Part shown: in pieces, positions 1 through 64,000 of the stretch
How the letters are laid out: every line of letters begins with the position of its first letter
How positions within the stretch are numbered: position 1 is the first letter of the stretch
Assembly: GCA_963710375.1 (NCBI GenBank)
Contig: CAVPZX010000001.1
Span: 76,210-140,209 of the forward strand
Direction: 5' to 3'
DNA length: 64,000 bases
Source: Nitrospirota bacterium
Lineage (GTDB): Bacteria > Nitrospirota > Thermodesulfovibrionia > Thermodesulfovibrionales > Dissulfurispiraceae
Translations under genes and position numbers: made by a program
The notes under the pieces: model-generated
Databases searched by the model: none
What the model saw: the letters and a program-made list of their open reading frames with translations, nothing else
What the model was told of the DNA's origin: nothing

Positions 1-1152
1 GCGATATCCTTAATGACCGTTGCGATATCCCCTATTTCCACTACTTTATTGCTGAGGCTTCCCACGGCCCCGGAAAGTTCGAGGTTCGTATCATGGACCT
101 TCTTAATTGTCTGGATCGCACTATCGGACACCTCAGCTCCCCTTTCTAGCGATTTTCATTGCAGACTGGGAGCCGGCGTTTGCAGTAGTAGAGTTTTCGC
201 TGACATTGATAATAGTTTTCATCATTTTGTCAGCCGAAGTGGATATCGTGCCTACCTGTTGAAACTGGACAATTGTTTCAGCCTTTGAACTTTCAATTTT
301 GACCTTCATGATATCAATAGCAGCCATAACATCATGCATCACTTCGAAAATAGATTGAATGATGGCGTTCAATGACCCCACAACTTTATTTATACTTTTT
401 GAGAGTTGTCCAATTTCATCATTGTTTGCATAATCGATTGATACCCTCAAATCGCCATTAGCGAGGGTTTCCACTTCTGAAACCATGCGTGACAACGGTT
501 TAGTTATGCTGCGGGAGAACAACCAGCCTGCAGTGGCCATTAGTGCCATGACCAGACTCGTAAATATTGCAACTTTCCAGGCAATTCCCCTGAACTCCGT
601 GGACACATCATCCAGGTAAACGCCGGTCCCTATTATCCATCCCCATGGTTCAAATCCCATGACATAAGATATTTTCTGGACAGGATCTTTGAAATCGGGT
701 TTTGGCCATAAGTAATCGACAAAACCGGCTTTATTTTTTTCCACCGTCTCAACAAATTCGACGAAAAGCTTTTTGCCTTCCGGATCCTTGAAATCGGAGA
801 GATCTTTGCCGTCAAGTTCAGGCTTATAAGGATGCATCACCATTCTGGGCTGCATATCGGTTATAAAGAAATATTCCTTTGAATCATATCTCAACGATTT
901 GAGAACTGTAATAGCAGTTGTCTTGGCATCTTGCTCCGAAATATTTCCTGTTTTTGAAAGGTTATAGAAATGTTCAAGGACGCTATAGCCCGTTTCGACG
1001 ATCTGTCGTGTTTTTACGCGTTTTTCATTAAGCATCGTGCTATGAATAACGTTAAGCAGTCCCCCTATTATGATTCCCATACCTAACAACGCAATAACGA
1101 CTATAATCCACAGTTTGAGTTTCAGTGTCAGGCTTTGTGTTAATTTCCCCAT
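1..1152 (-). CDS. Methyl-accepting chemotaxis protein (TM-sCache_2-TM-HAMP-MA); +1 frameshift near 138, runs off the left edge
   Basis: Cache motifs YFFITD..MVMHP, GFVDYLWPKP, WGWIIGTGVY. After the TGA at 133-135 the shifted frame reads AEVSDSAIQTIKKVHD...VEIGDIATVIKDIA (MCP signalling domain). ATG at 1152 with GGGAG RBS. Confidence 0.9.
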
Positions 1153-1310
1153 AAGTCTCCCTCCGTTTTCCGTCACATTGCTACAAAAAGAAAAAAGTTT
1201 TGGCTGATATCAAATATACTCTCAGCATATTCATATTGAGACTGCAGTGCCCGAATTGATACAATTTTTTCCGTAGTTGCATGTCTGAATTCTTTATTGA
1301 CTTACAGTTA

Positions 1311-1426
1311 AGCAAGGACTATGCCAGACGAGGTAATACATAATCTTCTTGATTTATTGGGATTTCTGAGTAATGTTATACAGGATGGACATGAATTAAT
1401 TCCAATGCCCATGGAAAAAATACATA
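1311..1426 (-). promoter_or_regulatory. sigma54 promoter with upstream activator sites (module copy 1)
   Basis: TGGCATAGTCCTTGCT (GG-N10-GC) at 1326-1311, plus TGGAATTAATTCA and TGTATTTTTTCCA boxes upstream. Homologous to 16711-16825 and 29494-29610. Confidence 0.85.
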
Positions 1427-1464
1427 TAAGATATATCCATACACTCCGGCACCGGGCGTGTTTT

Positions 1465-2973
1465 TTATGTAACGCTTTTACTCTCGTTAATACGGAAGTG
1501 ATCTTCGAATACCTTCCTGAAATGGAATCCGTATATTGAAAACGTTATGGCCAGGGGGAAGAGTTTAGGACGCCTGAAGAGGGACCAGAAGAAGATCCTC
1601 CAGTAGTAGAAACGCTCTTTCCCGATTATCCCCAGTACGAAAGCAGACTTGAATCCCGCCTTCAAGTAGCTGTACCGCATGTGGATTACGTTTTTCTGAA
1701 CCGGCCTGTACTCACGCAGAAACTTCTTGACCCTGGCATGGTAATGTTTCGGGGAATAAATGGTATCGATGATTTTTTTATAACCGATGAGGAGATTATC
1801 ATAGTTCATTCTAGGAATGAAGTTCATGGAAAGGTCTGTGTTGTCTCCGGTCACTGTCTTTAATAACCTGTTTTCTCTGACAAGCCGGTCATAGAGCTTT
1901 GTCCCCTTTGGCGCGTTAAGGAGTCCCACCATCGCTGTTACAATACCGCTGTCCTGGATGAACCTTATCATTCTCTCGAATATCGATGCAGGGTCTTTGT
2001 CAAAGCCGACGATAAACCCTGCCTGGACTTCAAGCCCGAAGCTTTGAAGCTTCCTGACACTTGCTATAAGGTCCCGGTTCTTATTTGGTATCTTGGTGCA
2101 TTCCAGCAGGCTTTCTTCGTGAGGAGACTCGATGCCCACAAATACAGTGCTGAACTCAGCGCGGGCCATCATTCTCATGAGGTCCTCGTCGTCAGCAAGA
2201 TTGATGGAAGCCTCAGTCGAGAGGTTAAACGGATGTTTTTTAGTGTCCATCCACTGGATAATCGAAGGCAGTATCTCCTCCTTCAGCTTCTTCTTATTGC
2301 CTATGAAGTTGTCGTCCACGAAGAATACTCCGCCTCTCCAGCCAAGCGTGTAGAGTTTCTCCAATTCCCCTATTACCTGCTGACTGCTTTTTGTCCTGGG
2401 GACCCTGCCGTAGAGTGATGTGATGTTACAGAATTCGCACTCGAAAGGACAGCCCCTTGAATACTGGATATTCATGGAGGCGTAGTGCTTCGGGTTTATC
2501 AGCTCCCAGAGGGGGATAGGGGTGGTTGTAATGTCAGCCCATTCATCGGATGCGTATATATGCCGGGGTTGTCCGGCTTTTATATCGTTTAAAAATAGCG
2601 GAAGCGTTATCTCAGCCTCGTTCAGCACCAGATGATCGACATCGGCAAAATCTTCGTATTCATTTGTAAAAAGCGGACCTCCGGCTACTACTTCAACACC
2701 GATGGACCTGCATCGCTGGATTAAGTTTTTTACCGATTCCTTCTGCACAGACATTGCGCTCAAAAAAACATAATCCGCCCACATAAGATCTTTGTCTTCC
2801 AGTTTTCGCACATTCATATCCACGAGCCGCTTCTCCCATTCAGGAGGAAGCATTGCAGCGATTGTCAGTAACCCCAGGGGAGGATGGACAGCCTTTTTTG
2901 AGATGAATTTAAGGGCATAGGAAAAACTCCAGAACGTATCAGGGTATTCCGGATATACCAGGAGCACTTTCAA
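1465..2973 (-). CDS. B12-binding domain radical SAM protein (DUF4070-type C-terminus)
   Basis: PPLGLLTIAA, GGP, RGCPFECEFC (CxxxCxxC), FFVDDNFIG. TTG start after an AAGGAG RBS. Confidence 0.9.
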   Translation of the reverse strand: MKVLLVYPEYPDTFWSFSYALKFISKKAVHPPLGLLTIAAMLPPEWEKRLVDMNVRKLEDKDLMWADYVFLSAMSVQKESVKNLIQRCRSIGVEVVAGGPLFTNEYEDFADVDHLVLNEAEITLPLFLNDIKAGQPRHIYASDEWADITTTPIPLWELINPKHYASMNIQYSRGCPFECEFCNITSLYGRVPRTKSSQQVIGELEKLYTLGWRGGVFFVDDNFIGNKKKLKEEILPSIIQWMDTKKHPFNLSTEASINLADDEDLMRMMARAEFSTVFVGIESPHEESLLECTKIPNKNRDLIASVRKLQSFGLEVQAGFIVGFDKDPASIFERMIRFIQDSGIVTAMVGLLNAPKGTKLYDRLVRENRLLKTVTGDNTDLSMNFIPRMNYDNLLIGYKKIIDTIYSPKHYHARVKKFLREYRPVQKNVIHMRYSYLKAGFKSAFVLGIIGKERFYYWRIFFWSLFRRPKLFPLAITFSIYGFHFRKVFEDHFRINESKSVT

Positions 2974-3083
2974 GTGGAACTCCTTATGTGCACGAGAAAA
3001 GGTTATTAAAGGCTGAGAAAATGCCAAATTGCATTACTTTTGTATACTAGCATAATTAGGATAGGTTTATAAACTATCGGAAG

Positions 3084-3259
3084 GCAGGAGGAGTGGAGCA
3101 CTTGTTTTTCGTCGCGCTGAAACTACCTTTGTCGGCAAATCCCAATGTTTCCATAGCAGCGATCCCCTAATCGGTTCTCAGGTGGGGCTCGGCGTTACTC
3201 GCCCCTTCTACAGTAGACCCGTGCATCGCGTCGAAAAACAAGTGCTGCACTCCTCCTGC
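3084..3259. repeat. 176-bp element with 33-bp terminal inverted repeats (MITE-like long hairpin)
   Basis: GCAGGAGGAGTGGAGCACTTGTTTTTCGTCGCG ... CGCGTCGAAAAACAAGTGCTGCACTCCTCCTGC (2 mismatches). Confidence 0.75.
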
Positions 3260-3271
3260 TATTTAATTATA

Positions 3272-5600
3272 TCAGTCCACATTCGCTTCTGGTGGAGGGG
3301 CTTTTTCCACTTTCGCAGGAGCTTCGCTGTATGTAGTCGGCTGCGTGCCTTCTTTGAAAAACTCATATATCTTCGGAGTCTCAGTGTGCTGCAGCAACCC
3401 TAGTATTGTAGTAGGCTCATCGTGTACCAGAAGGCCGGTGGCAGGGTTAACGGGAAGCCTCACGATGCCTTCAGGAACGGTGAAATCCTCAACAGGGTCG
3501 CCTGCAAGAGCGTCCCTCATGAAGTTTGCCCATATCGGAGCGGCTGCCCTTCCGCCGACCTCACCCCTGCCAAGAGATTTTCTCATATCGTCAAAACCGA
3601 CCCATACACATCCCACCAACTGCGGCGTGTACCCGGCAAACCATGCGTCCTTGTAATCGTTACTGGTACCAGTCTTGCCGGCAGTCTGACCGTCCGATAT
3701 TTGCCCTCATGCCAGTGCCGTAGCTTATAACGTCCTCCATCATTGAGGTAATTAGAAACGCTGTCTGGGGAGAGATGCTCTCGACACCTTCAGGCTCATT
3801 GCTCTCAAGTACGTTTCCCTGCGCATCCGTGACGTATTTAATTGCGATCGGCTTCATTTTTTCCCCACCATTGGCGAACGTGGCATAAGTATATGCCAGT
3901 TCCATAGGAGTGACGCTTATTGAACCGAGCGCTATCGTGAGTTCACGGGGCATGTTAGTGTCTATGCCCACGTCTCGTGCAACGGCCATTACCTTATCAA
4001 TGCCTACCGCCTCTACAAGCTTCACGGTTACAACGTTTCTCGAATAGGCGAGAGCCTCCCGCAGTCTGGTAGGACCGTTAAATTTACGGTCATAGTTCTC
4101 CGGCCGCCACTCTCCGGCAGGTCCTCCGGGATATGAGACCGGCGCGTCGTTGATAATGCTTGCCGGTGTGAAATTGTTCTCCAGCGCAGCGGCATATATT
4201 ATAGGTTTAAAGGCAGAACCGGGCTGCCTCTCTGCATTCAGCGCGCGGTTGTACTCGCTTCTGGTGAAACTATAGCCACCCACGATTGCTCTCACATATC
4301 CTGTTTCAGGTTCAACCGCCACTAACGCGCCTTCAATGTCGGGCTCCTGCTCAAGGCTGAATGTGACATTTTTATTTGCAATGCTCCTGAATTTCACCCA
4401 TATTATATCGCCGCGATGGAGGATATCCGTAAGTCTGAAAGCCTTTGCCGATTCAGGCTTCTTCAGGCCTTTGCCGGCGCTATTAAGGGCCCATAATGCA
4501 TCACCGAGCAGCAGTTTGCCGGTAAGCCCACGTGCCTTAACAACCGCTTCCCTCGGGCCGACCGACATCACGACCCCTGTCGATATATCTCCCGCCGATG
4601 CGGTAAAAGAGACCTTGTGTTCTTTCGTATCCTCTTTTACCAGATCTTTGTGGCCGATTGGACCCCTCCAGCCGCGCCGTTTATCAACCTCACGCAAACC
4701 CTCCTGAAGCGCCCGCTGTGCATACATCTGATCGCTTTTGCTGAGCGTTGTATACGCCTTCAGGCCGCCTTTGTATACCATTTCAACTCCATATTTCTGT
4801 TCCAACTGCTGTCTGACATATTCAAGGAAATAATTGTAGGTGTCGGTGTTTGACCTTAATGACGAAAGAGAGGGTAACGCAGCCTTTGCAGCGGCCCTTT
4901 GAGAGGCGGTTATATATCCTGCCTCTTCCATTCTAGCAAGAACGATTTCCTGCCGTTCCTTTGCTTTTACGAGGTCATTGTAAGGAGAGTAGGTGGAGGG
5001 CGCCTTGATAAGACCTGCCAACATAGCTGCCTCGGGTAGCGTCAGTTGCCCTACTGATTTGCCGAAATATACCCGAGATGCCATCTCTATGCCATAGGCC
5101 CCGTGCCCGAAATATACCTTGTTAAGATATATCTCCAGTATCTCCTTTTTTGAAAGCTCCTTTTCGAGTTTCATTGCAAGCTGGGCCTCGCGGATCTTTC
5201 TTGAGATCGTCTTTTCCGGGGAAAGAAACATTATTTTGGCAAGCTGCTGTGTAATAGTGCTGCCGCCTTCTTTCAGACTCGCATGAATAATATCCTGAAC
5301 CAGGGCGCGGGCAATTCCTATATAGTCAATGCCTTTATGATGCCAGAAGCGGGAGTCCTCGACGGCAACTACAGCATTTTTTACATTGTCGGGGATTTTT
5401 TCAAAAGGTACAAAGATGCCCCTTTCGACTTTCAACTCTCCGATCAGCGAGTCATCATCGGCATATACTTTTGTCCCGTTGGTGGCACGGTATTTTTTGA
5501 GTTCAGCTATTGAGGGGGTGCCCTGTGCAATGGCGAGATAACCGCCGGCCGCCGAACCGATGACTATAACCAGAATAAACAAGACCAGCTTGAAGCGCAT
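3272..5600 (-). CDS. mrcA: Penicillin-binding protein 1A; +1 frameshift near 3690
   Basis: EDSRF, GGSTITQQL, RKIRE, GSAFK (SxxK), SRN. The shifted frame restores AGKTGTSNDYKDAWFAGYTP and joins the 3272-3619 ORF. Confidence 0.92.
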
Positions 5601-5645
5601 TTATTAATTATAAAAGGATGTGATACAATTTTACAACAACGCGTA

Positions 5646-6116
5646 ATGGCAATGCATTTTTTTAAATATATCAGCCCTGTTGGCAACATATATTGTGTTT
5701 TCGCGGGCCCTTTTCTGGTCGAGATGGCTATTCGGGAGCGGCCTGTTCACGCCGCCGGTTTGTCTGAGAGTCCCATGCCGCTCAACAACAGTTTCAAAGC
5801 CGAACTGGATGCCTATTTTGCCGGCAGGCAGAAGATATTCAGGCAAAAAATTAAATTTATTGAAGGGACGGCATTCGAGCGTAAGGTGTGGAGGGCTTTA
5901 AGCGGCATACCTTATGGTGAGACCCGTTCATACCGGTGGATTGCCGAATGCGCAGGCAGTCCGAAAGCGGTGAGAGCGGCAGGGCAGGCTCTTAAGAAGA
6001 ATCCATTGCCTATAATACTACCCTGCCATAGGGTCATTGCATCTGACGGGTCTCTTGGCGGTTATTCCGGCGGTGTTGAAGTAAAACAATGGCTGCTCAG
6101 GCACGAAAAAAAATAG
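5646..6116 (+). CDS. ogt: Methylated-DNA-protein-cysteine methyltransferase
   Basis: IPYGETRSY, RAAG, PCHRV active site. Confidence 0.93.
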   Translation: MAMHFFKYISPVGNIYCVFAGPFLVEMAIRERPVHAAGLSESPMPLNNSFKAELDAYFAGRQKIFRQKIKFIEGTAFERKVWRALSGIPYGETRSYRWIAECAGSPKAVRAAGQALKKNPLPIILPCHRVIASDGSLGGYSGGVEVKQWLLRHEKK

Positions 6117-6129
6117 CGTCGGTATCCAT

Positions 6130-6678
6130 TTAATTGCTATCAGAAGCTGTCAGATAGTTTTCTATTATGTCAGACCATGCTGCATAGCCTTTCTCGCTCA
6201 GGTGCACCCCGTCATTGAGCAGATACTCTTTTTTGGGTTCCGAATCCGGCCCCAAGAATAGACTGTGCAGATCAAGGTAATCCGACTTAAATTCTTTCGC
6301 TATTCCCCTCAGCGAATCATTAAGCCCCCGTAAGGCTGAATTATCTACCCAGGAGAGTACCACGGGCAGAATGCTTTGGATGACTAATTTTGAATTGCTG
6401 AAAGAAGCGGCAAGAATATTGATAATCCTCTTGTAGCTTGAGATGATTTCGTAATCTTCCATTGCCAGGTTGTTAATGCCGGTCATAATAAAAATAAGAT
6501 CCGGTTTTCGGCCTATGTTTTGGATGCTCAGGAGTATTCTGTCCATGCGACCCAAAAGCCCCTCGACCGTTTCCCCGGACACGCCGAGATTTAAGACAAG
6601 AAAGTCAGGGAATCGCTCCTGCCAATCAAAAAACTCCGTCAACGAATCACCAATGAAGACTAAGCACTTATTGTTCAT
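6130..6678 (-). CDS. SGNH/GDSL hydrolase
   Basis: FIGDSLT, NLGVSG, GINN, DGVH. ATG at 6678 with GGAGG RBS. Confidence 0.9.
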   Translation of the reverse strand: MNNKCLVFIGDSLTEFFDWQERFPDFLVLNLGVSGETVEGLLGRMDRILLSIQNIGRKPDLIFIMTGINNLAMEDYEIISSYKRIINILAASFSNSKLVIQSILPVVLSWVDNSALRGLNDSLRGIAKEFKSDYLDLHSLFLGPDSEPKKEYLLNDGVHLSEKGYAAWSDIIENYLTASDSN

Positions 6679-6786
6679 TGAAAAGTGGTTAAACCTCCCT
6701 CTGGACCAGCTTTCTATAGTTATTGATATATAAGAATATACTCGGCAAGCTGAATTCTGCAATTGATTTGCTGTATAATTCTCTTA

Positions 6787-6823
6787 AGGGTCTGCGAATA
6801 AGTAACTTGTGCATTCAGACCCT
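6787..6823. repeat. Solo end of the MITE family seen at 31547-31730
   Basis: AGGGTCTGCGAATAAGTAACTTGTGCATTCAG resembles AGGGCTCGCAAATAAATAACTTGTGCATTCAG, the reverse complement of the 31699-31730 end. Confidence 0.65.
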
Positions 6824-6855
6824 AAACGGTTTTATCGAAGGAGTACGGCATTAAT

Positions 6856-7401
6856 ATGGAAGAGATACAGAGATTTCTGAGCGGGAAAGGTGAAGAAATT
6901 ATTCTCAGGCCAGCTGGGCCGGACGATGCTGAAAGTATTATCAAAGCTTTGAAATCTTTCGCGCCCGAACGCAGTTATGTTCTGATGGAGCAGTTCGGCA
7001 AGGGCGTAGATGCGGAAAGGGAATATATAAGCAAGTTGAGCAGGGACAACAACCTGCTCCTTGTCGGCGTTGCCGGTGACAATCAGGTCATAGGCATTCT
7101 CGAGGCCATTCAGTCCGATGGCGGGCAGAGACCGGAAACTGCACATGTGCTTAACATAGGACTACATCTCATAGAGGCGTTTCGCGGATTGGGCATCGGC
7201 TCCCGCATGCTGCAGTACACTGAAGAGTGGGCAAAGGAACATAAATTCAGGGAGCTGGAGACAAGTGTTTTTACAACAAACAAACGTTCTCTCAATCTGT
7301 TCAGAAAAGCCGGTTTTCTGAATGAGTGCACTAAAGCTAAGAGAATAAGAATGGGAAACGAATTTGTCGATGAAGTTATCATCTGCAAGTTGCTTGACTA
7401 A
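6856..7401 (+). CDS. GNAT N-acetyltransferase
   Basis: FRGLGIGSRM acetyl-CoA motif and NKRSLNLFRKAGF. Confidence 0.88.
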   Translation: MEEIQRFLSGKGEEIILRPAGPDDAESIIKALKSFAPERSYVLMEQFGKGVDAEREYISKLSRDNNLLLVGVAGDNQVIGILEAIQSDGGQRPETAHVLNIGLHLIEAFRGLGIGSRMLQYTEEWAKEHKFRELETSVFTTNKRSLNLFRKAGFLNECTKAKRIRMGNEFVDEVIICKLLD

Positions 7402-7434
7402 GAACGTATACCCATTCTCTGATTGGCCGCAACC

Positions 7435-9137
7435 TTATCTAATATAAGCCTCTGTTACGTATCTTCTCATCATCCTATGGGAATTGAAGTAATAGGCATT
7501 TTTGCCGATGGCGTTCTGCATGACCCTTATCCAAAGAGGCTTTTCATTATAAAACATCGGCATGATAATGCTCTCAAGCTTGTAATACAGGTCATCTGCG
7601 TCACGGGCCGGATCGGCAGGGACATTGGGCGACGGCCCTATGGCCCATCCGGTAAACCCTTCGATATGTCCTTCGATCCACCATCCGTCGAGCACACTGA
7701 AATTCGGGACTCCGTTATGCGTTGCCTTCATTCCGCTGGTTCCTGAGGCCTCGAGCGGCCTGAGCGGTGTATTGAGCCAAACATCGACACCTGATGTGAT
7801 TTTAAGTGCGATATCCATACTATAATTCTTCAGAAATACTATGCGTATCTTGTGCTTGAGCCGCTCTTTAATTTCAAAGATGTGCTGTATCAGCTTTTTA
7901 CCCGATTCATCATGCGGATGGGCCTTTCCCGCATATACAATTTGAAGTCTTCCTTCAGCCATGCGCGCCAACCGGTCCATATCGGTAAAAAGCAGGTCTG
8001 CTCTTTTATAAGCAGTTGCCCTCCTGGCGAATCCGATGGTAAAAGTATCATAATTCATACCCGCCTGCGTCTCGCGGTTTACATAGTCGATAAGTTGCCG
8101 TTTCGCTTCCATATGCGCTTCCCATAGCTCATTGTCCGGGATGCGACCGACCCTTACGAAGATCTCGGGCTCATTGGCCCAGCCAGGCAGGTATTTATCA
8201 TAGAGTCTTTTAAAACTGTCGCACGTCCAGGTAAAGGAATGTACCCCGTTTGTTATGGCATGGATGGCGTATCCGGGAAACATACTCTGAGAAACCTCGC
8301 CGTGTTTTTTTGCCACTCCGTTTATATAGTTGCAGAGATTCAGGGCGAGCAGCGTTAAATTAAGGTAGTCCTGTCCGGCAAATTCTTTTACAGCGCTTAG
8401 AGGAATGATCTCTTCCATTATGCGCTGCACCGTTTCATACGTAAACTTGTCATGCCCTGCAGCCACAGGGGTGTGAGTGGTAAAAACGCATAAACTCCTA
8501 ACCTTCTCGACATCCCATACGAGATTCTCGTCCCACACTTCTTCAATATCTTTTTTGTACCTTTTGAGTAATTCAAGTATCAGGAGGCTCGAATGCCCCT
8601 CGTTCATGTGATATTTCTTGATTTGGAATCCCACTCTTCAAGCATTCGTGTGCCGCCTATACCGAGCACAATTTCCTGTTTGAGCCGGTAGTCGTTATCA
8701 CCTCCGTAGAGACAATGGGTAATGCCCCTGTCCTGAGGCGCATTTTCTCCAAGGTCTGCATCGAGGAAGATAATGGGAACTTTCCCGCCTGTGGCACTTT
8801 CAATGATATATGTCCATGCCCCTATGACAACCTCTCTCCCCTCAATATGAACTATTACCTGTTCTGCGAGCGGATACATAAACTGCTGTGGATCGAACTC
8901 ATCAGGAAGTTCGGTCTGCCTCCCGTATATATCGAGCTCTTGCCTGAAATATCCTTTTTTTGTCAGTAAGGTTACTGCAACCATGGGGAGTTTCAGGTCG
9001 GCGGCTGATTTGATAGTATCTCCTGCCAGCACGCCGAGCCCGCCGCTATAGGTAGGCATATCGCTCCGAACCCCAATTTCCATAGAGAAATATGCTATTT
9101 TCGGCTCTTTTATAAAGGCATCCATACTATATTTCAT
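7435..9137 (-). CDS. glgP: Alpha-glucan (glycogen) phosphorylase; -1 frameshift near 8633
   Basis: YFSMEIG, YSGGLGVLAGD, HMNEGH, FTTHTP, RRATAYKR and EASGTSGMK (PLP lysine), split across two overlapping ORFs. Confidence 0.92.
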
Positions 9138-9191
9138 ACATGGTCCTCCTTGATTATAAATTCATGTTTGCTCGAAAATATTCAGACGTAC

Positions 9192-10025
9192 CTAAGGTAT
9201 GCTATTTGCCCTTTTTAGCAGTTCATCAAGTGCTGCCCGCCCGTTTTCTCCCAGGTCCAATGTGTAGTCGTTAACATATAGTCCGATATGCTTCAGCATT
9301 ACTTCTTCATCCATTTCACGGGCGTATTTTCTAATATAAGGAATTGCCTCGCTTTTATGTGCCAGCGAATAGTTTATACTTGTCCTAATAAGGTTTTCAA
9401 TCGTTTTTATCACCTGCATTCCAAGAGTTTTTCTTGCAATAATGCCGCCAAGAGGAATGGGCAATCCCGTCTCTTTCTCCCACCATTCCCCCAGATCAAT
9501 GATCTCGACAAGGCCAAAATCCTGATAAGTGAAACGGCTCTCGTGTATAATCAGCCCGGCGTCTACCAGTCCTTCATTAATTGAGTCCATAATCATGTGG
9601 AAAGGCATGCTGATCAACCCGACAGGTTGAGCATTGAAGGCGGAAGCAAAATACAGCTCCATCAGAAGCGCTGCTGTAGTAAGTTTGCCTGGAATAGCTA
9701 TTTTCAGGTCTTTGAATGGTTTTGCAGAAGAAAAAACGTTCCGGTCTTTTGCTATTACTAGGGGGCCGCATCCCCTGCCCAGGGCGCCGCCGGCACTCAT
9801 AAAATGATAGTCGTCCTGAAGATAACGAAACGCGTGACATGACACCTTTGTCACATCAAGCGCCTTGCCGACAGCGAGCCGGTTCAGCGTTTCCACATCT
9901 TCTATATTAAGAGTGAAGTCGAGCCCCTGTGTATCTATCAGCTTGTTGGCAATAGCGAAAAAGATAAAGGTATCATTCGGACACGGAGAAAAACCCAAAC
10001 GTATCATGATTTGAAATTTTACCAC
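9192..10025 (-). CDS. mqnD: 1,4-dihydroxy-6-naphthoate synthase (futalosine menaquinone pathway)
   Basis: SPCPNDTFIF, DVETLN, ALGRGCGP, IIHESRFTY, LPIPLGG, HIGLYVN. Confidence 0.93.
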   Translation of the reverse strand: MVKFQIMIRLGFSPCPNDTFIFFAIANKLIDTQGLDFTLNIEDVETLNRLAVGKALDVTKVSCHAFRYLQDDYHFMSAGGALGRGCGPLVIAKDRNVFSSAKPFKDLKIAIPGKLTTAALLMELYFASAFNAQPVGLISMPFHMIMDSINEGLVDAGLIIHESRFTYQDFGLVEIIDLGEWWEKETGLPIPLGGIIARKTLGMQVIKTIENLIRTSINYSLAHKSEAIPYIRKYAREMDEEVMLKHIGLYVNDYTLDLGENGRAALDELLKRANSIP

Positions 10026-10134
10026 TAATACGAAACATTTACCACCAAACCTCCCAGTTATTGGAACTGCAACGAAAGGGAATGTTGATTTCGAAAATCA
10101 ACAAAGACTGGCTCTTGGACCGGCATAAAATTGT

Positions 10135-10716
10135 TTATCGGAACATGGTAAGAGCGAAAATTACGATGCCGGTGCCGCCAACTAACATCGAGCCAAACCA
10201 GATAAGCCTGAAGCGCGTCAGAGCCGCCACGGCACCCAAAGCAATAGAGACCTGCAAAAGGGCAACTGAACTCGCAAAGCTATGGTGTTTGTGGAGGAGG
10301 TGGTCGGATTCCTTCAACCGCTCGTCCCTCTCATGTTCTTTATCCAGTGCTTTGTTTTTAATTGCAGTCTGTTCGTCGCTGTAACGCTTAATAGTTTCCT
10401 TGTACCGGGTGGGCGGGGTCCTTCTGATAGCAAGCCACGGGGTGCGGGAGGCCTCCTGAATAGCCGACTTTATCCCTTTTGCCTGGTAATAGGCCCACTG
10501 GTCCGATGCCTCAGACTGCAGACGCACAGCTTCCGTTTTTAGGGCGAGAGCTGTATTTACGGTGCTTCCGGCCTGCAGTGAAGCAATAGCCGCCAGGACG
10601 GCAAGAATTGCAGTAGTAATGGCAATCTGCTTTAGGAATGCTCCGCCTTCACGTTCGAGCTCCTCTTTAATCGTCTCTTCAAGTTTTTCGGTCTCAACCT
10701 CAGGGCCTTCCGGCAT
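10135..10716 (-). CDS. DUF4337-type membrane protein
   Basis: IAITTAILAVLAAI, ASDQWAYYQAKGIK, three hydrophobic segments. Confidence 0.8.
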   Translation of the reverse strand: MPEGPEVETEKLEETIKEELEREGGAFLKQIAITTAILAVLAAIASLQAGSTVNTALALKTEAVRLQSEASDQWAYYQAKGIKSAIQEASRTPWLAIRRTPPTRYKETIKRYSDEQTAIKNKALDKEHERDERLKESDHLLHKHHSFASSVALLQVSIALGAVAALTRFRLIWFGSMLVGGTGIVIFALTMFR

Positions 10717-10782
10717 GGGCAGCCTCCTGCCTTTCAAATTCTAAGTATTCAGCTTACGGTTTATATGCCCGTACACCTCTCT

Positions 10783-11343
10783 TTATTTAACATAGTTAAC
10801 AGTGTTTTCCCTCCTGGCTGGTGCTTTGGCGTGTTCTATTTTCTTATAGCCTAAAGCGACTGCATGGGAAGGTTTATATCCTTCCGGTATACCTAATCGC
10901 TTCAAATAATCTTTTCCCTTTTCTCCCCCAAAAGCAAAGCCAACAAAAGCTACCCAACAGGAGCCTACACCAATGGATTCTGCCGCTATCAACATGTTTT
11001 CAGTCGCGGCAGCACAGCTGACTTCAGGCATCATAGCCTTTTCTTCACCCGAGACGATGATTGCTGTCGGAGCATTATAGAAGGCATGAAACTTTTCATT
11101 GTTAGCCAACTGCTGAATTAACTTGTCATCAAAGTGTTTAGCGGCAACCTTTGCATCATCGCTTAATTGGTCCAGTAACTGCTTGTCCTGCACAACTGTG
11201 AAATGCCATGATTGCTGATTGTGGGCGCTAGGCGCGTAAATACCCGCTTCGATAATGGTTTTCAATTCTTCTTCCTTAATTTGTTCCGCTAAAAATGCCC
11301 TGTTACTTCTTCTGTTAAGAATACTTCTTAGTGTTTCGTTCAT
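10783..11343 (-). CDS. Nitroreductase family protein
   Basis: RRSNRAF, APSAHNQQSWHF, ENMLIAAESIGVGSCW. Confidence 0.92.
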   Translation of the reverse strand: MNETLRSILNRRSNRAFLAEQIKEEELKTIIEAGIYAPSAHNQQSWHFTVVQDKQLLDQLSDDAKVAAKHFDDKLIQQLANNEKFHAFYNAPTAIIVSGEEKAMMPEVSCAAATENMLIAAESIGVGSCWVAFVGFAFGGEKGKDYLKRLGIPEGYKPSHAVALGYKKIEHAKAPARRENTVNYVK

Positions 11344-11642
11344 TTGTAACCTCCCCTTTTGCTTACGGTTATGGAAACGCACCGTTCCAATATACGTTAT
11401 TACCTGCCTGAAGATTCATAATTAAGTGGTGAACTTATGTCAAGTATATCATAGAAGTCCTCTTTATTCATTATAGGCAATAAGGGTTTGAAGAGTACGA
11501 GGTGAAAGTCGTCATCTGCGTAGGATTAATAAATGTTAAAAGGATTTGATAGAATAAAGGAATATAGATAGCAGGGGGGCGATGGGGTGGAACAGATACC
11601 TTGAAAAATAACCGGTCTTTATGCTACATTTCATATTCAAAA

Positions 11643-11733
11643 ACACACGCCGGTAAAGATTCTCAAATGGTCTCAAAGGTCCAAATTATTTTTTTGGTCC
11701 AATGAGTTAATGAGGTCAGGCGGAGGAAAAACC
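11643..11733 (+). ncRNA. rpsB 5' leader (S2 autoregulatory / t44-like RNA)
   Basis: ACACACGCC...GGCGGAGGAAAAACC bracket pattern directly upstream of rpsB, after a TTGAAA...TGCTACATT promoter. Confidence 0.7.
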
Positions 11734-11746
11734 TTAAGGAGGAACA

Positions 11747-12513
11747 ATGGGTATTGTCACTATGAAGGAACTGCTGGAAGCCGGTGTACACTTTGGACAC
11801 CAGGTGAAGCGCTGGAACCCGAAGATGAAGAAGTTTATTTTCGGGGAAAGAAACGGGATCCATATTGTGGATCTTCAAAAGACGCTTAAAGGGCTTATAG
11901 AAGCGTACAACTTTGTCAAAAGCGTTGCTGCCACGGGGTCGCCGGTGCTTTTTGTCGGCACCAAGAAACAGGCCCAGGATTCAATTTCGGACGAGGCCAG
12001 AAGGGCCGGTTCGTTTTACGTTAACAACCGATGGCTGGGGGGCATGTTGACCAATTTCTCAACGGTCAAAAAGAGCATCGAGAGGTTAAAAAAGATCGAC
12101 ACTATGAAAGAAGACGGCACCTTCAATGTTCTGAAGAAAAAAGAGATTGCAATGCTTGAGAAGGAGAGGGCCAACCTGGAAAAGAACTTGAGCGGAATAA
12201 AAGAGATGTCCTCGCTGCCAGGGGCGCTTTTTATTATAGACCCAAGAAAAGAGAGAATTGCCGTGGCTGAAGCTAAAAGGCTTTCCATCCCTATAGTAGC
12301 TGTTGTTGATACGAATTGCGACCCTGACGAAATAGATTATGTCATTCCCGGCAATGACGATGCGATACGCGCCATAAAACTTATCTCTTCCAAGGTAGCC
12401 AATGCCATTCTGGAAAGCAAGAACGAACTTGAAAAGGCAAAAGGGGACCAGGCTGCTAAAGAGGAGATAAACGCAAAGATTGCCGCAACCGAGGCGATGG
12501 AGGTAGCTGCAGA

Positions 12514-12517
<4 letters not shown>
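11747..12517 (+). CDS. rpsB: 30S ribosomal protein S2
   Basis: [36 protein letters not shown]. Confidence 0.99.
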
Positions 12518-13906
<1,389 letters not shown>

Positions 13907-13954
13907 TATCGTTGCAGCCGGAGGCTGTGTCTTTGATAACTAACGAGGTGGAGC

Positions 13955-14509
13955 ATGCAGGACATTAAAAGAAAGACCACTGATAAGATGAATGGAGCGC
14001 TGGAGGTGCTGAAAAAGGAACTTGTTTCCATAAGGACCGGAAGGGCATCCCTTTCTTTGCTTGACGGCATATTTGTCGATTATTACGGTACTCAAACCCC
14101 CATTGCCCAGGTCGCAACCCTTGGGATGCCTGATACCAGACAGATAACGATCCAGCCCTGGGAGCAAAAGCTTATACCCGAAATAGAAAAGTCGATACTC
14201 AAGTCGGATCTCGGGATTACGCCGGGGAATGACGGTAAAGTCATTCGGCTTAATATCCCTGTGCTTACAGAGGAAAGAAGGAAGCAGCTGGTTAAAGTGG
14301 TGCGGAAAAGGGCTGAAGAGGGGAAAATTGCTGTGCGGAATATACGAAGAGACATAATCGATGAGGTGAAGAAGTCCGAGAAAGAACAGCACCTGAGCGA
14401 GGATGACATAAAGAAGCTCCAGGAAGAGATACAGAAGATCACCGATTCGTTTATAAATAAAGTGGATGAAGTCCTTCAACATAAAGAAAAAGAGATAATG
14501 GAGGTCTGA
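13955..14509 (+). CDS. frr: Ribosome recycling factor
   Basis: IRTGRAS, VDYYG, LTEERRK, AVRNIRR, KEKEIMEV. Confidence 0.98.
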   Translation: MQDIKRKTTDKMNGALEVLKKELVSIRTGRASLSLLDGIFVDYYGTQTPIAQVATLGMPDTRQITIQPWEQKLIPEIEKSILKSDLGITPGNDGKVIRLNIPVLTEERRKQLVKVVRKRAEEGKIAVRNIRRDIIDEVKKSEKEQHLSEDDIKKLQEEIQKITDSFINKVDEVLQHKEKEIMEV

Positions 14510-14510
14510 A

Positions 14511-14648
14511 ATGGCTGTAAACAGCAACTTTATTGTGAAAGTAACGGATGCTAAGCTGCCTGATGTTCAGAAGGCCCTCGAACAGGCAGGCATCAAGGTC
14601 AGAAGCATCGTTGAAGTATTTAAAGAAGAAACTCCCTCTGAGAATTAA
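14511..14648 (+). CDS. 45-aa small protein below the ORF-track cut-off
   Basis: GGAGG RBS at 14500-14504; ATG 1 nt after the frr stop; MAVNSNFIVKVTDAKLPDVQKALEQAGIKVRSIVEVFKEETPSEN. Confidence 0.75.
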   Translation: MAVNSNFIVKVTDAKLPDVQKALEQAGIKVRSIVEVFKEETPSEN

Positions 14649-14722
14649 TAAAGCATTTTCTGTTCGTTAGTATGTACTGCGATATTCGGCTATATGCAGA
14701 TGCAGGCGGGGAAGGAGGAATT

Positions 14723-15187
14723 ATGCCATCTAAGGAAAAAGGTAAACCGAAAGAAACGTCGAAAGGAAAGCTTGAAAAGCTCTCCAGGGAGAGTACCGCT
14801 GAAAATGAGAGCCATCGCAAAGAACGTTTAAGGAAACAATTGATTCAGAGAAGAGAGGAAATAATCAGGGAGGCAAAAAACGAGATAAAGAAGTTCAAGT
14901 CCGGCGAAAACAAACAGCTTGTAGAGACTGTAATGGATGATGGCGACTTGTCTGTTGTCGATATGGCGGAAGATATCAGTCTCAAGCAGCTAAGCACACA
15001 TAGAGAGACGCTGATAAAAATAGATACCGCTCTCCGCAAACTGGAGGAGGGCACTTATGGAATATGTGAAGAGTGCGGCGAAGATATCAGCGAGGAACGG
15101 CTGAAAATAATGCCTTTTGCAATTTACTGCCGGGATGACCAGGAAAAAAAAGAGATAATGGAAAGGATCGAGCGGGAAGGGCAATAG
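14723..15187 (+). CDS. dksA: DksA/TraR family transcription factor
   Basis: Coiled coil with acidic tip (DDGD), ALRKLEEGTYGICEECGEDI..ERL...P. AAGGAGG RBS. Confidence 0.88.
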   Translation: MPSKEKGKPKETSKGKLEKLSRESTAENESHRKERLRKQLIQRREEIIREAKNEIKKFKSGENKQLVETVMDDGDLSVVDMAEDISLKQLSTHRETLIKIDTALRKLEEGTYGICEECGEDISEERLKIMPFAIYCRDDQEKKEIMERIEREGQ

Positions 15188-15193
15188 CTTTTT

Positions 15194-15961
15194 TTAGTAG
15201 TTGACCCGCTCAAGGAAGAGACCTCTTGCCGGCGCCGTGGGTCCGGCAAGCCTTCTGTCCCTGGCGTCCAGAAGCTCCAAAATTGCCTCGGACCTGAGCC
15301 TGCCTTTTCCGACTTCGATGATAGTCCCGGCTATATTTCTCACCATATGTCTCAAGAAACCGTCTCCTTCAATACGCAACTTCATAAAATTCCCCCGTAC
15401 TCCTGCAGTCATGAAATCGATCACATCGATTTTCTCCATAGAGCATTGAAAGATGGTCCTTGCAGGGTTTTTTGCCGCGCAACCGCTTCCTCTGAATGAT
15501 GTGAAGTCATGGGTACCCTGCAAGAGAATTGAGGCGGTGCGCATCCCGTCGAAATCAAGGCCCTGGGGAACCCTGCACGCATAATTATAGAGAAAGGGAG
15601 ACATGACACGCGTGTTGGCAATTATATAAAAATATATCTTGGTTTTGGCGTCATATCTAGGATGAAAGGCCGCATCTGCTTCGCAGGCTTCCATGATCCT
15701 TATGTCCCAGGGAAGCAGTGCGTTGAGCGCGTCCCTGATAGTGTCGCATTGAAGCGCCGATGTGGTTTTAAAGGAAGCCACCTGAGCAAGAGCGTGCACC
15801 CCTGCATCGGTCCTGCCGGCCGCAATAACCGGTACCTGTACTCCGGTTATTTTTGAGATGCGCTCCTCCAGCACCTGCTGTATGGAGATGCATCCAGGTT
15901 GTGTCTGCCAGCCATGATAACGCGTTCCGTCATACTGGATAACCAATTTGATATTTCTCAT
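15194..15961 (-). CDS. truA: tRNA pseudouridine(38-40) synthase
   Basis: YDGTRYHGWQ, AGRTDAGVHA, FLRHMVRNI, TAPARGLFL. Confidence 0.97.
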   Translation of the reverse strand: MRNIKLVIQYDGTRYHGWQTQPGCISIQQVLEERISKITGVQVPVIAAGRTDAGVHALAQVASFKTTSALQCDTIRDALNALLPWDIRIMEACEADAAFHPRYDAKTKIYFYIIANTRVMSPFLYNYACRVPQGLDFDGMRTASILLQGTHDFTSFRGSGCAAKNPARTIFQCSMEKIDVIDFMTAGVRGNFMKLRIEGDGFLRHMVRNIAGTIIEVGKGRLRSEAILELLDARDRRLAGPTAPARGLFLERVNY

Positions 15962-16006
15962 AAACAGTAGTGTACCCAAAATATGCACCTGATGTCATGC
16001 GCGGGA

Positions 16007-16191
16007 CTGCAATTCTGACAGTAGATGAATCTCTTTCGCTACGCTCCGTTTTGACAGTCCTAACGACTCGTTTCGCTACAGTCGCAAAATTCCCTTCGGT
16101 CAGTTTCGCTCCTGTTTCACGCTCACTCGCCGAGAACTGTTTCCAAAACTCCGCTAATGCTTCAGAGATTTATCTACTGTCAGAATTGCAG
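16007..16191. repeat. 185-bp element with 28-bp terminal inverted repeats (MITE-like)
   Basis: CTGCAATTCTGACAGTAGATGAATCTCT ... AGAGATTTATCTACTGTCAGAATTGCAG (1 mismatch). Confidence 0.75.
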
Positions 16192-16230
16192 ATGCACCGG
16201 AATTGGGATTTTGGGATATAATAGGTGAAC

Positions 16231-16677
16231 ATGCAAAAAAAGATCATTGCTGTCATAGGCGCAGGAAGCGCGGATAAAGAGTTGCTCATAATAGCCGAAG
16301 AAGTTGGAAGGCTTATCGCTCTCAATGAAGCCGTATTGGTTTGCGGCGGACTCGGCGGCGTGATGGAGGCCGCTGCCAGAGGGGCGAATACTGAGGGAGG
16401 TATCACAGTCGGAATACTGCCGGGGCTTGAAAAGAGTGCTGCAAATCCTTATATCAATGTGCCCGTTGCTACCGGACTTGGAGAAATAAGAAATGCTATA
16501 ATTGTTCGTTCCGCCGATGTCCTGATAGCAATCGGAGGAGAATACGGCACACTTTCCGAAATAGCGTTCGGGCTCAAGACCGGAAAAACCGTCATTGGCA
16601 TCAGAACCTGGGACATCAAGGGTATAATCAAAGCACATGGCGCTGAAGATGCAGTAAACAGAGCGCTTGGATTGTAA
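16231..16677 (+). CDS. TIGR00725 / LOG-like Rossmann-fold protein
   Basis: CGGLGGVMEAA, GILPG, TGLGEIRN, GGEYGTLSEIA. Confidence 0.9.
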   Translation: MQKKIIAVIGAGSADKELLIIAEEVGRLIALNEAVLVCGGLGGVMEAAARGANTEGGITVGILPGLEKSAANPYINVPVATGLGEIRNAIIVRSADVLIAIGGEYGTLSEIAFGLKTGKTVIGIRTWDIKGIIKAHGAEDAVNRALGL

Positions 16678-16710
16678 AAAATTAACCATTCAGCAACAGA
16701 GTCTTGGAAT

Positions 16711-16825
16711 TATGTAATTATTCCATAAAAATGGAATTAATCCATATCCATGATTTTTAACATTCCTCAGGAATCCCAATAAATCAAGAAGATAATACAT
16801 TGTCTTGCCTGGCATATTCCTTGCT
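16711..16825 (+). promoter_or_regulatory. sigma54 promoter with upstream activator sites (module copy 2)
   Basis: TGGCATATTCCTTGCT at 16810-16825; TGTAATTATTCCA and TGGAATTAATCCA boxes upstream. Confidence 0.85.
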
Positions 16826-16907
16826 TCATCACTAAATCAAATGACTTCTTACGAAGATGTACGGTTACATTTTGTAACAAACATATGAACTAAACCAGGG
16901 AGGCAGT

Positions 16908-17648
16908 ATGAAAAAAATTTTGTTTTATGCGATGTTGTTGGTTTTTGCGGTAAGCACAATGGCATATGCCGAGGACCTTCGCGTTAATGGCTCAACAACG
17001 ACTATGGGGAAAATCATTTCAAAGATTAAGGCCCCGTTCGAAAAAGCAACAGGCATCCACCTTGCAGTTAACGCCAACGGATCTGGAGCAGGGGCAAAGG
17101 ATCTGATAGCCGGGAAATGTGATGCGAGTGTTGCTTCTGAAAGTCTCGAAGATTTGAAAAAAGCTGTCCCGGAATTAAACAGCATTGCGGACATCAAAAC
17201 TTCAGTACTTGGCAACGATAACCTTGCGATCATTGTAAATAAAGTAAATCCTGTAACCAAACTGAACAAGGAGCAGCTTAAAGGGCTAAACACAGGCAAG
17301 ATCAAGAACTGGAAAGAGGTAGGAGGCATGGATGCAGATGTCATAGTTGTTACTTCCGAAAAGGGATCCGGGACAAGGGCGATGGTTACTAAACAGATTC
17401 TGGACGGCGAACCCTTTTCGGCTGACGTAGTTGAGGCATCAACAACAATGGCAGAGGTTAAGGAAGTGTCATCAATGAAAGAAGCAATAGGCGCAGTAAG
17501 CGAGTCCTTTGTAAACGAAACCGTGAAGCGAGTGGATGGACCTGTCATAGGAAGGCCTTTGCTCATACTTACTAAGGGTGAGCCAAGTGTATCCGTCAAG
17601 AAACTCATTGACTTCATATTGGGCGAAGGGCAACAATATCTCAAATAA
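16908..17648 (+). CDS. PstS-like (PBP2 fold) periplasmic substrate-binding protein
   Basis: Signal peptide, GSTT, GSGAG, IIVN..NPV..L, GKIKNWKEVGG, GSGTR. Confidence 0.85.
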   Translation: MKKILFYAMLLVFAVSTMAYAEDLRVNGSTTTMGKIISKIKAPFEKATGIHLAVNANGSGAGAKDLIAGKCDASVASESLEDLKKAVPELNSIADIKTSVLGNDNLAIIVNKVNPVTKLNKEQLKGLNTGKIKNWKEVGGMDADVIVVTSEKGSGTRAMVTKQILDGEPFSADVVEASTTMAEVKEVSSMKEAIGAVSESFVNETVKRVDGPVIGRPLLILTKGEPSVSVKKLIDFILGEGQQYLK

Positions 17649-17678
17649 CAACATGATAACCGCCCTAGGGATAACTAA

Positions 17679-20136
17679 ATGACGATACGGCAGAAACTCA
17701 CCATTAATGCTGTTGTCATAGGGAGCGTGATCCTTCTTTTGGCCGCGGTAGGCGTTTCAAGTCTGATTTTTATAAAGTCTAAGTTGTCGTACCTCTTGAG
17801 CACCAGCACGCCGTTCCAGGTGAGGACAATCGACCTGCAAAGGACCCTTCAAGTTGCTGTTTCCGACCTGCTGAAGGCAAGCGTTTCGGGCAGCGCGGAC
17901 GAACTCGCCCGACAGAAGGCGAACTTCGGGAAATCGTTTTCTGAAATGAAAGAGGCCGAGGATGCGCTTGAAAAACTTTCGGGCCAGCACAGTGGACTAT
18001 ATGAGGACATAGGGAAATTATCCGGAGAAATATTCGATTCAGCCGGTCAACGGCTGCAGTCGGAGTCCGAAACGAGGCAGGCAGGGGCCTCTATTTCGGA
18101 AAAGATGAAGGACATGACTGCCAGGCTAAAGAATCTGGACTCAAGGGTTTCCGCCATGCAGTCAGGGTATTCAAAGGGCCTGAAGGATGACTTTGAAAGC
18201 TCGAAAACCTCTTCCGTGAAGCTGCGGGACATGGAGGCCCTGAAGTCTTCGCTTGATGAATTGAACAATATGATCATAACCCTGCCTCATACAAAAGAGA
18301 GGAAGCAGGCGCTGGTGCTGAAAAGCAAGTCCAACAGCATCCTCGATAACCTTTTGGAAAGCAGACCGGCGAAGGCTTCCAGGGAAATGTCCTCAACAGT
18401 GACATCCCTTAAGCAGAAAGTTTCCGAATTCTTCGAGCTTAACGCAGCAAACGCAAAGCAGCCCAGCGACGAAACAATGCGTAAGATCGAGGCGGCTTCG
18501 GCCGAAATCCGCGAAAACCTTATATTGTCTCTCGAAACGACGCTGAATCAAAGCGTTCAACTTTCTGACAATGGAAGCCTCAAGCCGGAACAAGCACCAG
18601 GACATTTCTTTTGCTCAGTCGGGACTTGCCACGAACGTGCTTGCGGACAACGCGGCCTTGATGACGGCAGGGCTATCTGTAGAATCATTCGTGGCAAAGC
18701 TCCTGAATGCCTACACATCAGGGGAGGTCGATTACCTGGCGGAGCAAATCAGGAAGTCCTTTGACAGGGCAAATACTTACCAGAAAACTTTGGAGCAAAA
18801 CCTGACGAAACTTGGCGCAAAAGATGAGCTTGTCCTGCTCAGAAACGCCTCTTCCGCACTGCATTCGATACGGGATCTGATTTACGCCGGCAACGGCGTA
18901 ATAGCTAAAATACGCCAGCAAGCGGAAATGAAGGAAAGGGCGGCAGACGCCGGCAACAGGCTCCGACAAACCGTAAATAAATATACCGAGGCAGGCAGGC
19001 AGGATGTACTGGTTGCGCATAAAGCTCAGGAAGACTCCACCGCTTCAGTTAACCGTGTTGTCGGCTTAAGCATATCTTCCAGCATTATCATAGGCGTCGT
19101 TGCAATATTGGTTTCCATTATTGCCAGTATTGCCCTATTCAGGACTGTTGTTATTCCAATAAAACGGACAGAGGAAATTTTTGAATACGCCGAGAGGGAC
19201 AACGACCTTACAAAGCGTCCGAAAGTCGAAACGCATGATGAAATCGGTGATTTGTGCAGCAGCTACAACAAATTTATGGATAAACTCCATAGTACGATAA
19301 ATGATGTAGCCGGATTTACATCTAACCTTGCATCGTCGTCAAGTGAGTTATCTGCGACTTCGCAACAAATGACCGGCAGGGCCAGGACGCAGGTTGAGGA
19401 AACTGAGAGCATTGCCACTGCTTCCGAGGAAATGTCGGCAACGGTACTCGACGTCTCCAGAAACGCGCAGGACGCGTCTGAATTCGCCATGCGCTTGAAA
19501 AATACTTCTCTTGAAGGCGGGGAAGTGGTCAGACAAAGTATTCATGGCATAAAGGCTGTATCCGTTTCCTTTGAAGACATCTCAAGCATTATCGACAAAC
19601 TTGCGAGCAGTTCGGAGCAGATAGGGAAAATTGTCTCTGTCATCAAGGATATTTCCGATCAGACCAATCTTCTCGCCCTGAATGCTGCCATAGAGGCAGC
19701 CCGCGCTGGGGAACAAGGACGCGGCTTTGCCGTGGTCGCAGATGAAGTCAGGAAACTGGCAGAGAGAACCAATACCTCAGCATCTGAAATTTCCTCAATG
19801 ATTTTGTCCATACAAGGAGAGGTCACAACGGCAAAAACATCTATGGAAAAAGGGAGAACGGATATCAGCACCGGCGTATCGCTGTCGAACAAGGCGGAAG
19901 AAGCTTTAAAAGAAATATCCAATGGCGTTGATACAGTGACTGACATGATATCCCATATAGCTGCTGCATCCCATCAGCAATCAACCACGGTTGAAACGAT
20001 ATCAGGCAATGTGCTTCACATATCCCAGGTAACAAATGAGTTTGCTGCTGCGATGTCCCAGCTTACACAGACAGCGGAGGGTCTTGATAGAATATCATCA
20101 AAGATCCGTGAGATGGTTGGGCAATTCAAAATTTAA
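17679..20136 (+). CDS. Methyl-accepting chemotaxis protein with a very large periplasmic domain; frameshift near 18570
   Basis: N-terminal TM in the first ORF; second TM, HAMP (DEIG) and [35 protein letters not shown] in the overlapping second ORF. Confidence 0.9.
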
Positions 20137-20225
20137 GGGCGAGCCCTATCAGATATTGTCATTTAGTATTTTTTGTAATATAATTTTTATCGGGAAGCAA
20201 GATAATATCATGGGGGCCTGAAAAA

Positions 20226-20570
20226 ATGCCTTACATCGAATACGGAGGGCTAAAAATTGCTGTCGATGACGAGGGATATCTTGCCGACGGCGAGGAATGG
20301 AATGACAAGGTAGCGTGCGCATTGGCCGAGAGTGCCGGGGTGGATGAGCTCACAAAAGACAGGCTTGACATAATACGGTTTATGCGAGAGTACTATAAGA
20401 AATATAACTTCTTTCCAATCCTGCGCGCTGTTTGCAAAAATGTCCATCTATCAAAGGATTGCTTTAGTGAGAAGTTTCTCGATCCCCTTACTGCATGGAA
20501 AATAGCTGGACTCCCCAAGCCTGATGAGCATGTAATCGCCGACTTACGCGGAGAAGGCGGGGTTGTCTAA
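20226..20570 (+). CDS. TusE/DsrC-fold protein lacking the C-terminal cysteines (RspA-like)
   Basis: VDDEGYL...W...VA..LA, IIRFMREYY, AWKIAGLPKP. The tail DEHVIADLRGEGGVV has no Cys. Confidence 0.85.
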   Translation: MPYIEYGGLKIAVDDEGYLADGEEWNDKVACALAESAGVDELTKDRLDIIRFMREYYKKYNFFPILRAVCKNVHLSKDCFSEKFLDPLTAWKIAGLPKPDEHVIADLRGEGGVV

Positions 20571-20573
20571 GGG

Positions 20574-21320
20574 CTAAGTTTCTCTTGCTGATAAGTATTG
20601 CGCAGCCCCGGTATCAGCTAGGTATAATAAGCTCCCCTTCTCGGTGACCACCAGTGACGCGGGAAGATTGGGGTCTCTCCTCTCCACAACATCACGGAAC
20701 ACCGATGCCTTTGTCTTCCCGGTCACAAGAAATACCACCATGCGTGCATTGTTAATTACTGAAAGCGTCAGCGTGATCCGGTCATGCCGGTTTTTATCAA
20801 GGGCCACTGCACTGGCAAGATGACGATTATCACGGAGCGCAGCATCCCCTGGGAAAAGCGATGCGGTATGCCCGTCCGCGCCTATTCCAAGCATAACAAG
20901 ATCGAATTCGGGAATGCCTTTGGCAGGGAGCTTGAAAAATCCTTTTATTTCCTCTTCATACTTTTTCGCCGACAACAGCGGATCTGTTTCACCGGTAGCT
21001 ACGGCATGGATATTACCGGCCGGGATTGATATATTTTTTAAGAGTGTCTCGCTGAGCAAACGGTAATTGCTGTCAGCGCTGCCCCATGGGACAAAGCGCT
21101 CATCAGCGAAAAACAGGTGCGTTCTGTCCCACCTAAGCCGCGCTCCCTGAACAGCGAGTCTCCGGTAAAACGGCACCGGTGTTTCTCCTCCTGAAAGGGC
21201 TGCTGTGAAAAAGCCCCGGCTCTCTACAGCGTGTCCGGAGAGTTCGGTCCAGCGCTCCACCATAAAATTTGCCAACTGATCGCCTGTCTCAAAAATCAGG
21301 ATTTTACGCGAATTTTTCAT
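20574..21320 (-). CDS. pgl: 6-phosphogluconolactonase
   Basis: ALSGGETP, FADERFVP, SNY, LGIGADGHTASLFP, RITLT. Confidence 0.95.
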   Translation of the reverse strand: MKNSRKILIFETGDQLANFMVERWTELSGHAVESRGFFTAALSGGETPVPFYRRLAVQGARLRWDRTHLFFADERFVPWGSADSNYRLLSETLLKNISIPAGNIHAVATGETDPLLSAKKYEEEIKGFFKLPAKGIPEFDLVMLGIGADGHTASLFPGDAALRDNRHLASAVALDKNRHDRITLTLSVINNARMVVFLVTGKTKASVFRDVVERRDPNLPASLVVTEKGSLLYLADTGAAQYLSARET

Positions 21321-21331
21321 GACCCTGACTT

Positions 21332-22876
21332 TTACCTTGTTATCCAGCGACGCCCGTCCTGCTCAAGCAGCCGGTTCGCCGCTTCCGGACCCCAGGTGCC
21401 GGCAGCGTAATTAGGGAAATCCAAAGGGGGAGTACTTTCCCACAGGCTGATGATCGGGTCAACGATCTCCCACATCTCCTCGACAGTATCTTGCCTCACA
21501 AAAAGCGTCATATCCCCTTTCAGCATATCGACAAGCAACCGCTCATAAGCAGGGTGCACGGGCAGCTTAAATGTTTCGTTATAGTTGAAAACCATATCCA
21601 CCGGATATACCTGGTTCTCGGAATAGGGGTATTTCACACTAAACCGTAGGGAAATCTTTTCATGAGGCTGGATGGTCAGAACAAGTATATTAGGCTCCAG
21701 GATATCGCATGTCCTCCCGAAGAGCTTGACAGGAAAATGTTTAAGCTGTAAGCATATCTCGGTGACCCGCCTGGGCATGCGCTTGCCTGTGCGGAAATAA
21801 AAAGGCACACCTGCCCACCGGAGATTGTCTATATAGAATTTTCCGGCAAAAAAAGTGGGGACGTTTGAATCAGAGGCTACCCGGTCCTCCGCTCGGTAGC
21901 CCGGGACCTCGCTGCCGTTTAATTCCCCTCGGCCATACTGCCCCCTTACCAAATAGTTTGCATCTATTGAATGGACCGACCTGAATATTTTTAATTTCTC
22001 CTCGCGTATAAAATCGTCTTTAAACCCAACAGGAGGCTCCATTGCGATAAGGCCGAAAAGTTGCATCATGTGATTCTGCACGATGTCCCTCACCACCCCG
22101 GCCTGTTCATAGAATGCGCCCCGGTGCTCGATGCCGACATCTTCAGCGACAGTAATCTGCACATTGTCCACGTAATGCCGGTTCCATATTTCAGCAAAAA
22201 GAGTATTGATAAAACGCAGGAATATAATGTTCTGGACCGGGTCTTTGGCAAGGTAATGATCTATCCGGTATATTTGACGTTCATCAAACGTGTCGGTCAA
22301 TACCTTATTAAATTCGACTGCAGACTTACGGTCATTCCCGAACGGTTTTTCAATAATTATTTTGGTATTGAATATCCCCTGACAGAGGTTGTGCTTCTTT
22401 AATTGATGAACGGCCATCGGAACAACTTGCGGTGGGACCGCCATGTAGTAAACAACCTCCTTGCTTCCTTTAGCATCAGGGATGGTAATCCGGGAAATCT
22501 TCACGCTCAGGTCTTCATAGCTCTCATCTTGCCCGAAATCTCCAGAAAGAAAGTAAAGATGCCGGCTGAACTGGTCCCATTTCTCCTCGTCAAATTCTCC
22601 TTCACCGAACTGTTTGACTGCATCCTTCATCATGGCCCTGTAATCCTCATCACTCATTTTATTGCGGCCGAAACCGAGTATCGAGAATTTCTGATCAGGC
22701 ACCACTTTGTCGCAAAATAGACTAAAGATTGCCGGCAGAAGCTTTCGCTTGCTCAGATCACCGGCCCCGCCGAAGATCACCATGGTAAATGGCTCGATAA
22801 CGGTTTTCTCTGCCGGTATATCGCAGGTTTGAAGGAACTTGCTGTAGAGAACCTCTTTATCTATTTCAGAAGTCAT
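21332..22876 (-). CDS. zwf: Glucose-6-phosphate 1-dehydrogenase
   Basis: GGAGDLSKRKLLPA, EKPFG, RIDHYL, RDIVQNH, RWAGVPFYFRTGK. Confidence 0.97.
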   Translation of the reverse strand: MTSEIDKEVLYSKFLQTCDIPAEKTVIEPFTMVIFGGAGDLSKRKLLPAIFSLFCDKVVPDQKFSILGFGRNKMSDEDYRAMMKDAVKQFGEGEFDEEKWDQFSRHLYFLSGDFGQDESYEDLSVKISRITIPDAKGSKEVVYYMAVPPQVVPMAVHQLKKHNLCQGIFNTKIIIEKPFGNDRKSAVEFNKVLTDTFDERQIYRIDHYLAKDPVQNIIFLRFINTLFAEIWNRHYVDNVQITVAEDVGIEHRGAFYEQAGVVRDIVQNHMMQLFGLIAMEPPVGFKDDFIREEKLKIFRSVHSIDANYLVRGQYGRGELNGSEVPGYRAEDRVASDSNVPTFFAGKFYIDNLRWAGVPFYFRTGKRMPRRVTEICLQLKHFPVKLFGRTCDILEPNILVLTIQPHEKISLRFSVKYPYSENQVYPVDMVFNYNETFKLPVHPAYERLLVDMLKGDMTLFVRQDTVEEMWEIVDPIISLWESTPPLDFPNYAAGTWGPEAANRLLEQDGRRWITR

Positions 22877-22889
22877 GGCTCGACACTCC

Positions 22890-23753
22890 TTACGCTATAA
22901 GATCATTCCAGTCTTTCGAAAACCTTTCCATACCCTTGACCGTCAGGTCATGGGCAATATCATAGTCCCGCCAATTCTTCGAAAGATCGATATCTTTATA
23001 TGGGATGTCTTTCAGTGAGTCATGCTTGTAAATATAATTGGCGTCAGGAAAAGGCATGCCCCTCTGTCCCCATTGCCGTATTATTTCATACGGGGAGGTG
23101 ATTATGTCGGAGCCAAGTTTCAGAGCGTAGAGAAAGTGGTCCATGCTGCGAACGCTGGCAGTCAGCACTTCCACATGGCCGTCGCCCTGGCGGTACATCT
23201 TTAAAATACTCGCAATCAAATCCATCCCGTTTTCTCCCCTGTCGTCAAGCCTGCCAATAAAAGGAGAGACAAATACCTGCCCTTTCCGGGCGCCTCTCGT
23301 TGCGGCGTAAACAGCCGCCGCCTGCTCCTGCGTGAAGCAAAGAGTCATGTTGACGCGAAGTCCTTCTTTGATTGCCTGTTCCGCTGCTTTCAGTCCCTCC
23401 GTTGATGTCGGGAACTTTATGTGCGCATTGGGTATCCAGGAAAACATATCCCTGCCCATTGCCAGCATTTTTTCTGCCGGAGTCGATGAATCAGCATAGA
23501 CTTCAACAGAGACAGACCCCAGGGGTATCAAAGCAGAGATGGTCTTTACCACGTTGCGGTAAAAATCAAATATCTCATCCTGCGTGAATTTCGATCCGTG
23601 CGCAAGGCGATCTTTGGCCCTTGGGTTTTTCGAGATGAGAGTAGGATTTGTTGTCTGTCCGTCAAGAAAACCCAGAAGAGAGATGACTCCTACGGCCTCA
23701 TCAGGGTCGCCTCCGTCCAGAAATATTCTTGACCTTAGGTTCTGCGGTTTCAT
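22890..23753 (-). CDS. tal: Transaldolase
   Basis: FLD, TTNPTL, VSVEV, IKFP, VNMTLCF, SPFIGRLDD, ASVR. Confidence 0.92.
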   Translation of the reverse strand: MKPQNLRSRIFLDGGDPDEAVGVISLLGFLDGQTTNPTLISKNPRAKDRLAHGSKFTQDEIFDFYRNVVKTISALIPLGSVSVEVYADSSTPAEKMLAMGRDMFSWIPNAHIKFPTSTEGLKAAEQAIKEGLRVNMTLCFTQEQAAAVYAATRGARKGQVFVSPFIGRLDDRGENGMDLIASILKMYRQGDGHVEVLTASVRSMDHFLYALKLGSDIITSPYEIIRQWGQRGMPFPDANYIYKHDSLKDIPYKDIDLSKNWRDYDIAHDLTVKGMERFSKDWNDLIA

Positions 23754-25615
23754 AAAACCTCCCTTACCTTTTTTATAATAGCGTTCTTTGAAATCTCCTC
23801 GTAATCAAGCAACTCTTCCGGTTTTCCGCTTTTGGGCATCTTACGCACCGCCAGCGAGTATATCGGTGTGGGCTCACCGGCAAGGGCGCTCCTGACCGCC
23901 TCTCCGATGCCGCCTTCTTCGTGATGGTCCTCTACTGTTATGACTGCCCTGGTACCCATTATCGTCCATTTAAGGGCCTCACTGTCGATCGGCTTTATAC
24001 AGTAAAGATCGACAACCCGGATATTAATGCCTTCTCTTGCAAGTTCCTCGCAGGCTGCGAGCGCTTCAAAAACCGTCACACCCGCAGCGATGACCGTGAC
24101 ACTATCGTTGACGCTCTGCCTGAGGGTCTTGGATTTTCCGATGGGGAATGACTCATGCGCACCATAAAGGATTGGGGTATTTTCTCTTGTGGTGCGTATG
24201 TAGACCATCCCTTTGTGCAGCGCAGCCTCTTCTACCAGTTTTTCGGTTGAGATGGCATCGGAAGGATACAGCACGACACAGTTCAGCACCGACCTGAACA
24301 TTGCGATGTCCTCGAGGCCCATTTGGGAGGGACCATCCTGTCCTATGGATACCCCTGCATGGGACCCGCAGAATTTTATGTTCGACTCCGAATACTGGGT
24401 CATTCTTATCTGGTCGAAGGCACGGGTAAAGAATGCCGCGAAAGTAGATACAAAAGGTATTTTCCCCCTGCAAACTAAACCCAATGCAGAGCCTACCATA
24501 TTCTGCTCCGCAATATACATCTCGAAAAACAGGTCCGGGAAGGCATTCTTAAATTCATCGGAATAAGTTGAATTGCTCACCTCGCCATCAAGCACCACCA
24601 TATCCGGGAATTCAGGGAATATCCGCTTCAGTGCATTGCCGTATGCCTTTCTCGTTGCAACAGGTTTTCCATTATCGTATCCGAGTGGACCGGCATTGCC
24701 GGGGGAGTTCTTCTCAGGGTAAAGGTCTTCAGGTTTGGCTATTTGTCCCCTCAATGAGGTATCGACAGTCCCCAGGTCCCTGAGTGCCTGATCGAGTTGC
24801 TCCTTGTTCAACGCCTTGCCGTGCCAGCCGTTTTTATCCTCAACAAAAGATACTCCCTTGCCTTTGATAGTCCTGGCGATTATCATCACAGGCTTGTCCC
24901 TGCTCTCCACTGCTTTGTAATAAGCAGGCAGTATCTCATCAAAGTTGTGCCCGTCTATGACAATCGTCTCCCAGCCGAATGAAGCAATTCTTGATTCATA
25001 TGCCCCGGTATCATGGCCATACATAGTTTCACCGCGCTGTCCCAGGCGATTAACGTCGAGAATGCCGATGAGGTTATTGAGCCTGTAATGAGCGGCCAAC
25101 TGCATCGCCTCCCATTGCGAGCCTTCCGCCATCTCGCTGTCACCAAGCAGCACGTAAGTTCGATAGGGGAGCTTGTCAACATATTTGGCGTTCAGGGCCA
25201 TTCCTGATCCGATGGAGAGCCCCTGTCCCAACGAGCCGGTTGCCGCCTCGGCATAACGGAAAGTTACCGTAGGATGACCCTCCAGCGTGCTTCCGAACTG
25301 CCTGTACGTCATCAATTCCTGCACGCTTATTTTTCCGGCTGCGGTCCATAAGGAATAAAGGAGCGGAGAAGCATGGCCTTTAGAAAAGATGAGGCGGTCA
25401 TTGTTGGGATGTTTTGGGTTTTCTGCATTGTATTTGAATAATCCTGTAAACATAAGTCCGACGAGCAAATCGGCAGCTGACAAAGAAGACGTAGGATGGC
25501 CCGAGCCGGCCCCGGTAGTGCAAATAAGTATAAAATAGCGGACCAGCCTGGCAAGCTTTTCGAGATCAACCGTCCCTTCTTTATGGCCGGCCACATTCTT
25601 TATTTCATCTTTCAT
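23750..25615 (-). CDS. tkt: Transketolase
   Basis: SGHPTSSLS, DRLIFSKGHA, TGSLGQG, GDSE (TPP motif), IAEQNMV, DGPSQM. Confidence 0.95.
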   Translation of the reverse strand: MKDEIKNVAGHKEGTVDLEKLARLVRYFILICTTGAGSGHPTSSLSAADLLVGLMFTGLFKYNAENPKHPNNDRLIFSKGHASPLLYSLWTAAGKISVQELMTYRQFGSTLEGHPTVTFRYAEAATGSLGQGLSIGSGMALNAKYVDKLPYRTYVLLGDSEMAEGSQWEAMQLAAHYRLNNLIGILDVNRLGQRGETMYGHDTGAYESRIASFGWETIVIDGHNFDEILPAYYKAVESRDKPVMIIARTIKGKGVSFVEDKNGWHGKALNKEQLDQALRDLGTVDTSLRGQIAKPEDLYPEKNSPGNAGPLGYDNGKPVATRKAYGNALKRIFPEFPDMVVLDGEVSNSTYSDEFKNAFPDLFFEMYIAEQNMVGSALGLVCRGKIPFVSTFAAFFTRAFDQIRMTQYSESNIKFCGSHAGVSIGQDGPSQMGLEDIAMFRSVLNCVVLYPSDAISTEKLVEEAALHKGMVYIRTTRENTPILYGAHESFPIGKSKTLRQSVNDSVTVIAAGVTVFEALAACEELAREGINIRVVDLYCIKPIDSEALKWTIMGTRAVITVEDHHEEGGIGEAVRSALAGEPTPIYSLAVRKMPKSGKPEELLDYEEISKNAIIKKVREVL

Positions 25616-25857
25616 TTGGCACCTCACTTTTAATGGCTTAAGAATCAAGCGTCCCGGTAGCTGAATACCATAAATTGTATCACATATTTTAATGTTCCGT
25701 TACTTTGCGCCCGGCAGAAGATTTATGTCTGAATTGACATGTATTAACCTTTTTTTTTTGGATTGCGCTTTGTATTCCTCTCAGAATTGAATTATAATTC
25801 TCTCACTATGTGTGATGCAGTAAATCGATGTCAGTTGTGCACGATAAGAGGTCAGAG

Positions 25858-27331
25858 ATGTACATAGTCATGATAACTCCGGAATGTGCCCCTGCCGCTA
25901 AAGTGGGCGGCCTCGCAGACGTTGTGTACGGTCTTTGCCACGAGACTCGATATCCGGGGAAACGATGTCGAAATCATACTGCCGAAATACGACTGCATGC
26001 GGTATGATCAGATCTATGGGCTGCAAATGGCCTATAACGACCTATGGGTCCCTTTTTATGAGCGATGGGTGCATTGCTCAGTATTTTTCGGTTTCGTGCA
26101 CGGAAGGAAATGTTATTTTATCGACCCCCATTCGGAGAAGAACTTCTTTAACAGGGGTATTTTTTACGGCCATAGCGACGATCCCGAGCGGTTTGCTTTT
26201 TTCTGCAGGGCTGCCCTTGAGTTTATGCTCAAGTCGAATAAGCATCCCGACATAATCCACTGCCACGACTGGCAGACCGGAATCGTGCCGGTACTTCTCT
26301 TTGATATGTTCAAGGGTTATGGCATGACACATCCCCGCGTCTGTTACACCCTGCACAACCTCATGCATCAGGGAGTGACCGGGGAGTTTATATTGCGTGC
26401 TGTTGGACTCCACAGGCCGGATTATTATCTTCACCCCGACCGGCTCAGGGATAACTTCAATCATTCCGCATTGAACCTCATGAAGGCCGGTATTGTATAT
26501 TCGAATTTTGTGACTACCGTGTCTCCCAGTTATGCATGGGAGATCAAGCATTCCGAACTGTCATACGGACTCGGTCACACCCTTCACGTCCATGGGCAGA
26601 AGTTCGGTGGTATCCTTAACGGCATTGACTACGACGTATGGAACCCCGAGATCGACCGGTACATCCCATACCGGTATAAAATAGAAACGATTCAGGACAA
26701 ATACGGTAACAAAGAGGCACTTCGCAACAGGCTTCTCCTCCGGCATGTTTATAAGCCCATCGTATCGTACATAGGCAGACTGGACCAACAAAAAGGGGTA
26801 GGACTGATAAGGGATGCAATATTCTATTGCCTGTCAAACGGCTGCCAATTCGTCCTTCTTGGTTCTGGTCCGGACCACGGTATTCACAATCATTTTCTCC
26901 ATCTCAAGCACCAGCTGAATGACAACCCCGACTGCCATATCGAGATCGGATTTAACGAGGAACTCTCGCACCTCATATATGCCGGATCGGATATGATAAT
27001 TGTCCCCAGCCTGTTCGAGCCCTGCGGGCTGACCCAAATGATAGCCCTGAAATACGGGACAGTGCCTGTAGTGAGGGCGACCGGTGGTTTGCGGGACACG
27101 GTCTTTGATGCCGACTATAGCCATAGGCCCTATCACGAGCGGAACGGATATGTATTCAACGACTTCAATTTCGAGGGAATGCAGTCGGCGCTTACGCGCG
27201 CAATCGGCATGTGGTATTCTTATCCGCAACACTTCAGGGAACTGATGGTAAACGGCATGCGCTATGATTTTTCATGGAACCACCCCGCATACCACTACCT
27301 GAATATCTATGCACATATCAGGGACAAGTGA
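25858..27331 (+). CDS. glgA: Glycogen synthase; +1 frameshift near 25945
   Basis: MYIVMITPECAPAAKVGGLADV from ATG 25858 joins LDIRGNDVEIILPKY if one A is removed; HCHDWQT, PSLFEPCGLTQM, TGGL. Confidence 0.94.
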
Positions 27332-27362
27332 GGGCTTTGTTTAGTACCTCAGTCGCGCCTCC

Positions 27363-29354
27363 TTATTTTTGTCCGCATTCACTCTTGAGACCATCGATAA
27401 GACTTGCTATTTCGTCTGATACATTCTCCATCTCCGTGTAAATCCTGTCCGCTTTTGCCTTATCGCCCATATTGTGTGCCTGGACAGCTTCTTTTGCCAT
27501 AGCATGTATTTTTTTATGCGGCTCGCTTAATGCCTTAAAGCCGCGGAATCTGCCGCACAGCTGCTCCCCTTCGCTAAAATACCATTTCCCGAATCTGCAT
27601 GATCTGTCGTCCGGTAATTGTGACGGTTCAATGGTTGCTTCACCATGAAGGCATGAACTTATTTTGCCCATGAATATCCTGTGGTCTGTTTTGGCCAAAT
27701 CAAGTATCATCAATCCCTGTCCTTTGACTTTGAACCCGGAAGTGAAATTCCTTAATTCCTCCGCAGTCTTTGAAAGACCGCTCACCTCATGTAAGACATC
27801 CCTTGATATGACCTCCATCTCCCTCGATATAGCCGATGTTTTTTCAATGCCGCCTGCCACCTGCTCCGCTGCTGCCGATTGTTGATCGACAGCAGTGGCA
27901 ATTTGCGTTATCTGGTCTTTAACTCCCTGCACCTCGTTCACAATGCGGTGTAAAGAATCTCCAACATTTTTTATATATTCATTAGCCTTTGTTACTTCTT
28001 CGGATGCCTCATTCATTGACTTTGAAGTCTGTTCGGATTCAGACTGTATCGTCCCGATTTTGTCTGATATTTCGGCCGTTGCCTTTATTGTTCTTTCAGC
28101 AAGTTTGCGGACTTCGTCTGCAACAACCGCGAACCCCCTTCCTTGCTCCCCTGCCCTTGCAGCTTCTATTGCGGCATTTAAAGCAAGCAGGTTTGTCTGA
28201 TCGGCTATGTCGGTAATTACTGTTACTATGTCTCCCACCTCCGCAGCGCGGCCATTAAGTTTTTCGACCATTGTTGCGAGTTCCATTGTGGAAGTGTGTA
28301 CCTTTTTCACTATTCCGACCGCTCCATCGGCCACTTGCAAACCCTCCGAAGCAGTCTCCATCGCTCTGGAAGAAGTATCCGACGCCGCTGAGGCATTTTT
28401 TGCTATGTCCGTTATCGTATGGGTCATTTCCTCAGCGGCAGTCGAAATTTGAGCAGCCTGATCAGCCTGGCTGCTTGCCCCGTCTTCCGCTTTTTGCGCC
28501 CTCACCCTCAACATATCGACGGTTGATACCAAATCGTTTGCAGAGGTCACTATAGTACCTATTATTTTATTGAATGACTTGTTCATTCCACTGAATGAAG
28601 ATAGTAATTGTCCGGTCTCATCAGTGCTGGTGACTTCAATATCGGAAGTCAGGTCGCCTTCAGCCATCTTGTTGGATATGTTAATTGTTTCAATGAGAGG
28701 GCGGGTTATGCCGCGGGCAATTAAAAAACTGATGACAAATCCGATGGCAACCGACACCAAGCCTATTATCCCTAAAATGGTTTTGGCTTTCAGTGATATG
28801 CTCGCCACTGTATTCTTGGCGGAAGCAAATCTGCCGACACCCTCGTTAAAAAAGTTTTCGGCAGATGCCTCCGTATTGTTTATAGCGTCTTTGTACTGAG
28901 TGATCGCGGCATTGGCTTCCTGAGGGGTTTTTATCCTGCCTGCCCCTATGTCACTGTATACTTTATTAAACCCGGAGTAATAAAGCGATAAAGAATTATT
29001 CATAGTTTTTACAGAATCTTTTTCTTTGGAGGTTTGTAAAACTGTTTCCAGGCTCTTTAGCGCCTTAGTGGCGGCTTCATAGTGTGAGCTCCATTTTTTG
29101 AAAGATTCGCTTCTTTTATCCTGAGAATCGATATTCAAAAACAGGTCCTTCTCAAAACGGCGCATGCCGAGGACTTCGGTCATTAACCGTGAAGCGTGCT
29201 CCGCTATACGCCCGTCTACATCGGTTACTTCAGCAATAGTATCTGAAGACATGGAAATACAATAGTAACCCACTATCCCCATTGCTATAATAAGAAAAGA
29301 CATTAAGCCGGTTAATAAAAGCAACCTAGTACCGATTTTAGCGTTTTTTAACAT
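27363..29354 (-). CDS. Methyl-accepting chemotaxis protein with C-terminal CZB zinc-binding domain
   Basis: Two TMs, HAMP, MCP core, KTDH..CRFGKWY..HKKIH. Confidence 0.93.
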
Positions 29355-29493
29355 TGTTGCCCTCCATTATTTTTCAAATCTTGCCATTATTATGATATAG
29401 ATAGTAATTTTATCTGCGTTTTATAATTTGCAATTTTACTGCCGTACCAAATAGCTGATTTTCAATTGTTAGATTTGATTGACGCAATAATGC

Positions 29494-29610
29494 AGCAAGT
29501 GCTATGCCAGGCTAGACGATGCATTATCCTTTTGATTTATTGGGATTTCTGAGAAATGTTACACAACGTGGATGTGGATTAATTCCAATGTTTTTGGAAA
29601 AATTCCATAA
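29494..29610 (-). promoter_or_regulatory. sigma54 promoter with upstream activator sites (module copy 3)
   Basis: TGGCATAGCACTTGCT at 29509-29494; TGGAATTTTTCCA and TGGAATTAATCCA boxes upstream. Confidence 0.85.
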
Positions 29611-29623
29611 TTGCATATTGTCT

Positions 29624-30526
29624 TCAGGAATCTAAAGAAATTGAACCTGCCTGAGTCCTGCGCGAACCGTTGACACCTGCTAGTGGAAAATCCCGGAGAT
29701 GAGCATCCAGCAGAGCACTTACTGCATCTCCGGATGCAAGTTTTATTTTTATTGTGCGGTAGATCAGCGCTGACGGCAATGAAACAATAAATATATCGAC
29801 CCACCCCAGCATGTATTCGCGGATTGCGAAGGTTACAGAGATATTGAAAACCAGAATTCCGGCAAAAAGCATGGGACCCACAAGGTATCTCCATGGATAA
29901 TGATATCCAGTATAGTCAGAGGTACCGGTCCGGTATAGGTAATAATCGATTTTCTGCAAGGCCCAGATCATAAGGAAACCTACCACGACCCAGCCGGCGA
30001 AATTTGAGATGGGAACGCCGAAATATACTCCCCTCTCAGGGTACCCATAAATCTGTCCCAGAAACCACTTGTTGCCTACAAGTGCAACAGGATCGATAAT
30101 GATATCGAGGTAAACAAAGAGGATCGCCCCGAGTATTCTGACAGCAGGTGAATTTCTGATTTCCCTTGTTTCAAGAATATATAGCGTTTTCTTCAGGCGC
30201 ATGACCGGAGCACTGACAAGGAGGGCCACGGAGTAACTTGCATACGCAAGGAATACATAGCTCATCGAATCTATCAGGGGTACTCCGAGCACCCAGATTT
30301 CGCTGCCTTTTGTCTGCTCAATATAGAAGTAATATCCGTATGGAATGCCGTTGTGAATTGAGGAGTATTCCGACAGCCAGGCAATTCCGTATCCTGCAAC
30401 TGAGAAAAGCAGCGCTCTTTTTAATCCCAGGTGAAGCGAACAGCCCAGCATATAGATCAACAGGAACACAAATACGTACGGTCTCAACGCAATTGTGTGC
30501 AGGACAAGCAGAAGAAAGTCTGCCAT
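29624..30526 (-). CDS. CruF/DUF422-like membrane hydratase family protein
   Basis: E...H.GIPYGYY, LGVPL, DIIIDP, FGVPISNFAGW, multiple TMs. Confidence 0.8.
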   Translation of the reverse strand: MADFLLLVLHTIALRPYVFVFLLIYMLGCSLHLGLKRALLFSVAGYGIAWLSEYSSIHNGIPYGYYFYIEQTKGSEIWVLGVPLIDSMSYVFLAYASYSVALLVSAPVMRLKKTLYILETREIRNSPAVRILGAILFVYLDIIIDPVALVGNKWFLGQIYGYPERGVYFGVPISNFAGWVVVGFLMIWALQKIDYYLYRTGTSDYTGYHYPWRYLVGPMLFAGILVFNISVTFAIREYMLGWVDIFIVSLPSALIYRTIKIKLASGDAVSALLDAHLRDFPLAGVNGSRRTQAGSISLDS

Positions 30527-31530
30527 CAGCTGCGCTTAAAGTTCCAGATTAATAATCTCAGGAGGTCTTTTGGGTTTGCGAAGGAGGTCCTCATGACAGT
30601 TGCTTCGTACCCGCTGTGTACCAGACAGTTTGCACATCTTGGGTCCTTGCCTGTGCCATACTTGTCCCAGGGGGTTTTCTCCATCATTTCCCTGAAGGTG
30701 GCATAATAGGTGTCGGTAATCAAATAGCAGGGCGATTTCCAGCCGAGGGGATTGCGTGTCGGGTTGCCCCATGGAGTGCATTGCATCTCCCTGCCGCCCT
30801 TCAGCAAGTCTACGTAGAGCGGAGAATTCATAAATGGGAATTTCTGGAAGAAGGACGCCATTTGATTGAATTTATCATGTATCTCATCTCTGTTGAGAAA
30901 GATATTGTTTTCTACGCTCTCATAGCTGAAAGCCGGGGCCATAAGCGTGCCGTCAACTTTGATATTGGTGAGGATTTCGAACAGGCGTTCAAGTTCTTTT
31001 ACGTCGGAGTTTTTATAAACTGAAGTGTTTGTGCTTACTCTGAACCCACGCTGCTTTGCCTTTTTTATGGTTTCAATGGCCTTTCTGTAAGTCCCGCTTT
31101 TGTTGGTAATAGCATCATGGGTTTCTTCAAGTCCGTCCAGATGAATATTGATGGTGAGTCTGGAGCTTGGCTCGAACTCCTCAATAAAGGATTCCGTAAG
31201 GAGGCCATTAGAGCAAAGGTACACATGTTTTTTCATCCTTAGAATTTCTCTGACGAGCGGTATAAGTTCCTTGTAAAGGAGAGGTTCTCCCCCTGTTACA
31301 GTGACCACAGGGGCATCTGACTCGGTAACAGCCCCGATGCATTGCTCAAGAGAAAGGTCAGGGGACTGCCGATCATCGTGCAGGCGTATCCTGTCACATC
31401 CGGCACAGGCGAGATTGCACCTGTGAGTAGGCTCAAGCATCAGCACCAGCGGAAAGCGCTTTCTTCCCGACCTGGCGTTCCTGACAAAAGATTTAGTAAG
31501 CGATATGTATAAACTGACCGGAAAACGCAT
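30526..31530 (-). CDS. hpnH: Adenosylhopane-forming radical SAM enzyme
   Basis: RFPLVLMLEP..RCNLACAGC, CTPWGNPTRN..GW..PCY, DPRCANC.VHSGYE. Confidence 0.92.
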   Translation of the reverse strand: MRFPVSLYISLTKSFVRNARSGRKRFPLVLMLEPTHRCNLACAGCDRIRLHDDRQSPDLSLEQCIGAVTESDAPVVTVTGGEPLLYKELIPLVREILRMKKHVYLCSNGLLTESFIEEFEPSSRLTINIHLDGLEETHDAITNKSGTYRKAIETIKKAKQRGFRVSTNTSVYKNSDVKELERLFEILTNIKVDGTLMAPAFSYESVENNIFLNRDEIHDKFNQMASFFQKFPFMNSPLYVDLLKGGREMQCTPWGNPTRNPLGWKSPCYLITDTYYATFREMMEKTPWDKYGTGKDPRCANCLVHSGYEATVMRTSFANPKDLLRLLIWNFKRS

Positions 31531-31546
31531 AAATGTTTAACCCCCC

Positions 31547-31730
31547 AGGGCTCGCGAATAAATAACTTGCACATTGATGCATCTCAGATTTATAGGCCAT
31601 CTTTGCCTGATTCTCAGTCGCAAAATCCTCAACGTAGCCATGCTACGCCTGCGGTTTTGCTCAGTCGGACCAGCCAAATCTGACCTAAATCTGAGCGCCT
31701 GAATGCACAAGTTATTTATTTGCGAGCCCT
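31547..31730. mobile_element. 184-bp MITE-like element folding into a long hairpin; overlaps the hpnA stop
   Basis: Ends AGGGCTCGCGAATAAATAACTTG / CAAGTTATTTATTTGCGAGCCCT; internal stems CTCAGATTTA/TAAATCTGAG and CGTAGC/GCTACG. Confidence 0.75.
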
Positions 31731-32713
31731 ACATAATTATTTTCTTTGAACCACTCTATCGCCTGTTCCATGGCATGCTCAACAGGACTTTGAGGCATGT
31801 GCAGTTCCTTGACAGCCCTGGAGGCATCGAAGTACATATATTTTCTGGCCATTCTCACCCCTGAGAGCGGAATTCTCGGATGCCTATGGGTAAAAAGTGT
31901 TGAGATGGTTTCGTCGATGCAGGCTGCAAACAGTACCGGCAGATATGGGAGCCTGATTTTAGGAGGTCGGCGTCCGGTAATGCGGGCAAGGGATTCGAAG
32001 AATTCCCTGAGAGTGATATTTCTGTTTCCCAATATGTAAGATTGTCCGGTCATTCCTCTTTCTGATGCGAGCCAGTGGCCCGCAGCTACATCCCCGACAT
32101 CGACGAAGTTTAGTCCTGTGTCCAGGAATGCCGGTATCCTGCCGTTGAGGAAGTCAACAATAGTCTGTCCGGTTGGGGTGGGTTTCCTGTCCTGGGGACC
32201 TATAGGGGTAGAAGGATACACAATGACTGCCGGAACTCCTTTACCGATGAATGAAAGCACCTCATTCTCGGCGATAAACTTGGACCGTTTGTAATGGCCG
32301 ACCATTTCATTTATGGTCGCCCGGCTTTCCTCATTCGAAACCTTCCCGTTTGATGATGCAGCCAGTACTCCCACTGAGCTTGTATAGATTACCTTCTCAA
32401 CGCCGAGTTTAAGCGCAGCCTCCATGCAATTTCGCGTGCCGTCAACATTGATAGAGTACATAGTTGCGGGATCGGGGACCCAAAGCCGGTAATCTGCAGC
32501 CAGGTGGTATAATTGCCGGCATCCACCGAGTGCCCGGCAGATAGATTCAAAGTCCCTGATATCTCCGGCGACCGGCTCAATGTCCAAGGCTTTCAGAGCG
32601 GTTGCATCGCTTTGTCCCCTTACCAGCGCCCTTACCTGAATTCCTTTTTCTGTTAAAAAACGGGCGACATGAAAACCGATAAAACCGGTAGCGCCGGTAA
32701 CAAGAACCCTCAC
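31712..32713 (-). CDS. hpnA: Hopanoid-associated NAD-dependent epimerase/dehydratase
   Basis: VTGATGFIG, HLAADYRLW, YKRSK, KPTPTG; adjacent to shc. Confidence 0.92.
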   Translation of the reverse strand: MRVLVTGATGFIGFHVARFLTEKGIQVRALVRGQSDATALKALDIEPVAGDIRDFESICRALGGCRQLYHLAADYRLWVPDPATMYSINVDGTRNCMEAALKLGVEKVIYTSSVGVLAASSNGKVSNEESRATINEMVGHYKRSKFIAENEVLSFIGKGVPAVIVYPSTPIGPQDRKPTPTGQTIVDFLNGRIPAFLDTGLNFVDVGDVAAGHWLASERGMTGQSYILGNRNITLREFFESLARITGRRPPKIRLPYLPVLFAACIDETISTLFTHRHPRIPLSGVRMARKYMYFDASRAVKELHMPQSPVEHAMEQAIEWFKENNYVGLANK

Positions 32714-34698
32714 TACTTTCCGGCTCCTTTGTCCTCGATCAGCTTGTTAAACTTGCCAAGCGCCATTAGAGGGAAACAGTTGCGGTAATTGTGATACCTG
32801 ATCATGAAGTATTTCGGAAATCCGGTACCGGTGAAGAACTCCTCTTCCCAGGTGCCATCCGGCTGCTGTTTATTGAGGAGGTACCTTATGCCGTTATGCA
32901 CTTCCTCGCTGGTACCTTCACCTGCTGCGATCAACGCCAGGATAGCCCACGCTGTCTGTGAAGGGGTGCTCCACCCCTCGCATTTCAAGTGCGCCTGATC
33001 ATACGAATCACAACACTCTCCCCAGCCGCCGTCAATCTTCTGATGGCTTTTAAACCACCTTACTGCTTTTTGCACATAAGGTTTTGACATGTCTTCCCCG
33101 ATTGAGCCCAGGCCGACAAGTACCGAACTGGATCCATAGATGTAATTTACTCCCCATCTGCCCCACCACGTCCCGTCCTCTTCCTGATTCTTTTTCAGGA
33201 ACCGTATAGCCTTGCGCACAATATCGTGTGATGGCGCAAACCCGATTAATCCGAGGAGTTCAAGAACTCTTCCGGTTATATCCGGCGTGCTGGGATCGAT
33301 CATAGCCTCGAGATCTCCGAACGGCAGTTGGTTTAATATCCTCAGGTCATTGTTCACATCAAAGGCGCCCCATCCACCATCCTTTCCGCGCATTCCAAGT
33401 GTCCACCGGAGGCCGCATTGCAAGCTTTCAGGTGTAACAAATGAACGATCAGCATACCTGTTCAAAAGCATCAGCACAACGGCGGTATCATCCACATCCG
33501 GGTACCAGTCATTGTCAAATTCAAATGCCCATCCACCAGGCTGAAGATCAGGCCTCTTGACACTCCAATCGCCCTTGCAGAATACCTGCTTCGAGACAAG
33601 CCACTTGCAGGCAGAGTTAATGGCAGGATGGTCCCTGTCCATACCCGAATACAGCAGTGCGAGCGCGCTCAATGCCGTGTCCCATACAGGAGATATGCAT
33701 GACTGGAGGATCATCTCATCTTCCTTTTCCAATGTAAAGTTTTCGAGGGCCTCGAGTCCTTTTTTGATCGGTTCATATGCTAAGCCATAGCCAAGTGCCG
33801 AAAGCGCGAGTATCGAGTTGACCATTGCCGGCTGGATTCCTCCCCAGTCGCCGCTCGGCTCCTGATGTTCATGTACCCATTGTTCTGTTTTTTTCAGTGC
33901 CTTTTCCCTCAGCGGTCTTACCGGCAGGTCCTCACCCGCTTTTATCAGTTGGTCAAGGATGATAAAAAAACGTTTCCAGGATAAGGGTGATAGTTTTTGC
34001 GTCGTAACCGGCGGTATCTTGCCGGGTTCTTTATAAAGTTCACGCACGCCTGCTTTGTTCGGCAAGGGGCGTGATGGCTTTCGGTCGAGCACTGCAGAGA
34101 GCGGTACAAGTGTAGATCTCGCCCAGCTCGAAAAATTGTAAATATTTATGGGAAACCATGAAGGCAAAAGATTTATCTCCACCGGAATAGATGGAATCGC
34201 CTTCCAGTCGAACTCTCCAAAAAGGGCGAGGAATATTTTCGTGAAAACTCTCGATGCCTCAATGCCCCCTGATTCAAGGATGAAAGCCCTGGCTTTTCTC
34301 AATGGAAGTTCATCAGCTGAAAAGCCGGCAAGTTTCAGCGCGAAGTAGGCCTCGACTGTTGTGCTGAGATCTCCACTCCCGCCCCAGTGTATTGCCCAGG
34401 TGCCGTCGATCCTCTGGTTCTTTAATATGTGTTGTGCTATTTTTTTATCTCTGGCCGCATCTTTTAAGCCAAGGAAATGAAGTAGCATCAGATATTCGGC
34501 GGTAATGGTAACATTCGATTCCAGTTCGTACAGCCAGTACCCGTCTTTATGCTGGTCCTCTATATAATATGCATGAGTTTTCCGTATGGCTTCGCGTATC
34601 CTTTCAGCCAGTCTTTTGGAAGTTAAAACCGGAAGTTTTTCCTTCTCTGGTTTCGCAGGCAGTGACCTGAATTGAAGCCGTGATAATGTACCGCTCAT
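32713..34698 (-). CDS. shc: Squalene-hopene cyclase
   Basis: QW repeats, SPVWDT, YPDVDDTAVV (DxDD), GRWGVNYIYG, FTGTGFP. Confidence 0.97.
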   Translation of the reverse strand: MSGTLSRLQFRSLPAKPEKEKLPVLTSKRLAERIREAIRKTHAYYIEDQHKDGYWLYELESNVTITAEYLMLLHFLGLKDAARDKKIAQHILKNQRIDGTWAIHWGGSGDLSTTVEAYFALKLAGFSADELPLRKARAFILESGGIEASRVFTKIFLALFGEFDWKAIPSIPVEINLLPSWFPINIYNFSSWARSTLVPLSAVLDRKPSRPLPNKAGVRELYKEPGKIPPVTTQKLSPLSWKRFFIILDQLIKAGEDLPVRPLREKALKKTEQWVHEHQEPSGDWGGIQPAMVNSILALSALGYGLAYEPIKKGLEALENFTLEKEDEMILQSCISPVWDTALSALALLYSGMDRDHPAINSACKWLVSKQVFCKGDWSVKRPDLQPGGWAFEFDNDWYPDVDDTAVVLMLLNRYADRSFVTPESLQCGLRWTLGMRGKDGGWGAFDVNNDLRILNQLPFGDLEAMIDPSTPDITGRVLELLGLIGFAPSHDIVRKAIRFLKKNQEEDGTWWGRWGVNYIYGSSSVLVGLGSIGEDMSKPYVQKAVRWFKSHQKIDGGWGECCDSYDQAHLKCEGWSTPSQTAWAILALIAAGEGTSEEVHNGIRYLLNKQQPDGTWEEEFFTGTGFPKYFMIRYHNYRNCFPLMALGKFNKLIEDKGAGK

Positions 34699-35159
34699 AA
34701 GGAGTTCCTTCCCTTTGCGGAACAGTGTATTCCGCTTTCGTTTATGCCCTGGTGATACACGGTCATCCCGTTATCTTCAGATCGCTGCCGGCCATCTAGC
34801 GCCACGAGAATAATGCCCAGAGTGATTACAACAGTCCCGGCCCAGCGAAACCAGGACAGTTCCTCCCTCAGCACAAATTTGGCAAGCATTGCGGCAAAAA
34901 TATATGACATAGCTGTTAAAGGCATTACAAAGCTGAGATCGGCCCACGAGAGGGCGGCGAGGTAGAGGAAGAAAAAACAGGCGAGGAAGACCACCCCGGC
35001 TAACACATATGGGTTTCGGACCACAGACAGTATCAGTTGCCCCCACTGGGAAGGGATGGCAAGGTTTATCTGCCCATTCCTCTTCATTCCGTAGCTTAAT
35101 AAGGTTTCACCTATTGCGGCACTCAAGGTCGCCAATAATATCACGATAAATGTTTTCAC
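34695..35159 (-). CDS. EamA/SMR-like membrane protein
   Basis: Four TMs; ALSWADLSFVMP, L.E......RWAG. Confidence 0.8.
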   Translation of the reverse strand: MKTFIVILLATLSAAIGETLLSYGMKRNGQINLAIPSQWGQLILSVVRNPYVLAGVVFLACFFFLYLAALSWADLSFVMPLTAMSYIFAAMLAKFVLREELSWFRWAGTVVITLGIILVALDGRQRSEDNGMTVYHQGINESGIHCSAKGRNSL

Positions 35160-36127
35160 TGCATCTCCTTTTTGATGTTAAAAATTTTTTTCGGTGCGGT
35201 GAAATCCTTGTACCCGACCGGCAATTTATGTAATTCTTTTATAAGATTACGCACACTGGGGGAGACTAACGCTGCAAGTTCACGTCAACCGGCAGGTGTT
35301 GCAGTATCCGGGTGAGTGAATATTTCACTTATCTCTGTACCGGCAAGCTCCAGAATATCAAGGAAAAACTGCTCATCAATGTTTCCGCTGCTTGAAAGAC
35401 CGCAAACACGGTCCGCACTTAACATCCCGTATTTACGGGCTGTCCCGGAGTTGTATTTTCCGAGCATACCGAAGACCGCCCATTCGACAAAAGGCAGGGA
35501 CCCGCGCGACGGAGAGCGGAATGTCTTAACCATTGAAAGCGGCTCATTGGGGAGCCTGACCCAGCAAATGTCTCTCCGGAATGCCTGACGGCAAAGCACT
35601 TCGAAAATAACCGGGTGCATATGAAGATGATGATGGCCGTCCACATGGTGAGGGCGGATACCGGCCCTCTCAAGGCGCTCGAACTGAGCCGCCACTTCAG
35701 CCTCGATCTGTGCGAGGAGGCCTGGTCTCGTATAGTGCAGCCCGGCACGAAAAGGATCTTTTATGAAGTTGCCGTCATGATCTGTAATATCCGGTATAGA
35801 CGCATGGGGCAACACAGCTTTGCCGTCGCAAAGTGTTAAGTGCAGCCCTATTGAGAGCCGGCTGCGGTCAAGAGCGGTCTGCACCGCGTCATCAAAAGCC
35901 TCTCCCCCTGCCATAATGCTTGCGGCAGTAAGTATCCCCTTATCATGGGCTTCGGCGATAGCCCGGTTGACTGACGCCGATTTGCCCATATCGTCGGCAA
36001 CAATAACCACACAGCCTTTACCCTTGAAATTCAAATCGGAACGTGTCTCCTGACGGGCCTGGTATCGGGAACCGGCTGCGCCGTCAAACCCGCCATAAGA
36101 AGGGGGGTTCAGTAATAGGGTACGCAT
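35156..36127 (-). pseudogene. hpnK: hpnJ N-terminal remnant fused in frame to hpnK (YdjC-family deacetylase), with a premature TGA
   Basis: The first ~30 aa (MRTLLLNPPSYGGFDGAAGSRYQARQETRS) match the HpnJ N-terminus, followed by ADDMG, GLHL, DGHHHLH, THP. In-frame TGA at 35285-35287, then RELAALVSPSVR... to a stop at 35156-35158. Confidence 0.85.
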
Positions 36128-36259
36128 TTTTCTCCTCTTGTTTGAGAGCATCTTTACAAAAAAAGTTAGATGGAAATTTTTTAATAAGTGCAATATATCC
36201 TAATGACTTAAGACTAATAATTTATTATAGTATACTGTTTTTTTGCAAGTTTAAGAAGC

Positions 36260-38923
36260 CTACTTGTTAATTTGTTGGTCTGGAGCGGGTCGGCGCTTTG
36301 AAAGTTGAAGTAAAGCCGGCAGTAAGACAAGCGTTCCGGCTATGACAAAACATAGACATATGCTAAGCAATTTACCCATACTCGCAATCCCGCGGTGAAG
36401 TGAGAAAGAGAGACTGCCGGTACTGATGAGCAGCGTAAACGAACTGAACAGTATAGCACGGGCCGTGCTTGTTTTAAGCATATTGCCATGCAGCGGAGGT
36501 TCTGTTTGAGCACGGAGCATGAAAATAATGCCGCTGTGGACGCCGATGCCCAACAAGACCGGCACTACAATAACGTTGGCGAAATTCAGGGGGATGTGCA
36601 GCAAAACAGATGCCGCGGCAGTCATCAGCATTGCCAGCAAAAGTGGAGTAAGAATAAGTCCAGTAACAAAAATGTCCCTTAATTCAACCATGAGGAATAT
36701 GGTAATGACTATTATTGCCGAGACAGTGGCCTGCTGAAATGATGTAATAACAGCCCTGCCAGATTCTTGGATGGTGATCGGCGAATCGGTAGCGTCCGGT
36801 GTTACAGAGTACACGGCCTTAACGAAGCGTTTGAGCGGGCCCGGCTTCATAATATCTTCGCCCGGGAATACCTGGACGCGATAGCGCCCGTCCGGTGATA
36901 CATACTGGTTTAACAGTTGGCTGGGCAGACTGGATTCCGTAACAGCTGTCGCTTTCATTGATTCCGCAAGCATATCGAATAACGCCGGAAGACCGGACAG
37001 CATGCTGGTTTCCAGCTCTGAAAAAGCCATCGCGCCCTGCTCCCTGCCGGTATGGCGCTGCGTGAAACGCTGTATTGATTCATAGAGACGACGGCTTGAT
37101 GCAAGCGGTGATTTCTCCAGTGTTTTTTCAAGGCGTTTAAGGGCAGACATATTCTGATCATAACTGAGGTGTCTCACTTTTGCATTAGCCAGGTTTGGCG
37201 GCATGAAAAGGGAGGCGTCCGAAATGATGCTTAGCTTTTCGGTCTGGTGGTCAGGTATGAAGTCTGAGATGGAGATGACCATCTTTACTTCTTTAAGACG
37301 CCTCAATTTTTCGGCGAGGGCATGCGCTGACGCCTTTCCCCGTACGAGTATCGAAGCGGTCCATGGCTGTGTGTTGACATCATTGCAAAGCTCGCGGACA
37401 GTAATTACGCATTCAGAAGATTCCTGGTAAAGATCCAGGGGGTTATAGTCAAAAAAAACTTTAGGCGCTATCACGATCGAAAGTGCTCCAAGAACAACGG
37501 CTGCACCGGCTATGGGCGCCGGATAGCGGTAGGGGAGGGAGACAAGAGTTTCCATGAATGATGATAAGGGACGCTTTTCTTTTTTCCGCACCGGGGCAAT
37601 AGTCAGTAACGCGGGCAGCAGTGTAAGCGTTGCAAAAAGGCTGATAAACATCCCGGTCCCGGATATGAGGCCGAGCTCGGCGACGCCGGAATAAGCAGTC
37701 GGCACAAATGAATAAAAGCCGACGGCAATGGTTATGCAGCTCAGCATAAGGCTTTTGCCCACACCCCTGGCAGCAGCTATAATGCCTTCCCGGTCCCCGT
37801 ATCCGGAATCGACCAGCTCCTTGTACCTGAGGCAGAACTGGATGCAGTAATCTATTCCGAGGCCGATGAACAATACTGCAAAGGTAATGGATATCAGGTT
37901 AAGACTGCCGATTGCGAGGATGGCAAAACCGGTTGTCCATATAAGCCCTGTCAGCAGAGTTGCAAGGCTTGACGCCACGAGGCGTCCGGAGCCCCCAAGG
38001 CCCACATATAAGATAATGCCTACCAAAATAAGCGAGACTATTGTTGCAGCGCCTGTGCTGTTTCTCACTTCATCCATGTTCTCCTGGGCCAGCGCAGTAT
38101 CACCGGTAATGTGCACAGTGACGCCGTGGGCCTCATCGATTCCGAGCTGCCGGGCTATACCATGTACCGCTTTCAGGGCTTTCTCACCTGGAGAGAATTC
38201 CGATGCCTTAAAGACCGGCTGCGTTATGATAAACTGCCGGCGCTGGGCAGCGGTTTCCTTACTGCCGAGCATCATCTCCTCCCATGATATTTGGCGGGGC
38301 TTTCCGGCATTGATGCTGTCAAATGCGTCGGTCACCCGGTCAAGCAGTTTGTTCACAGTGCCGCCTTGAGCACCGCCTAACTCCTTTCGTGTCAAGGCCA
38401 TTTCCAGTATAGAGAAAAGTCCGCGTGAACTGAGGTCCTGCGACAGGAATGCCAGAAACGGTTGCGCCCCGGCAAGCTTATCAGAAAGTTGTCCCAGTTC
38501 TGCGCTGCTCAGGTAGAGGAGACCGTTTCTTTCAAAAAACTCTCCCCCTCCAGGCTCATAAACGTTTATGAAGAGAGTATGTTCTTTCCTTAACTCTGAG
38601 GCAAGACGATTCCTCGCCCACATTGCATGTTCCGGTGTATCTGCATCGAGCACAATAACAATTGTATTGGAGAGTTGTGGGAAGGACTTGTCAAAATCCA
38701 TTTGCAGTTTACGGAAGTGCAGTTTATTTGAAATCATACTATTGAAGTCGGTATTAATTCTAAAATTCCGCACGGAATAAAAGAGCACTCCGGCAGTGGC
38801 AGCTATAACAATGGCTATGACCGGAAATGCGTTGCGCTGCATGAGGGCGGCCCACCACACTATAATGCGCGTTGAACGTCGAGCGCCGGGTACCGGGCGC
38901 TCAGCACATTTGTCCCTGCTCAT
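36260..38923 (-). CDS. hpnN: Hopanoid MMPL/RND transporter
   Basis: FFERNGLLYL, LFIGLGIDY, ELGLISGTGM, STARA, HRGIASMG; lies in the hopanoid cluster. Confidence 0.92.
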   Translation of the reverse strand: MSRDKCAERPVPGARRSTRIIVWWAALMQRNAFPVIAIVIAATAGVLFYSVRNFRINTDFNSMISNKLHFRKLQMDFDKSFPQLSNTIVIVLDADTPEHAMWARNRLASELRKEHTLFINVYEPGGGEFFERNGLLYLSSAELGQLSDKLAGAQPFLAFLSQDLSSRGLFSILEMALTRKELGGAQGGTVNKLLDRVTDAFDSINAGKPRQISWEEMMLGSKETAAQRRQFIITQPVFKASEFSPGEKALKAVHGIARQLGIDEAHGVTVHITGDTALAQENMDEVRNSTGAATIVSLILVGIILYVGLGGSGRLVASSLATLLTGLIWTTGFAILAIGSLNLISITFAVLFIGLGIDYCIQFCLRYKELVDSGYGDREGIIAAARGVGKSLMLSCITIAVGFYSFVPTAYSGVAELGLISGTGMFISLFATLTLLPALLTIAPVRKKEKRPLSSFMETLVSLPYRYPAPIAGAAVVLGALSIVIAPKVFFDYNPLDLYQESSECVITVRELCNDVNTQPWTASILVRGKASAHALAEKLRRLKEVKMVISISDFIPDHQTEKLSIISDASLFMPPNLANAKVRHLSYDQNMSALKRLEKTLEKSPLASSRRLYESIQRFTQRHTGREQGAMAFSELETSMLSGLPALFDMLAESMKATAVTESSLPSQLLNQYVSPDGRYRVQVFPGEDIMKPGPLKRFVKAVYSVTPDATDSPITIQESGRAVITSFQQATVSAIIVITIFLMVELRDIFVTGLILTPLLLAMLMTAAASVLLHIPLNFANVIVVPVLLGIGVHSGIIFMLRAQTEPPLHGNMLKTSTARAILFSSFTLLISTGSLSFSLHRGIASMGKLLSICLCFVIAGTLVLLPALLQLSKRRPAPDQQINK

Positions 38924-39000
38924 TAACTCACCAGTATTTCAAAAAGAATTTTTTTAAAGTATAATTTATAATAATAACATAACGCTGAACTGGGGGGTCG

Positions 39001-39666
39001 ATGCCATACGCTGAACGTACAAAGCTGTGCACACAACGCTCACTTGCTGCGCGGTTTGCGGGGTTTATTCTTTTGGTAGCTTTTTCCTGCACTGCAGTAT
39101 GTTATTCTTTTGCAGCCGCAGAGCCTCCGGTACCGGCAGAGGTCATTAAGGGATTCAATGCTGTACTTCTGGAATCCATGAAGAGGGCTGGTGAACTCGG
39201 CTATGCCGGACGCTATAAGCTCATGGAGCCGGTCATTACAGAGGCTTTTGCCATTCCCTTTATGGGGAGAGCTACTGTAGGCAGCAACTGGAAGACCTTT
39301 AATGATAAACAGAAGCAAACTTTTCTGGAGACTTACACTGAATGGACAATTGCATCGTATGCGGGGCAATTTAATGGTTATTCGGGAGAGAGTTTTGAAA
39401 TAGTTTCAGAATCAAAACCTGTCAGTGGCGTTGTGACTGTTGTCAGCAAGCTCATTCAGTCTAATGACGAGCACGTCGATTTCTACTACCAGCTGCGGAA
39501 GGTCGATGGCTTATGGCGCATTGTGGATATAAAAATTTTGGGCGTGAGCCAGCTTGCTCTGACACGGGTACAGTTTGTAAGTATAATTAAAACCAAAGGG
39601 TTTGATGCCTTGATCGCTATGCTTAAAAATAAAACCGACAATTTCTCCAGGAGAGCGGAAAAATAG
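39001..39666 (+). CDS. hpnM: HpnM/MlaC (Ttg2D)-like lipid-shuttle protein
   Basis: YAGQFNGYSGE, WRIVDI...GVSQLA..R..F. Confidence 0.85.
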   Translation: MPYAERTKLCTQRSLAARFAGFILLVAFSCTAVCYSFAAAEPPVPAEVIKGFNAVLLESMKRAGELGYAGRYKLMEPVITEAFAIPFMGRATVGSNWKTFNDKQKQTFLETYTEWTIASYAGQFNGYSGESFEIVSESKPVSGVVTVVSKLIQSNDEHVDFYYQLRKVDGLWRIVDIKILGVSQLALTRVQFVSIIKTKGFDALIAMLKNKTDNFSRRAEK

Positions 39667-39733
39667 GGTTGCGGATTGCCTGACGTTGCCTACGAGTAAA
39701 AATTAAAATTGTGGAATTAGGGGAGGAATAACT

Positions 39734-40498
39734 GTGAAGGGACTCCGCATCATGCTAATAATGATCATTTTGTTATCAATGGCAGCGTCTGCCTATTCGC
39801 AGACACCGTTTACCGGTCTTTTGGGGGATGGTGCGAAACCAAAGGGGGAGGCTGTCGAAAATGAGAACGAAACAGAACAACTTTCCGAAGGTGAAACTCT
39901 CCCTGATCCTCTTGAGCCATGGAACCGTTTTGCTTTTAATTTTAATGACAGAATGTACTTCTGGTTCATGAAACCTGCGGCCCGCGGCTACAACGCTGTG
40001 GTGCCCGAGGTAGCAAGAACAGGGATTAACAATTTTTTCCGCAATCTTGAGATGCCGATAAGGTTTGTGAATGCCGTTCTTCAGGGACAGCCGAAGGCAG
40101 CCGGCATAGAACTGGTCCGCTTCACCCTGAACAGTTCTATGGGCATCGGCGGTCTGATTGATATAATGAAACGGAACCCCAACTTTCAGCCTCAGGAGAA
40201 GGATACGGGTCAGACGTTAGGAAAGTATGGCATAGGAAATGGTTTATATATTGTCTGGCCTTTTTTGGGCCCTTCAACTATCAGAGACACGGTTGGCCTT
40301 GTAGGCGACGGCTTCCTGACGCCAATAGATTATATAACGCCGGTCGAGGATATGCTGGGTGTCAACGCATCTGACTATTTCAATAAAACGTCATTGCATA
40401 TCGGTGAGTATGAGGATTTTAAGGAAGCGGCCATCGACCCTTACATAGCGTTAAAAGATGCGTATCTCCAGCACCGGAAATATATGCTAGGCCGGTAG
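39734..40498 (+). CDS. mlaA: VacJ/MlaA family protein
   Basis: DPLEPWNR..F.FND, RFTLNS..GIGG..D, D.GQTLG..G, GPSTIRD, DPY..LKDAY.Q. Confidence 0.92.
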   Translation: MKGLRIMLIMIILLSMAASAYSQTPFTGLLGDGAKPKGEAVENENETEQLSEGETLPDPLEPWNRFAFNFNDRMYFWFMKPAARGYNAVVPEVARTGINNFFRNLEMPIRFVNAVLQGQPKAAGIELVRFTLNSSMGIGGLIDIMKRNPNFQPQEKDTGQTLGKYGIGNGLYIVWPFLGPSTIRDTVGLVGDGFLTPIDYITPVEDMLGVNASDYFNKTSLHIGEYEDFKEAAIDPYIALKDAYLQHRKYMLGR

Positions 40499-40576
40499 TA
40501 TAAGGGCCAGCGGATAAATATTAACCTGTAAATACAATGAGTTGATGTGATTCTTGCCTGATCGGAACTTAACTGC

Positions 40577-40603
40577 TAAAGTTTATTCATAAGTGGCCGA
40601 TAA
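40577..40603 (+). promoter_or_regulatory. sigma28 (FliA) promoter
   Basis: TAAA-N15-GCCGATAA exact consensus; a second GCCGATAA at 40612-40619. Confidence 0.85.
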
Positions 40604-40669
40604 CTTAAGTAGCCGATAAAGCGTCTTAATTTAGTAGAATGATAAAGTCATAGCGAAAGGAGAAATACA

Positions 40670-40984
40670 ATGCAAATTCCCGCGAACACACCGATAACGG
40701 CAGGGCATGGCATACTCGATATAAATTCACCAAAACAGACCACGCCGACCCCTGAAACAACAGGGGAGGACACTGTAAAGCTTTCGACTTATGCCAGGGC
40801 CAAACAACTCAAGTCACAGGGAGCAAGCAATTCAGTGATTGCCGCCCAACTGGGCCTGAGTGCTAAAACTGTAGAAAGTTACTTCGGGACTCCGAATGCC
40901 GAAGCAGCGGCTACAACTCCTCAGCCTTTTACCCCTGCGCACGAAGCAGTACAAAACACTGCTGTGAAAAAAGAAATAAAATAA
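40670..40984 (+). CDS. Small protein with an FlgM-like DTVKLS motif and an HTH-like segment
   Basis: AAGGAG RBS; EDTVKLS, then QGASNSVIAAQLGLSAKTVESY. Confidence 0.75.
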   Translation: MQIPANTPITAGHGILDINSPKQTTPTPETTGEDTVKLSTYARAKQLKSQGASNSVIAAQLGLSAKTVESYFGTPNAEAAATTPQPFTPAHEAVQNTAVKKEIK

Positions 40985-41006
40985 TTATAGGTTTCAACAT
41001 TCGGGG

Positions 41007-41042
41007 AAATGGATATGTCTAAAAGGCCTATCCATTTTTTTT
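41007..41042 (+). terminator. Intrinsic terminator
   Basis: AAATGGATA..TATCCATTT stem followed by a T run. Confidence 0.65.
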
Positions 41043-41182
41043 GTGCTGTATTTTCTGTCGAAAAAGGGGCATGTTACCGGACTTGCTATTCAACAACCAT
41101 TCAGCCGAATTCTTATATTATAGCACTGCACATAAAATCTTAATAGCTTTACAAGTTACAAAAAATTAGGTAATCTTAAATC

Positions 41183-41360
41183 AGAAGAGGGGATTAAGAA
41201 ATCCCTGAGACGGCAAGCCCGAAGAAACGAAAACAGTAAGGGAGCGGGTGAGGGATGTGGTGAGCAAGCCCCCAGAAGCGAGGGGGAGGCCTGAAACATC
41301 CACCGAAGCCCCCAAGTATTGAAAGAGCTTGGGTAAGCGTCTCAGGGAAACTTTCTTGGA
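41183..41360 (+). ncRNA. ssrS: 6S RNA
   Basis: Closing stem TCCCTGAGACG/CGTCTCAGGGA, A-rich central bulge, GGTGAGCA..GCCTGAAAC apical motifs, TTGAA 3' bulge; TTTACA-N17-TAATCT promoter upstream. Confidence 0.82.
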
Positions 41361-41492
41361 GCCATACTGATAGAAGGCGGCATGTAGGCGTTCTGGATGC
41401 GGTTAAGAATTGCCAAACGTTAAGACATCGGGCCTATCCAATGAAAATTGGGAAAAAGTATGGCTCTATTTATTTTCTATCGAGCCCTTATG

Positions 41493-42701
41493 CTAAGCAG
41501 TAAATTCGTCAGCCCATTTACAGGCTTCCATGTAGATACCGGGGAGCGCATCCCCAGGGACGCAAGTCTGAGCTGCATACTCCTTAACGTTATCCCAATC
41601 CCCTTTTTCGTATGATTGAGCAAGCCTTAGGTATTTTACCGAGTCCCCCTCTCCATATACCAACGCATCCGAAATATGTTTTGAGATCGATATTTTTTCG
41701 AGGATCTCATTCATAGGTTGATCAAGTATGGCATCCAAATGTGCAAATAGCCCTAACATGAACAGTTCGTCGTGTGTTGTTGCGCAAGTACTTATGTGAC
41801 CCAGCTTTTCACAGAATCTTGCCTTGATGCACGAGCTTCTTATTAATTCGTCCGGCTTGCCCACAGAGACCTTTGACAACAGGATCAGAGAGACCAAACG
41901 TTTTAACTCAACCAGGCCGACAATCATGAGAGCTTTTCTTATCGAATTGATTTCTGCCCTCCTCTTCATAAAAGCTGAATTGACGTATCGCAGAAGTTTA
42001 TATGAGAGAGAAACGTCATGTTCTACGATTTTCTGTATTTCATCCATGTTGACCTCGGCCTTGTTTATTTCAACAACAAGGTTTAACAATTGCACAGTGG
42101 AACCGGTAAGTTCTTTCCCTTTAATGATTTCCGGCATGCTGAAGAAGTTTCCCTGAAAGTATTCAAAGCCCGTATTAAATGCGGCCTTAAACTCTTCAGT
42201 TGTCTCAATCTTCTCCGCGAGAAGCTTCTTCCCTTTCAATTCCGGGTTGCTCACTATTCTTTTTATCTCGTCCATCGGCATTAAACGGAAATCTATTTTA
42301 ATAATGTCTGCAAGTTTTATGAGCGCTTGCATTCCGGGTTTAAATATGAAGTCATCAAGAGCCAGATAATATCCGGCCTTAGATAATTTGCTGCAGGATT
42401 CTATTACCGCTTGATCGGGTTTAACGTCCTCGAGAATTTCCACTACGGTTGATTGAGGTGGGAACATGGAAGGAATATCCGTTAATAATAAGTTCTGCGT
42501 AAAGTTAATGAATGCCCTCTTTCCTCCTGTGATACGTTCGATGCCGATTGTCAAGAAACTGCTCGACAGCACCTTTGATGTAGCCGTATCACCGTCTACT
42601 TGAGGAAAGTAATTGGATAATCCATCCCGAAATAATAGTTCATATGCAAACAACGTTTTTTTTCTGTCTAAAATAGGTTGTCGAGCAACATAAGCATCCA
42701 A
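41493..42701 (-). CDS. EAL-like + HDOD domain protein (YuxH/PdeH type)
   Basis: ARQPI, YELLFR, AFINF, VEILE, ALDDF, IIKID, LAEK, FQG; HDOD SYKLLRYVNS. Confidence 0.9.
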   Translation of the reverse strand: MDAYVARQPILDRKKTLFAYELLFRDGLSNYFPQVDGDTATSKVLSSSFLTIGIERITGGKRAFINFTQNLLLTDIPSMFPPQSTVVEILEDVKPDQAVIESCSKLSKAGYYLALDDFIFKPGMQALIKLADIIKIDFRLMPMDEIKRIVSNPELKGKKLLAEKIETTEEFKAAFNTGFEYFQGNFFSMPEIIKGKELTGSTVQLLNLVVEINKAEVNMDEIQKIVEHDVSLSYKLLRYVNSAFMKRRAEINSIRKALMIVGLVELKRLVSLILLSKVSVGKPDELIRSSCIKARFCEKLGHISTCATTHDELFMLGLFAHLDAILDQPMNEILEKISISKHISDALVYGEGDSVKYLRLAQSYEKGDWDNVKEYAAQTCVPGDALPGIYMEACKWADEFTA

Positions 42702-42769
42702 AGTCTGTTCACCTCAATCGCCGTAACAAACAGCTTAAATTTTCGTAATATTTATCAATTATACCATAT

Positions 42770-43411
42770 TTATTCGCGAGCCCTTATGCGGCTCATAAGG
42801 GACCGTCGCCGTTTATCGAAACCGTGATATCGTCCCTGCCTCAGGAGATAGATGAAATTGTCGTCAGTCACTTCATCGTCAAATTCGGTGTAACACGATC
42901 CCACCTCTCCCGGAGAATGAGCGTCGGACCCTCCAGTGTAGGGAAGGTTGCGTTTTTTTGCGACTTCCACAGCCCGCGCATTGAATGAGGGCATGTTGCA
43001 GCCATTGTATCCCTCCAGTGCGCAAATGCCCTGCACTGTGATAATCAGGTCTAACAGGCTGGTTCCCTTTCTGTACGGATGGGAGGGTATAACCACCCCC
43101 CCTGCTATATTCACAATTCGGCTCACCTCATCCACTGGCGTGTTTTTCGACAGCAGTCTGTCCGTGTCTGCCCCGAAGATCAGACAATGACCTTCAGCGG
43201 TTGAGTACTCTACACCCCTGAAAATACGCAGCGTGCCTTTGTACTTTTCCTTTAGCGCCTCGCTATGCCCGGAAGCGGCGTAGGAGTAATGTTCCGTAAA
43301 AGCGAGGCCGTCGAGTTTCAGCTCGATGGCCCGGAGTACCATCTCTTCGGGATCGGCATCGCTGTCCTGACTGTACGACGTATGTACATGCAGATCCACC
43401 CTGAATTTCAT
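42770..43411 (-). CDS. PHP domain phosphoesterase
   Basis: DLHVHT, TEH, GVE...GH, HP, GGSDAH. Confidence 0.9.
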   Translation of the reverse strand: MKFRVDLHVHTSYSQDSDADPEEMVLRAIELKLDGLAFTEHYSYAASGHSEALKEKYKGTLRIFRGVEYSTAEGHCLIFGADTDRLLSKNTPVDEVSRIVNIAGGVVIPSHPYRKGTSLLDLIITVQGICALEGYNGCNMPSFNARAVEVAKKRNLPYTGGSDAHSPGEVGSCYTEFDDEVTDDNFIYLLRQGRYHGFDKRRRSLMSRIRARE

Positions 43412-43603
43412 ATTAACACCTTTGAATCGTTTCTCCGTTCATTGACACAGGGCACCGCTTCTTAGCAATGCACGTCATTACCCCTGATGAGCATTGGCGA
43501 ATAGTCAAACCCAGGGCAACAATCATAATTTTAACACAGCAGAAGGCAGTAAGGGGCAATGTCAAACTGCATCATATCGAAAAACGGAACGTAAAAATTA
43601 TAT

Positions 43604-43632
43604 TTGACATGTACGTTAAGGTTAGTTATAAT
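43604..43632 (+). promoter_or_regulatory. Consensus sigma70 promoter overlapped by an imperfect palindrome
   Basis: TTGACA-N17-TATAAT; TTGACATGTACGTTAA dyad over the -35 box. Confidence 0.8.
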
Positions 43633-43706
43633 TTTATCTGGAAGTTGATTTTCCTCTGATTCGGGTTTTTTTAAATGAAAACATAGACAAAGTTAAGGAG
43701 TATCAT

Positions 43707-44870
43707 ATGGAAGACAAGATCCCTCGCTCGAAAGATGACTACACCACGGAGGCTATACATGCCCGCCAGGACTTTATCAAGGAAAAAACTGGCGTTGCCG
43801 TGAATCATGTCGGCCGTCATTCGTTTGATCCGTCTATGCTCAAGGGCAACATTGAAAGTTTCATCGGCGTGGCCCAGGTGCCGATCGGAATTGCCGGGCC
43901 TTTGCTGGTGAACGGTGAACATGCCAAGGGAGAATATTATGTGCCCATGGCAACCACCGAAGGCACCCTGGTGGCCAGCTATAACAGGGGCATGAAGCTC
44001 GTTCATTCCTGTGGAGGAGTAATGACCACTATAGTGGATGAGGCCATGCAGCGCGCCCCGGTATTTGTTTTCGACAACGCCAGAGAGGCCAGAAATTTTT
44101 GCATATGGCAGCACGATCATTACGCCGAGATCAAGGAGGTGGCCGATAAAACCTCATCTGTCGGCAGGCTTAAGAATATCGAACATTATGCGGCGGGAAA
44201 GCTTTTATTCCTGCGCTTCAATTATACCACCGGCGACGCCGCGGGCCAAAACATGGTGGGCAAGGCCACCTTTGCCGCCTGCGAATGGTTGAAGGTCAAT
44301 TACCCGGCCATCCGGCACTACAATCTCTCCGGCAATATAGATACGGACAAGAAGAGTTCCTTCATCAACAGCCTGCACACGCGCGGCAAGCGAGTCATCG
44401 CCGAGGCGGTCATTCCCGGCGATCTTGTTATGAATATCGCCAAAGTTCAGTCAGGCGATCTCCTAAGGCAGCGCAATATCAGCAATATCGGCACCATACT
44501 GGCCGGATCGAGCAATAACGGCATGCACTCTGCCAACGGGATCACGGCGATATTTATCGCCACCGGTCAGGATGCGGCTAATGTGGCCGAGTCATCGACG
44601 GCGCTGGTCTTTGCCGATCAGCTCCCCGACAACAGTTATTACTTTTCTATTACCATCCCATCCTTGATCGTGGGCACATATGGAGGGGGCACAGCTCTGG
44701 CTACACAACGCGAATGTCTGGAAATCATGGACTGCTACGGCACCGGCAAAGTTGGCAAACTGGCCGAGATTGTGGCGGCCACGGTACTTTGCGGCGAGCT
44801 TTCATTAGCAAGCGCCATTATGGCGAAGGAGTGGGTATCAAGTCATGAGAAGATGGGCCGAAACCGCTAG
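43707..44870 (+). CDS. Class I-type HMG-CoA reductase family protein
   Basis: GNIESFIG, PMATTEGTLVASYNRG, TGDAAGQNMV, DKK, GQDAANV, GTYGGGT, GELSL, catalytic His near the C-terminus. Confidence 0.9.
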   Translation: MEDKIPRSKDDYTTEAIHARQDFIKEKTGVAVNHVGRHSFDPSMLKGNIESFIGVAQVPIGIAGPLLVNGEHAKGEYYVPMATTEGTLVASYNRGMKLVHSCGGVMTTIVDEAMQRAPVFVFDNAREARNFCIWQHDHYAEIKEVADKTSSVGRLKNIEHYAAGKLLFLRFNYTTGDAAGQNMVGKATFAACEWLKVNYPAIRHYNLSGNIDTDKKSSFINSLHTRGKRVIAEAVIPGDLVMNIAKVQSGDLLRQRNISNIGTILAGSSNNGMHSANGITAIFIATGQDAANVAESSTALVFADQLPDNSYYFSITIPSLIVGTYGGGTALATQRECLEIMDCYGTGKVGKLAEIVAATVLCGELSLASAIMAKEWVSSHEKMGRNR

Positions 44871-44907
44871 TTCCAATTTGCGATCATAAACAAAAGGGTA
44901 TCGAAGA

Positions 44908-45678
44908 ATGGACATGCAATATCTTTTACTCGCAATACAAGACAAGGTCGCCACAGTCACCATTAACCGCCCCGATAAAGGCAATTCTCTCTCCCCAGAG
45001 GTGCTCGAGGAAATCGAGACCATGTTTACCGCGCTTTCCAGGCGTGAGGATATAAATGTCGTGGTCTTTACAGGAGGCGAAAAATACTTTTCAGCAGGAT
45101 TCGATCTGAATCGCATTCGCCAGCTTCAAAAGGGCTCCAACGAGGCATATATCACAATGTTCCATCGAACCTTCCGCTCGATCATGTTCTGCGAACAGCC
45201 GGTCATCTGCGCGGTCGGCGGCCCGGCCATCGCCGGCGGGTTCGACCTTACAATGATGTGCGACATACGCTATGCCTCTGAAAGGGCCAAGTTCGGCCAG
45301 CGCGAGGTTGAGCTGTCGCTCACCCCAACCATGGACCCTTTATGGCGCATCATCGGTTTGGGCAACGCCAAGGAGGTGGCCCTGACCGGAAGGATCTACG
45401 ACGCCCAGGAGGCCCTGCGCATGGGCTATGTTTCCAGGGTGTTCCCAGACGACAAACTCCTGGAAGAAGTAGGAGCCATAGCCCGCAAAATGGCCACTTA
45501 TGACCGGGGCTGCATGAAGGAAACCAAGCAACTTACCCATAACCTGCTGAACTCCGGCCTGGATCAATCCATGCGGCTGCAGGAATGGCTTTTCAGGAGC
45601 TATATCGGCTCTGATGACAATCATGAACGCATCGATGCCCTCCAGGCCAAACTGGCTCAGATGAGGAAGAACAAATAA
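44908..45678 (+). CDS. Enoyl-CoA hydratase/isomerase (crotonase) family
   Basis: INRPDKGN, FSAGFDL, AIAGGFDL, AKFGQRE, TGRIYDAQEA. Confidence 0.9.
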   Translation: MDMQYLLLAIQDKVATVTINRPDKGNSLSPEVLEEIETMFTALSRREDINVVVFTGGEKYFSAGFDLNRIRQLQKGSNEAYITMFHRTFRSIMFCEQPVICAVGGPAIAGGFDLTMMCDIRYASERAKFGQREVELSLTPTMDPLWRIIGLGNAKEVALTGRIYDAQEALRMGYVSRVFPDDKLLEEVGAIARKMATYDRGCMKETKQLTHNLLNSGLDQSMRLQEWLFRSYIGSDDNHERIDALQAKLAQMRKNK

Positions 45679-45699
45679 CCCTAAGAAAAGGAGATTATC

Positions 45700-47154
45700 A
45701 TGGGTAAACTCATGAACGCCAAGGAATATGAGGAAAGTTTGCGTAAGCTCAACCTCAAGGTCTACCTGTTCGGCAAGCGTATTACAAATGTCGTGGATGA
45801 TCCCATCATCCGACCGTCCATGAACGCAGTTGCAGCCACGTACGAATTCGCCCACAAACCGGAATACGAAGACATAATGACTGCGAAATCGCACCTTACC
45901 GGCAAGAAGATCAACCGTTTCACTCATATCCACCAGAGCGTGGATGACTTGGTGAAAAAGAGCAAGATGGGCCGTCTCTTGGGATCGCTTACGGCCTGCT
46001 GTTTTCAGCGCTGCGTAGGCATGGACGCCATGAACGCGCTTTCCATTACCACGCATGCCATTGACGCCAAACACGGCACGGACTACAACCAGCGGTTCTT
46101 GAAATTCCTCGCTTACGTGCAGGAAAACGACCTGGTCTGCGATGGCGCCATGACCGACCCCAAAGGCGACCGCGGCCTGCCGCCCCACAAACAGGCAGAC
46201 CCCGACATGTTTCTGCATGTCGTGAAGGAGCGGGCCGACGGCATCGTGGTCAGGGGTTCCAAGGCTCACCAGACCGGTGCGGTCAACTCGCATGAGATCA
46301 TAGTCATGCCCACTATGAGCATGCGCGAGGAAGATAAGGATTACGCCGTCGCCTTTGCAGTGCCCAGTGACACCGAGGGCATTACCTATATTCTGGGACG
46401 TCAATCCTGCGATACCCGCAAGCTCGAAGGCACGACCTTTGACCGCGGCAATATGTATTATGGCGGGCACGAGGCCCTGGTGGTTTTCGATCATGTCTTC
46501 GTCCCCTGGGAGCGTGTCTTTATGTACAAGGAGTATGACTTCTCCACCCAGCTCGTGGAAAGCTTTGGCGCCTATCACCGCCAGAGCTATGCCTGCAAGG
46601 TTGGCGTGGGTGATGTGCTCATCGGCGCGGCCCAGACCGTGGCCGAATATAACGGGGCGGAAAAAGCATCTCATATCAAAGATAAGATCGTGGAGATGAA
46701 CCACCTCAACGAGACCCTCTTCTGCGGCTGCATCGCCTGCGCGGCCGAAGGACACCGGGAAGCGAGCGGCACCTACCTCGTCGATGTGCTATTAGCCAAT
46801 GTGCACAAGCAGAACGTCACGCGCTTTCCCTATGAGATCGCCCGGCTGGCCCAGGATATCGCCGGAGGTTTGATGGTCACCCTGCCGTCCGAAGCGGATT
46901 TTAAGTCCCCCGAAATAGGCAAGTGGATCGAAAAATACTACAAGACCAAAGAGGGTGTCTGTACCGAGGACCGCATGCGTATCCTGAGGCTTATTGAAAA
47001 CATCACCATGGGTACGGCGGCCGTGGGCTATCTGACCGAGAGCATGCATGGAGCAGGTTCACCTCAGGCTCAACGCATTATGATCGGCCGGTTGATCGAC
47101 ATGAAACAAAAACAAAAGGCCGCCAAATTTCTCTGCGGCATCGATAAGGAGTAA
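45700..47154 (+). CDS. abfD: 4-hydroxybutyryl-CoA dehydratase
   Basis: CFQRCVGMD, GAMTDPKGDR, G.KAHQTG, YHRQSYACK (Fe-S ligands), ESMHGAGSPQAQRI. Confidence 0.9.
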   Translation: MGKLMNAKEYEESLRKLNLKVYLFGKRITNVVDDPIIRPSMNAVAATYEFAHKPEYEDIMTAKSHLTGKKINRFTHIHQSVDDLVKKSKMGRLLGSLTACCFQRCVGMDAMNALSITTHAIDAKHGTDYNQRFLKFLAYVQENDLVCDGAMTDPKGDRGLPPHKQADPDMFLHVVKERADGIVVRGSKAHQTGAVNSHEIIVMPTMSMREEDKDYAVAFAVPSDTEGITYILGRQSCDTRKLEGTTFDRGNMYYGGHEALVVFDHVFVPWERVFMYKEYDFSTQLVESFGAYHRQSYACKVGVGDVLIGAAQTVAEYNGAEKASHIKDKIVEMNHLNETLFCGCIACAAEGHREASGTYLVDVLLANVHKQNVTRFPYEIARLAQDIAGGLMVTLPSEADFKSPEIGKWIEKYYKTKEGVCTEDRMRILRLIENITMGTAAVGYLTESMHGAGSPQAQRIMIGRLIDMKQKQKAAKFLCGIDKE

Positions 47155-47237
47155 TCTGTTTGCATTAACACAGACTAAGTAGTCATTGTCGGCGGGGCGC
47201 CAAATTTTGGTTGCGTGGACAAGAAATTAATTATCTG

Positions 47238-47498
47238 TCATTTCATTCTTAATGGGAATCTTTCCGGGTGCTCAATTATCTCAACGGTAAGATCAATATC
47301 TAAATCCGGCCAGTAAAAATGCCCTTTATTCGGCTCTTCCACGTTTAAAATTTTCCCGACCGGGGCATCTTTGAACCACGGGAAATCTCCGTAGGACATA
47401 AACAACTCCTGGCCCCCAGCCAGAAGCCATACACCATTGGCGGAGATATTTGTAACTTCAACTGTCTCGATGTTCTTTCCAAGCGTTTTTGAACTCAT
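47238..47498 (-). CDS. DUF2442 family protein (putative TA component)
   Basis: FPWFKDA, YWPDLDIDL, PERFPL. Confidence 0.85.
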   Translation of the reverse strand: MSSKTLGKNIETVEVTNISANGVWLLAGGQELFMSYGDFPWFKDAPVGKILNVEEPNKGHFYWPDLDIDLTVEIIEHPERFPLRMK

Positions 47499-47697
47499 CG
47501 TAGTGCTCCTCAATAATATTTTCAACTTCCTTTAATTGGGCGCGTGATAGATTATAATTTCTTGCTATCTCTATCTCCGGCTCTAACCAAAACTTTGTTT
47601 CGCCATCAGCACATATAACATGAACGTGCATTCTCGTTTCCTCGCGGGAGAAGAAAAAGAAACGGTATCCCTTTTCTTTCAGAATCGTCGGGCTCAT
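47458..47697 (-). CDS. DUF4160 family protein (putative TA component)
   Basis: MSPTI...GYRFFFFSRE..RMHVHV...KFWL. Confidence 0.88.
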   Translation of the reverse strand: MSPTILKEKGYRFFFFSREETRMHVHVICADGETKFWLEPEIEIARNYNLSRAQLKEVENIIEEHYDEFKNAWKEHRDS

Positions 47698-47903
47698 ACA
47701 GTATTTGTTTATATTTTATAGCATAAAAAGTGTTTTGTGCATATTGTACACCTGTGAGCATTATAGCTCGATTTGGGTGAACATAGTCAATTAGCCTACT
47801 TGTGCTTGTCAACACACAGTGAATTATATAGCAAAAGTCCCGTAGTTGCGATTACAACATGGAATCGGTAAACTAATAGCTATCCGATATGGAGGTGTAA
47901 ATT

Positions 47904-48134
47904 ATGAATGCAGTAAAAGCTATTTACCATGACGGAATAATCGAACTGATTGAAAAGCCCTTAGTAGAAGGGACCGCAGAAGTTCTTGTCATATTCCCGG
48001 AGAAACAAAAAAAGGTTGTGAAAATCGGAGGACTTTTTAAAGGCCAGTCTATTGATTATGAAGGCATTGAAAACGATCTGAAACAACTTAACCATGCTTC
48101 GCAAAAACATTTATTGGACGAGGCCAACAATTAG
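47904..48134 (+). CDS. Putative antitoxin (AF2212/DUF104-like N-terminus)
   Basis: MNAVKAIYHDGIIELIE; lies directly upstream of a PIN-like gene start. Confidence 0.6.
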   Translation: MNAVKAIYHDGIIELIEKPLVEGTAEVLVIFPEKQKKVVKIGGLFKGQSIDYEGIENDLKQLNHASQKHLLDEANN

Positions 48135-48136
48135 GC

Positions 48137-48177
48137 ATGAACAAATATGTGATTGACACCCACAATTTAGTCACAGT
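48137..48177 (+). pseudogene. Truncated VapC/PIN toxin 5' remnant
   Basis: ATG AAC AAA TAT GTG ATT GAC ACC CAC (MNKYVIDTH, typical PIN start), broken at the 17-bp repeat 48161-48177. Confidence 0.6.
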
Positions 48178-48222
48178 GATTTTCCCTCTCGAATAGACCA
48201 GATTTCTGAAAAGCTTCCCGTA

Positions 48223-48603
48223 TCACTTATGTCCTAGGCGTTTAAAAACAATTTCCTGCTTTATGTAGTCCAGCACGGCTATGAAATTCATTTCTTCGGA
48301 ACTGGAAACGCCCCTTGATAGGTGTCTGTGGTGCGGGAAGTTTTCGAGGTTTTTATAATGCGGAGCAGTATCCCAGCGGACTATTAGTTTGTTCGAGGCA
48401 TCCATCCGGTGGAATCTGTAATCGTGTTCGTATGTTGACAATAGCTCTCTGAAATCCAGCGCAGAACCGTCTATGAAGGCTATCCTGCCTCTCAGCATGC
48501 CCATGTCGGCGGAGACCATTTCAAAGGTTGAAGTGTCGGCTTGAATAAGGGGAGAAATTTCTTTGAGCTTGTTGCGGACCTTGTTGAAGTAAGACTGTAT
48601 CAT
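48223..48603 (-). CDS. DUF6516 / TumE-like toxin
   Basis: F.DGS.L...E, Y.FH, RWDTAPHY...NFPHHRH. Confidence 0.8.
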   Translation of the reverse strand: MIQSYFNKVRNKLKEISPLIQADTSTFEMVSADMGMLRGRIAFIDGSALDFRELLSTYEHDYRFHRMDASNKLIVRWDTAPHYKNLENFPHHRHLSRGVSSSEEMNFIAVLDYIKQEIVFKRLGHK

Positions 48604-48875
48604 CAGACTATTGCAGCTATTTTATGCAACCTGTCTTTGACATGCTCACAAGCTTTAGATGCAAAGAGCCAATCAAACCATTCTCCGTCGTCTCCCAATA
48701 TGCCAGAGTTAAATTTCTTCAAGAACGCTTTGGTGGTCATCTTGTGTTTTTTTTCAAAGTCCTTCAGTTTCTTCCTGTATTCCAGAAGGCTGAGCTTCAT
48801 GATATTCCTGTCAAGCTCAAGACCCTCCTTCACAATCAATGCGTCGTCTTTGTCCATCTTTAATGTTGTCGCCAT
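48603..48875 (-). CDS. Cognate antitoxin (TumA-like)
   Basis: L..FEKKH.MTT..F..KF..G.LGD..EWFDW; TGATG overlap with the toxin gene. Confidence 0.75.
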   Translation of the reverse strand: MATTLKMDKDDALIVKEGLELDRNIMKLSLLEYRKKLKDFEKKHKMTTKAFLKKFNSGILGDDGEWFDWLFASKACEHVKDRLHKIAAIV

Positions 48876-49035
48876 AGTGAAACCTCCTCAGCTATTTTAG
48901 CATAACGGTGCTGTTTAGGAATTAAATCTAAGTACAACTGACACTGTTATTAGGGTAGAGGTCTCTCACATAAATGCAGTCGAAGAAACAGAGAAATCAA
49001 ACAAAAATGCAGTTGGCTGAAATTTAGGAAAAATC

Positions 49036-49080
49036 TGGTGCCCCCTAGAGGGATCGAACCTCTGGCCCCAGGTTTAGGAA
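49036..49080 (-). other. att site: 3' fragment of tRNA-Arg(CCT)
   Basis: Reverse complement TTCCTAAACCTGGGGCCAGAGGTTCGATCCCTCTAGGGGGCACCA contains the anticodon loop, T-arm, acceptor strand and CCA; the 5' half is absent. Confidence 0.88.
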
Positions 49081-49526
49081 GTCAAAACAATAGAAAAGGC
49101 CTCTACCTTGAAAACAAAGGCTTTAATGCCAAGTCAATGATTTTAAAGGCATTAAAGCCTTTCTGTATTTTCTGTCCTTTCCCTTATTTTCGGGCTATTC
49201 AGCAGAATTCTGTCACAATTTAGTCACAGTAAAAATGTTTAAAGCACAGTTGCTAATACATAATGAAAACGGTAGACTAAAAACAAAGCGATATTGAATG
49301 AGGATGTGCTGCGATTGACCCCTTTAAAACAGGGAGCGATTATGACTATCTCAAAATGACCGGACACTGCAAATATTAGTGATATAATGGAGCTTTATTT
49401 AGTTGATAAGGTGAAAAAAGGCGGGGAGGAGATAGACCGCAGTGAATCTGCCTCTGTTGACGACTTAAAAAGAGAAAGGCGGTCGTGGTAAAGTGGTCAA
49501 AATATTCCGGCATAGGGGATGAAGCG

Positions 49527-50477
49527 ATGGATGAAACTAGAACTTTAAAAGGTATATATCGCACTGGAACGCAACACACTTCCACAAACTGGGATCAATT
49601 ATGTGCCGATCATGAGGCAGAGTTTCCTTTAATTTATAAATGTGCTTTGGGAACTTTTAACGTCCTTATGACAGATTTGCCTGAATATATACCGCCCGGA
49701 GATGCAGAATGTCGCAAGAGAGCTATAAAACGAGGAGAATCCGTTAAGCGGTATGAACATGGAAATCACATTGCACCGCGCGCAAAAGTTATAAAAATTA
49801 ATGAAAAGTATGTGGAAGCATGGATTTACAGGGGCGGAAACCCTGTACCTAATACTTTGGAATTAATTTCATTCCATAAATTAGCGGAATATCTAAATGT
49901 GCAAAACGACGATAAGCTTACAGTTGTTATTGAGGAAGTTGACGAAGGAACGATCGGTATGCCAGAGGCACCCCCGGACAAACCCGGAAAGACAATAACA
50001 ACAAACTTTGATATAAGCATAATTGATACGCATGAGCAGCTGGATATAAACTCATGCATTCCATCTGCAGTGGAGATGATTTTAAAACTCCTGAAAGAAG
50101 TCCCAGCAGATTATTATGACTTACAAAAGGCATGGGAACCTGCACCTGGCGATAATTTTTCTAAATACGATGGCATAGTAATAGAGAATGTGAAATTTGA
50201 ACTTAAATTTAATCTAAGTAATCATCCCCGAGGCACTAGTTTCCCTTTGGATCGTCTTTTTAATACTATTGATGACGAGCTTCAGGCAGGCAGGTTTGTC
50301 GCCATTTCTTTAGAGGTAAAAGGAGGATGGCATAATTATATTATTTACAAGAAGAATGCTGATGGCGAATACTCAGCATGTACGAAATGCTACAGAGATA
50401 CTTGCTTCACTCACAATGTAAAGGCAAGGGTAGAAGCAATGGGCGGTACTGATATCTTGGTTTACACAGAATTATAA
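49527..50477 (+). CDS. Fusion of a CTP-dependent riboflavin kinase-like (DUF120) domain and a C39/papain-like peptidase domain
   Basis: LKG...TG, GTFNV, TLELISFHKLAEYLNVQNDDKLTV; Pro-rich linker; Q...SCIPSAVEMIL and GWHNYII. Confidence 0.6.
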   Translation: MDETRTLKGIYRTGTQHTSTNWDQLCADHEAEFPLIYKCALGTFNVLMTDLPEYIPPGDAECRKRAIKRGESVKRYEHGNHIAPRAKVIKINEKYVEAWIYRGGNPVPNTLELISFHKLAEYLNVQNDDKLTVVIEEVDEGTIGMPEAPPDKPGKTITTNFDISIIDTHEQLDINSCIPSAVEMILKLLKEVPADYYDLQKAWEPAPGDNFSKYDGIVIENVKFELKFNLSNHPRGTSFPLDRLFNTIDDELQAGRFVAISLEVKGGWHNYIIYKKNADGEYSACTKCYRDTCFTHNVKARVEAMGGTDILVYTEL

Positions 50478-50721
50478 GCATAGGCTTAAGCGGACGGTTC
50501 TATTTATTTGCAAGTGCACATATTGTAGAAGGAAAATTAATAAAATTGAACCGTTGTCCCCTTTATGCAGTTTTTAACATGAGAAAAGTGTAAAATATTT
50601 TACCGGGGCAGCAGGAGGCATTGGTCACTTCTTAGCGGCCTTATTTGTTTGTATGCCCTTTAATGGGTGACCCCACCATACCGAGTAGATCGTGATAATA
50701 CGTCGTTAAACGAGAGACACC

Positions 50722-51948
50722 ATGACAAATCGAAACGCACTCGAATGCAATGAATGTGGAACAAGAACTATTACAAGAACCGCCATTGGGCACGGAGATT
50801 ATCAGGAATTTGCCTTTCCTTGCCCAGGATGCGGCATTGAGATCAGATTTGGAATGAACCTGTATCCTCGTGAAGCCAATTGGGAATATGTCAAATTAAT
50901 TAACGCGAAGTGGGTTGACTCCGAAGAGGGTATCACAAATGAAATCAAACTAGATGGGGAGAGTCTTATTCCCGTTCATGACAGGGATTTCATAATGCCC
51001 TTCTTGAAGACAGTTTTTCTGGCTAAAGACGCAAATACATTTATGAGGCATCAGAGCCTCCGCCTCATGGCTACAAGCAACATTTGGCCGACTATTGAGA
51101 AGATTCTTCATTACCATGAAGATAGTAACCATGACCTTCTTGTGAAGTCTTTGAAGGAAACTGGTTACGAAGCTAGCCTTGATACTGAACGGGATTTTGC
51201 AGCCGCACTAATATGGATTTTTGACAAATATGGGGTATTCTTCCGGATGAGACATAATAGCGATGAACAGACCGTAAGGCAACGAATCAATCTTGCGGAA
51301 TCTATCGCAAGTAAAGGCGTAATGGACTTCTACATGTTGCTGAAGTCTTCCGGCAGACTCGATCAGTTGTTCCGGGAAGCGAATGCCATCAGGAAGACCT
51401 GGGCAAAGCTCTATTCCTTCCTTTTCCCTATTTTCAATATCTACTATTGGGACAGCACAAACCATAACCTAACCGACTACACCATGTGCCAGAAACGATT
51501 CCACGAAATAAAACACTTTTATGTGGACTGTTTCGAGACGTTCTGCCGATTTTCCAATCTTGCCGCTACCTTAGAAGGATTTATCTTTCTTGGGAGAATG
51601 GCCGTACCAAAAAAGACCGGTTCGATGACATTTGAAGAGTACGAGGCATTACCTAACGGATCAAAGCCTGACATACTTAAGAATTTTCCGGCGATCTCCG
51701 GGATATTTATTCCCTACATGGATTCAAAGCTTCGTAACGGTGTTGGTCATCATTCAGCTCGGTATATCGTCAAGTCCGATACGATTAAATACGTGAATCA
51801 CGGCAAGAAAGGGACTCAAGAATTTTCCATGCCTTACATCGTGTTCTGTGAAAAATTAGTACAGCTTTATGTGCAACTTGAAATAGTGTTTTTGTATTGG
51901 GCAGGTGCCTATGGTAGAAATCACGGGATTGTGGACAGAATCGTCTAA
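50722..51948 (+). CDS. Hypothetical protein with N-terminal Zn ribbon and C-terminal HEPN-like RxxxxH motif
   Basis: CNEC..CPGC; LRNGVGH. Confidence 0.65.
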   Translation: MTNRNALECNECGTRTITRTAIGHGDYQEFAFPCPGCGIEIRFGMNLYPREANWEYVKLINAKWVDSEEGITNEIKLDGESLIPVHDRDFIMPFLKTVFLAKDANTFMRHQSLRLMATSNIWPTIEKILHYHEDSNHDLLVKSLKETGYEASLDTERDFAAALIWIFDKYGVFFRMRHNSDEQTVRQRINLAESIASKGVMDFYMLLKSSGRLDQLFREANAIRKTWAKLYSFLFPIFNIYYWDSTNHNLTDYTMCQKRFHEIKHFYVDCFETFCRFSNLAATLEGFIFLGRMAVPKKTGSMTFEEYEALPNGSKPDILKNFPAISGIFIPYMDSKLRNGVGHHSARYIVKSDTIKYVNHGKKGTQEFSMPYIVFCEKLVQLYVQLEIVFLYWAGAYGRNHGIVDRIV

Positions 51949-52017
51949 CGAGCCGTTCCACCTGATCGCCCATATTACAAAGATGCGGCAGAATCAATTT
52001 CTACTGCAGCTGATGGA

Positions 52018-52920
52018 TTATTTTAAAAAGGTTAGCTGATCTTCACGTGGTATATGTTTGTGAACTTCAATGATTTCATAAGATTTATTTACAAAAGTAT
52101 TAGAGACCTTATCAAAGACACGATTAATACGCAAGTCAACTTCAAGCACATCTCCATTCGCAAATCTTTCTCCTGATAAGCTTTTGTTGATAAAATCGGT
52201 ATCCTTAATTCTTGCAGCAATCTTATTCCCTTTGTAGAAGAATTCCCATTTGTGATTACTATCAAATACGACTTTAAATATATTCAGAGAGGCTTTCTCA
52301 ACTGTTGGTGGCTTTGAATCCTCAATCTCAACAACATCAATAGGCATTATATCCTGATTTTGTCTTGAGGTGAGATTTTTAAACTCATTCCGTGGTACTG
52401 ACATTAAAGGTTTGTTTTCTTTTGACCATAACTCAATCTCATCTATTGAGCGATCTTCATCTAATCTTTCAAACTGCCTTTCAACGGCGTGATTAACTTT
52501 TTCGTTGTTTTTATAAATATTGATTGTTCTGTTATCGACTATAGTTATGTTCCCATTATTCTCCTTAATCTCTATTCCCGCATCTATTTCTTGTCTCTCT
52601 TCTGGAGAGCTACTCTTAAAGTTTAGTTTTAATTTTATCAATTCAATGTAAATTTTAATTATGTCAGGGATGCTAAACGCATGTTCGGCTAAAACTCCTG
52701 CTAACGTAACTTCTACTAAATCAAACGGAATGTCAAAGCTGCCTGCTTCAAAAGGCTTGATTTTTATTTCAATTCCCTTGCCTGTGTGCAATTCTTTGTT
52801 TACTTCTTCTATTATTTCAGTGAAACTTGATAAGGATGCGATAAGGGTCTTAGAATCAACTTCATTTTCTTTGCAACCAAAATGAAATAAATAACTCTCA
52901 GAGTTTTGGAGCTCTTCCAT
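52018..52920 (-). CDS. Hypothetical protein (AT-rich island gene)
   Basis: 300-aa ORF with GAGGAG RBS; GSF motif; beta-rich C-terminus. Confidence 0.7.
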   Translation of the reverse strand: MEELQNSESYLFHFGCKENEVDSKTLIASLSSFTEIIEEVNKELHTGKGIEIKIKPFEAGSFDIPFDLVEVTLAGVLAEHAFSIPDIIKIYIELIKLKLNFKSSSPEERQEIDAGIEIKENNGNITIVDNRTINIYKNNEKVNHAVERQFERLDEDRSIDEIELWSKENKPLMSVPRNEFKNLTSRQNQDIMPIDVVEIEDSKPPTVEKASLNIFKVVFDSNHKWEFFYKGNKIAARIKDTDFINKSLSGERFANGDVLEVDLRINRVFDKVSNTFVNKSYEIIEVHKHIPREDQLTFLK

Positions 52921-53121
52921 TTCTCCTCACATAAACTACTTGATAAATATAACATAAACACAAGATAAAATTGAGATATTTATAAGGATTGCATGAGATA
53001 CGTACAATTCAGTTCCACTTTTAGCGGGTAAAAAAATGAAACGAAAGCTCTCAACCCTATTTATCCAACGAGTTATCGGGATGTATTGTGATCTTCAAAT
53101 CCATTATACTATTGCTCAATA

Positions 53122-56100
53122 ATGCTGAAGGAATACCTGAAGAAGATAGCGGATACAAACAACCGAGGGGATGCACGGGAAGAAAGCTATTACCCGGTCC
53201 TTGCCGATCTCTTTAGCGAGTATTGCGATTCAGTAGGCAAGAAAAAGATTCACGTCACTGTCCTTCCAAAAAAGACAGAGGCTGGGAACCCCGATTTCAG
53301 GATATGGGACGGAAAACAGCATATCACTGGATACATTGAAGCAAAAGACCCCTCTGTTGAAAATCTTGACAGAATAGAAGATACAGAGCAGCTAAAAAGA
53401 TACCTGCATACCTTCCCTAATCTGATACTTACCAATTTCCTTGAGTTCAGGCTTTACCGCAACGGGGTAATGACGGATAAAGTGTTAATCGCCAGGCCCT
53501 ATTGGTTAAGCAAAGTAAAGACCACTCCACCCGTTGAAAAAGAGTCTGAATTTTTAGAGCTAATGGAAAAGTTTTTTTCCTTCTCGATACCTAAAGTTTA
53601 TGATGCAAAGACCCTTGCAATAGAGCTTGCCAAAAGGACACGGTTTTTAAAAGATGAAGTTATAGCACAGGAGTTAAGGGAAGAGGAAACGGCAGGGAAG
53701 GGCTTTATCGGAGGATTCTATGAGGCATTCAAGGAATACCTGATTAGCAGTCTTACAGAGAATGAATTTTCAGACCTGTATTCACAGACAATCACTTATG
53801 GACTGTTTGCGGCCCGTACCCGTTCAGAGAATGGTTTTAACAGAAAACTTGCCTATGACAATATCCCGCAGACAATCGGCATTCTGAGAGACGTATTTCA
53901 GTTTGTTTCTTTAGGCTCCCTCCCTCAACAGATGGAATGGATTATTGATGATATTTCCGAAATCCTGTCAGTCGCGGATATTAAAAAAATTCTTCATCAA
54001 TACTTCCATGAGGGTAAAGGCAAAGACCCTATCATACATTTCTATGAGACATTCCTTGCAGAGTATGACCCAAAAACAAGGACGATGAGGGGCGTATATT
54101 ACACGCCTGAACCTGTGGTTTCCTATATTGTCCGTTCATTGCACATCATCCTGCAAGAGCAGTTTAATAAACCTGATGGATTTGCAGATAAGAATGTGAC
54201 GGTATTAGACCCGGCAGCAGGAACGCTTACCTTTTTAGCAGAGACGGCAAAACTTGCCGTTGATGAGTTTGTTTCTAAGTACGGAGAGGGAGGCAGAAAA
54301 AACTTTATCAAAGATCATATTCTGAAAAACTTCTATGCTTTTGAATTAATGATGGCCCCTTATGCTATAGGGCATTTAAAAATGTCCTTCCTGCTTGAAG
54401 AATTAGGATTCAGGTTACAGGAGGATGACAGGGTAAAGCTTTATTTGACTAATACCCTTGAGATGGAAGAGCTACATGAAACAAAACTCCCTGGAATGGC
54501 TTCCCTGTCTGAAGAATCACACCTGGCAGGAAAGGTTAAGAAAGAACAGCCGATATTGGTAATTTTAGGAAACCCTCCTTATTCTAAGAGTTCTGCAAAC
54601 AAGTCTGATTTTATAGAACATGAAATGAATGCATATAAAGAAGATGTCCGAACTGAAAGAAATATACAACCTCTTTCAGATGATTACATCAAGTTTATCC
54701 GGTTTGCACATTGGAAGATTGACCGTGACGGGAAAGGTATTATCGGGCTGATAACCAATAATTCATACCTTTCAGGAATTATTCACAGGGGAATGAGAAA
54801 GAAATTGCTTGATAGCTTTAATGAGATATATATTTTGAACCTTCACGGGAACAGCCGAATTGGTGAAAAAGCACCTGATGGAAGTAAGGATGAGAATGTA
54901 TTTGATATTCAGCAAGGCGTTGCCATTGCTTTACTCATAAAGAGTAACAAACATAAACAAAATGGAGTGGGTAAAGTTTTATATCAGGATATTTATGGTT
55001 TGAGGGAATTTAAATATAACTTTTTAGGCATCAATGACATACAAAAGACAGAATGGAAAGAATTAAATCCGAGTGAACCTTATTACTTTTTTGTTGAAAA
55101 GGATTTTTCATTACAAACAAGCTATGACAAATTCTTTTTCATTCTTGATATTTTTGATAAATATTCAAGTGGAGTAAAAACTAACCGTGACCATTTTTTA
55201 ACCGATTTCGATTTGAAAGCTTTGGAAAGACGAATTCAAACAATGAGAGATAATCAGTTAGATGATGAATTGTTCAGAAAAGCCTACAACCTGAAAGACG
55301 GGGACTATTGGAATACTACCCGTGAAAGAGAAAAAGTTCGGAATAATGATAACTGGAGAAATCAATTTTTCAGATTGTCATACAGACCTTTTGATATACG
55401 ATGGATATATTATCAACCTAATTTGATTGAAATAGGCCGAGGTGGTGCAAGCAAAGAATTAATGCGTCATTTTTTCAGTGATAACTTAGGATTTATTATT
55501 GACCGTACTACCTCTAATAATATCCTTTTTTCCCATATTTTTATTTCAGACACCTTGATGGATGTTAGAGCACTTCCTGATTATGGTGGTGCTCCATTTC
55601 TTGTTCCCCTCTATCTTCACTCTTCAAAAGAAAAGAAAGGCTTGTTTCATGCAGAGGGAGAGACAAAAGAGTCGAACATAAAACCTGAAATATTCAAAAC
55701 CTTATCGAAAACATACAAGAAAGATGTATCCTCCGAAGAAATATTCTATTGCATTTATGCTGTACTTTATTCAGAGACCTACAGGACAAAATATGCAGAG
55801 TTTCTGAAGATAGATTTTCCGAGAGTGCCGTTTACCAAGGACTATAAGCTGTTCCAGAAAATGTCTGAATACGGATACAGACTTGTTAACCTTCATCTGC
55901 TAAAATCACAGGAGCTTGATCCACCGATAGCACGGTTTCAGGGCAATGGAGATAACAGGGTAGAGAAACCGAAGTATGAGGAGAAGGGGGAGCTTGTCTA
56001 TATCAACAAAGCTCAATACTTTGAGGGAATTTCGGAAGAAATATGGCGCTATCAGATCGGTGGGTATCAGGTATGCGATAAATGGCTGAAGGACAGAAAA

Positions 56101-56229
56101 GATCGGATTCTATCCCTTGATGAGATACAGACCTATTGCCGGATCGTTACAGCAATTCAAAAAACCATAGATATACAGACTGCGATTGATGAGGTTTATG
56201 AAGAAATAGAAAAAACGGTCATTACATAA
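53122..56229 (+). CDS. Single-polypeptide restriction-modification enzyme (Type IIG / Type ISP-like without helicase)
   Basis: PDF...YIEAK (PD-D/ExK), GVYYTP, LDPAAGT (motif I), GNPPY (motif IV), YRPFD and Y.IGGYQV..KWLKDR (LlaBIII-like C-terminus). Confidence 0.88.
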   Translation: MLKEYLKKIADTNNRGDAREESYYPVLADLFSEYCDSVGKKKIHVTVLPKKTEAGNPDFRIWDGKQHITGYIEAKDPSVENLDRIEDTEQLKRYLHTFPNLILTNFLEFRLYRNGVMTDKVLIARPYWLSKVKTTPPVEKESEFLELMEKFFSFSIPKVYDAKTLAIELAKRTRFLKDEVIAQELREEETAGKGFIGGFYEAFKEYLISSLTENEFSDLYSQTITYGLFAARTRSENGFNRKLAYDNIPQTIGILRDVFQFVSLGSLPQQMEWIIDDISEILSVADIKKILHQYFHEGKGKDPIIHFYETFLAEYDPKTRTMRGVYYTPEPVVSYIVRSLHIILQEQFNKPDGFADKNVTVLDPAAGTLTFLAETAKLAVDEFVSKYGEGGRKNFIKDHILKNFYAFELMMAPYAIGHLKMSFLLEELGFRLQEDDRVKLYLTNTLEMEELHETKLPGMASLSEESHLAGKVKKEQPILVILGNPPYSKSSANKSDFIEHEMNAYKEDVRTERNIQPLSDDYIKFIRFAHWKIDRDGKGIIGLITNNSYLSGIIHRGMRKKLLDSFNEIYILNLHGNSRIGEKAPDGSKDENVFDIQQGVAIALLIKSNKHKQNGVGKVLYQDIYGLREFKYNFLGINDIQKTEWKELNPSEPYYFFVEKDFSLQTSYDKFFFILDIFDKYSSGVKTNRDHFLTDFDLKALERRIQTMRDNQLDDELFRKAYNLKDGDYWNTTREREKVRNNDNWRNQFFRLSYRPFDIRWIYYQPNLIEIGRGGASKELMRHFFSDNLGFIIDRTTSNNILFSHIFISDTLMDVRALPDYGGAPFLVPLYLHSSKEKKGLFHAEGETKESNIKPEIFKTLSKTYKKDVSSEEIFYCIYAVLYSETYRTKYAEFLKIDFPRVPFTKDYKLFQKMSEYGYRLVNLHLLKSQELDPPIARFQGNGDNRVEKPKYEEKGELVYINKAQYFEGISEEIWRYQIGGYQVCDKWLKDRKDRILSLDEIQTYCRIVTAIQKTIDIQTAIDEVYEEIEKTVIT

Positions 56230-56374
56230 CATGAGAGGTCAATGGGTCAGGTCTTTGGGCTTGAATGAAAGTGCGCCAGCTGGCATGGGTATATGTCCTG
56301 ATACCGCATAATGCCGTGCAGGTCAATATGAGCTTTGAGCATTTTGTGAATATGTATGAGCAAAAAGAATAGCA

Positions 56375-57244
56375 ATGGAAATATCGAAGCTTGACGAAAT
56401 AAGAAAGCTTGGGATTATAGCTATGTTCTCTGACGACGAGCTTATGGAAATGCTTGTCCTAAAGGGTGGAAATGCCATGGCTTTATTCTATAGTGAATAT
56501 TCCCGTGCCTCGATTGACCTTGATTTCTCACTATGTGATGACTTTGATAAAGGAAACTTTCAATTAATCGAGGCAAAAATAGGAAAGTCTTTGGAAAGCA
56601 CCTTTCAAGAGCATGGGTATCTGGTCTTCGATTTCAAGTTCTACGAGAAGCCAAAAATAAGGAAGGATGGTCTGGAAGATTTTTGGGGAGGCTATAGAGT
56701 TGAATTTAAATTAATTCAAAAAGAACGCCTTAAAGATTTCAACGGTGATGTTGAGAAGATGAGAAAAAGCGCCATAGCTTTAGGAAGTGGAGAAAAGAAA
56801 GCATTTATAATCGACATCAGCAAGTATGAGTTTTGCCGCTCTAAAGCGGAAAAAGAACTTGATGGTTTTACGATTTATGTGTATACGCCGGAGATGATAG
56901 TAATCGAAAAGATTCGGGCTATTTGTCAGCAAATGCCTGAATATCCATACGGAACAAAAAGCGCCCGTGCAAGGGACTTTTTTGATATTTTCATTTTAAT
57001 GGAGACTCTTAACATTGACTTGATGAAAGAGGAGAACCTTGAGCTATTCAGGCTTATATTCAAAGCAAAAAAGGTTCCATTGGAATTTATACGGAAAATT
57101 CCGGAGAGCAGAGAATTCCATGAGAGAGATTTTATCTCTGTTGCCGCCACAGTTCAGACGGGCTTTGAGTTGAAGGAGTTTGATTATTACTTCGATTACG
57201 TTGTTCGGAAGACTGCCGGGCTAAAAATTCTTTGGGAAGTATAA
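56375..57244 (+). CDS. abiEii: AbiEii/AbiGii nucleotidyltransferase toxin
   Basis: LKGGNA, R.SIDLDF, EKIRA, RARDFFDI. Confidence 0.88.
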   Translation: MEISKLDEIRKLGIIAMFSDDELMEMLVLKGGNAMALFYSEYSRASIDLDFSLCDDFDKGNFQLIEAKIGKSLESTFQEHGYLVFDFKFYEKPKIRKDGLEDFWGGYRVEFKLIQKERLKDFNGDVEKMRKSAIALGSGEKKAFIIDISKYEFCRSKAEKELDGFTIYVYTPEMIVIEKIRAICQQMPEYPYGTKSARARDFFDIFILMETLNIDLMKEENLELFRLIFKAKKVPLEFIRKIPESREFHERDFISVAATVQTGFELKEFDYYFDYVVRKTAGLKILWEV

Positions 57245-58105
57245 CCGCCACTCTTTGGAATAGCCGGTTTCTTTCATGCCATAATCTAAATAGAAGTCAT
57301 ATTTCATTTCTATCTTTCTCACAAGGTGCAACTGGGTCTCCTTGTATCCGGCACGCTCCATATAAAAACCGATGACCTGGTGATAAGGGTATACATAATC
57401 AATCTTTTTTAACATCACCAGGAGCTTGTTAACTGAGAACTTCCCCTTAGCTTCTTTAAAGGCATTGAGAACTTCATAAATGCCTCCGGCATAAATAGGT
57501 CTGACGGCTATGTCTATTAAAGTCCGTTCTATATTTGTTACAGGGACCTTCTCGGTTTCGGATACTTGAAGTTCTTCCACCCCAAGATTACTTGTATTCT
57601 TTCCGCTAATACAACAAATCTTCCATTTATCATAATTAAAAACGTACTGCGAGACCCGGCCTTTTCCCTTAAATGCTAAATTGATCCTGCTTTGTTCTAA
57701 AGTCATGGGTCTTGAAGGCTTTTTACTTTGTTCGGTATTGAGATAAATTGTTGTTGGAATTTGCTGAGTCAGATTCTGAAGGAACATTGCTGTGTAATGT
57801 GACAAGTAAGAATTTGGTTTTATCGAAAGCGCTACCTGATAGCCTGACGGATTGGCCCCCCATGTATAGCGTGAAAGGGTTTTATCGTAATTTGGCGAAA
57901 AAAGGTCAATTTCCTTAAGGTGAGCTGTCTCGCGTAAGAGTTCTATGAATTTGTCAGTTGATATGCTCTTGGTTAATCTCCAACCCTTTTGGTTCTCTTC
58001 AAGAATCTTCCCTAAATCTTTTCTTAAAAAAACTTTATGGGATATCTTCTCGAAGTATGCATCGATGTCGGGTTTTGCAATTTTAATTCTGGCTAAGTTA
58101 TCCAT
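57221..58105 (-). CDS. AbiEi-like type IV antitoxin
   Basis: SYLSHYTAM..NLT.QIP, VTNIERTLID..RP.YAGG..EV. Confidence 0.8.
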   Translation of the reverse strand: MDNLARIKIAKPDIDAYFEKISHKVFLRKDLGKILEENQKGWRLTKSISTDKFIELLRETAHLKEIDLFSPNYDKTLSRYTWGANPSGYQVALSIKPNSYLSHYTAMFLQNLTQQIPTTIYLNTEQSKKPSRPMTLEQSRINLAFKGKGRVSQYVFNYDKWKICCISGKNTSNLGVEELQVSETEKVPVTNIERTLIDIAVRPIYAGGIYEVLNAFKEAKGKFSVNKLLVMLKKIDYVYPYHQVIGFYMERAGYKETQLHLVRKIEMKYDFYLDYGMKETGYSKEWRLYFPKNF

Positions 58106-58135
58106 TGATATTCCTTTATCTTTCTTACTGGTCCC

Positions 58136-58349
58136 ATTATAGACAGGATAGATTACCTATTTCAAGTAAAATGGTATATATACCTATTATCACAGAGTTG
58201 CAGCAATCGGAACAGTGACTCATAATAAGGTATATATACCTTATTATATAACCAATAGAATGTCCGATAAGTACAATAAGTCATTGTATCTAAAAGAAAC
58301 GGTAAGTCTTGAAAGGCTACTAATAGAAGGTATATATACCTTCTATTAG
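58136..58349 (-). promoter_or_regulatory. AbiEi promoter with three GGTATATATACC palindromic operators
   Basis: TTGAAA-N18-TATAAT on the minus strand (58165-58136); palindromes at 58173-58184, 58222-58247 and 58320-58349. Confidence 0.7.
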
Positions 58350-58638
58350 CCATACACTCAGGATAAAAACAACAGTATCAATACCACATCTCGGAAAATC
58401 CCTTTTTCGCACTCTCCGGTAGACGCTAACAAAAGTCACGCCATCGTTACCCTCTGTCATGCCTTTTGACGCATCGATATTTTATTAACTTCCCTCTCAT
58501 TCGCTTAAAGCGCCTACGGCTGGTCATTCGCTGTCAACTCTCAAGGGAATCCTTGAGGCTTCCCCGCTGTCAGGGGTGCTTGCAATTTGTGAAAGCACCC
58601 CCGCCACCGGGGGAATGATTGAGAGGAGGACACACAAA

Positions 58639-59055
58639 ATGATAGTCAAGGAAAACACAAGGCAGAGCGTGAGCAGTGCTTTTGAAGTATCCAAGGTTTT
58701 ATCTGCGATCCTTGAGACGGAGAGCGAATTAGACAGGGATAAGGAGCACCTCTGGATAGTCGGACTAAATGCTAAGAACGTGATCAAGTTTATTGACCTC
58801 GCTTCTTTGGGGACTCTCACTAATTCACTTGTACACCCGCGAGAGGTTTTCAGATTAGCTGTTAATCGGGGCGTTGCAAGCATCATTGCAGGCCATAACC
58901 ACCCGAGCGGCGACCCGGCCCCGAGCCGTGACGACATCGCAGTAACAGAGCGCCTCAAAAAAGCCGGTGAGATATTAGGTATTGCAGTGCTGGACCATGT
59001 GATTATCGGCAACGACGGACAATATGCCAGCCTGAAAGAAAAAGGGATTTTGTGA
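58639..59055 (+). CDS. radC: Stand-alone JAB-domain RadC
   Basis: GTLTNSLVHPREVF, HNHPSGD..PS..D, LDHVIIG; AGGAGG RBS. Confidence 0.92.
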   Translation: MIVKENTRQSVSSAFEVSKVLSAILETESELDRDKEHLWIVGLNAKNVIKFIDLASLGTLTNSLVHPREVFRLAVNRGVASIIAGHNHPSGDPAPSRDDIAVTERLKKAGEILGIAVLDHVIIGNDGQYASLKEKGIL

Positions 59056-59158
59056 ATATGAGAGCATTGTCATAAACAGTCCATGCAAGAGAGGGGATAT
59101 TGCTCCCCTCTCAATTTTTCGGGGGATTTATCCCCCGGCCCCCTTACATCGGATATTC

Positions 59159-59193
59159 TTGACAAACGTTGCAATTTCGTACCATAATGGTAC
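59159..59193 (+). promoter_or_regulatory. mqsRA promoter with palindromic operator
   Basis: TTGACA-N18-CATAAT; GTACCAT-A-ATGGTAC dyad over the -10 box. Confidence 0.7.
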
Positions 59194-59291
59194 TAAAGAG
59201 TGCTACAAATCCCCAAAAATGATGAGGGGACATCTTTCTTCAGAGGAGGAACTGAGGCCAAGATGCTAATACTTATGCTAAAATTCAGATT

Positions 59292-59618
59292 ATGGAAAAG
59301 AGAAAGCCCCATTGCGATCTTAAGACACTTAAGAAATTTTTTAATAGTGAAACAACTAGAATAATAACACAAGTGGCACGGCAGGGTGCCGCAACTTTGG
59401 GCTATATGGACGATGCAGCTATAGCTGAAGTGATTGAAAGACTGTGTTCTCAACACTTTTATAAATCTATGACGATGCATAAAAACAATAAAATATGGCA
59501 GGACGTGTACAAATGCAAGGACGACGAGAATAAGCTATACATTAAACTTCAATTATCTGTAAATGAAAAACAAACGATACTCATCCAATTTAAGCAAGAT
59601 GAGGAAGGAGATAAATAA
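59292..59618 (+). CDS. mqsR: MqsR-family mRNA interferase toxin
   Basis: MEKRKPH..L, FYKSMT....WQDVY, LYIKLQ, QFK. Confidence 0.92.
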   Translation: MEKRKPHCDLKTLKKFFNSETTRIITQVARQGAATLGYMDDAAIAEVIERLCSQHFYKSMTMHKNNKIWQDVYKCKDDENKLYIKLQLSVNEKQTILIQFKQDEEGDK

Positions 59619-59619
59619 A

Positions 59620-60165
59620 ATGAAAGCTCAAGAATGCCCTATCTGCGGTGTCGGGACATTAAAAAAACAGGTTGGTAACGAAACCTTTCAGTATAAGGGC
59701 GAAACCATAATTGTGCCTAATTATGTCACATATGAGTGCGGTGAATGCGGAGAAGCTATCGTTGATAAAGTAACCCTGAAGGAATCAGGAAGAATTCTGA
59801 AAGATTTTCAGCGCAAAGTTGATGGCTTATTGACTGGAGAAGAGATAAAAAGAATCCGGAAAAAGCTTGTTCGTACACAGGAAGAAATGGCAGAAATTTT
59901 AGGAGGTGGGACTAAGGGCTTTGCTAAATATGAATCTGGACAGGTTTGCCAAAGCAGAGGAATGGATAATCTTCTGCGAATTCTTGATGTTTATCCTTTT
60001 GCGTTGAATGTCATAAAAAGGGATAGTAAAGCCGGAATATCGTTACAAAAGGAGGATAAAGTTGTTTACTTTGAAAAATACAAAGAGAATAGATATAAAC
60101 TTAAGAGCAAAACTATGAGCGATGATTTTGCTGTTAGATCGGAGGGAATCGAGCATGGAACTTAG
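59620..60165 (+). CDS. mqsA: MqsA antitoxin with a ChAD-like C-terminal extension
   Basis: CPICG..CGECGE Zn finger, Xre HTH (TQEEMAEILGGG..GFAKYESG), ~45-aa extra tail. Confidence 0.9.
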   Translation: MKAQECPICGVGTLKKQVGNETFQYKGETIIVPNYVTYECGECGEAIVDKVTLKESGRILKDFQRKVDGLLTGEEIKRIRKKLVRTQEEMAEILGGGTKGFAKYESGQVCQSRGMDNLLRILDVYPFALNVIKRDSKAGISLQKEDKVVYFEKYKENRYKLKSKTMSDDFAVRSEGIEHGT

Positions 60166-60601
60166 GTTTTCAATTATTGATATAAAGCAGGTCGAATCTC
60201 ATTTTACTTTGAATACGGATTTTAAGCCTACGAAAGATGAGGGGATAGAAATATCGTATGGCACCGTCATATCTTACGAAAAGAAAGATAAATTAGTGAG
60301 CGTGGCGCTCTCGATTATTTCAGATAATAAGAAACAGCCCTTTATATTTACTATTAGAACAGTGGGTTTGTTTAACTTTCCACAGATTCCAGCGTCAAAA
60401 GAGCTTGACAGGATTGTGAACATTAACTGCGGGTCGATTATCTTCCCCTATATAAGAGAATCAATAGCTGACCTGACCAGAAGAGCTGGATTCCCTCCAT
60501 TACACATTAATCCTATAAATTTTATCGCCTTGTATGAAGAAAAACAAAAAAAACAATCAAACATCCCACCTGCAAAGAGTAGGAAGGCCTCGAAATCATG
60601 A
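60155..60601 (+). CDS. SecB-like chaperone of a TAC system
   Basis: G.F..., NCGSIIFPYIRESIADLTRRAGFPPL.I.PINF; overlaps the mqsA end. Confidence 0.9.
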   Translation: MELRFSIIDIKQVESHFTLNTDFKPTKDEGIEISYGTVISYEKKDKLVSVALSIISDNKKQPFIFTIRTVGLFNFPQIPASKELDRIVNINCGSIIFPYIRESIADLTRRAGFPPLHINPINFIALYEEKQKKQSNIPPAKSRKASKS

Positions 60602-60650
60602 TGACTATATATATTTCAGAACTGGGTTTGAGGAGTAACAAGAATAAGTA

Positions 60651-61785
60651 ATGTTCAACCCGGATCAGCCTGTAAAGACTCACAAGGACGATTTATTAGG
60701 TAGGGCCTCATTCGCTAAATCCCTTGGTAATGTAATCCTCAAATACAAAGAGAAAGACAGCCTTGTCATCGCCCTTTTTGGTGAATGGGGCTCTGGGAAG
60801 ACCTCCATTATCAATATGGCTATGGAAGAGATCAACAGGATTTCTTCTGATGATACGAGCACTAGACCAATCATTTTTAAATTCAATCCTTGGATTTTCT
60901 CTGATCAGCAGCAGCTAATAGGTCAGTTCTTTAAGCAGCTTTCCGCCATTTTGAAGCGCACGGACTATGCAGGAGATGCTAAGAAGGCCGGGGAGAAATT
61001 AGATGCCTATGCCAGGTTTTTCGAACCGCTATCACTAATACCTGCTATCGGACCTGTTGCCTTTATTCTCTCAAAAATATTCAGGGATGTTGGGAATGCT
61101 GCAAAAGGCTGGGGAAAAATGAAAGATGCTGATCTTGACGGCACAAAGAAGGCATTGAACGACATACTGTTTAAAATGCAAAGAAAGATTATTGTGGTGA
61201 TAGATGACATAGACCGTCTTAACAATAACGAGATCAGGCAAATATTTCAGCTGGTCAAGTCGTTAGGCGACTTCTCTAATACCGTCTATTTGCTGGCATT
61301 TGATAAGCAGGTCGTGATTAATGCGCTGTCCAAGGTTCAGGAGGGCTCCGGGGCTGATTATCTCGAAAAGGTTGTGCAGGTTCCTTTCGAGATTCCTCTT
61401 ATTTCAAAGCAAGAAGTTGAGCAGCTCTTGTTGAGCCAACTGGATACCCTGATTAAAAATATTCCGGAATCCCGCTGGGATCAAACTTACTGGGGGAATA
61501 TATATCACAGTGGACTTAGGCATTTTTTTGAGAATATACGTGACGTGACTCGTTATATAAATTCATTGAGATTTAGCCTCGAAATAGTGAAGGATGTGGT
61601 GAACCCAATCGATCTTCTTGCAATAACAGGTCTCCAAGTCTTCATTCCAGATATTTATTACGGGATACGAGATAACAAGGATATTTTTACGGGTTCGGTT
61701 GATTCTTCTTACGACAGCCGGGATTCAGCAAAAGAACAGGCAAGAAAGCGCTGTGATGAAATACTGTCAAGAGCTGTCGAATATT
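60651..61785 (+). pseudogene. KAP family P-loop NTPase truncated by IS21
   Basis: DLLGR, GEWGSGKTS, FNPW, IDDIDR, YLEKVVQ; the frame stops at 61808, inside the IS end. Confidence 0.88.
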
Positions 61786-61845
61786 TGTTAATCGGCGTCG
61801 AAAATTGACCCACCATCGGCGTCCAAAATTGACCCACCCCAGCGG

Positions 61846-62586
61846 TTAGTTTTTCTTTGAGTTTCTGGTCTTGATTCTCCAGCTCTCGTTGCCTGTTTCG
61901 ATGATATCACAATGATGGGTGACTCTGTCCAGAAGAGCAGTAGTCATCTTGTTATCTCCAAAGACCTGGGGCCATTCTCCGAAGGTAAGATTGGTAGTTA
62001 TGAGCAGAGAGGTTCGCTCGTAGAGCTTTGATATCAAGTGAAACAAGAGTTGTCCGCCGTTTTTTGAAAACGGCAGATATCCCAATTCGTCAAGCACCAC
62101 AAGGTGAAGCCGTGCAAGGCTATCCGCCAGCTTGCCTCCACGTCCTGCCAGTTTTTCTTGTTCAAGCTGATTGACCAGATCAACCACATTGAAGAAACGC
62201 CCTCTTTTCCCGTCTTTGATTGCCTGACGGGCTATGGCTATCGCCAAGTGAGACTTACCTGTGCCAGTGCCTCCAACGAAGATAACGTTGCTATTTGCAG
62301 AGAGGAATTGGCCCTGGTAAAGCGAACGGATTTGGGTCTCATTAACCGGCGATGAGCCGAACTCAAAGCGGTCTATGTCCTTGTCTACGGGGAACCTTGC
62401 CTGCCCAAGGCGGTAGCGTATGCTCCGGGCAGTCCGCTCTCCCAGTTCAGCTTCCAGAAGATCCAGCAGTATCTTTTCTGGCGTGCGTCGCTGCTTTATG
62501 CCGGCTGCGAACACCTCGTCATAGACACTTCTCATGCCATACAGCTTCAAGCTCTCCATCGCCTCCAGAAGTTTATCTCGTAGCAT
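61846..62586 (-). CDS. istB: IS21 helper ATPase
   Basis: [34 protein letters not shown]. Confidence 0.96.
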
Positions 62587-64000
62587 GTTCACCTCCCGTC
62601 AGAAGATCGTCGTAACGACTGCAGTTGGCAATAGGCAGGGACTTTAGCTCAGGCAGATGGAGTGGGATCTTGTATTCGGATATTACGGGGTCATCGTGTG
62701 TGCGGGACAAGGCGTTAAGTATCACATCTCTGCTGGCCACACCGATAGAAAGTGCTTCGGAACATGCTGTAACCACGGCTTCCAGGCCATAGATTGATAC
62801 TGCACTCAGGATCCCGACGAACTGCCGGTCCCCATCTGGGCTCTTGCCGAGTAGCTGCCGTATCTCTATGAGCGGCTCAGGCAGTGCCCATTCCTTAAAG
62901 GGAGCACCGTTACGCAGGGCTCCCGGTTTGTGCTTCAGTACCTCAACGTAGTGCCAGGCATCGTAGATTATCTTGTCCCGGCCGAACTGGCGTCGGTGAT
63001 CTCCGATTACGTTACCATCATGGACAATGACGACCCTATCAGCATATGCCCGTATCATGGCTGTCCTGCCTACAACTGAAGCATTGACACTGTAACGATT
63101 GCGGTCAAATGAAACCAGTGCAGTAAGTGATACTCGAACCGGTGTCTCTTTGTACCCGTCAAACGGGGAACTCAGGATCAGCAACTGTTGCCTCTCCCTG
63201 GCGAAGTATTCGGCCACAGTGCCGTCTTTGAACTCGGGGTGTTTATGCCCGGCGGCTAGAGTTCGGCAGCTATCACTCAACCATCGGTTCAGTTCGTCAA
63301 GATCGGAGAACTTCAAACGGGGAACGAATAGGCGCTTACGGATGAACTTGACCTGACTTTCTACCTGTCCTTTCTCCCAGCCCGCTGCTGGGGTACAGGC
63401 TACAGGCTCAAACAAGTAGTGCGATGAGAGGTTCTGAAAACGCCGGTTTAAAACCCGGTCCTTTCCCATCAGTACCTTGGTCACTACCGTCTTAAGGTTG
63501 TCATATATACCCTTGCGGCAGCTGCCTCCAAAATACTCAAAAGCCCGGACATGGGCATCAAGCACCATCTCAAGGCTCTCTCTGGCATAGGCAACGCAAA
63601 ACGGCATCCGACTGTAGCAGAGGCGAAAGTGGGCTACTTTTATTGTTACAACGACACCCCAGAGTTCAACCTGCTCATAGCTCCAGTCGAACTGGAATGC
63701 TTCCCCAGGGTCGAAGGTCTGCGGTATGTATGCCGTGACCTTCCTGCCTCCCTCGCTTTTACGCCACTTCTGAACATACCGCCTGACACTGTCATATCCA
63801 CCTTCAAATCCCTGACGCTGCAATTCCTCAAATAACAGGATGGCAGTCCGTTGTTCCCGGTCCGGCTTCGTGGCATCTGTTGCAAGATATTCAGATAGCA
63901 ACTCGTGATATGGGGCAAGCTTTGGATGAGGTTGATCTTTCCGATCATACGTGAACTCGGTGGCATCGCTCCGAATTACCTTCTTAACTGTATTGCGGGA
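62573..64000 (-). CDS. istA: IS21 DDE transposase (5' end beyond the window)
   Basis: Open frame from the edge: [29 protein letters not shown]. Confidence 0.96.

Follow-up and report, generated by a model that had tools for sequence, protein, structure and literature searches.

The window, by which we mean the whole 64,000-nucleotide stretch of DNA analysed, contains three chemoreceptor loci that each carry one copy (k1, k2 and k3) of a module of about 120 bases (Table 1). The module comprises two TGGAAT-N-ATTCCA-type dyads, an IHF-like site and a sigma54 -24/-12 box. A sequence-only reading of this DNA had reported that the stretches at 1311-1426(-), 16711-16825(+) and 29494-29610(-) align along their whole length, each with two dyads and a TGGCATA-N4-TTGCT box; our alignment confirmed this, with pairwise identities of 78-83% and boxes that begin at 1326(-), 16810(+) and 29509(-). 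TGGAATTAATCCA forms the proximal dyad at 16732 and 29587 (k2 and k1) and TGGAATTAATTCA the one at 1404 (k3); the distal dyad, 19-20 bp further upstream, is more degenerate in sequence. The dyads precede the box by 98 and 78 bp; upstream activator dyads of sigma54 promoters are found about 80-150 bp from the start. A predicted IHF-like site, AATCAA-N4-ATA, is located between the dyads and the box, with 4% mismatch per site and a single mismatch to the IHF consensus. The near-invariant central block described earlier occurs in the copies; the variable letters ahead of its GAT number three (RAR), not two. Taken together, the box, the spacing and the dyads support the predicted sigma54 promoter architecture.

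The placement of the module before the chemoreceptor loci, also claimed previously, needs amending at 16711, where a periplasmic binding-protein gene comes first and the chemoreceptor gene second. Two of the three chemoreceptor ORFs are broken by single-base assembly errors; the extra base at 18557 is not present in other runs. The copies at 1311 and 16711, the two that were checked, are free of substitutions in short-read contigs of other runs.

Table 1. Positions of the module copies, their parts and the neighbouring genes in the window
Feature	Position	Strand	Remark
Module copy k3, whole	1311..1426	-	Profile match; independent contig agrees
k3 distal dyad, degenerate, predicted activator site	1412..1424	-	
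k3 proximal dyad, predicted activator site	1392..1404	-	
k3 IHF-like site, predicted	1342..1354	-	AATCAA-N4-ATW, after the IHF consensus
k3 sigma54 -24/-12 box	1311..1326	-	
k3 passenger tract common to IS-tailed copies (fliL leader / transposase-tail start)	1261..1286	-	Match to real IS end, p=0.017
Cache-HAMP chemoreceptor gene, extends past window edge	1..1152	-	Assembly error breaks the frame at 139
Module copy k2, whole	16711..16825	+	Independent contig agrees
k2 distal dyad	16713..16725	+	
k2 proximal dyad	16732..16744	+	
k2 IHF-like site, predicted	16782..16794	+	
k2 sigma54 -24/-12 box	16810..16825	+	
PstS-like periplasmic binding protein gene, first behind k2	16908..17648	+	
Chemoreceptor gene, second behind k2	17679..20136	+	818 codons after discounting extra base at 18557
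Module copy k1, whole	29494..29610	-	Profile match
k1 distal dyad	29595..29607	-	
k1 proximal dyad	29575..29587	-	
k1 IHF-like site, predicted	29525..29537	-	
k1 sigma54 -24/-12 box	29494..29509	-	
4HB-HAMP-MCP-CZB chemoreceptor gene behind k1	27363..29354	-	

Copies across the genome

The genome scan that the earlier reading had proposed, run with a profile built from the three copies, revealed 24 more, with E-values from 9e-34 to 6.6e-8; the match that follows them has E 0.24. Because of these further copies and the sharp gap behind them, a chance origin of the resemblance among the three is excluded. The module is therefore not restricted to three chemoreceptors, as had been thought: this genome holds 27 copies, compared with 0-5 in nine congeners. 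Nor are the copies placed at random relative to genes, since 26 of the 27 face a gene on the same strand (p 2e-7). The genes behind them belong mostly to chemotaxis, motility or signalling (9 of the 18 chemoreceptors, motA, cheV, cheR, PilZ and kinases), and chemoreceptors are enriched even when the window copies are excluded (6 observed vs 0.27 expected, p 5e-5). Many chemotaxis and signalling genes are likely to stand under one predicted regulator. Some targets, a glycosyltransferase, DegP and TpsB, fit motility poorly, and the genes that immediately follow the copies include no flagellar basal-body operons. One copy, k19, faces no gene and has a broken -24 element, and in k4 just 12 nt separate the module from the ATG. 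No contig of other runs over the k24-k4 region skips a module copy. On the scale of the genome, 25 of its 39 strong sigma54 boxes sit in module copies.

The pattern of conservation is consistent with selection for promoter function. Mismatch per site is 3.2% at the 28 motif columns vs 19.9% at the 69 others (permutation p 1e-5), which makes the motif positions six times as conserved as the spacers. Within the box itself, TTGC is kept in 27/27 copies and GG in 26/27 at fixed spacing, while the box spacer varies by 28% per site. At the same time, the non-motif columns are 67.5% identical among copies, again with fixed spacing, and the copies are shown to share a common descent. Selection does make sigma54 regulons share motifs, and the dyads can be drawn as hairpins; however, the view that the binding sites arose repeatedly and independently, or that the module is a structured non-coding RNA, is already largely refuted and almost certainly wrong, given the identity of the non-motif columns, the passengers common to copies and the sites empty in relatives on the one hand, and a consensus fold of only -3.5 kcal/mol with 0/7 covarying pairs on the other. 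For both module and leader, a c-di-GMP riboswitch or other structured RNA was likewise rejected, with no Rfam match in the window and 17 loci and no covariation. A tree of 50 copies, which omits a false match (G048a), is a star without resolved branching and therefore gives neither the order nor the monophyly of copies. Many pairs of copies are 80-87% identical over 93-132 nt, and copies at this level precede unrelated genes, e.g. gspF, fliL and HEAT-cheR; putative mobile promoters are defined by at least 80% identity over at least 50 nt before non-paralogous genes.

The conserved site of the module, likely the ancestral one, lies in the gap that separates a fliL-like gene from the gene of a REC-AAA+-HTH activator. 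The REC-AAA+-HTH protein (G000:C5:492035-493375) appears to be the best candidate for the regulator. A FleQ/FlrA-like bacterial enhancer-binding protein (bEBP) had been suggested to read the dyads, and activators of that type have a non-phosphorylated N-terminal domain. Our candidate instead carries a canonical Response_reg domain with an acidic pocket and an acceptor Asp, and that suggestion is abandoned here in favour of a response regulator. Among the 25 matches listed, none to the NCBIfam bEBP equivalogs is above cut-off. The genome has rpoN and two IHF-like genes. The loop of the candidate is GSFTGA, which is counted as functional in the account of PMC4641369; six of seven close orthologues have GAFTGA, and one was not called.

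All eight activator orthologues with at least 66% identity, from two genera, have dyads and a sigma54 box downstream. In these distant orthologous promoters the dyads are kept and the spacers are not, which bears out the proposal that the dyads are a likely activator site. We consider it improbable that the promoter is real and co-regulated with its dyads read by another bEBP, such as those behind k18 or k21, rather than by the fliL neighbour: the dyad pair lies directly downstream of 8/8 close orthologues, and G007 and G002, which have no module copies, also gave no activator orthologue. Another reader would, however, fit the about 24 bEBP genes of the genome, the almost identical recognition helix of 19 more distant homologues, 18 of which have no dyad nearby, and G001, in whose 88% complete genome four module copies and no orthologue were found.

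Insertion junctions and IS1202-family ends

At eight orthologous junctions tested (k4, k5, k9, k14, k17, k20, k24 and k22, the last compared via its upstream gene), relatives lack the module, and therefore the promoter was inserted alone. The gspE-gspF gap, for example, measures 192 bp in this genome vs 6, 102 and 3 bp in relatives. No close orthologue was found for the genes behind k16 and k22. These alignments demonstrate insertion at gene junctions that are empty in relatives and, with passenger flanks, such as the piece of the activator gene in k24, and IS ends, uphold the earlier view that the promoter was copied as a cassette.

An IS1202-family right end was found behind k5, k6, k8, k14 and k22, each scoring above all 1500 null windows, and a left end before k22 (p 0.003) and k4 (p 0.001). 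One of the 27 copies (k22) thus has both ends, four have the right end only, one a left fragment only, and 21 no significant end; in the window no copy has a firm end, with p 0.017 for k3, p 0.037 for k1 and no match for k2. Every one of the genome's five strong right-end matches follows a module at a distance of 14-33 bp. The k22 locus is a full 316-bp mini-element with both IS ends and a target duplication: a direct repeat of 15/14 bp abuts both ends (unpositioned p 0.02), and the target is single in 4/4 relatives. No direct repeats were found at the predicted ends of the other 26 copies, no transposase inside module elements and no cognate transposase in this genome. Intact cognate transposases are present in the congener G007, where an element with matching ends, 1445 bp long, encodes one 432-aa transposase (NF033594, above cut-off) between TGT...ACA ends with 16-17 bp duplications; it corresponds to the ISTde1 subgroup of the IS1202 family as given in bioRxiv 10.1101/2022.12.17.520857. 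Other readings were discarded. The ends of a 56-copy IS of G005 differ by eye. The AT-rich left edge was considered as dif-like, but none of the genome's 3 dif-like pattern matches falls at a copy, and the subgroup of the IS is the one with long duplications rather than the one that targets xrs. An apparent ribosome site and ATG in the shared leader do not form a conserved ORF and overlap the last codons of a transposase.

Some copies likely spread via leftover transposon ends. It is nevertheless conceivable, though we think it unlikely, that illegitimate duplication, together with hitch-hiking on duplicated chemoreceptor genes, spread the same functional promoter and that no transposition took part; the IS ends would then be a later incidental insertion beside one sub-lineage. 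The 21 copies with no significant IS end would agree with this, as would the module copies of relatives, which are without IS ends, and the variable boundaries: k24 includes 44 bp from the 3' end of the activator gene (89% identity), and k5 and k21 have about 60 bp of upstream flank in common. Further, k1, k2 and k3 are each present jointly with their chemoreceptor genes where relatives have other genes, k2 forming the left end of a 3.47-kb block missing from two relatives. The duplicated target around k22 and the position of every strong right end behind a module argue against it. Selfish or neutral MITE debris, an IS derivative with mostly silent copies, is a far less credible explanation. 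It would account for the IS ends, the lost transposase, a decay of 10-25% per copy, the state of k19 and the odd targets, but not for the invariant TTGC beside a variable box spacer, the motif-over-spacer conservation, the orientation bias or the chemoreceptor enrichment.

Proposed mechanism and known systems

We consider it probable that the module constitutes an entire sigma54-type promoter unit, copied to 27 places, likely from the activator/fliL-like gap, and likely making the genes behind it activator-responsive. The phosphorylated REC-AAA+-HTH protein would bind the dyads, centred near -118 and -98, IHF would bend the DNA near -50, and sigma54 polymerase would start about 12 nt past the GC. 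Slow duplication within the genus may have come first (2-5 copies). Later, in this lineage, a pair of IS ends may have captured one copy; the resulting non-autonomous element, about 320 bp long, would have fired outward via the right end. Other copies would have travelled together with flanking DNA or chemoreceptor genes. The transposase would since have been lost and the ends eroded, with copies facing useful genes retained. More tentatively, an IS1202-derived mini-element may have captured a whole enhancer-dependent sigma54 promoter, seeded most of the species' sigma54 sigmulon (25/39 strong boxes) and built, in the course of a single species' history, a motility and signalling regulon of 26 loci that answers to one two-component activator.

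Putative mobile promoters come closest among known systems, together with Correia elements and REP2 of Neisseria. Putative mobile promoters are homologous promoter regions before unrelated genes in one genome, as are the module copies; they were proposed as a rewiring route and are described mostly as pairs at about 92% identity, with the mechanism given as unknown (Nijveen, Matus-Garcia, van Passel 2012, PMC3575422). The module differs from these by its 27 copies and its defined enhancer-IHF-sigma54 anatomy; in addition, it has a likely donor, sites that are empty in relatives, IS ends and a signal of selection. The Correia elements of Neisseria are likewise non-autonomous and IS-derived, with outward promoters and an IHF site (IHF-like and predicted here), and the accounts drawn on name no sigma54 or activator-dependent promoter for them (PMC3184786, PMC9330008); the cargo of the module is instead a captured host promoter, predicted to be bEBP-dependent, and most copies lack terminal repeats. 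Neisseria REP2, also a promoter-carrying repeat without terminal repeats, lies upstream of 14 co-induced genes and, unlike the module, includes a ribosome site and ATG and has stem-loops (PMC3184786), whereas the module is sigma54-type with IS remnants. For the IS1202 family, the source mentioned above describes passenger genes and, in the part concerned, no promoter-carrying derivative; here only end remnants persist, the promoter replacing the transposase. DVU1063 of Desulfovibrio vulgaris is, like our candidate, a response-regulator bEBP, and it governs many motility operons. In the account of PMC4641369, activator sites in large sigma54 motility regulons lie mostly <100 nt from the promoter, and the largest regulons, of 6, 9 and 12 operons, are described as motif matches, in contrast to 26 loci with one copied 120-bp unit here. 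A literature search, with most subscription journals outside its scope, found no mobile element carrying an activator-dependent sigma54 promoter.

A sigma54 unit makes a good portable switch, because it stays silent until the activator fires and carries its own enhancer. If true, the present reading would describe a transposon-built regulon expansion in bacteria with conditional cargo, silent until activated, and would address the question of how many regulon members can be gained quickly in bacteria. While promoter reuse has so far been catalogued mostly as pairs without donor, vehicle or function, in this one genome a likely donor locus and a vehicle can be seen, along with sites that are empty in relatives and a signal of selection. 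The case renders promoter-driven rewiring directly testable and offers a new candidate activator-motif pair.

Module copies and promoter anatomy

The sequence-only reading had placed one sigma54 promoter cassette before three chemoreceptor loci of the window. These stretches (k1, k2 and k3) align end to end with pairwise identities of 78-83%, and each contains the distal and proximal dyads, the AATCAA-containing block and the TGGCATA-N4-TTGCT box. A profile of the three retrieved 27 copies (k1-k27) from the 3.19-Mb genome (G000) at E 4e-40 to 6.6e-8, the next match having E 0.24. Zero substitutions were seen for k3 in a contig of run X4, from another study, and for k2 in a contig of run X5. 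Contigs of other public runs also revealed that the assembly is wrong by a single base at each of the two frame breaks (window positions 139 and 18557); once corrected, the ORFs have 497 and 818 codons. In the runs covering each place, single-base indels relative to the assembly occur at 139, 3685, 8633 and 18557, that at 3685 in three of four runs. The split window ORFs (two chemoreceptors, the PBP1 gene end and a phosphorylase) are assembly errors, and further split ORFs elsewhere in the genome may be too.

With the T of TGG as reference, the distal dyad begins at -98, the proximal one at -78 and the AATCAA site at -28; counted from the predicted start, 12 nt past the GC, they lie at about -118, -98 and -50, the usual places of enhancer and IHF sites, respectively. 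The genome has rpoN, two IHF-like genes (tblastn) and about 24 genes for enhancer-binding proteins (bEBPs). Activator sites mostly lie at most 100 nt from the promoter, according to PMC4641369. Inside the module are 25 of the genome's 39 TGGCAY-N5-TTGCW boxes and 24 of its 28 near-perfect proximal dyads.

The copies, which share 74.5% identity on average, are old, and their tree is an unresolved star. Consensus mismatch per site is 1.2% in the sigma54 core, 4.1% in both the proximal dyad arms and the IHF-like site, and 22% in the less conserved distal dyad; it is 28% in the sigma54 box's own spacer and 19% between motifs. The contrast between 28 motif columns and 69 others gives p 1e-5, with dyad columns chosen from the finding itself and copies collected by similarity. 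Column by column, conservation among the copies parallels conservation in six distant promoters (Spearman 0.41). Function of the copies as predicted sigma54 promoters is well supported. A structured RNA was ruled out: Rfam gave no match in the window or in 17 of 25 extracted loci scanned, and none of seven predicted pairs covaried in an alignment of 23 of the 27 copies.

Copying and insertion of the module

Even non-motif columns show 67.5% identity among copies. Moreover, k24 carries along 44 bp of the 3' end of the candidate activator gene (89% identity), and a copy before an HD-domain gene in the congener G008 carries both the tail of that gene and the start of fliL. Sequence comparison thus shows that the copies were copied and did not converge. 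The proposal that the promoter moved as a cassette is supported by these passenger flanks and by gene junctions without the module in relatives. Insertion sites were compared with relatives for 14 of the 27 copies: three are shared (k13; k23, with G003; k27, with G001 and G009), and eight junctions are kept without the module (table). The window copies and the genes behind them arrived together: a 3.47-kb block that begins with k2 is bounded by genes that are neighbours in G005 and G003, and relatives carry other DNA behind the respective upstream genes of k1 and k3. More distant congeners are also empty at k5, k9 and k17, which favours gain in G000 over loss elsewhere. Copying and insertion of the module are, at the level of sequence, shown.

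At k4 the module has come between gspE and gspF, with only 12 nt from the GC to the ATG, so that the gspF message would be leaderless if the promoter is used. In G003, the junctions corresponding to k4, k5 and k14 (L105, L121 and L127) carry tandem-word repeats in place of the module, and these junctions may be insertion-prone.

Genes behind the module copies (first or second gene), their junctions in relatives, and other features
Feature	Coordinates	Genes	Junction in relatives
k1	window 29494 (-)	chemoreceptor	
k2	window 16711 (+)	chemoreceptor	
k3	window 1311 (-)	chemoreceptor	
k8, k10, k11, k15, k23		chemoreceptors	
k21		chemoreceptor; bEBP gene	
k4	L002:1441-1635	gspF/pilC	gspE-gspF gap 192 bp vs 6, 102, 3
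k5		cheR cluster	gap 338 bp vs 22 in one; three more also empty
k9			gap 242 bp vs 27; five more, one with unrelated longer stretch
k14		cheV	empty in one with both flanks
k17		motAB	empty in two
k20	L018	PilZ gene	empty in one
k22	L020:1400-1790		empty in four
k24		secretin	gap about 500 bp vs 37-74
k13		fliL-like gene	
k6, k7, k12, k18		sensor kinases	
k27		hemerythrin gene	
Poorer-fitting targets		glycosyltransferase, cNMP-AAA protein, DegP, TpsB, one unknown	
k8 + k16	G000:C2:332660-332951	divergent genes	
Solo IS right end, G008	L153:1490-1600	HU gene	
Hopanoid cluster	window 29624-40498	squalene-hopene cyclase, radical SAM, MMPL, MlaA/MlaC	
Island-like contig end	window 49485-64000	type ISP restriction-modification, AbiEii, RadC, MqsA-SecB, KAP NTPase, IS21 istAB, several ORFs without Pfam match	

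IS1202-family ends at module copies

Five near-identical repeats of G007 match the tract that follows k22; they are the right end of a 1445-bp IS encoding a 432-aa transposase (NF033594, 415 bits, cut-off 250), with TGT...ACA ends and 16-17 bp duplications. The G007 element thereby has the features of the ISTde1 subgroup of IS1202 (bioRxiv 2022.12.17.520857). No transposase of this type was found in G000, whose five strong right-end matches are all located 14-33 bp downstream of a module. When scored against 1500 AT-rich null windows, k5, k6, k8, k14 and k22 are followed by a significant right end and k3, k15, k1 and k9 by a marginal one, with p values of 0.017-0.047 that are not robust to the 27 tests made. 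The left end is found before k22 and k4; for 21 of the 27 copies scored, no IS end was shown. An apparent end before k16 is actually that of k8 read backwards; these two copies stand back to back, 40 bp apart. None of 24 module copies in relatives scored for IS ends.

The k22 copy is a 316-bp unit of left end, module and right end, flanked by 15/14-bp direct repeats, whose target is single in four of four relatives. It is inserted just behind a Crp-family gene, in a TGTGA-N6-TCACA box that we take to be CRP/FNR-like; in relatives another gene follows the Crp-family gene. The first 60 nt of its leader are common to ten G000 copies, and as the fliL leader of G003 matches it too, the leader/transposase-tail junction is ambiguous. 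We infer from these sequences that a share of the spread is due to the IS, and variable flanks at k24 and k5/k21 point to further routes. A solo right end of this IS stands before an HU gene in G008; it has a terminal TTGACA and is possibly a portable -35 box, and the site is empty in G000. G005 holds 56 matches to an IS1202-like transposase (L162 and others), a large expansion in a congener.

Promoter reuse (PMC3575422) and promoter-carrying MITEs and REP2 (PMC3184786, PMC9330008) are already known. No mobile element with an enhancer-dependent sigma54 promoter was found in the mainly open-access literature searched; such derivatives could stand in the supplementary tables of the IS1202 preprint.

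Target genes and candidate regulator

The copies do not fall at random relative to genes: 26 of 27 face a same-strand gene (p 2e-7 against even orientation), 12-327 nt from the GC, and k19, facing none, has a broken -24 element. Of the genome's 18 chemoreceptor domains, nine are found no more than 4 kb behind a copy; with the window copies excluded, six were observed and 0.27 expected (p 5e-5).

A sequence-only covariance model trained on G000, with 48 candidates scored per genome, found 27 matches there and 0-5 in each of nine congeners; in 58 genomes of other genera it gave three weak single matches, one of them false. Completeness of the relatives is 74-100% (G003, 100%, has three copies; G007, 98%, has none). 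The only widely shared site, in six congeners, lies between a REC-AAA+-HTH gene and the fliL-like gene; in G065, which belongs to another genus, the module is followed by a gene with no Pfam match. In G005 the PilZ gene (L138) stands directly behind fliL under the probably ancestral module; in G000 it is relocated, with its own copy.

Neither module nor activator orthologue was found in G007 and G002, and G001 has four module copies, yet no orthologue was found there. A dyad pair and box lie downstream of all eight activator orthologues of at least 66% identity, and a single dyad near one of 19 more distant homologues; this association is a lead only, because kin genomes are not independent. 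The candidate's loop is GSFTGA, a functional variant according to PMC4641369. The sequence-only reading had envisaged a FleQ/FlrA-like activator; the candidate is not of that type and carries a canonical receiver domain. We infer from sequence context that the REC-AAA+-HTH protein encoded beside the fliL-like gene would be the regulator of the module.

Follow-up and report, generated by a model that had tools for sequence, protein, structure and literature searches.

An FcrA-clade reductase gene shares a Nitrospirota operon with an AbfD-family dehydratase and a crotonase, and its pairing with AbfD recurs in other genomes

In the mevalonate catabolism of Pseudomonas mevalonii (MvaA/MvaB), an enzyme of the HMG-CoA reductase (HMGR) type is run oxidatively and takes an alcohol directly to an acyl-CoA; this MvaA is a class II, NAD+-linked, HMG-specific enzyme that is paired with a lyase. 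Grossi et al. (ISME J 2025, PMC11948995) described a family of HMGR look-alikes, FcrA, as fatty acyl-CoA reductases. According to the main text of that paper, the sole assayed member of the clade, Pb-FcrA from 'Ca. Promineifilum breve', was assayed only as an NADPH reductase; it does not reduce HMG-CoA, acts on C14-C18 acyl-CoA, and is inactive below C14 in vitro. The same text describes an elongated pocket in FcrA, reports that a bulky residue (Trp) replaces Leu862 in all FcrA, and ties the exclusion of HMG to this Trp together with a lost Lys. Many fcrA genes occur without a wax-ester synthase and are regularly used in other pathways, for which ether lipids are suggested (PMC11948995). The main text of PMC11948995 does not contain the word "reverse," describes no oxidative FcrA, and mentions no link to AbfD or crotonase. 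The enzyme family was thus already published before the present analysis, and the preliminary description of the DNA studied here did not name it. A pairing of FcrA with AbfD is apparently undescribed: we found no paper on it in a search that was thin on subscription papers, the subfamily of the reductase studied here is not discussed in passages of PMC13001223, and the FcrA supplement (Figs S9-S13: pocket models, co-occurrence) may already treat Lad-less sequences.

The window, that is, the whole 64,000-nt stretch of Nitrospirota DNA that was analyzed, carries the following features.

43594-43602/43627-43635 (span 43594-43635), no strand: 9-nt inverted repeat around the promoter, not conserved
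43604-43632, + strand: predicted sigma70-type promoter, TTGACA-N17-TATAAT, 12/12 consensus
43695-43700, + strand: Shine-Dalgarno-like AAGGAG, 6 nt upstream of the ATG, read from the sequence
43707-44870, + strand: FcrA-clade reductase gene (P0001), 387 aa, PF00368
44908-45678, + strand: crotonase-superfamily gene, 256 aa, PF00378
45700-47154, + strand: AbfD-family dehydratase gene, 484 aa, HpaB/AbfD fold

The preliminary description had reported three co-oriented, closely spaced, GC-richer genes behind a perfect sigma70 promoter with an operator-like dyad, and most of this holds. Gaps of 37 nt (reductase/crotonase) and 21 nt (crotonase/AbfD) separate the genes, whose GC of 0.535-0.548 lies at the 93rd-96th percentile, and whose GC3 lies at the 97th-99th percentile, among 1303 long ORFs. 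The promoter is the sole 12/12 site out of 11 found, against an average of 4.7 sites scoring 9/12 or better in shuffled sequence, and its -35, spacer, and -10 are retained in the closest relative locus, L005, though the flanks diverge. The inverted repeat exists at the promoter, but it is not conserved in L005, so an operator role for it is not supported. The earlier observation as a whole was confirmed in part.

The preliminary description called the first gene an HMG-CoA reductase homologue. Its fold is shared with that enzyme, but its residues place it almost certainly in the FcrA clade and not among HMG-CoA enzymes, and we classify P0001 as a predicted acyl-CoA/alcohol oxidoreductase of this clade, derived from class I HMGR. 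The catalytic Glu559, Lys691, Asp767, and His866 of HMGR are present as E85, K215, D289, and H380, which are kept in 279, 279, 279, and 277 of 279 aligned relatives. Two residues, S259 and W376, are diagnostic of FcrA. W376, at the Leu862 position, is found in 278/279 relatives, and four outgroup proteins have L or F there. S259 occupies the position of the carboxylate-binding lysine of HMGR, which we take to be Lys735, and none of the 279 relatives has Lys there. The FcrA paper prints this residue as Lys795 and names E236, E360, K367, G411, D441, W528, and H532 of the N. pharaonis enzyme (PMC11948995); these correspond to E85, S208, K215, S259, D289, W376, and H380 of P0001, with a numbering offset that is constant at 152 from position 208 onward and through which S259 equals G411. 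That paper also describes replacement of Ser684 by an acid in N. pharaonis FcrA (Glu360). P0001 retains S208 at this position, with D212 four residues further, and among the relatives Ser is found at 208 in 153/279 and an acid at either 208 or 212 in 278/279, never at both. Judged from these alignments, the Ser684-to-acid swap is not universal in the clade. The motif DAAGQN (residues 177-182), which had been singled out for standing in place of DAMGMN, is present but is shared across a very large subfamily (7982 of the 8000 candidates scored at E<=1e-100), with A179 in 274/279 and Q181 in 278/279 aligned relatives.

Other comparisons agree with this placement. P0001 scores 356 bits against TIGR00533, for which the cut-off is 441.8, and only 46.8 bits against TIGR00532. 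Its AlphaFold model (pLDDT 81) added fold confirmation only, with Foldseek TM values of 0.78-0.80 to class I HMG-CoA reductases. In a quick IQ-TREE tree with four long-branch outgroups, whose rows do not include Pb-FcrA or N. pharaonis FcrA, 47 of 51 rows, Lad-bearing homologues among them, fell on one side, apart from mevalonate-pathway HMGR (SH-aLRT 91). The N-terminal, beta-rich Lad domain (PF25653) was found in both extended homologues scanned. Since P0001 has 387 aa with PF00368 only, it was not placed in the Lad-bearing subgroup to which the assayed Pb-FcrA belongs.

Assignment of P0001 as a mevalonate-pathway class I HMGR was likewise rejected, given its sub-threshold TIGR00533 score, the lost Lys735/Leu862 pocket, and the absence of pathway partners. 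The preliminary description had noted no mevalonate-pathway genes nearby, and this extends to the whole genome (98.8% complete), which has no PF01154 match and no mevalonate kinases; its single GHMP kinase is IspE, and DXR and IspG are present. The suggested check of mevalonate versus MEP genes supports a role for the reductase outside the mevalonate pathway. Among 50 other FcrA genomes, PF01154 was found in 2 at E<=1e-6, a threshold that detected only 3/14 controls. The earlier proposal that the operon degrades a mevalonate-like hydroxy acid, taken here as mevalonate itself or a branched compound like it passing through HMG-CoA, could draw on the class I fold and on a genome devoid of mevalonate synthesis genes, as a scavenger would show. 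It nonetheless appears highly improbable, since W376 and the lost Lys are the features tied to HMG exclusion in the main text of PMC11948995, no HMG-CoA lyase is among the three PF00682 matches that were classified out of five (frames of 518 and 546 aa for the remaining two), and AbfD has no step in such a route. More generally, succinyl-CoA, HMG-like dicarboxylyl-CoAs, and mevalonate are unlikely substrates because all need the distal-carboxylate site, whose Lys is gone.

The 484-aa protein is, by its conserved residues, a predicted AbfD-family [4Fe-4S]/FAD 4-hydroxyacyl-CoA dehydratase. Its best PDB match is the AbfD structure 1u8v (E 7e-206), and it scores 687 bits versus 146 for the best HpaB monooxygenase. 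C101, C105, C299, H293, Y297, E258, E447, and R92 are kept; of these, the [4Fe-4S] ligands (three Cys and one His) and the catalytic Tyr and Glu, namely, C101, C105, C299, H293, Y297, and E447, align with 1u8v and 6vjr, their roles following the C. aminobutyricum enzyme. A bioRxiv paper (2020.02.05.935528) names E449, Y299, and H295. The protein falls in a separate paralog clade that has KSKMG for KVKMQ before a conserved Arg, and this type coexists with a canonical copy (68%) in 3/3 Syntrophia genomes checked. Because it is a distinct paralog clade found in a long-chain cluster, KSKMG-type AbfD may accept 4-hydroxyacyl-CoAs longer than C4.

PF00378 supports crotonase superfamily membership of the 256-aa protein, and all 25 NCBIfam matches shown fall below cut-off. 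It belongs to a Syntrophia-centered subfamily in which D113, E133, and D143 are invariant (121/121). It is not a classic two-glutamate enoyl-CoA hydratase (Crt/EchA8), as the first Glu is replaced by Asp113. Delta3,5-delta2,4-dienoyl-CoA isomerase has an Asp/Glu/Asp triad, which the three-acid pattern resembles, but ordinary hydratases outscore 2vre/8sk6 in PDB searches. Among 30 loci fetched out of 52 places, this crotonase travels mostly with AbfD and without FcrA, an AbfD of at least 55% identity adjoining it in 9/30.

The neighborhoods of relatives suggest where these genes came from. In all three Syntrophia-class regions fetched, homologues of the crotonase (76-77%) and of AbfD (88-89%) belong to a cluster ordered ACAD-FadD-patatin-ECH-AbfD-thiolase, and FcrA had no match within those 20 kb. 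A Leptospiraceae locus reads TetR-ECH-thiolase-ACAD-AbfD (79%)-patatin-HAD-FcrA (76%)-ECH, with no ligase match in it. In L007, L010, and L086, Syntrophaceae-type FcrA (81-86%) is followed by a thiolase of this family (82-85% identity). The operon studied here probably represents a mobile, cut-down part of a cluster for anaerobic beta-oxidation. Separately, one contig (G003) carries ECH-AbfD-thiolase; its lack of FcrA is uninformative because the contig ends inside the crotonase.

The preliminary description had asked whether the trio is linked across genomes. FcrA-AbfD linkage does recur beyond this genome, spanning four FcrA lineages, two AbfD clades, and two unrelated crotonases, but the trio is not a fixed unit: crotonase is absent in G057, where FcrA-AbfD is retained, is only 26.5% identical and non-orthologous in L180 (Cytophagales), which repeats FcrA-ECH-AbfD, and elsewhere goes mostly with AbfD but not FcrA. 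AbfD was found within 9/160 scan loci, plus L180, L185, and L186. Among Cytophagales, it occurs in 8/201 genomes, all 8 of them among the 61 with FcrA and including 5/6 with Lad-less FcrA; in Blastocatellia, 7 of 9 AbfD genomes fall among FcrA carriers (38/151). The co-occurrence p-values (about 2e-4 and 3e-3) overstate the association because kin are not independent. FcrA-type genes are rare in the phylum of G062 (5/261), and G546 has FcrA and AbfD on separate contigs.

The notion that P0001 is an ordinary long-chain fatty acyl-CoA reductase drifting into lipid clusters or variable islands, sharing no metabolite with AbfD, must be weighed against this recurrence. Across the 160 loci, FcrA is surrounded chiefly by a mixture of lipid genes (ligase 17, SDR 12, WS/DGAT 12, thiolase 9); there is no FcrA/AbfD overlap in Thermoleophilia (AbfD in 0/9 FcrA genomes, though 41/241 carry AbfD at 54% or more); the window's copy sits in a variable region and the G057 copy beside an integrase and IS; and in some loci as much as 3.2 kb separates FcrA from AbfD. 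However, the distance is only 27-165 nt in L005, L053, and L051, adjacency arose with members of two AbfD clades and with crotonases of two unrelated kinds, the pair persists without crotonase in G057, and AbfD occurs in 0/140 Cytophagales genomes without FcrA. We consider such a loose association unlikely.

The pairing probably points to a breakdown function, so far undescribed, that would take an alcohol or diol straight to a CoA ester. Our preferred reading, held tentatively and at a little under an even chance, is that FcrA runs oxidatively and turns an alcohol or diol into an activated hydroxyacyl-CoA, which AbfD and crotonase then pass on to beta-oxidation. FcrA would use two NAD(P)+ to convert a primary alcohol or diol plus CoA into the hydroxyacyl-CoA with no ligase or ATP, and host beta-oxidation would shorten the chain until the hydroxyl lies at C4, unless the substrate is already C4. 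By family knowledge, AbfD would eliminate the 4-hydroxyl through a radical mechanism, leaving an enoyl-CoA, which the crotonase would hydrate or isomerize before host FadB/FadA-type enzymes finish to acetyl-CoA. The host carries ligases, FadB/FadA/FadE-like genes, and thiolases, and no WS/DGAT was found in its genome. The presence of a ligase in the Syntrophia source cluster versus none seen where FcrA joins would favor this oxidative reading. Against it count the fact that this alternation is seen in only one Leptospiraceae cluster and the window, that the only measured FcrA direction is reduction, and that most FcrA loci have no nearby AbfD (absent in 151/160 loci, in 76/80 flanked by 3 kb or more on each side, and, as true AbfD, in 35/50 FcrA genomes), with no overlap in Thermoleophilia. 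Near-identical FcrA types that adjoin WS/DGAT likewise speak against it.

That measured direction, NADPH reduction (main text of PMC11948995), together with the intact catalytic residues and the use of fcrA outside wax-ester synthesis noted there, would also suit an FcrA that drains an AbfD/crotonase intermediate (4-hydroxybutyryl-, butyryl-, or longer acyl-CoA); forming an alcohol or diol from it would dispose of electrons, recycle CoA, or supply ether lipids. We regard such drainage as unlikely: the neighbors in L261 are a degradative beta-oxidation set under TetR, WS/DGAT (wax-ester synthase) was not found in the host genome or three linked ones (two positive controls were detected), and Pb-FcrA is inactive below C14 in vitro.

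The preliminary description had suggested that one enzyme interconverts succinyl-CoA, or a substituted analogue, and 4-hydroxybutyrate, with a CoA ligase or transferase coming from elsewhere. In such a route the enzyme would replace SucD and 4HbD, and a CoA transferase would re-activate the product for AbfD. Ser208, Arg116, and Lys216 are kept; Arg256 (261/279), one helical turn from the lost Lys, could give a new positive charge; a CoA transferase lies between FcrA and AbfD in L124; a methylmalonyl-CoA mutase gene is found close to FcrA and AbfD in L045, L049, and L186; and the host has this mutase and an acetyl-CoA hydrolase/transferase-family gene. We find the route quite improbable, however. 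The Lys735 equivalent is lost in 279/279, an acid is added in the loop in 278/279, Leu862 is Trp, Pb-FcrA rejects dicarboxylyl HMG-CoA and chains below C14 (main text of PMC11948995), a transferase is found in just 1 of 13 linked loci, several being short contigs, and the genes of the source cluster are those of a long-chain ligase, ACAD, and patatin, not GABA or succinate genes. Arg256 fails as a marker of AbfD-linked FcrA, as it is also found in WS/DGAT-linked copies: near-identical FcrA types (R256, E208) adjoin WS/DGAT in Blastocatellia (L220/L221) and Thermoleophilia. No residue therefore tells AbfD-linked from wax-ester-linked FcrA. Overall, the earlier interpretation is partly supported: an acyl-CoA pathway, an AbfD link that recurs in other genomes, and a reductase outside the mevalonate pathway hold up, but the substrates it proposed are unlikely.

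The operon offers one specific, testable role for fcrA without wax-ester synthase, namely, a recurring AbfD partnership inside beta-oxidation clusters. If FcrA is oxidative, fatty alcohols and diols would be activated without ATP, which would matter for energy-limited, lipid-degrading syntrophs. Engineered strains build the step between 4-hydroxybutyryl-CoA and 1,4-butanediol from two enzymes; if FcrA accepts C4, it would link them in one. A bolder proposal, distinctly unlikely in our judgment, is that the Lad-less lineage is a short-chain, reversible 4-hydroxybutyryl-CoA/1,4-butanediol oxidoreductase and that FcrA, AbfD, and crotonase form a three-enzyme, ATP-free 1,4-butanediol/crotonyl-CoA route, assembled at least twice, in anaerobes and aerobes. 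The partnership would also help to account for the AbfD of aerobic Bacteroidota and Acidobacteriota, which could be mistaken there for a sign of carbon fixation.

Set beside known systems, P0001 differs from P. mevalonii MvaA in its low TIGR00532 score (46.8 bits). Class I HMGR (6hr7 from Methanothermococcus thermolithotrophicus; human 1dq8/1dq9) shares its fold, catalytic Glu/Lys/Asp/His, and cis-loop DKK; unlike these enzymes, P0001 has DAAGQN for DAMGMN, GTYGGG for GTVGGG, no Lys735, and Trp for Leu862, and its host lacks HMG-CoA synthase and mevalonate kinases. The dehydratase shares cluster ligands and catalytic residues with AbfD of Clostridium aminobutyricum (1u8v) and Nitrosopumilus maritimus (6vjr) but belongs to the KSKMG paralog clade, and, in contrast to the clostridial route from succinate/GABA to crotonyl-CoA, the operon has no 4HB dehydrogenase, SucD, or CoA transferase. 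With FcrA as described in the main text of PMC11948995 (Pb-FcrA; N. pharaonis), P0001 has in common the class I HMGR-derived fold, the four catalytic residues, Trp at Leu862, a small residue at the carboxylate-binding Lys, and a host without the mevalonate pathway. It differs from FcrA in having no N-terminal Lad domain (PF25653), in retaining the Ser684 equivalent, followed four residues later by Asp, in carrying Arg256 at a site that is small or neutral in the Lad clade, and in residing in a genome with no detected WS/DGAT, within an operon shared with AbfD and crotonase.

The operon comprises three co-oriented, closely spaced genes, as the preliminary description stated, with intergenic gaps of 37 nt (P0001/P0002) and 21 nt (P0002/P0003):

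43604-43632, upstream of P0001: predicted sigma70 site, 12/12 consensus match
43707-44870, + strand: P0001, HMG-CoA reductase-like (Pfam HMG-CoA_red)
44908-45678, + strand: P0002, crotonase (Pfam ECH_1)
45700-47154, + strand: P0003, AbfD-family dehydratase (Pfam HpaB_N/HpaB)

The putative promoter, earlier called perfect, retains its -35, spacer, and -10 in L005, the closest relative locus (93% match), amid divergent flanks. A 9-nt dyad surrounds it in the window, but L005 lacks this dyad, and the proposed operator did not hold up. The genes are indeed GC-rich, at the 93rd to 96th percentile for GC and the 97th to 99th for GC3 among 1303 long ORFs. The operon borders a variable, lower-GC stretch (47238-56229) holding DUF2442, small genes, and a large methyltransferase-like ORF; two relative genomes, G052 and G057, carry different cargo at the equivalent position. 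Elsewhere in the window (35285-36193, - strand), a single ORF joins the start of hpnJ (~30 residues), a hopanoid radical-SAM gene, in frame to a YdjC/HpnK-like domain. Because G052 and G057 hold two full genes (the G052 HpnJ scores 698 bits on TIGR03471), most of hpnJ looks deleted.

P0001 has the fold of a class I HMG-CoA reductase (HMGR) (AlphaFold pLDDT 81; Foldseek TM 0.80 to 6hr7) and scores under the TIGR00533 cut-off. Its subfamily is very large. Among 279 aligned members, catalytic E85, K215, D289, and H380 are conserved, the lysine that binds the HMG distal carboxylate occurs in none, 278/279 have a tryptophan at the Leu862 position, and 278/279 have gained one acid, either at 208 or at 212 (Leu862 and similar mapped positions are in human HMGR numbering). 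Residues of the N. pharaonis fatty acyl-CoA reductase (FcrA), as the main text of PMC11948995 gives them, align to P0001 between positions 208 and 380 at an unvarying offset of 152. According to that main text, the assayed member, Pb-FcrA, makes alcohols from long acyl-CoAs with NADPH, leaves HMG-CoA unreduced, and is inactive in vitro below C14 (PMC11948995). In a quick IQ-TREE analysis of 51 selected rows, 47, including homologues bearing the N-terminal Lad domain (PF25653), fell on one side of the tree (SH-aLRT 91). By sequence, P0001 is a member of the FcrA clade, and its activity is predicted.

Class I-like HMGRs of Vibrio (L166) and Brevibacillus (L168) lack the Lys735 equivalent and have Asp/Glu at the Ser684 position and Phe at the Trp position. 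On a Sinorhizobium plasmid (L167:1037-10733), a different, very divergent HMGR-like gene, whose protein lacks the DKK motif in alignment, is flanked by acyl-CoA carboxylase subunits, in a region also containing indolepyruvate oxidoreductase and MmgE/PrpD genes. One FcrA gene (L219:6442-7607, genome G380) is broken into two frames, and that genome carries AbfD as well. Lad-bearing FcrA occurs in the phylum of genome G062 at L212 (G661; PF25653 confirmed) and L213 (G569), and neither AbfD nor wax-ester synthase (WS/DGAT) was matched in the surrounding 15 kb.

P0003 is classed as AbfD-like, scoring 687 bits against 1u8v and 626 against 6vjr; its assignment as an HpaB monooxygenase was rejected (best HpaB score, 146). 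Its closest AbfDs (88-89% identity) are in three Syntrophia-class genomes, and because these also carry a canonical 68% copy, we regard the P0003 clade, in which KSKMG replaces KVKMQ ahead of the conserved Arg, as a separate AbfD paralog. Another AbfD clade (L189-L197, L199, L217, L218), common to aerobic Bacteroidota and Blastocatellia, has a QNKMQ motif, is ~55-58% identical to P0003, and is often a solitary gene. Syntrophia-class clusters at L258-L260 hold three to four AbfD paralogs (68%, 57%, 35%) with the same crotonase, TetR, SDR, an Old-Yellow/BaiCD-like flavoenzyme, and an alpha/beta hydrolase; breakdown of hydroxy or epoxy fatty acids is a possible role. Three other genomes have 5-6 AbfD-like matches apiece.

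The reductase-AbfD linkage noted earlier is not unique to the host genome. Two collection scans found AbfD in 9/160 FcrA loci (4/80 where at least 3 kb lay on each side), and targeted fetches added L180, L185, and L186. These loci span four FcrA lineages: anaerobic Nitrospirota/Leptospiraceae, Blastocatellia, Thermoleophilia-type sequences (one locus), and Bacteroidota. Within the host's own family, 2/61 genomes have FcrA and 3/61 have AbfD; in G057 the two genes lie 27 nt apart, without the crotonase and adjoining an integrase and IS. The partner AbfDs split into two clades, and the FcrA-crotonase-AbfD order recurs in L180, where the crotonase shares only 26.5% identity with P0002, so the pairing probably came together at least twice.

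Among 50 FcrA genomes, taken from the 80 behind genome-scan loci, 15 had a true AbfD (at least 53%) and 2 a PF01154 match. In Cytophagales (order of G087), AbfD occurs in 8 of 201 genomes, all within the 61 with FcrA: 5/6 with the Lad-less type, 3/55 with the long form only, and 0/140 without FcrA. In Blastocatellia (class of G082), 7 of 9 AbfD genomes fall within the 38/151 having an FcrA match. The co-occurrence P values (~2e-4 and ~3e-3, respectively; centre genome excluded, script inputs 61 in place of 60 and 40 in place of 41) are naive and overstate the case because kin are not independent. That the association is loose seems unlikely to us, though FcrA neighbours are mostly other lipid genes (WS/DGAT in 12/160 loci), and in Thermoleophilia (class of G067) AbfD is found in 0/9 FcrA genomes although 41/241 genomes carry it (chance of zero, ~0.2).

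Within the class of G062 (Syntrophia, judging from homologue names), 49/251 genomes carry the P0002 subfamily. D113/E133/D143 are invariant in 121/121 members, with Asp at the position of the first Glu of classic hydratases. AbfD (at least 55%) adjoins a P0002-type crotonase in 9/30 loci fetched. The AbfDs closest to P0003 sit in the order ACAD-ligase-patatin-ECH-AbfD-thiolase; two of the three clusters are preceded by HAD, another crotonase, and a distant AbfD paralog, and none gave an FcrA match across its 20 kb. A Leptospiraceae locus, in which no ligase was matched, reads TetR-ECH-thiolase-ACAD-AbfD-patatin-HAD-FcrA-ECH; Syntrophaceae-type FcrA precedes the same thiolase family, and genome G003 has ECH-AbfD-thiolase running to the contig end. 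From these arrangements, the window operon is likely a trimmed piece of a Syntrophia-type beta-oxidation cluster, located in a variable region. A 167-aa hydrophobic protein without a Pfam match lies in a Syntrophia cluster (L256:17783-18283) and beside a Syntrophaceae-type FcrA-thiolase pair (L086:10644-11147), a likeness judged by eye from the N-termini.

The host genome (3.19 Mb, 98.8% complete) carries DXR, IspE, and IspG; it gave no HMG-CoA synthase match, and blastp with Streptomyces MVK, PMK, MVD, IDI2, and HMGS found nothing in it, in line with the lack of nearby mevalonate-pathway genes in the preliminary description. Mevalonate breakdown by the operon is highly improbable. Conversion of succinyl-CoA to 4-hydroxybutyrate by P0001, also proposed initially, would fit Arg256 in P0001, a transferase in locus L124, and a mutase close to Blastocatellia FcrA-AbfD pairs, and we consider it very unlikely. 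It is quite doubtful that P0001 is a natural 1,4-butanediol/4-hydroxybutyryl-CoA oxidoreductase.

WS/DGAT was not matched in the host or three linked genomes, while two positive controls were detected, so wax-ester synthesis is not the evident job. HMGR-type chemistry is reversible, and P. mevalonii uses it oxidatively. Because of these points, and because FcrA stands at the ligase position of other cluster versions, we tentatively favor, at somewhat less than an even chance, FcrA as an oxidative activator of alcohols or diols, a reading drawn from gene context, largely one Leptospiraceae cluster and the window operon. FcrA would turn such a substrate into its CoA ester. A hydroxyl on an even-numbered carbon arrives at C4 through beta-oxidation, the point where AbfD would be needed, and the crotonase with the FadB/FadA/FadE-like enzymes encoded by the host would complete breakdown. 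Oxidative activation keeps FcrA and AbfD near known reactions and would account for the missing ligase remarked on in the preliminary description. Reductive use of FcrA, the direction reported for Pb-FcrA, as an electron sink or alcohol supply is rather unlikely. A second alcohol-oxidising route in the host is possible, in that aldehyde ferredoxin oxidoreductase, a small protein, and an iron alcohol dehydrogenase are consecutive on its contig C2 (L204:619-4137).

Neither the main text of PMC11948995 nor the literature searched, mostly by titles, mentions an FcrA-AbfD pairing. The sources consulted included bioRxiv 10.1101/2020.02.05.935528 and PMC13001223 as well. P0001 has no Lad domain, unlike Pb-FcrA, and retains Ser at the 684 position. 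The FcrA enzyme family was already known; its pairing with AbfD appears to be new.
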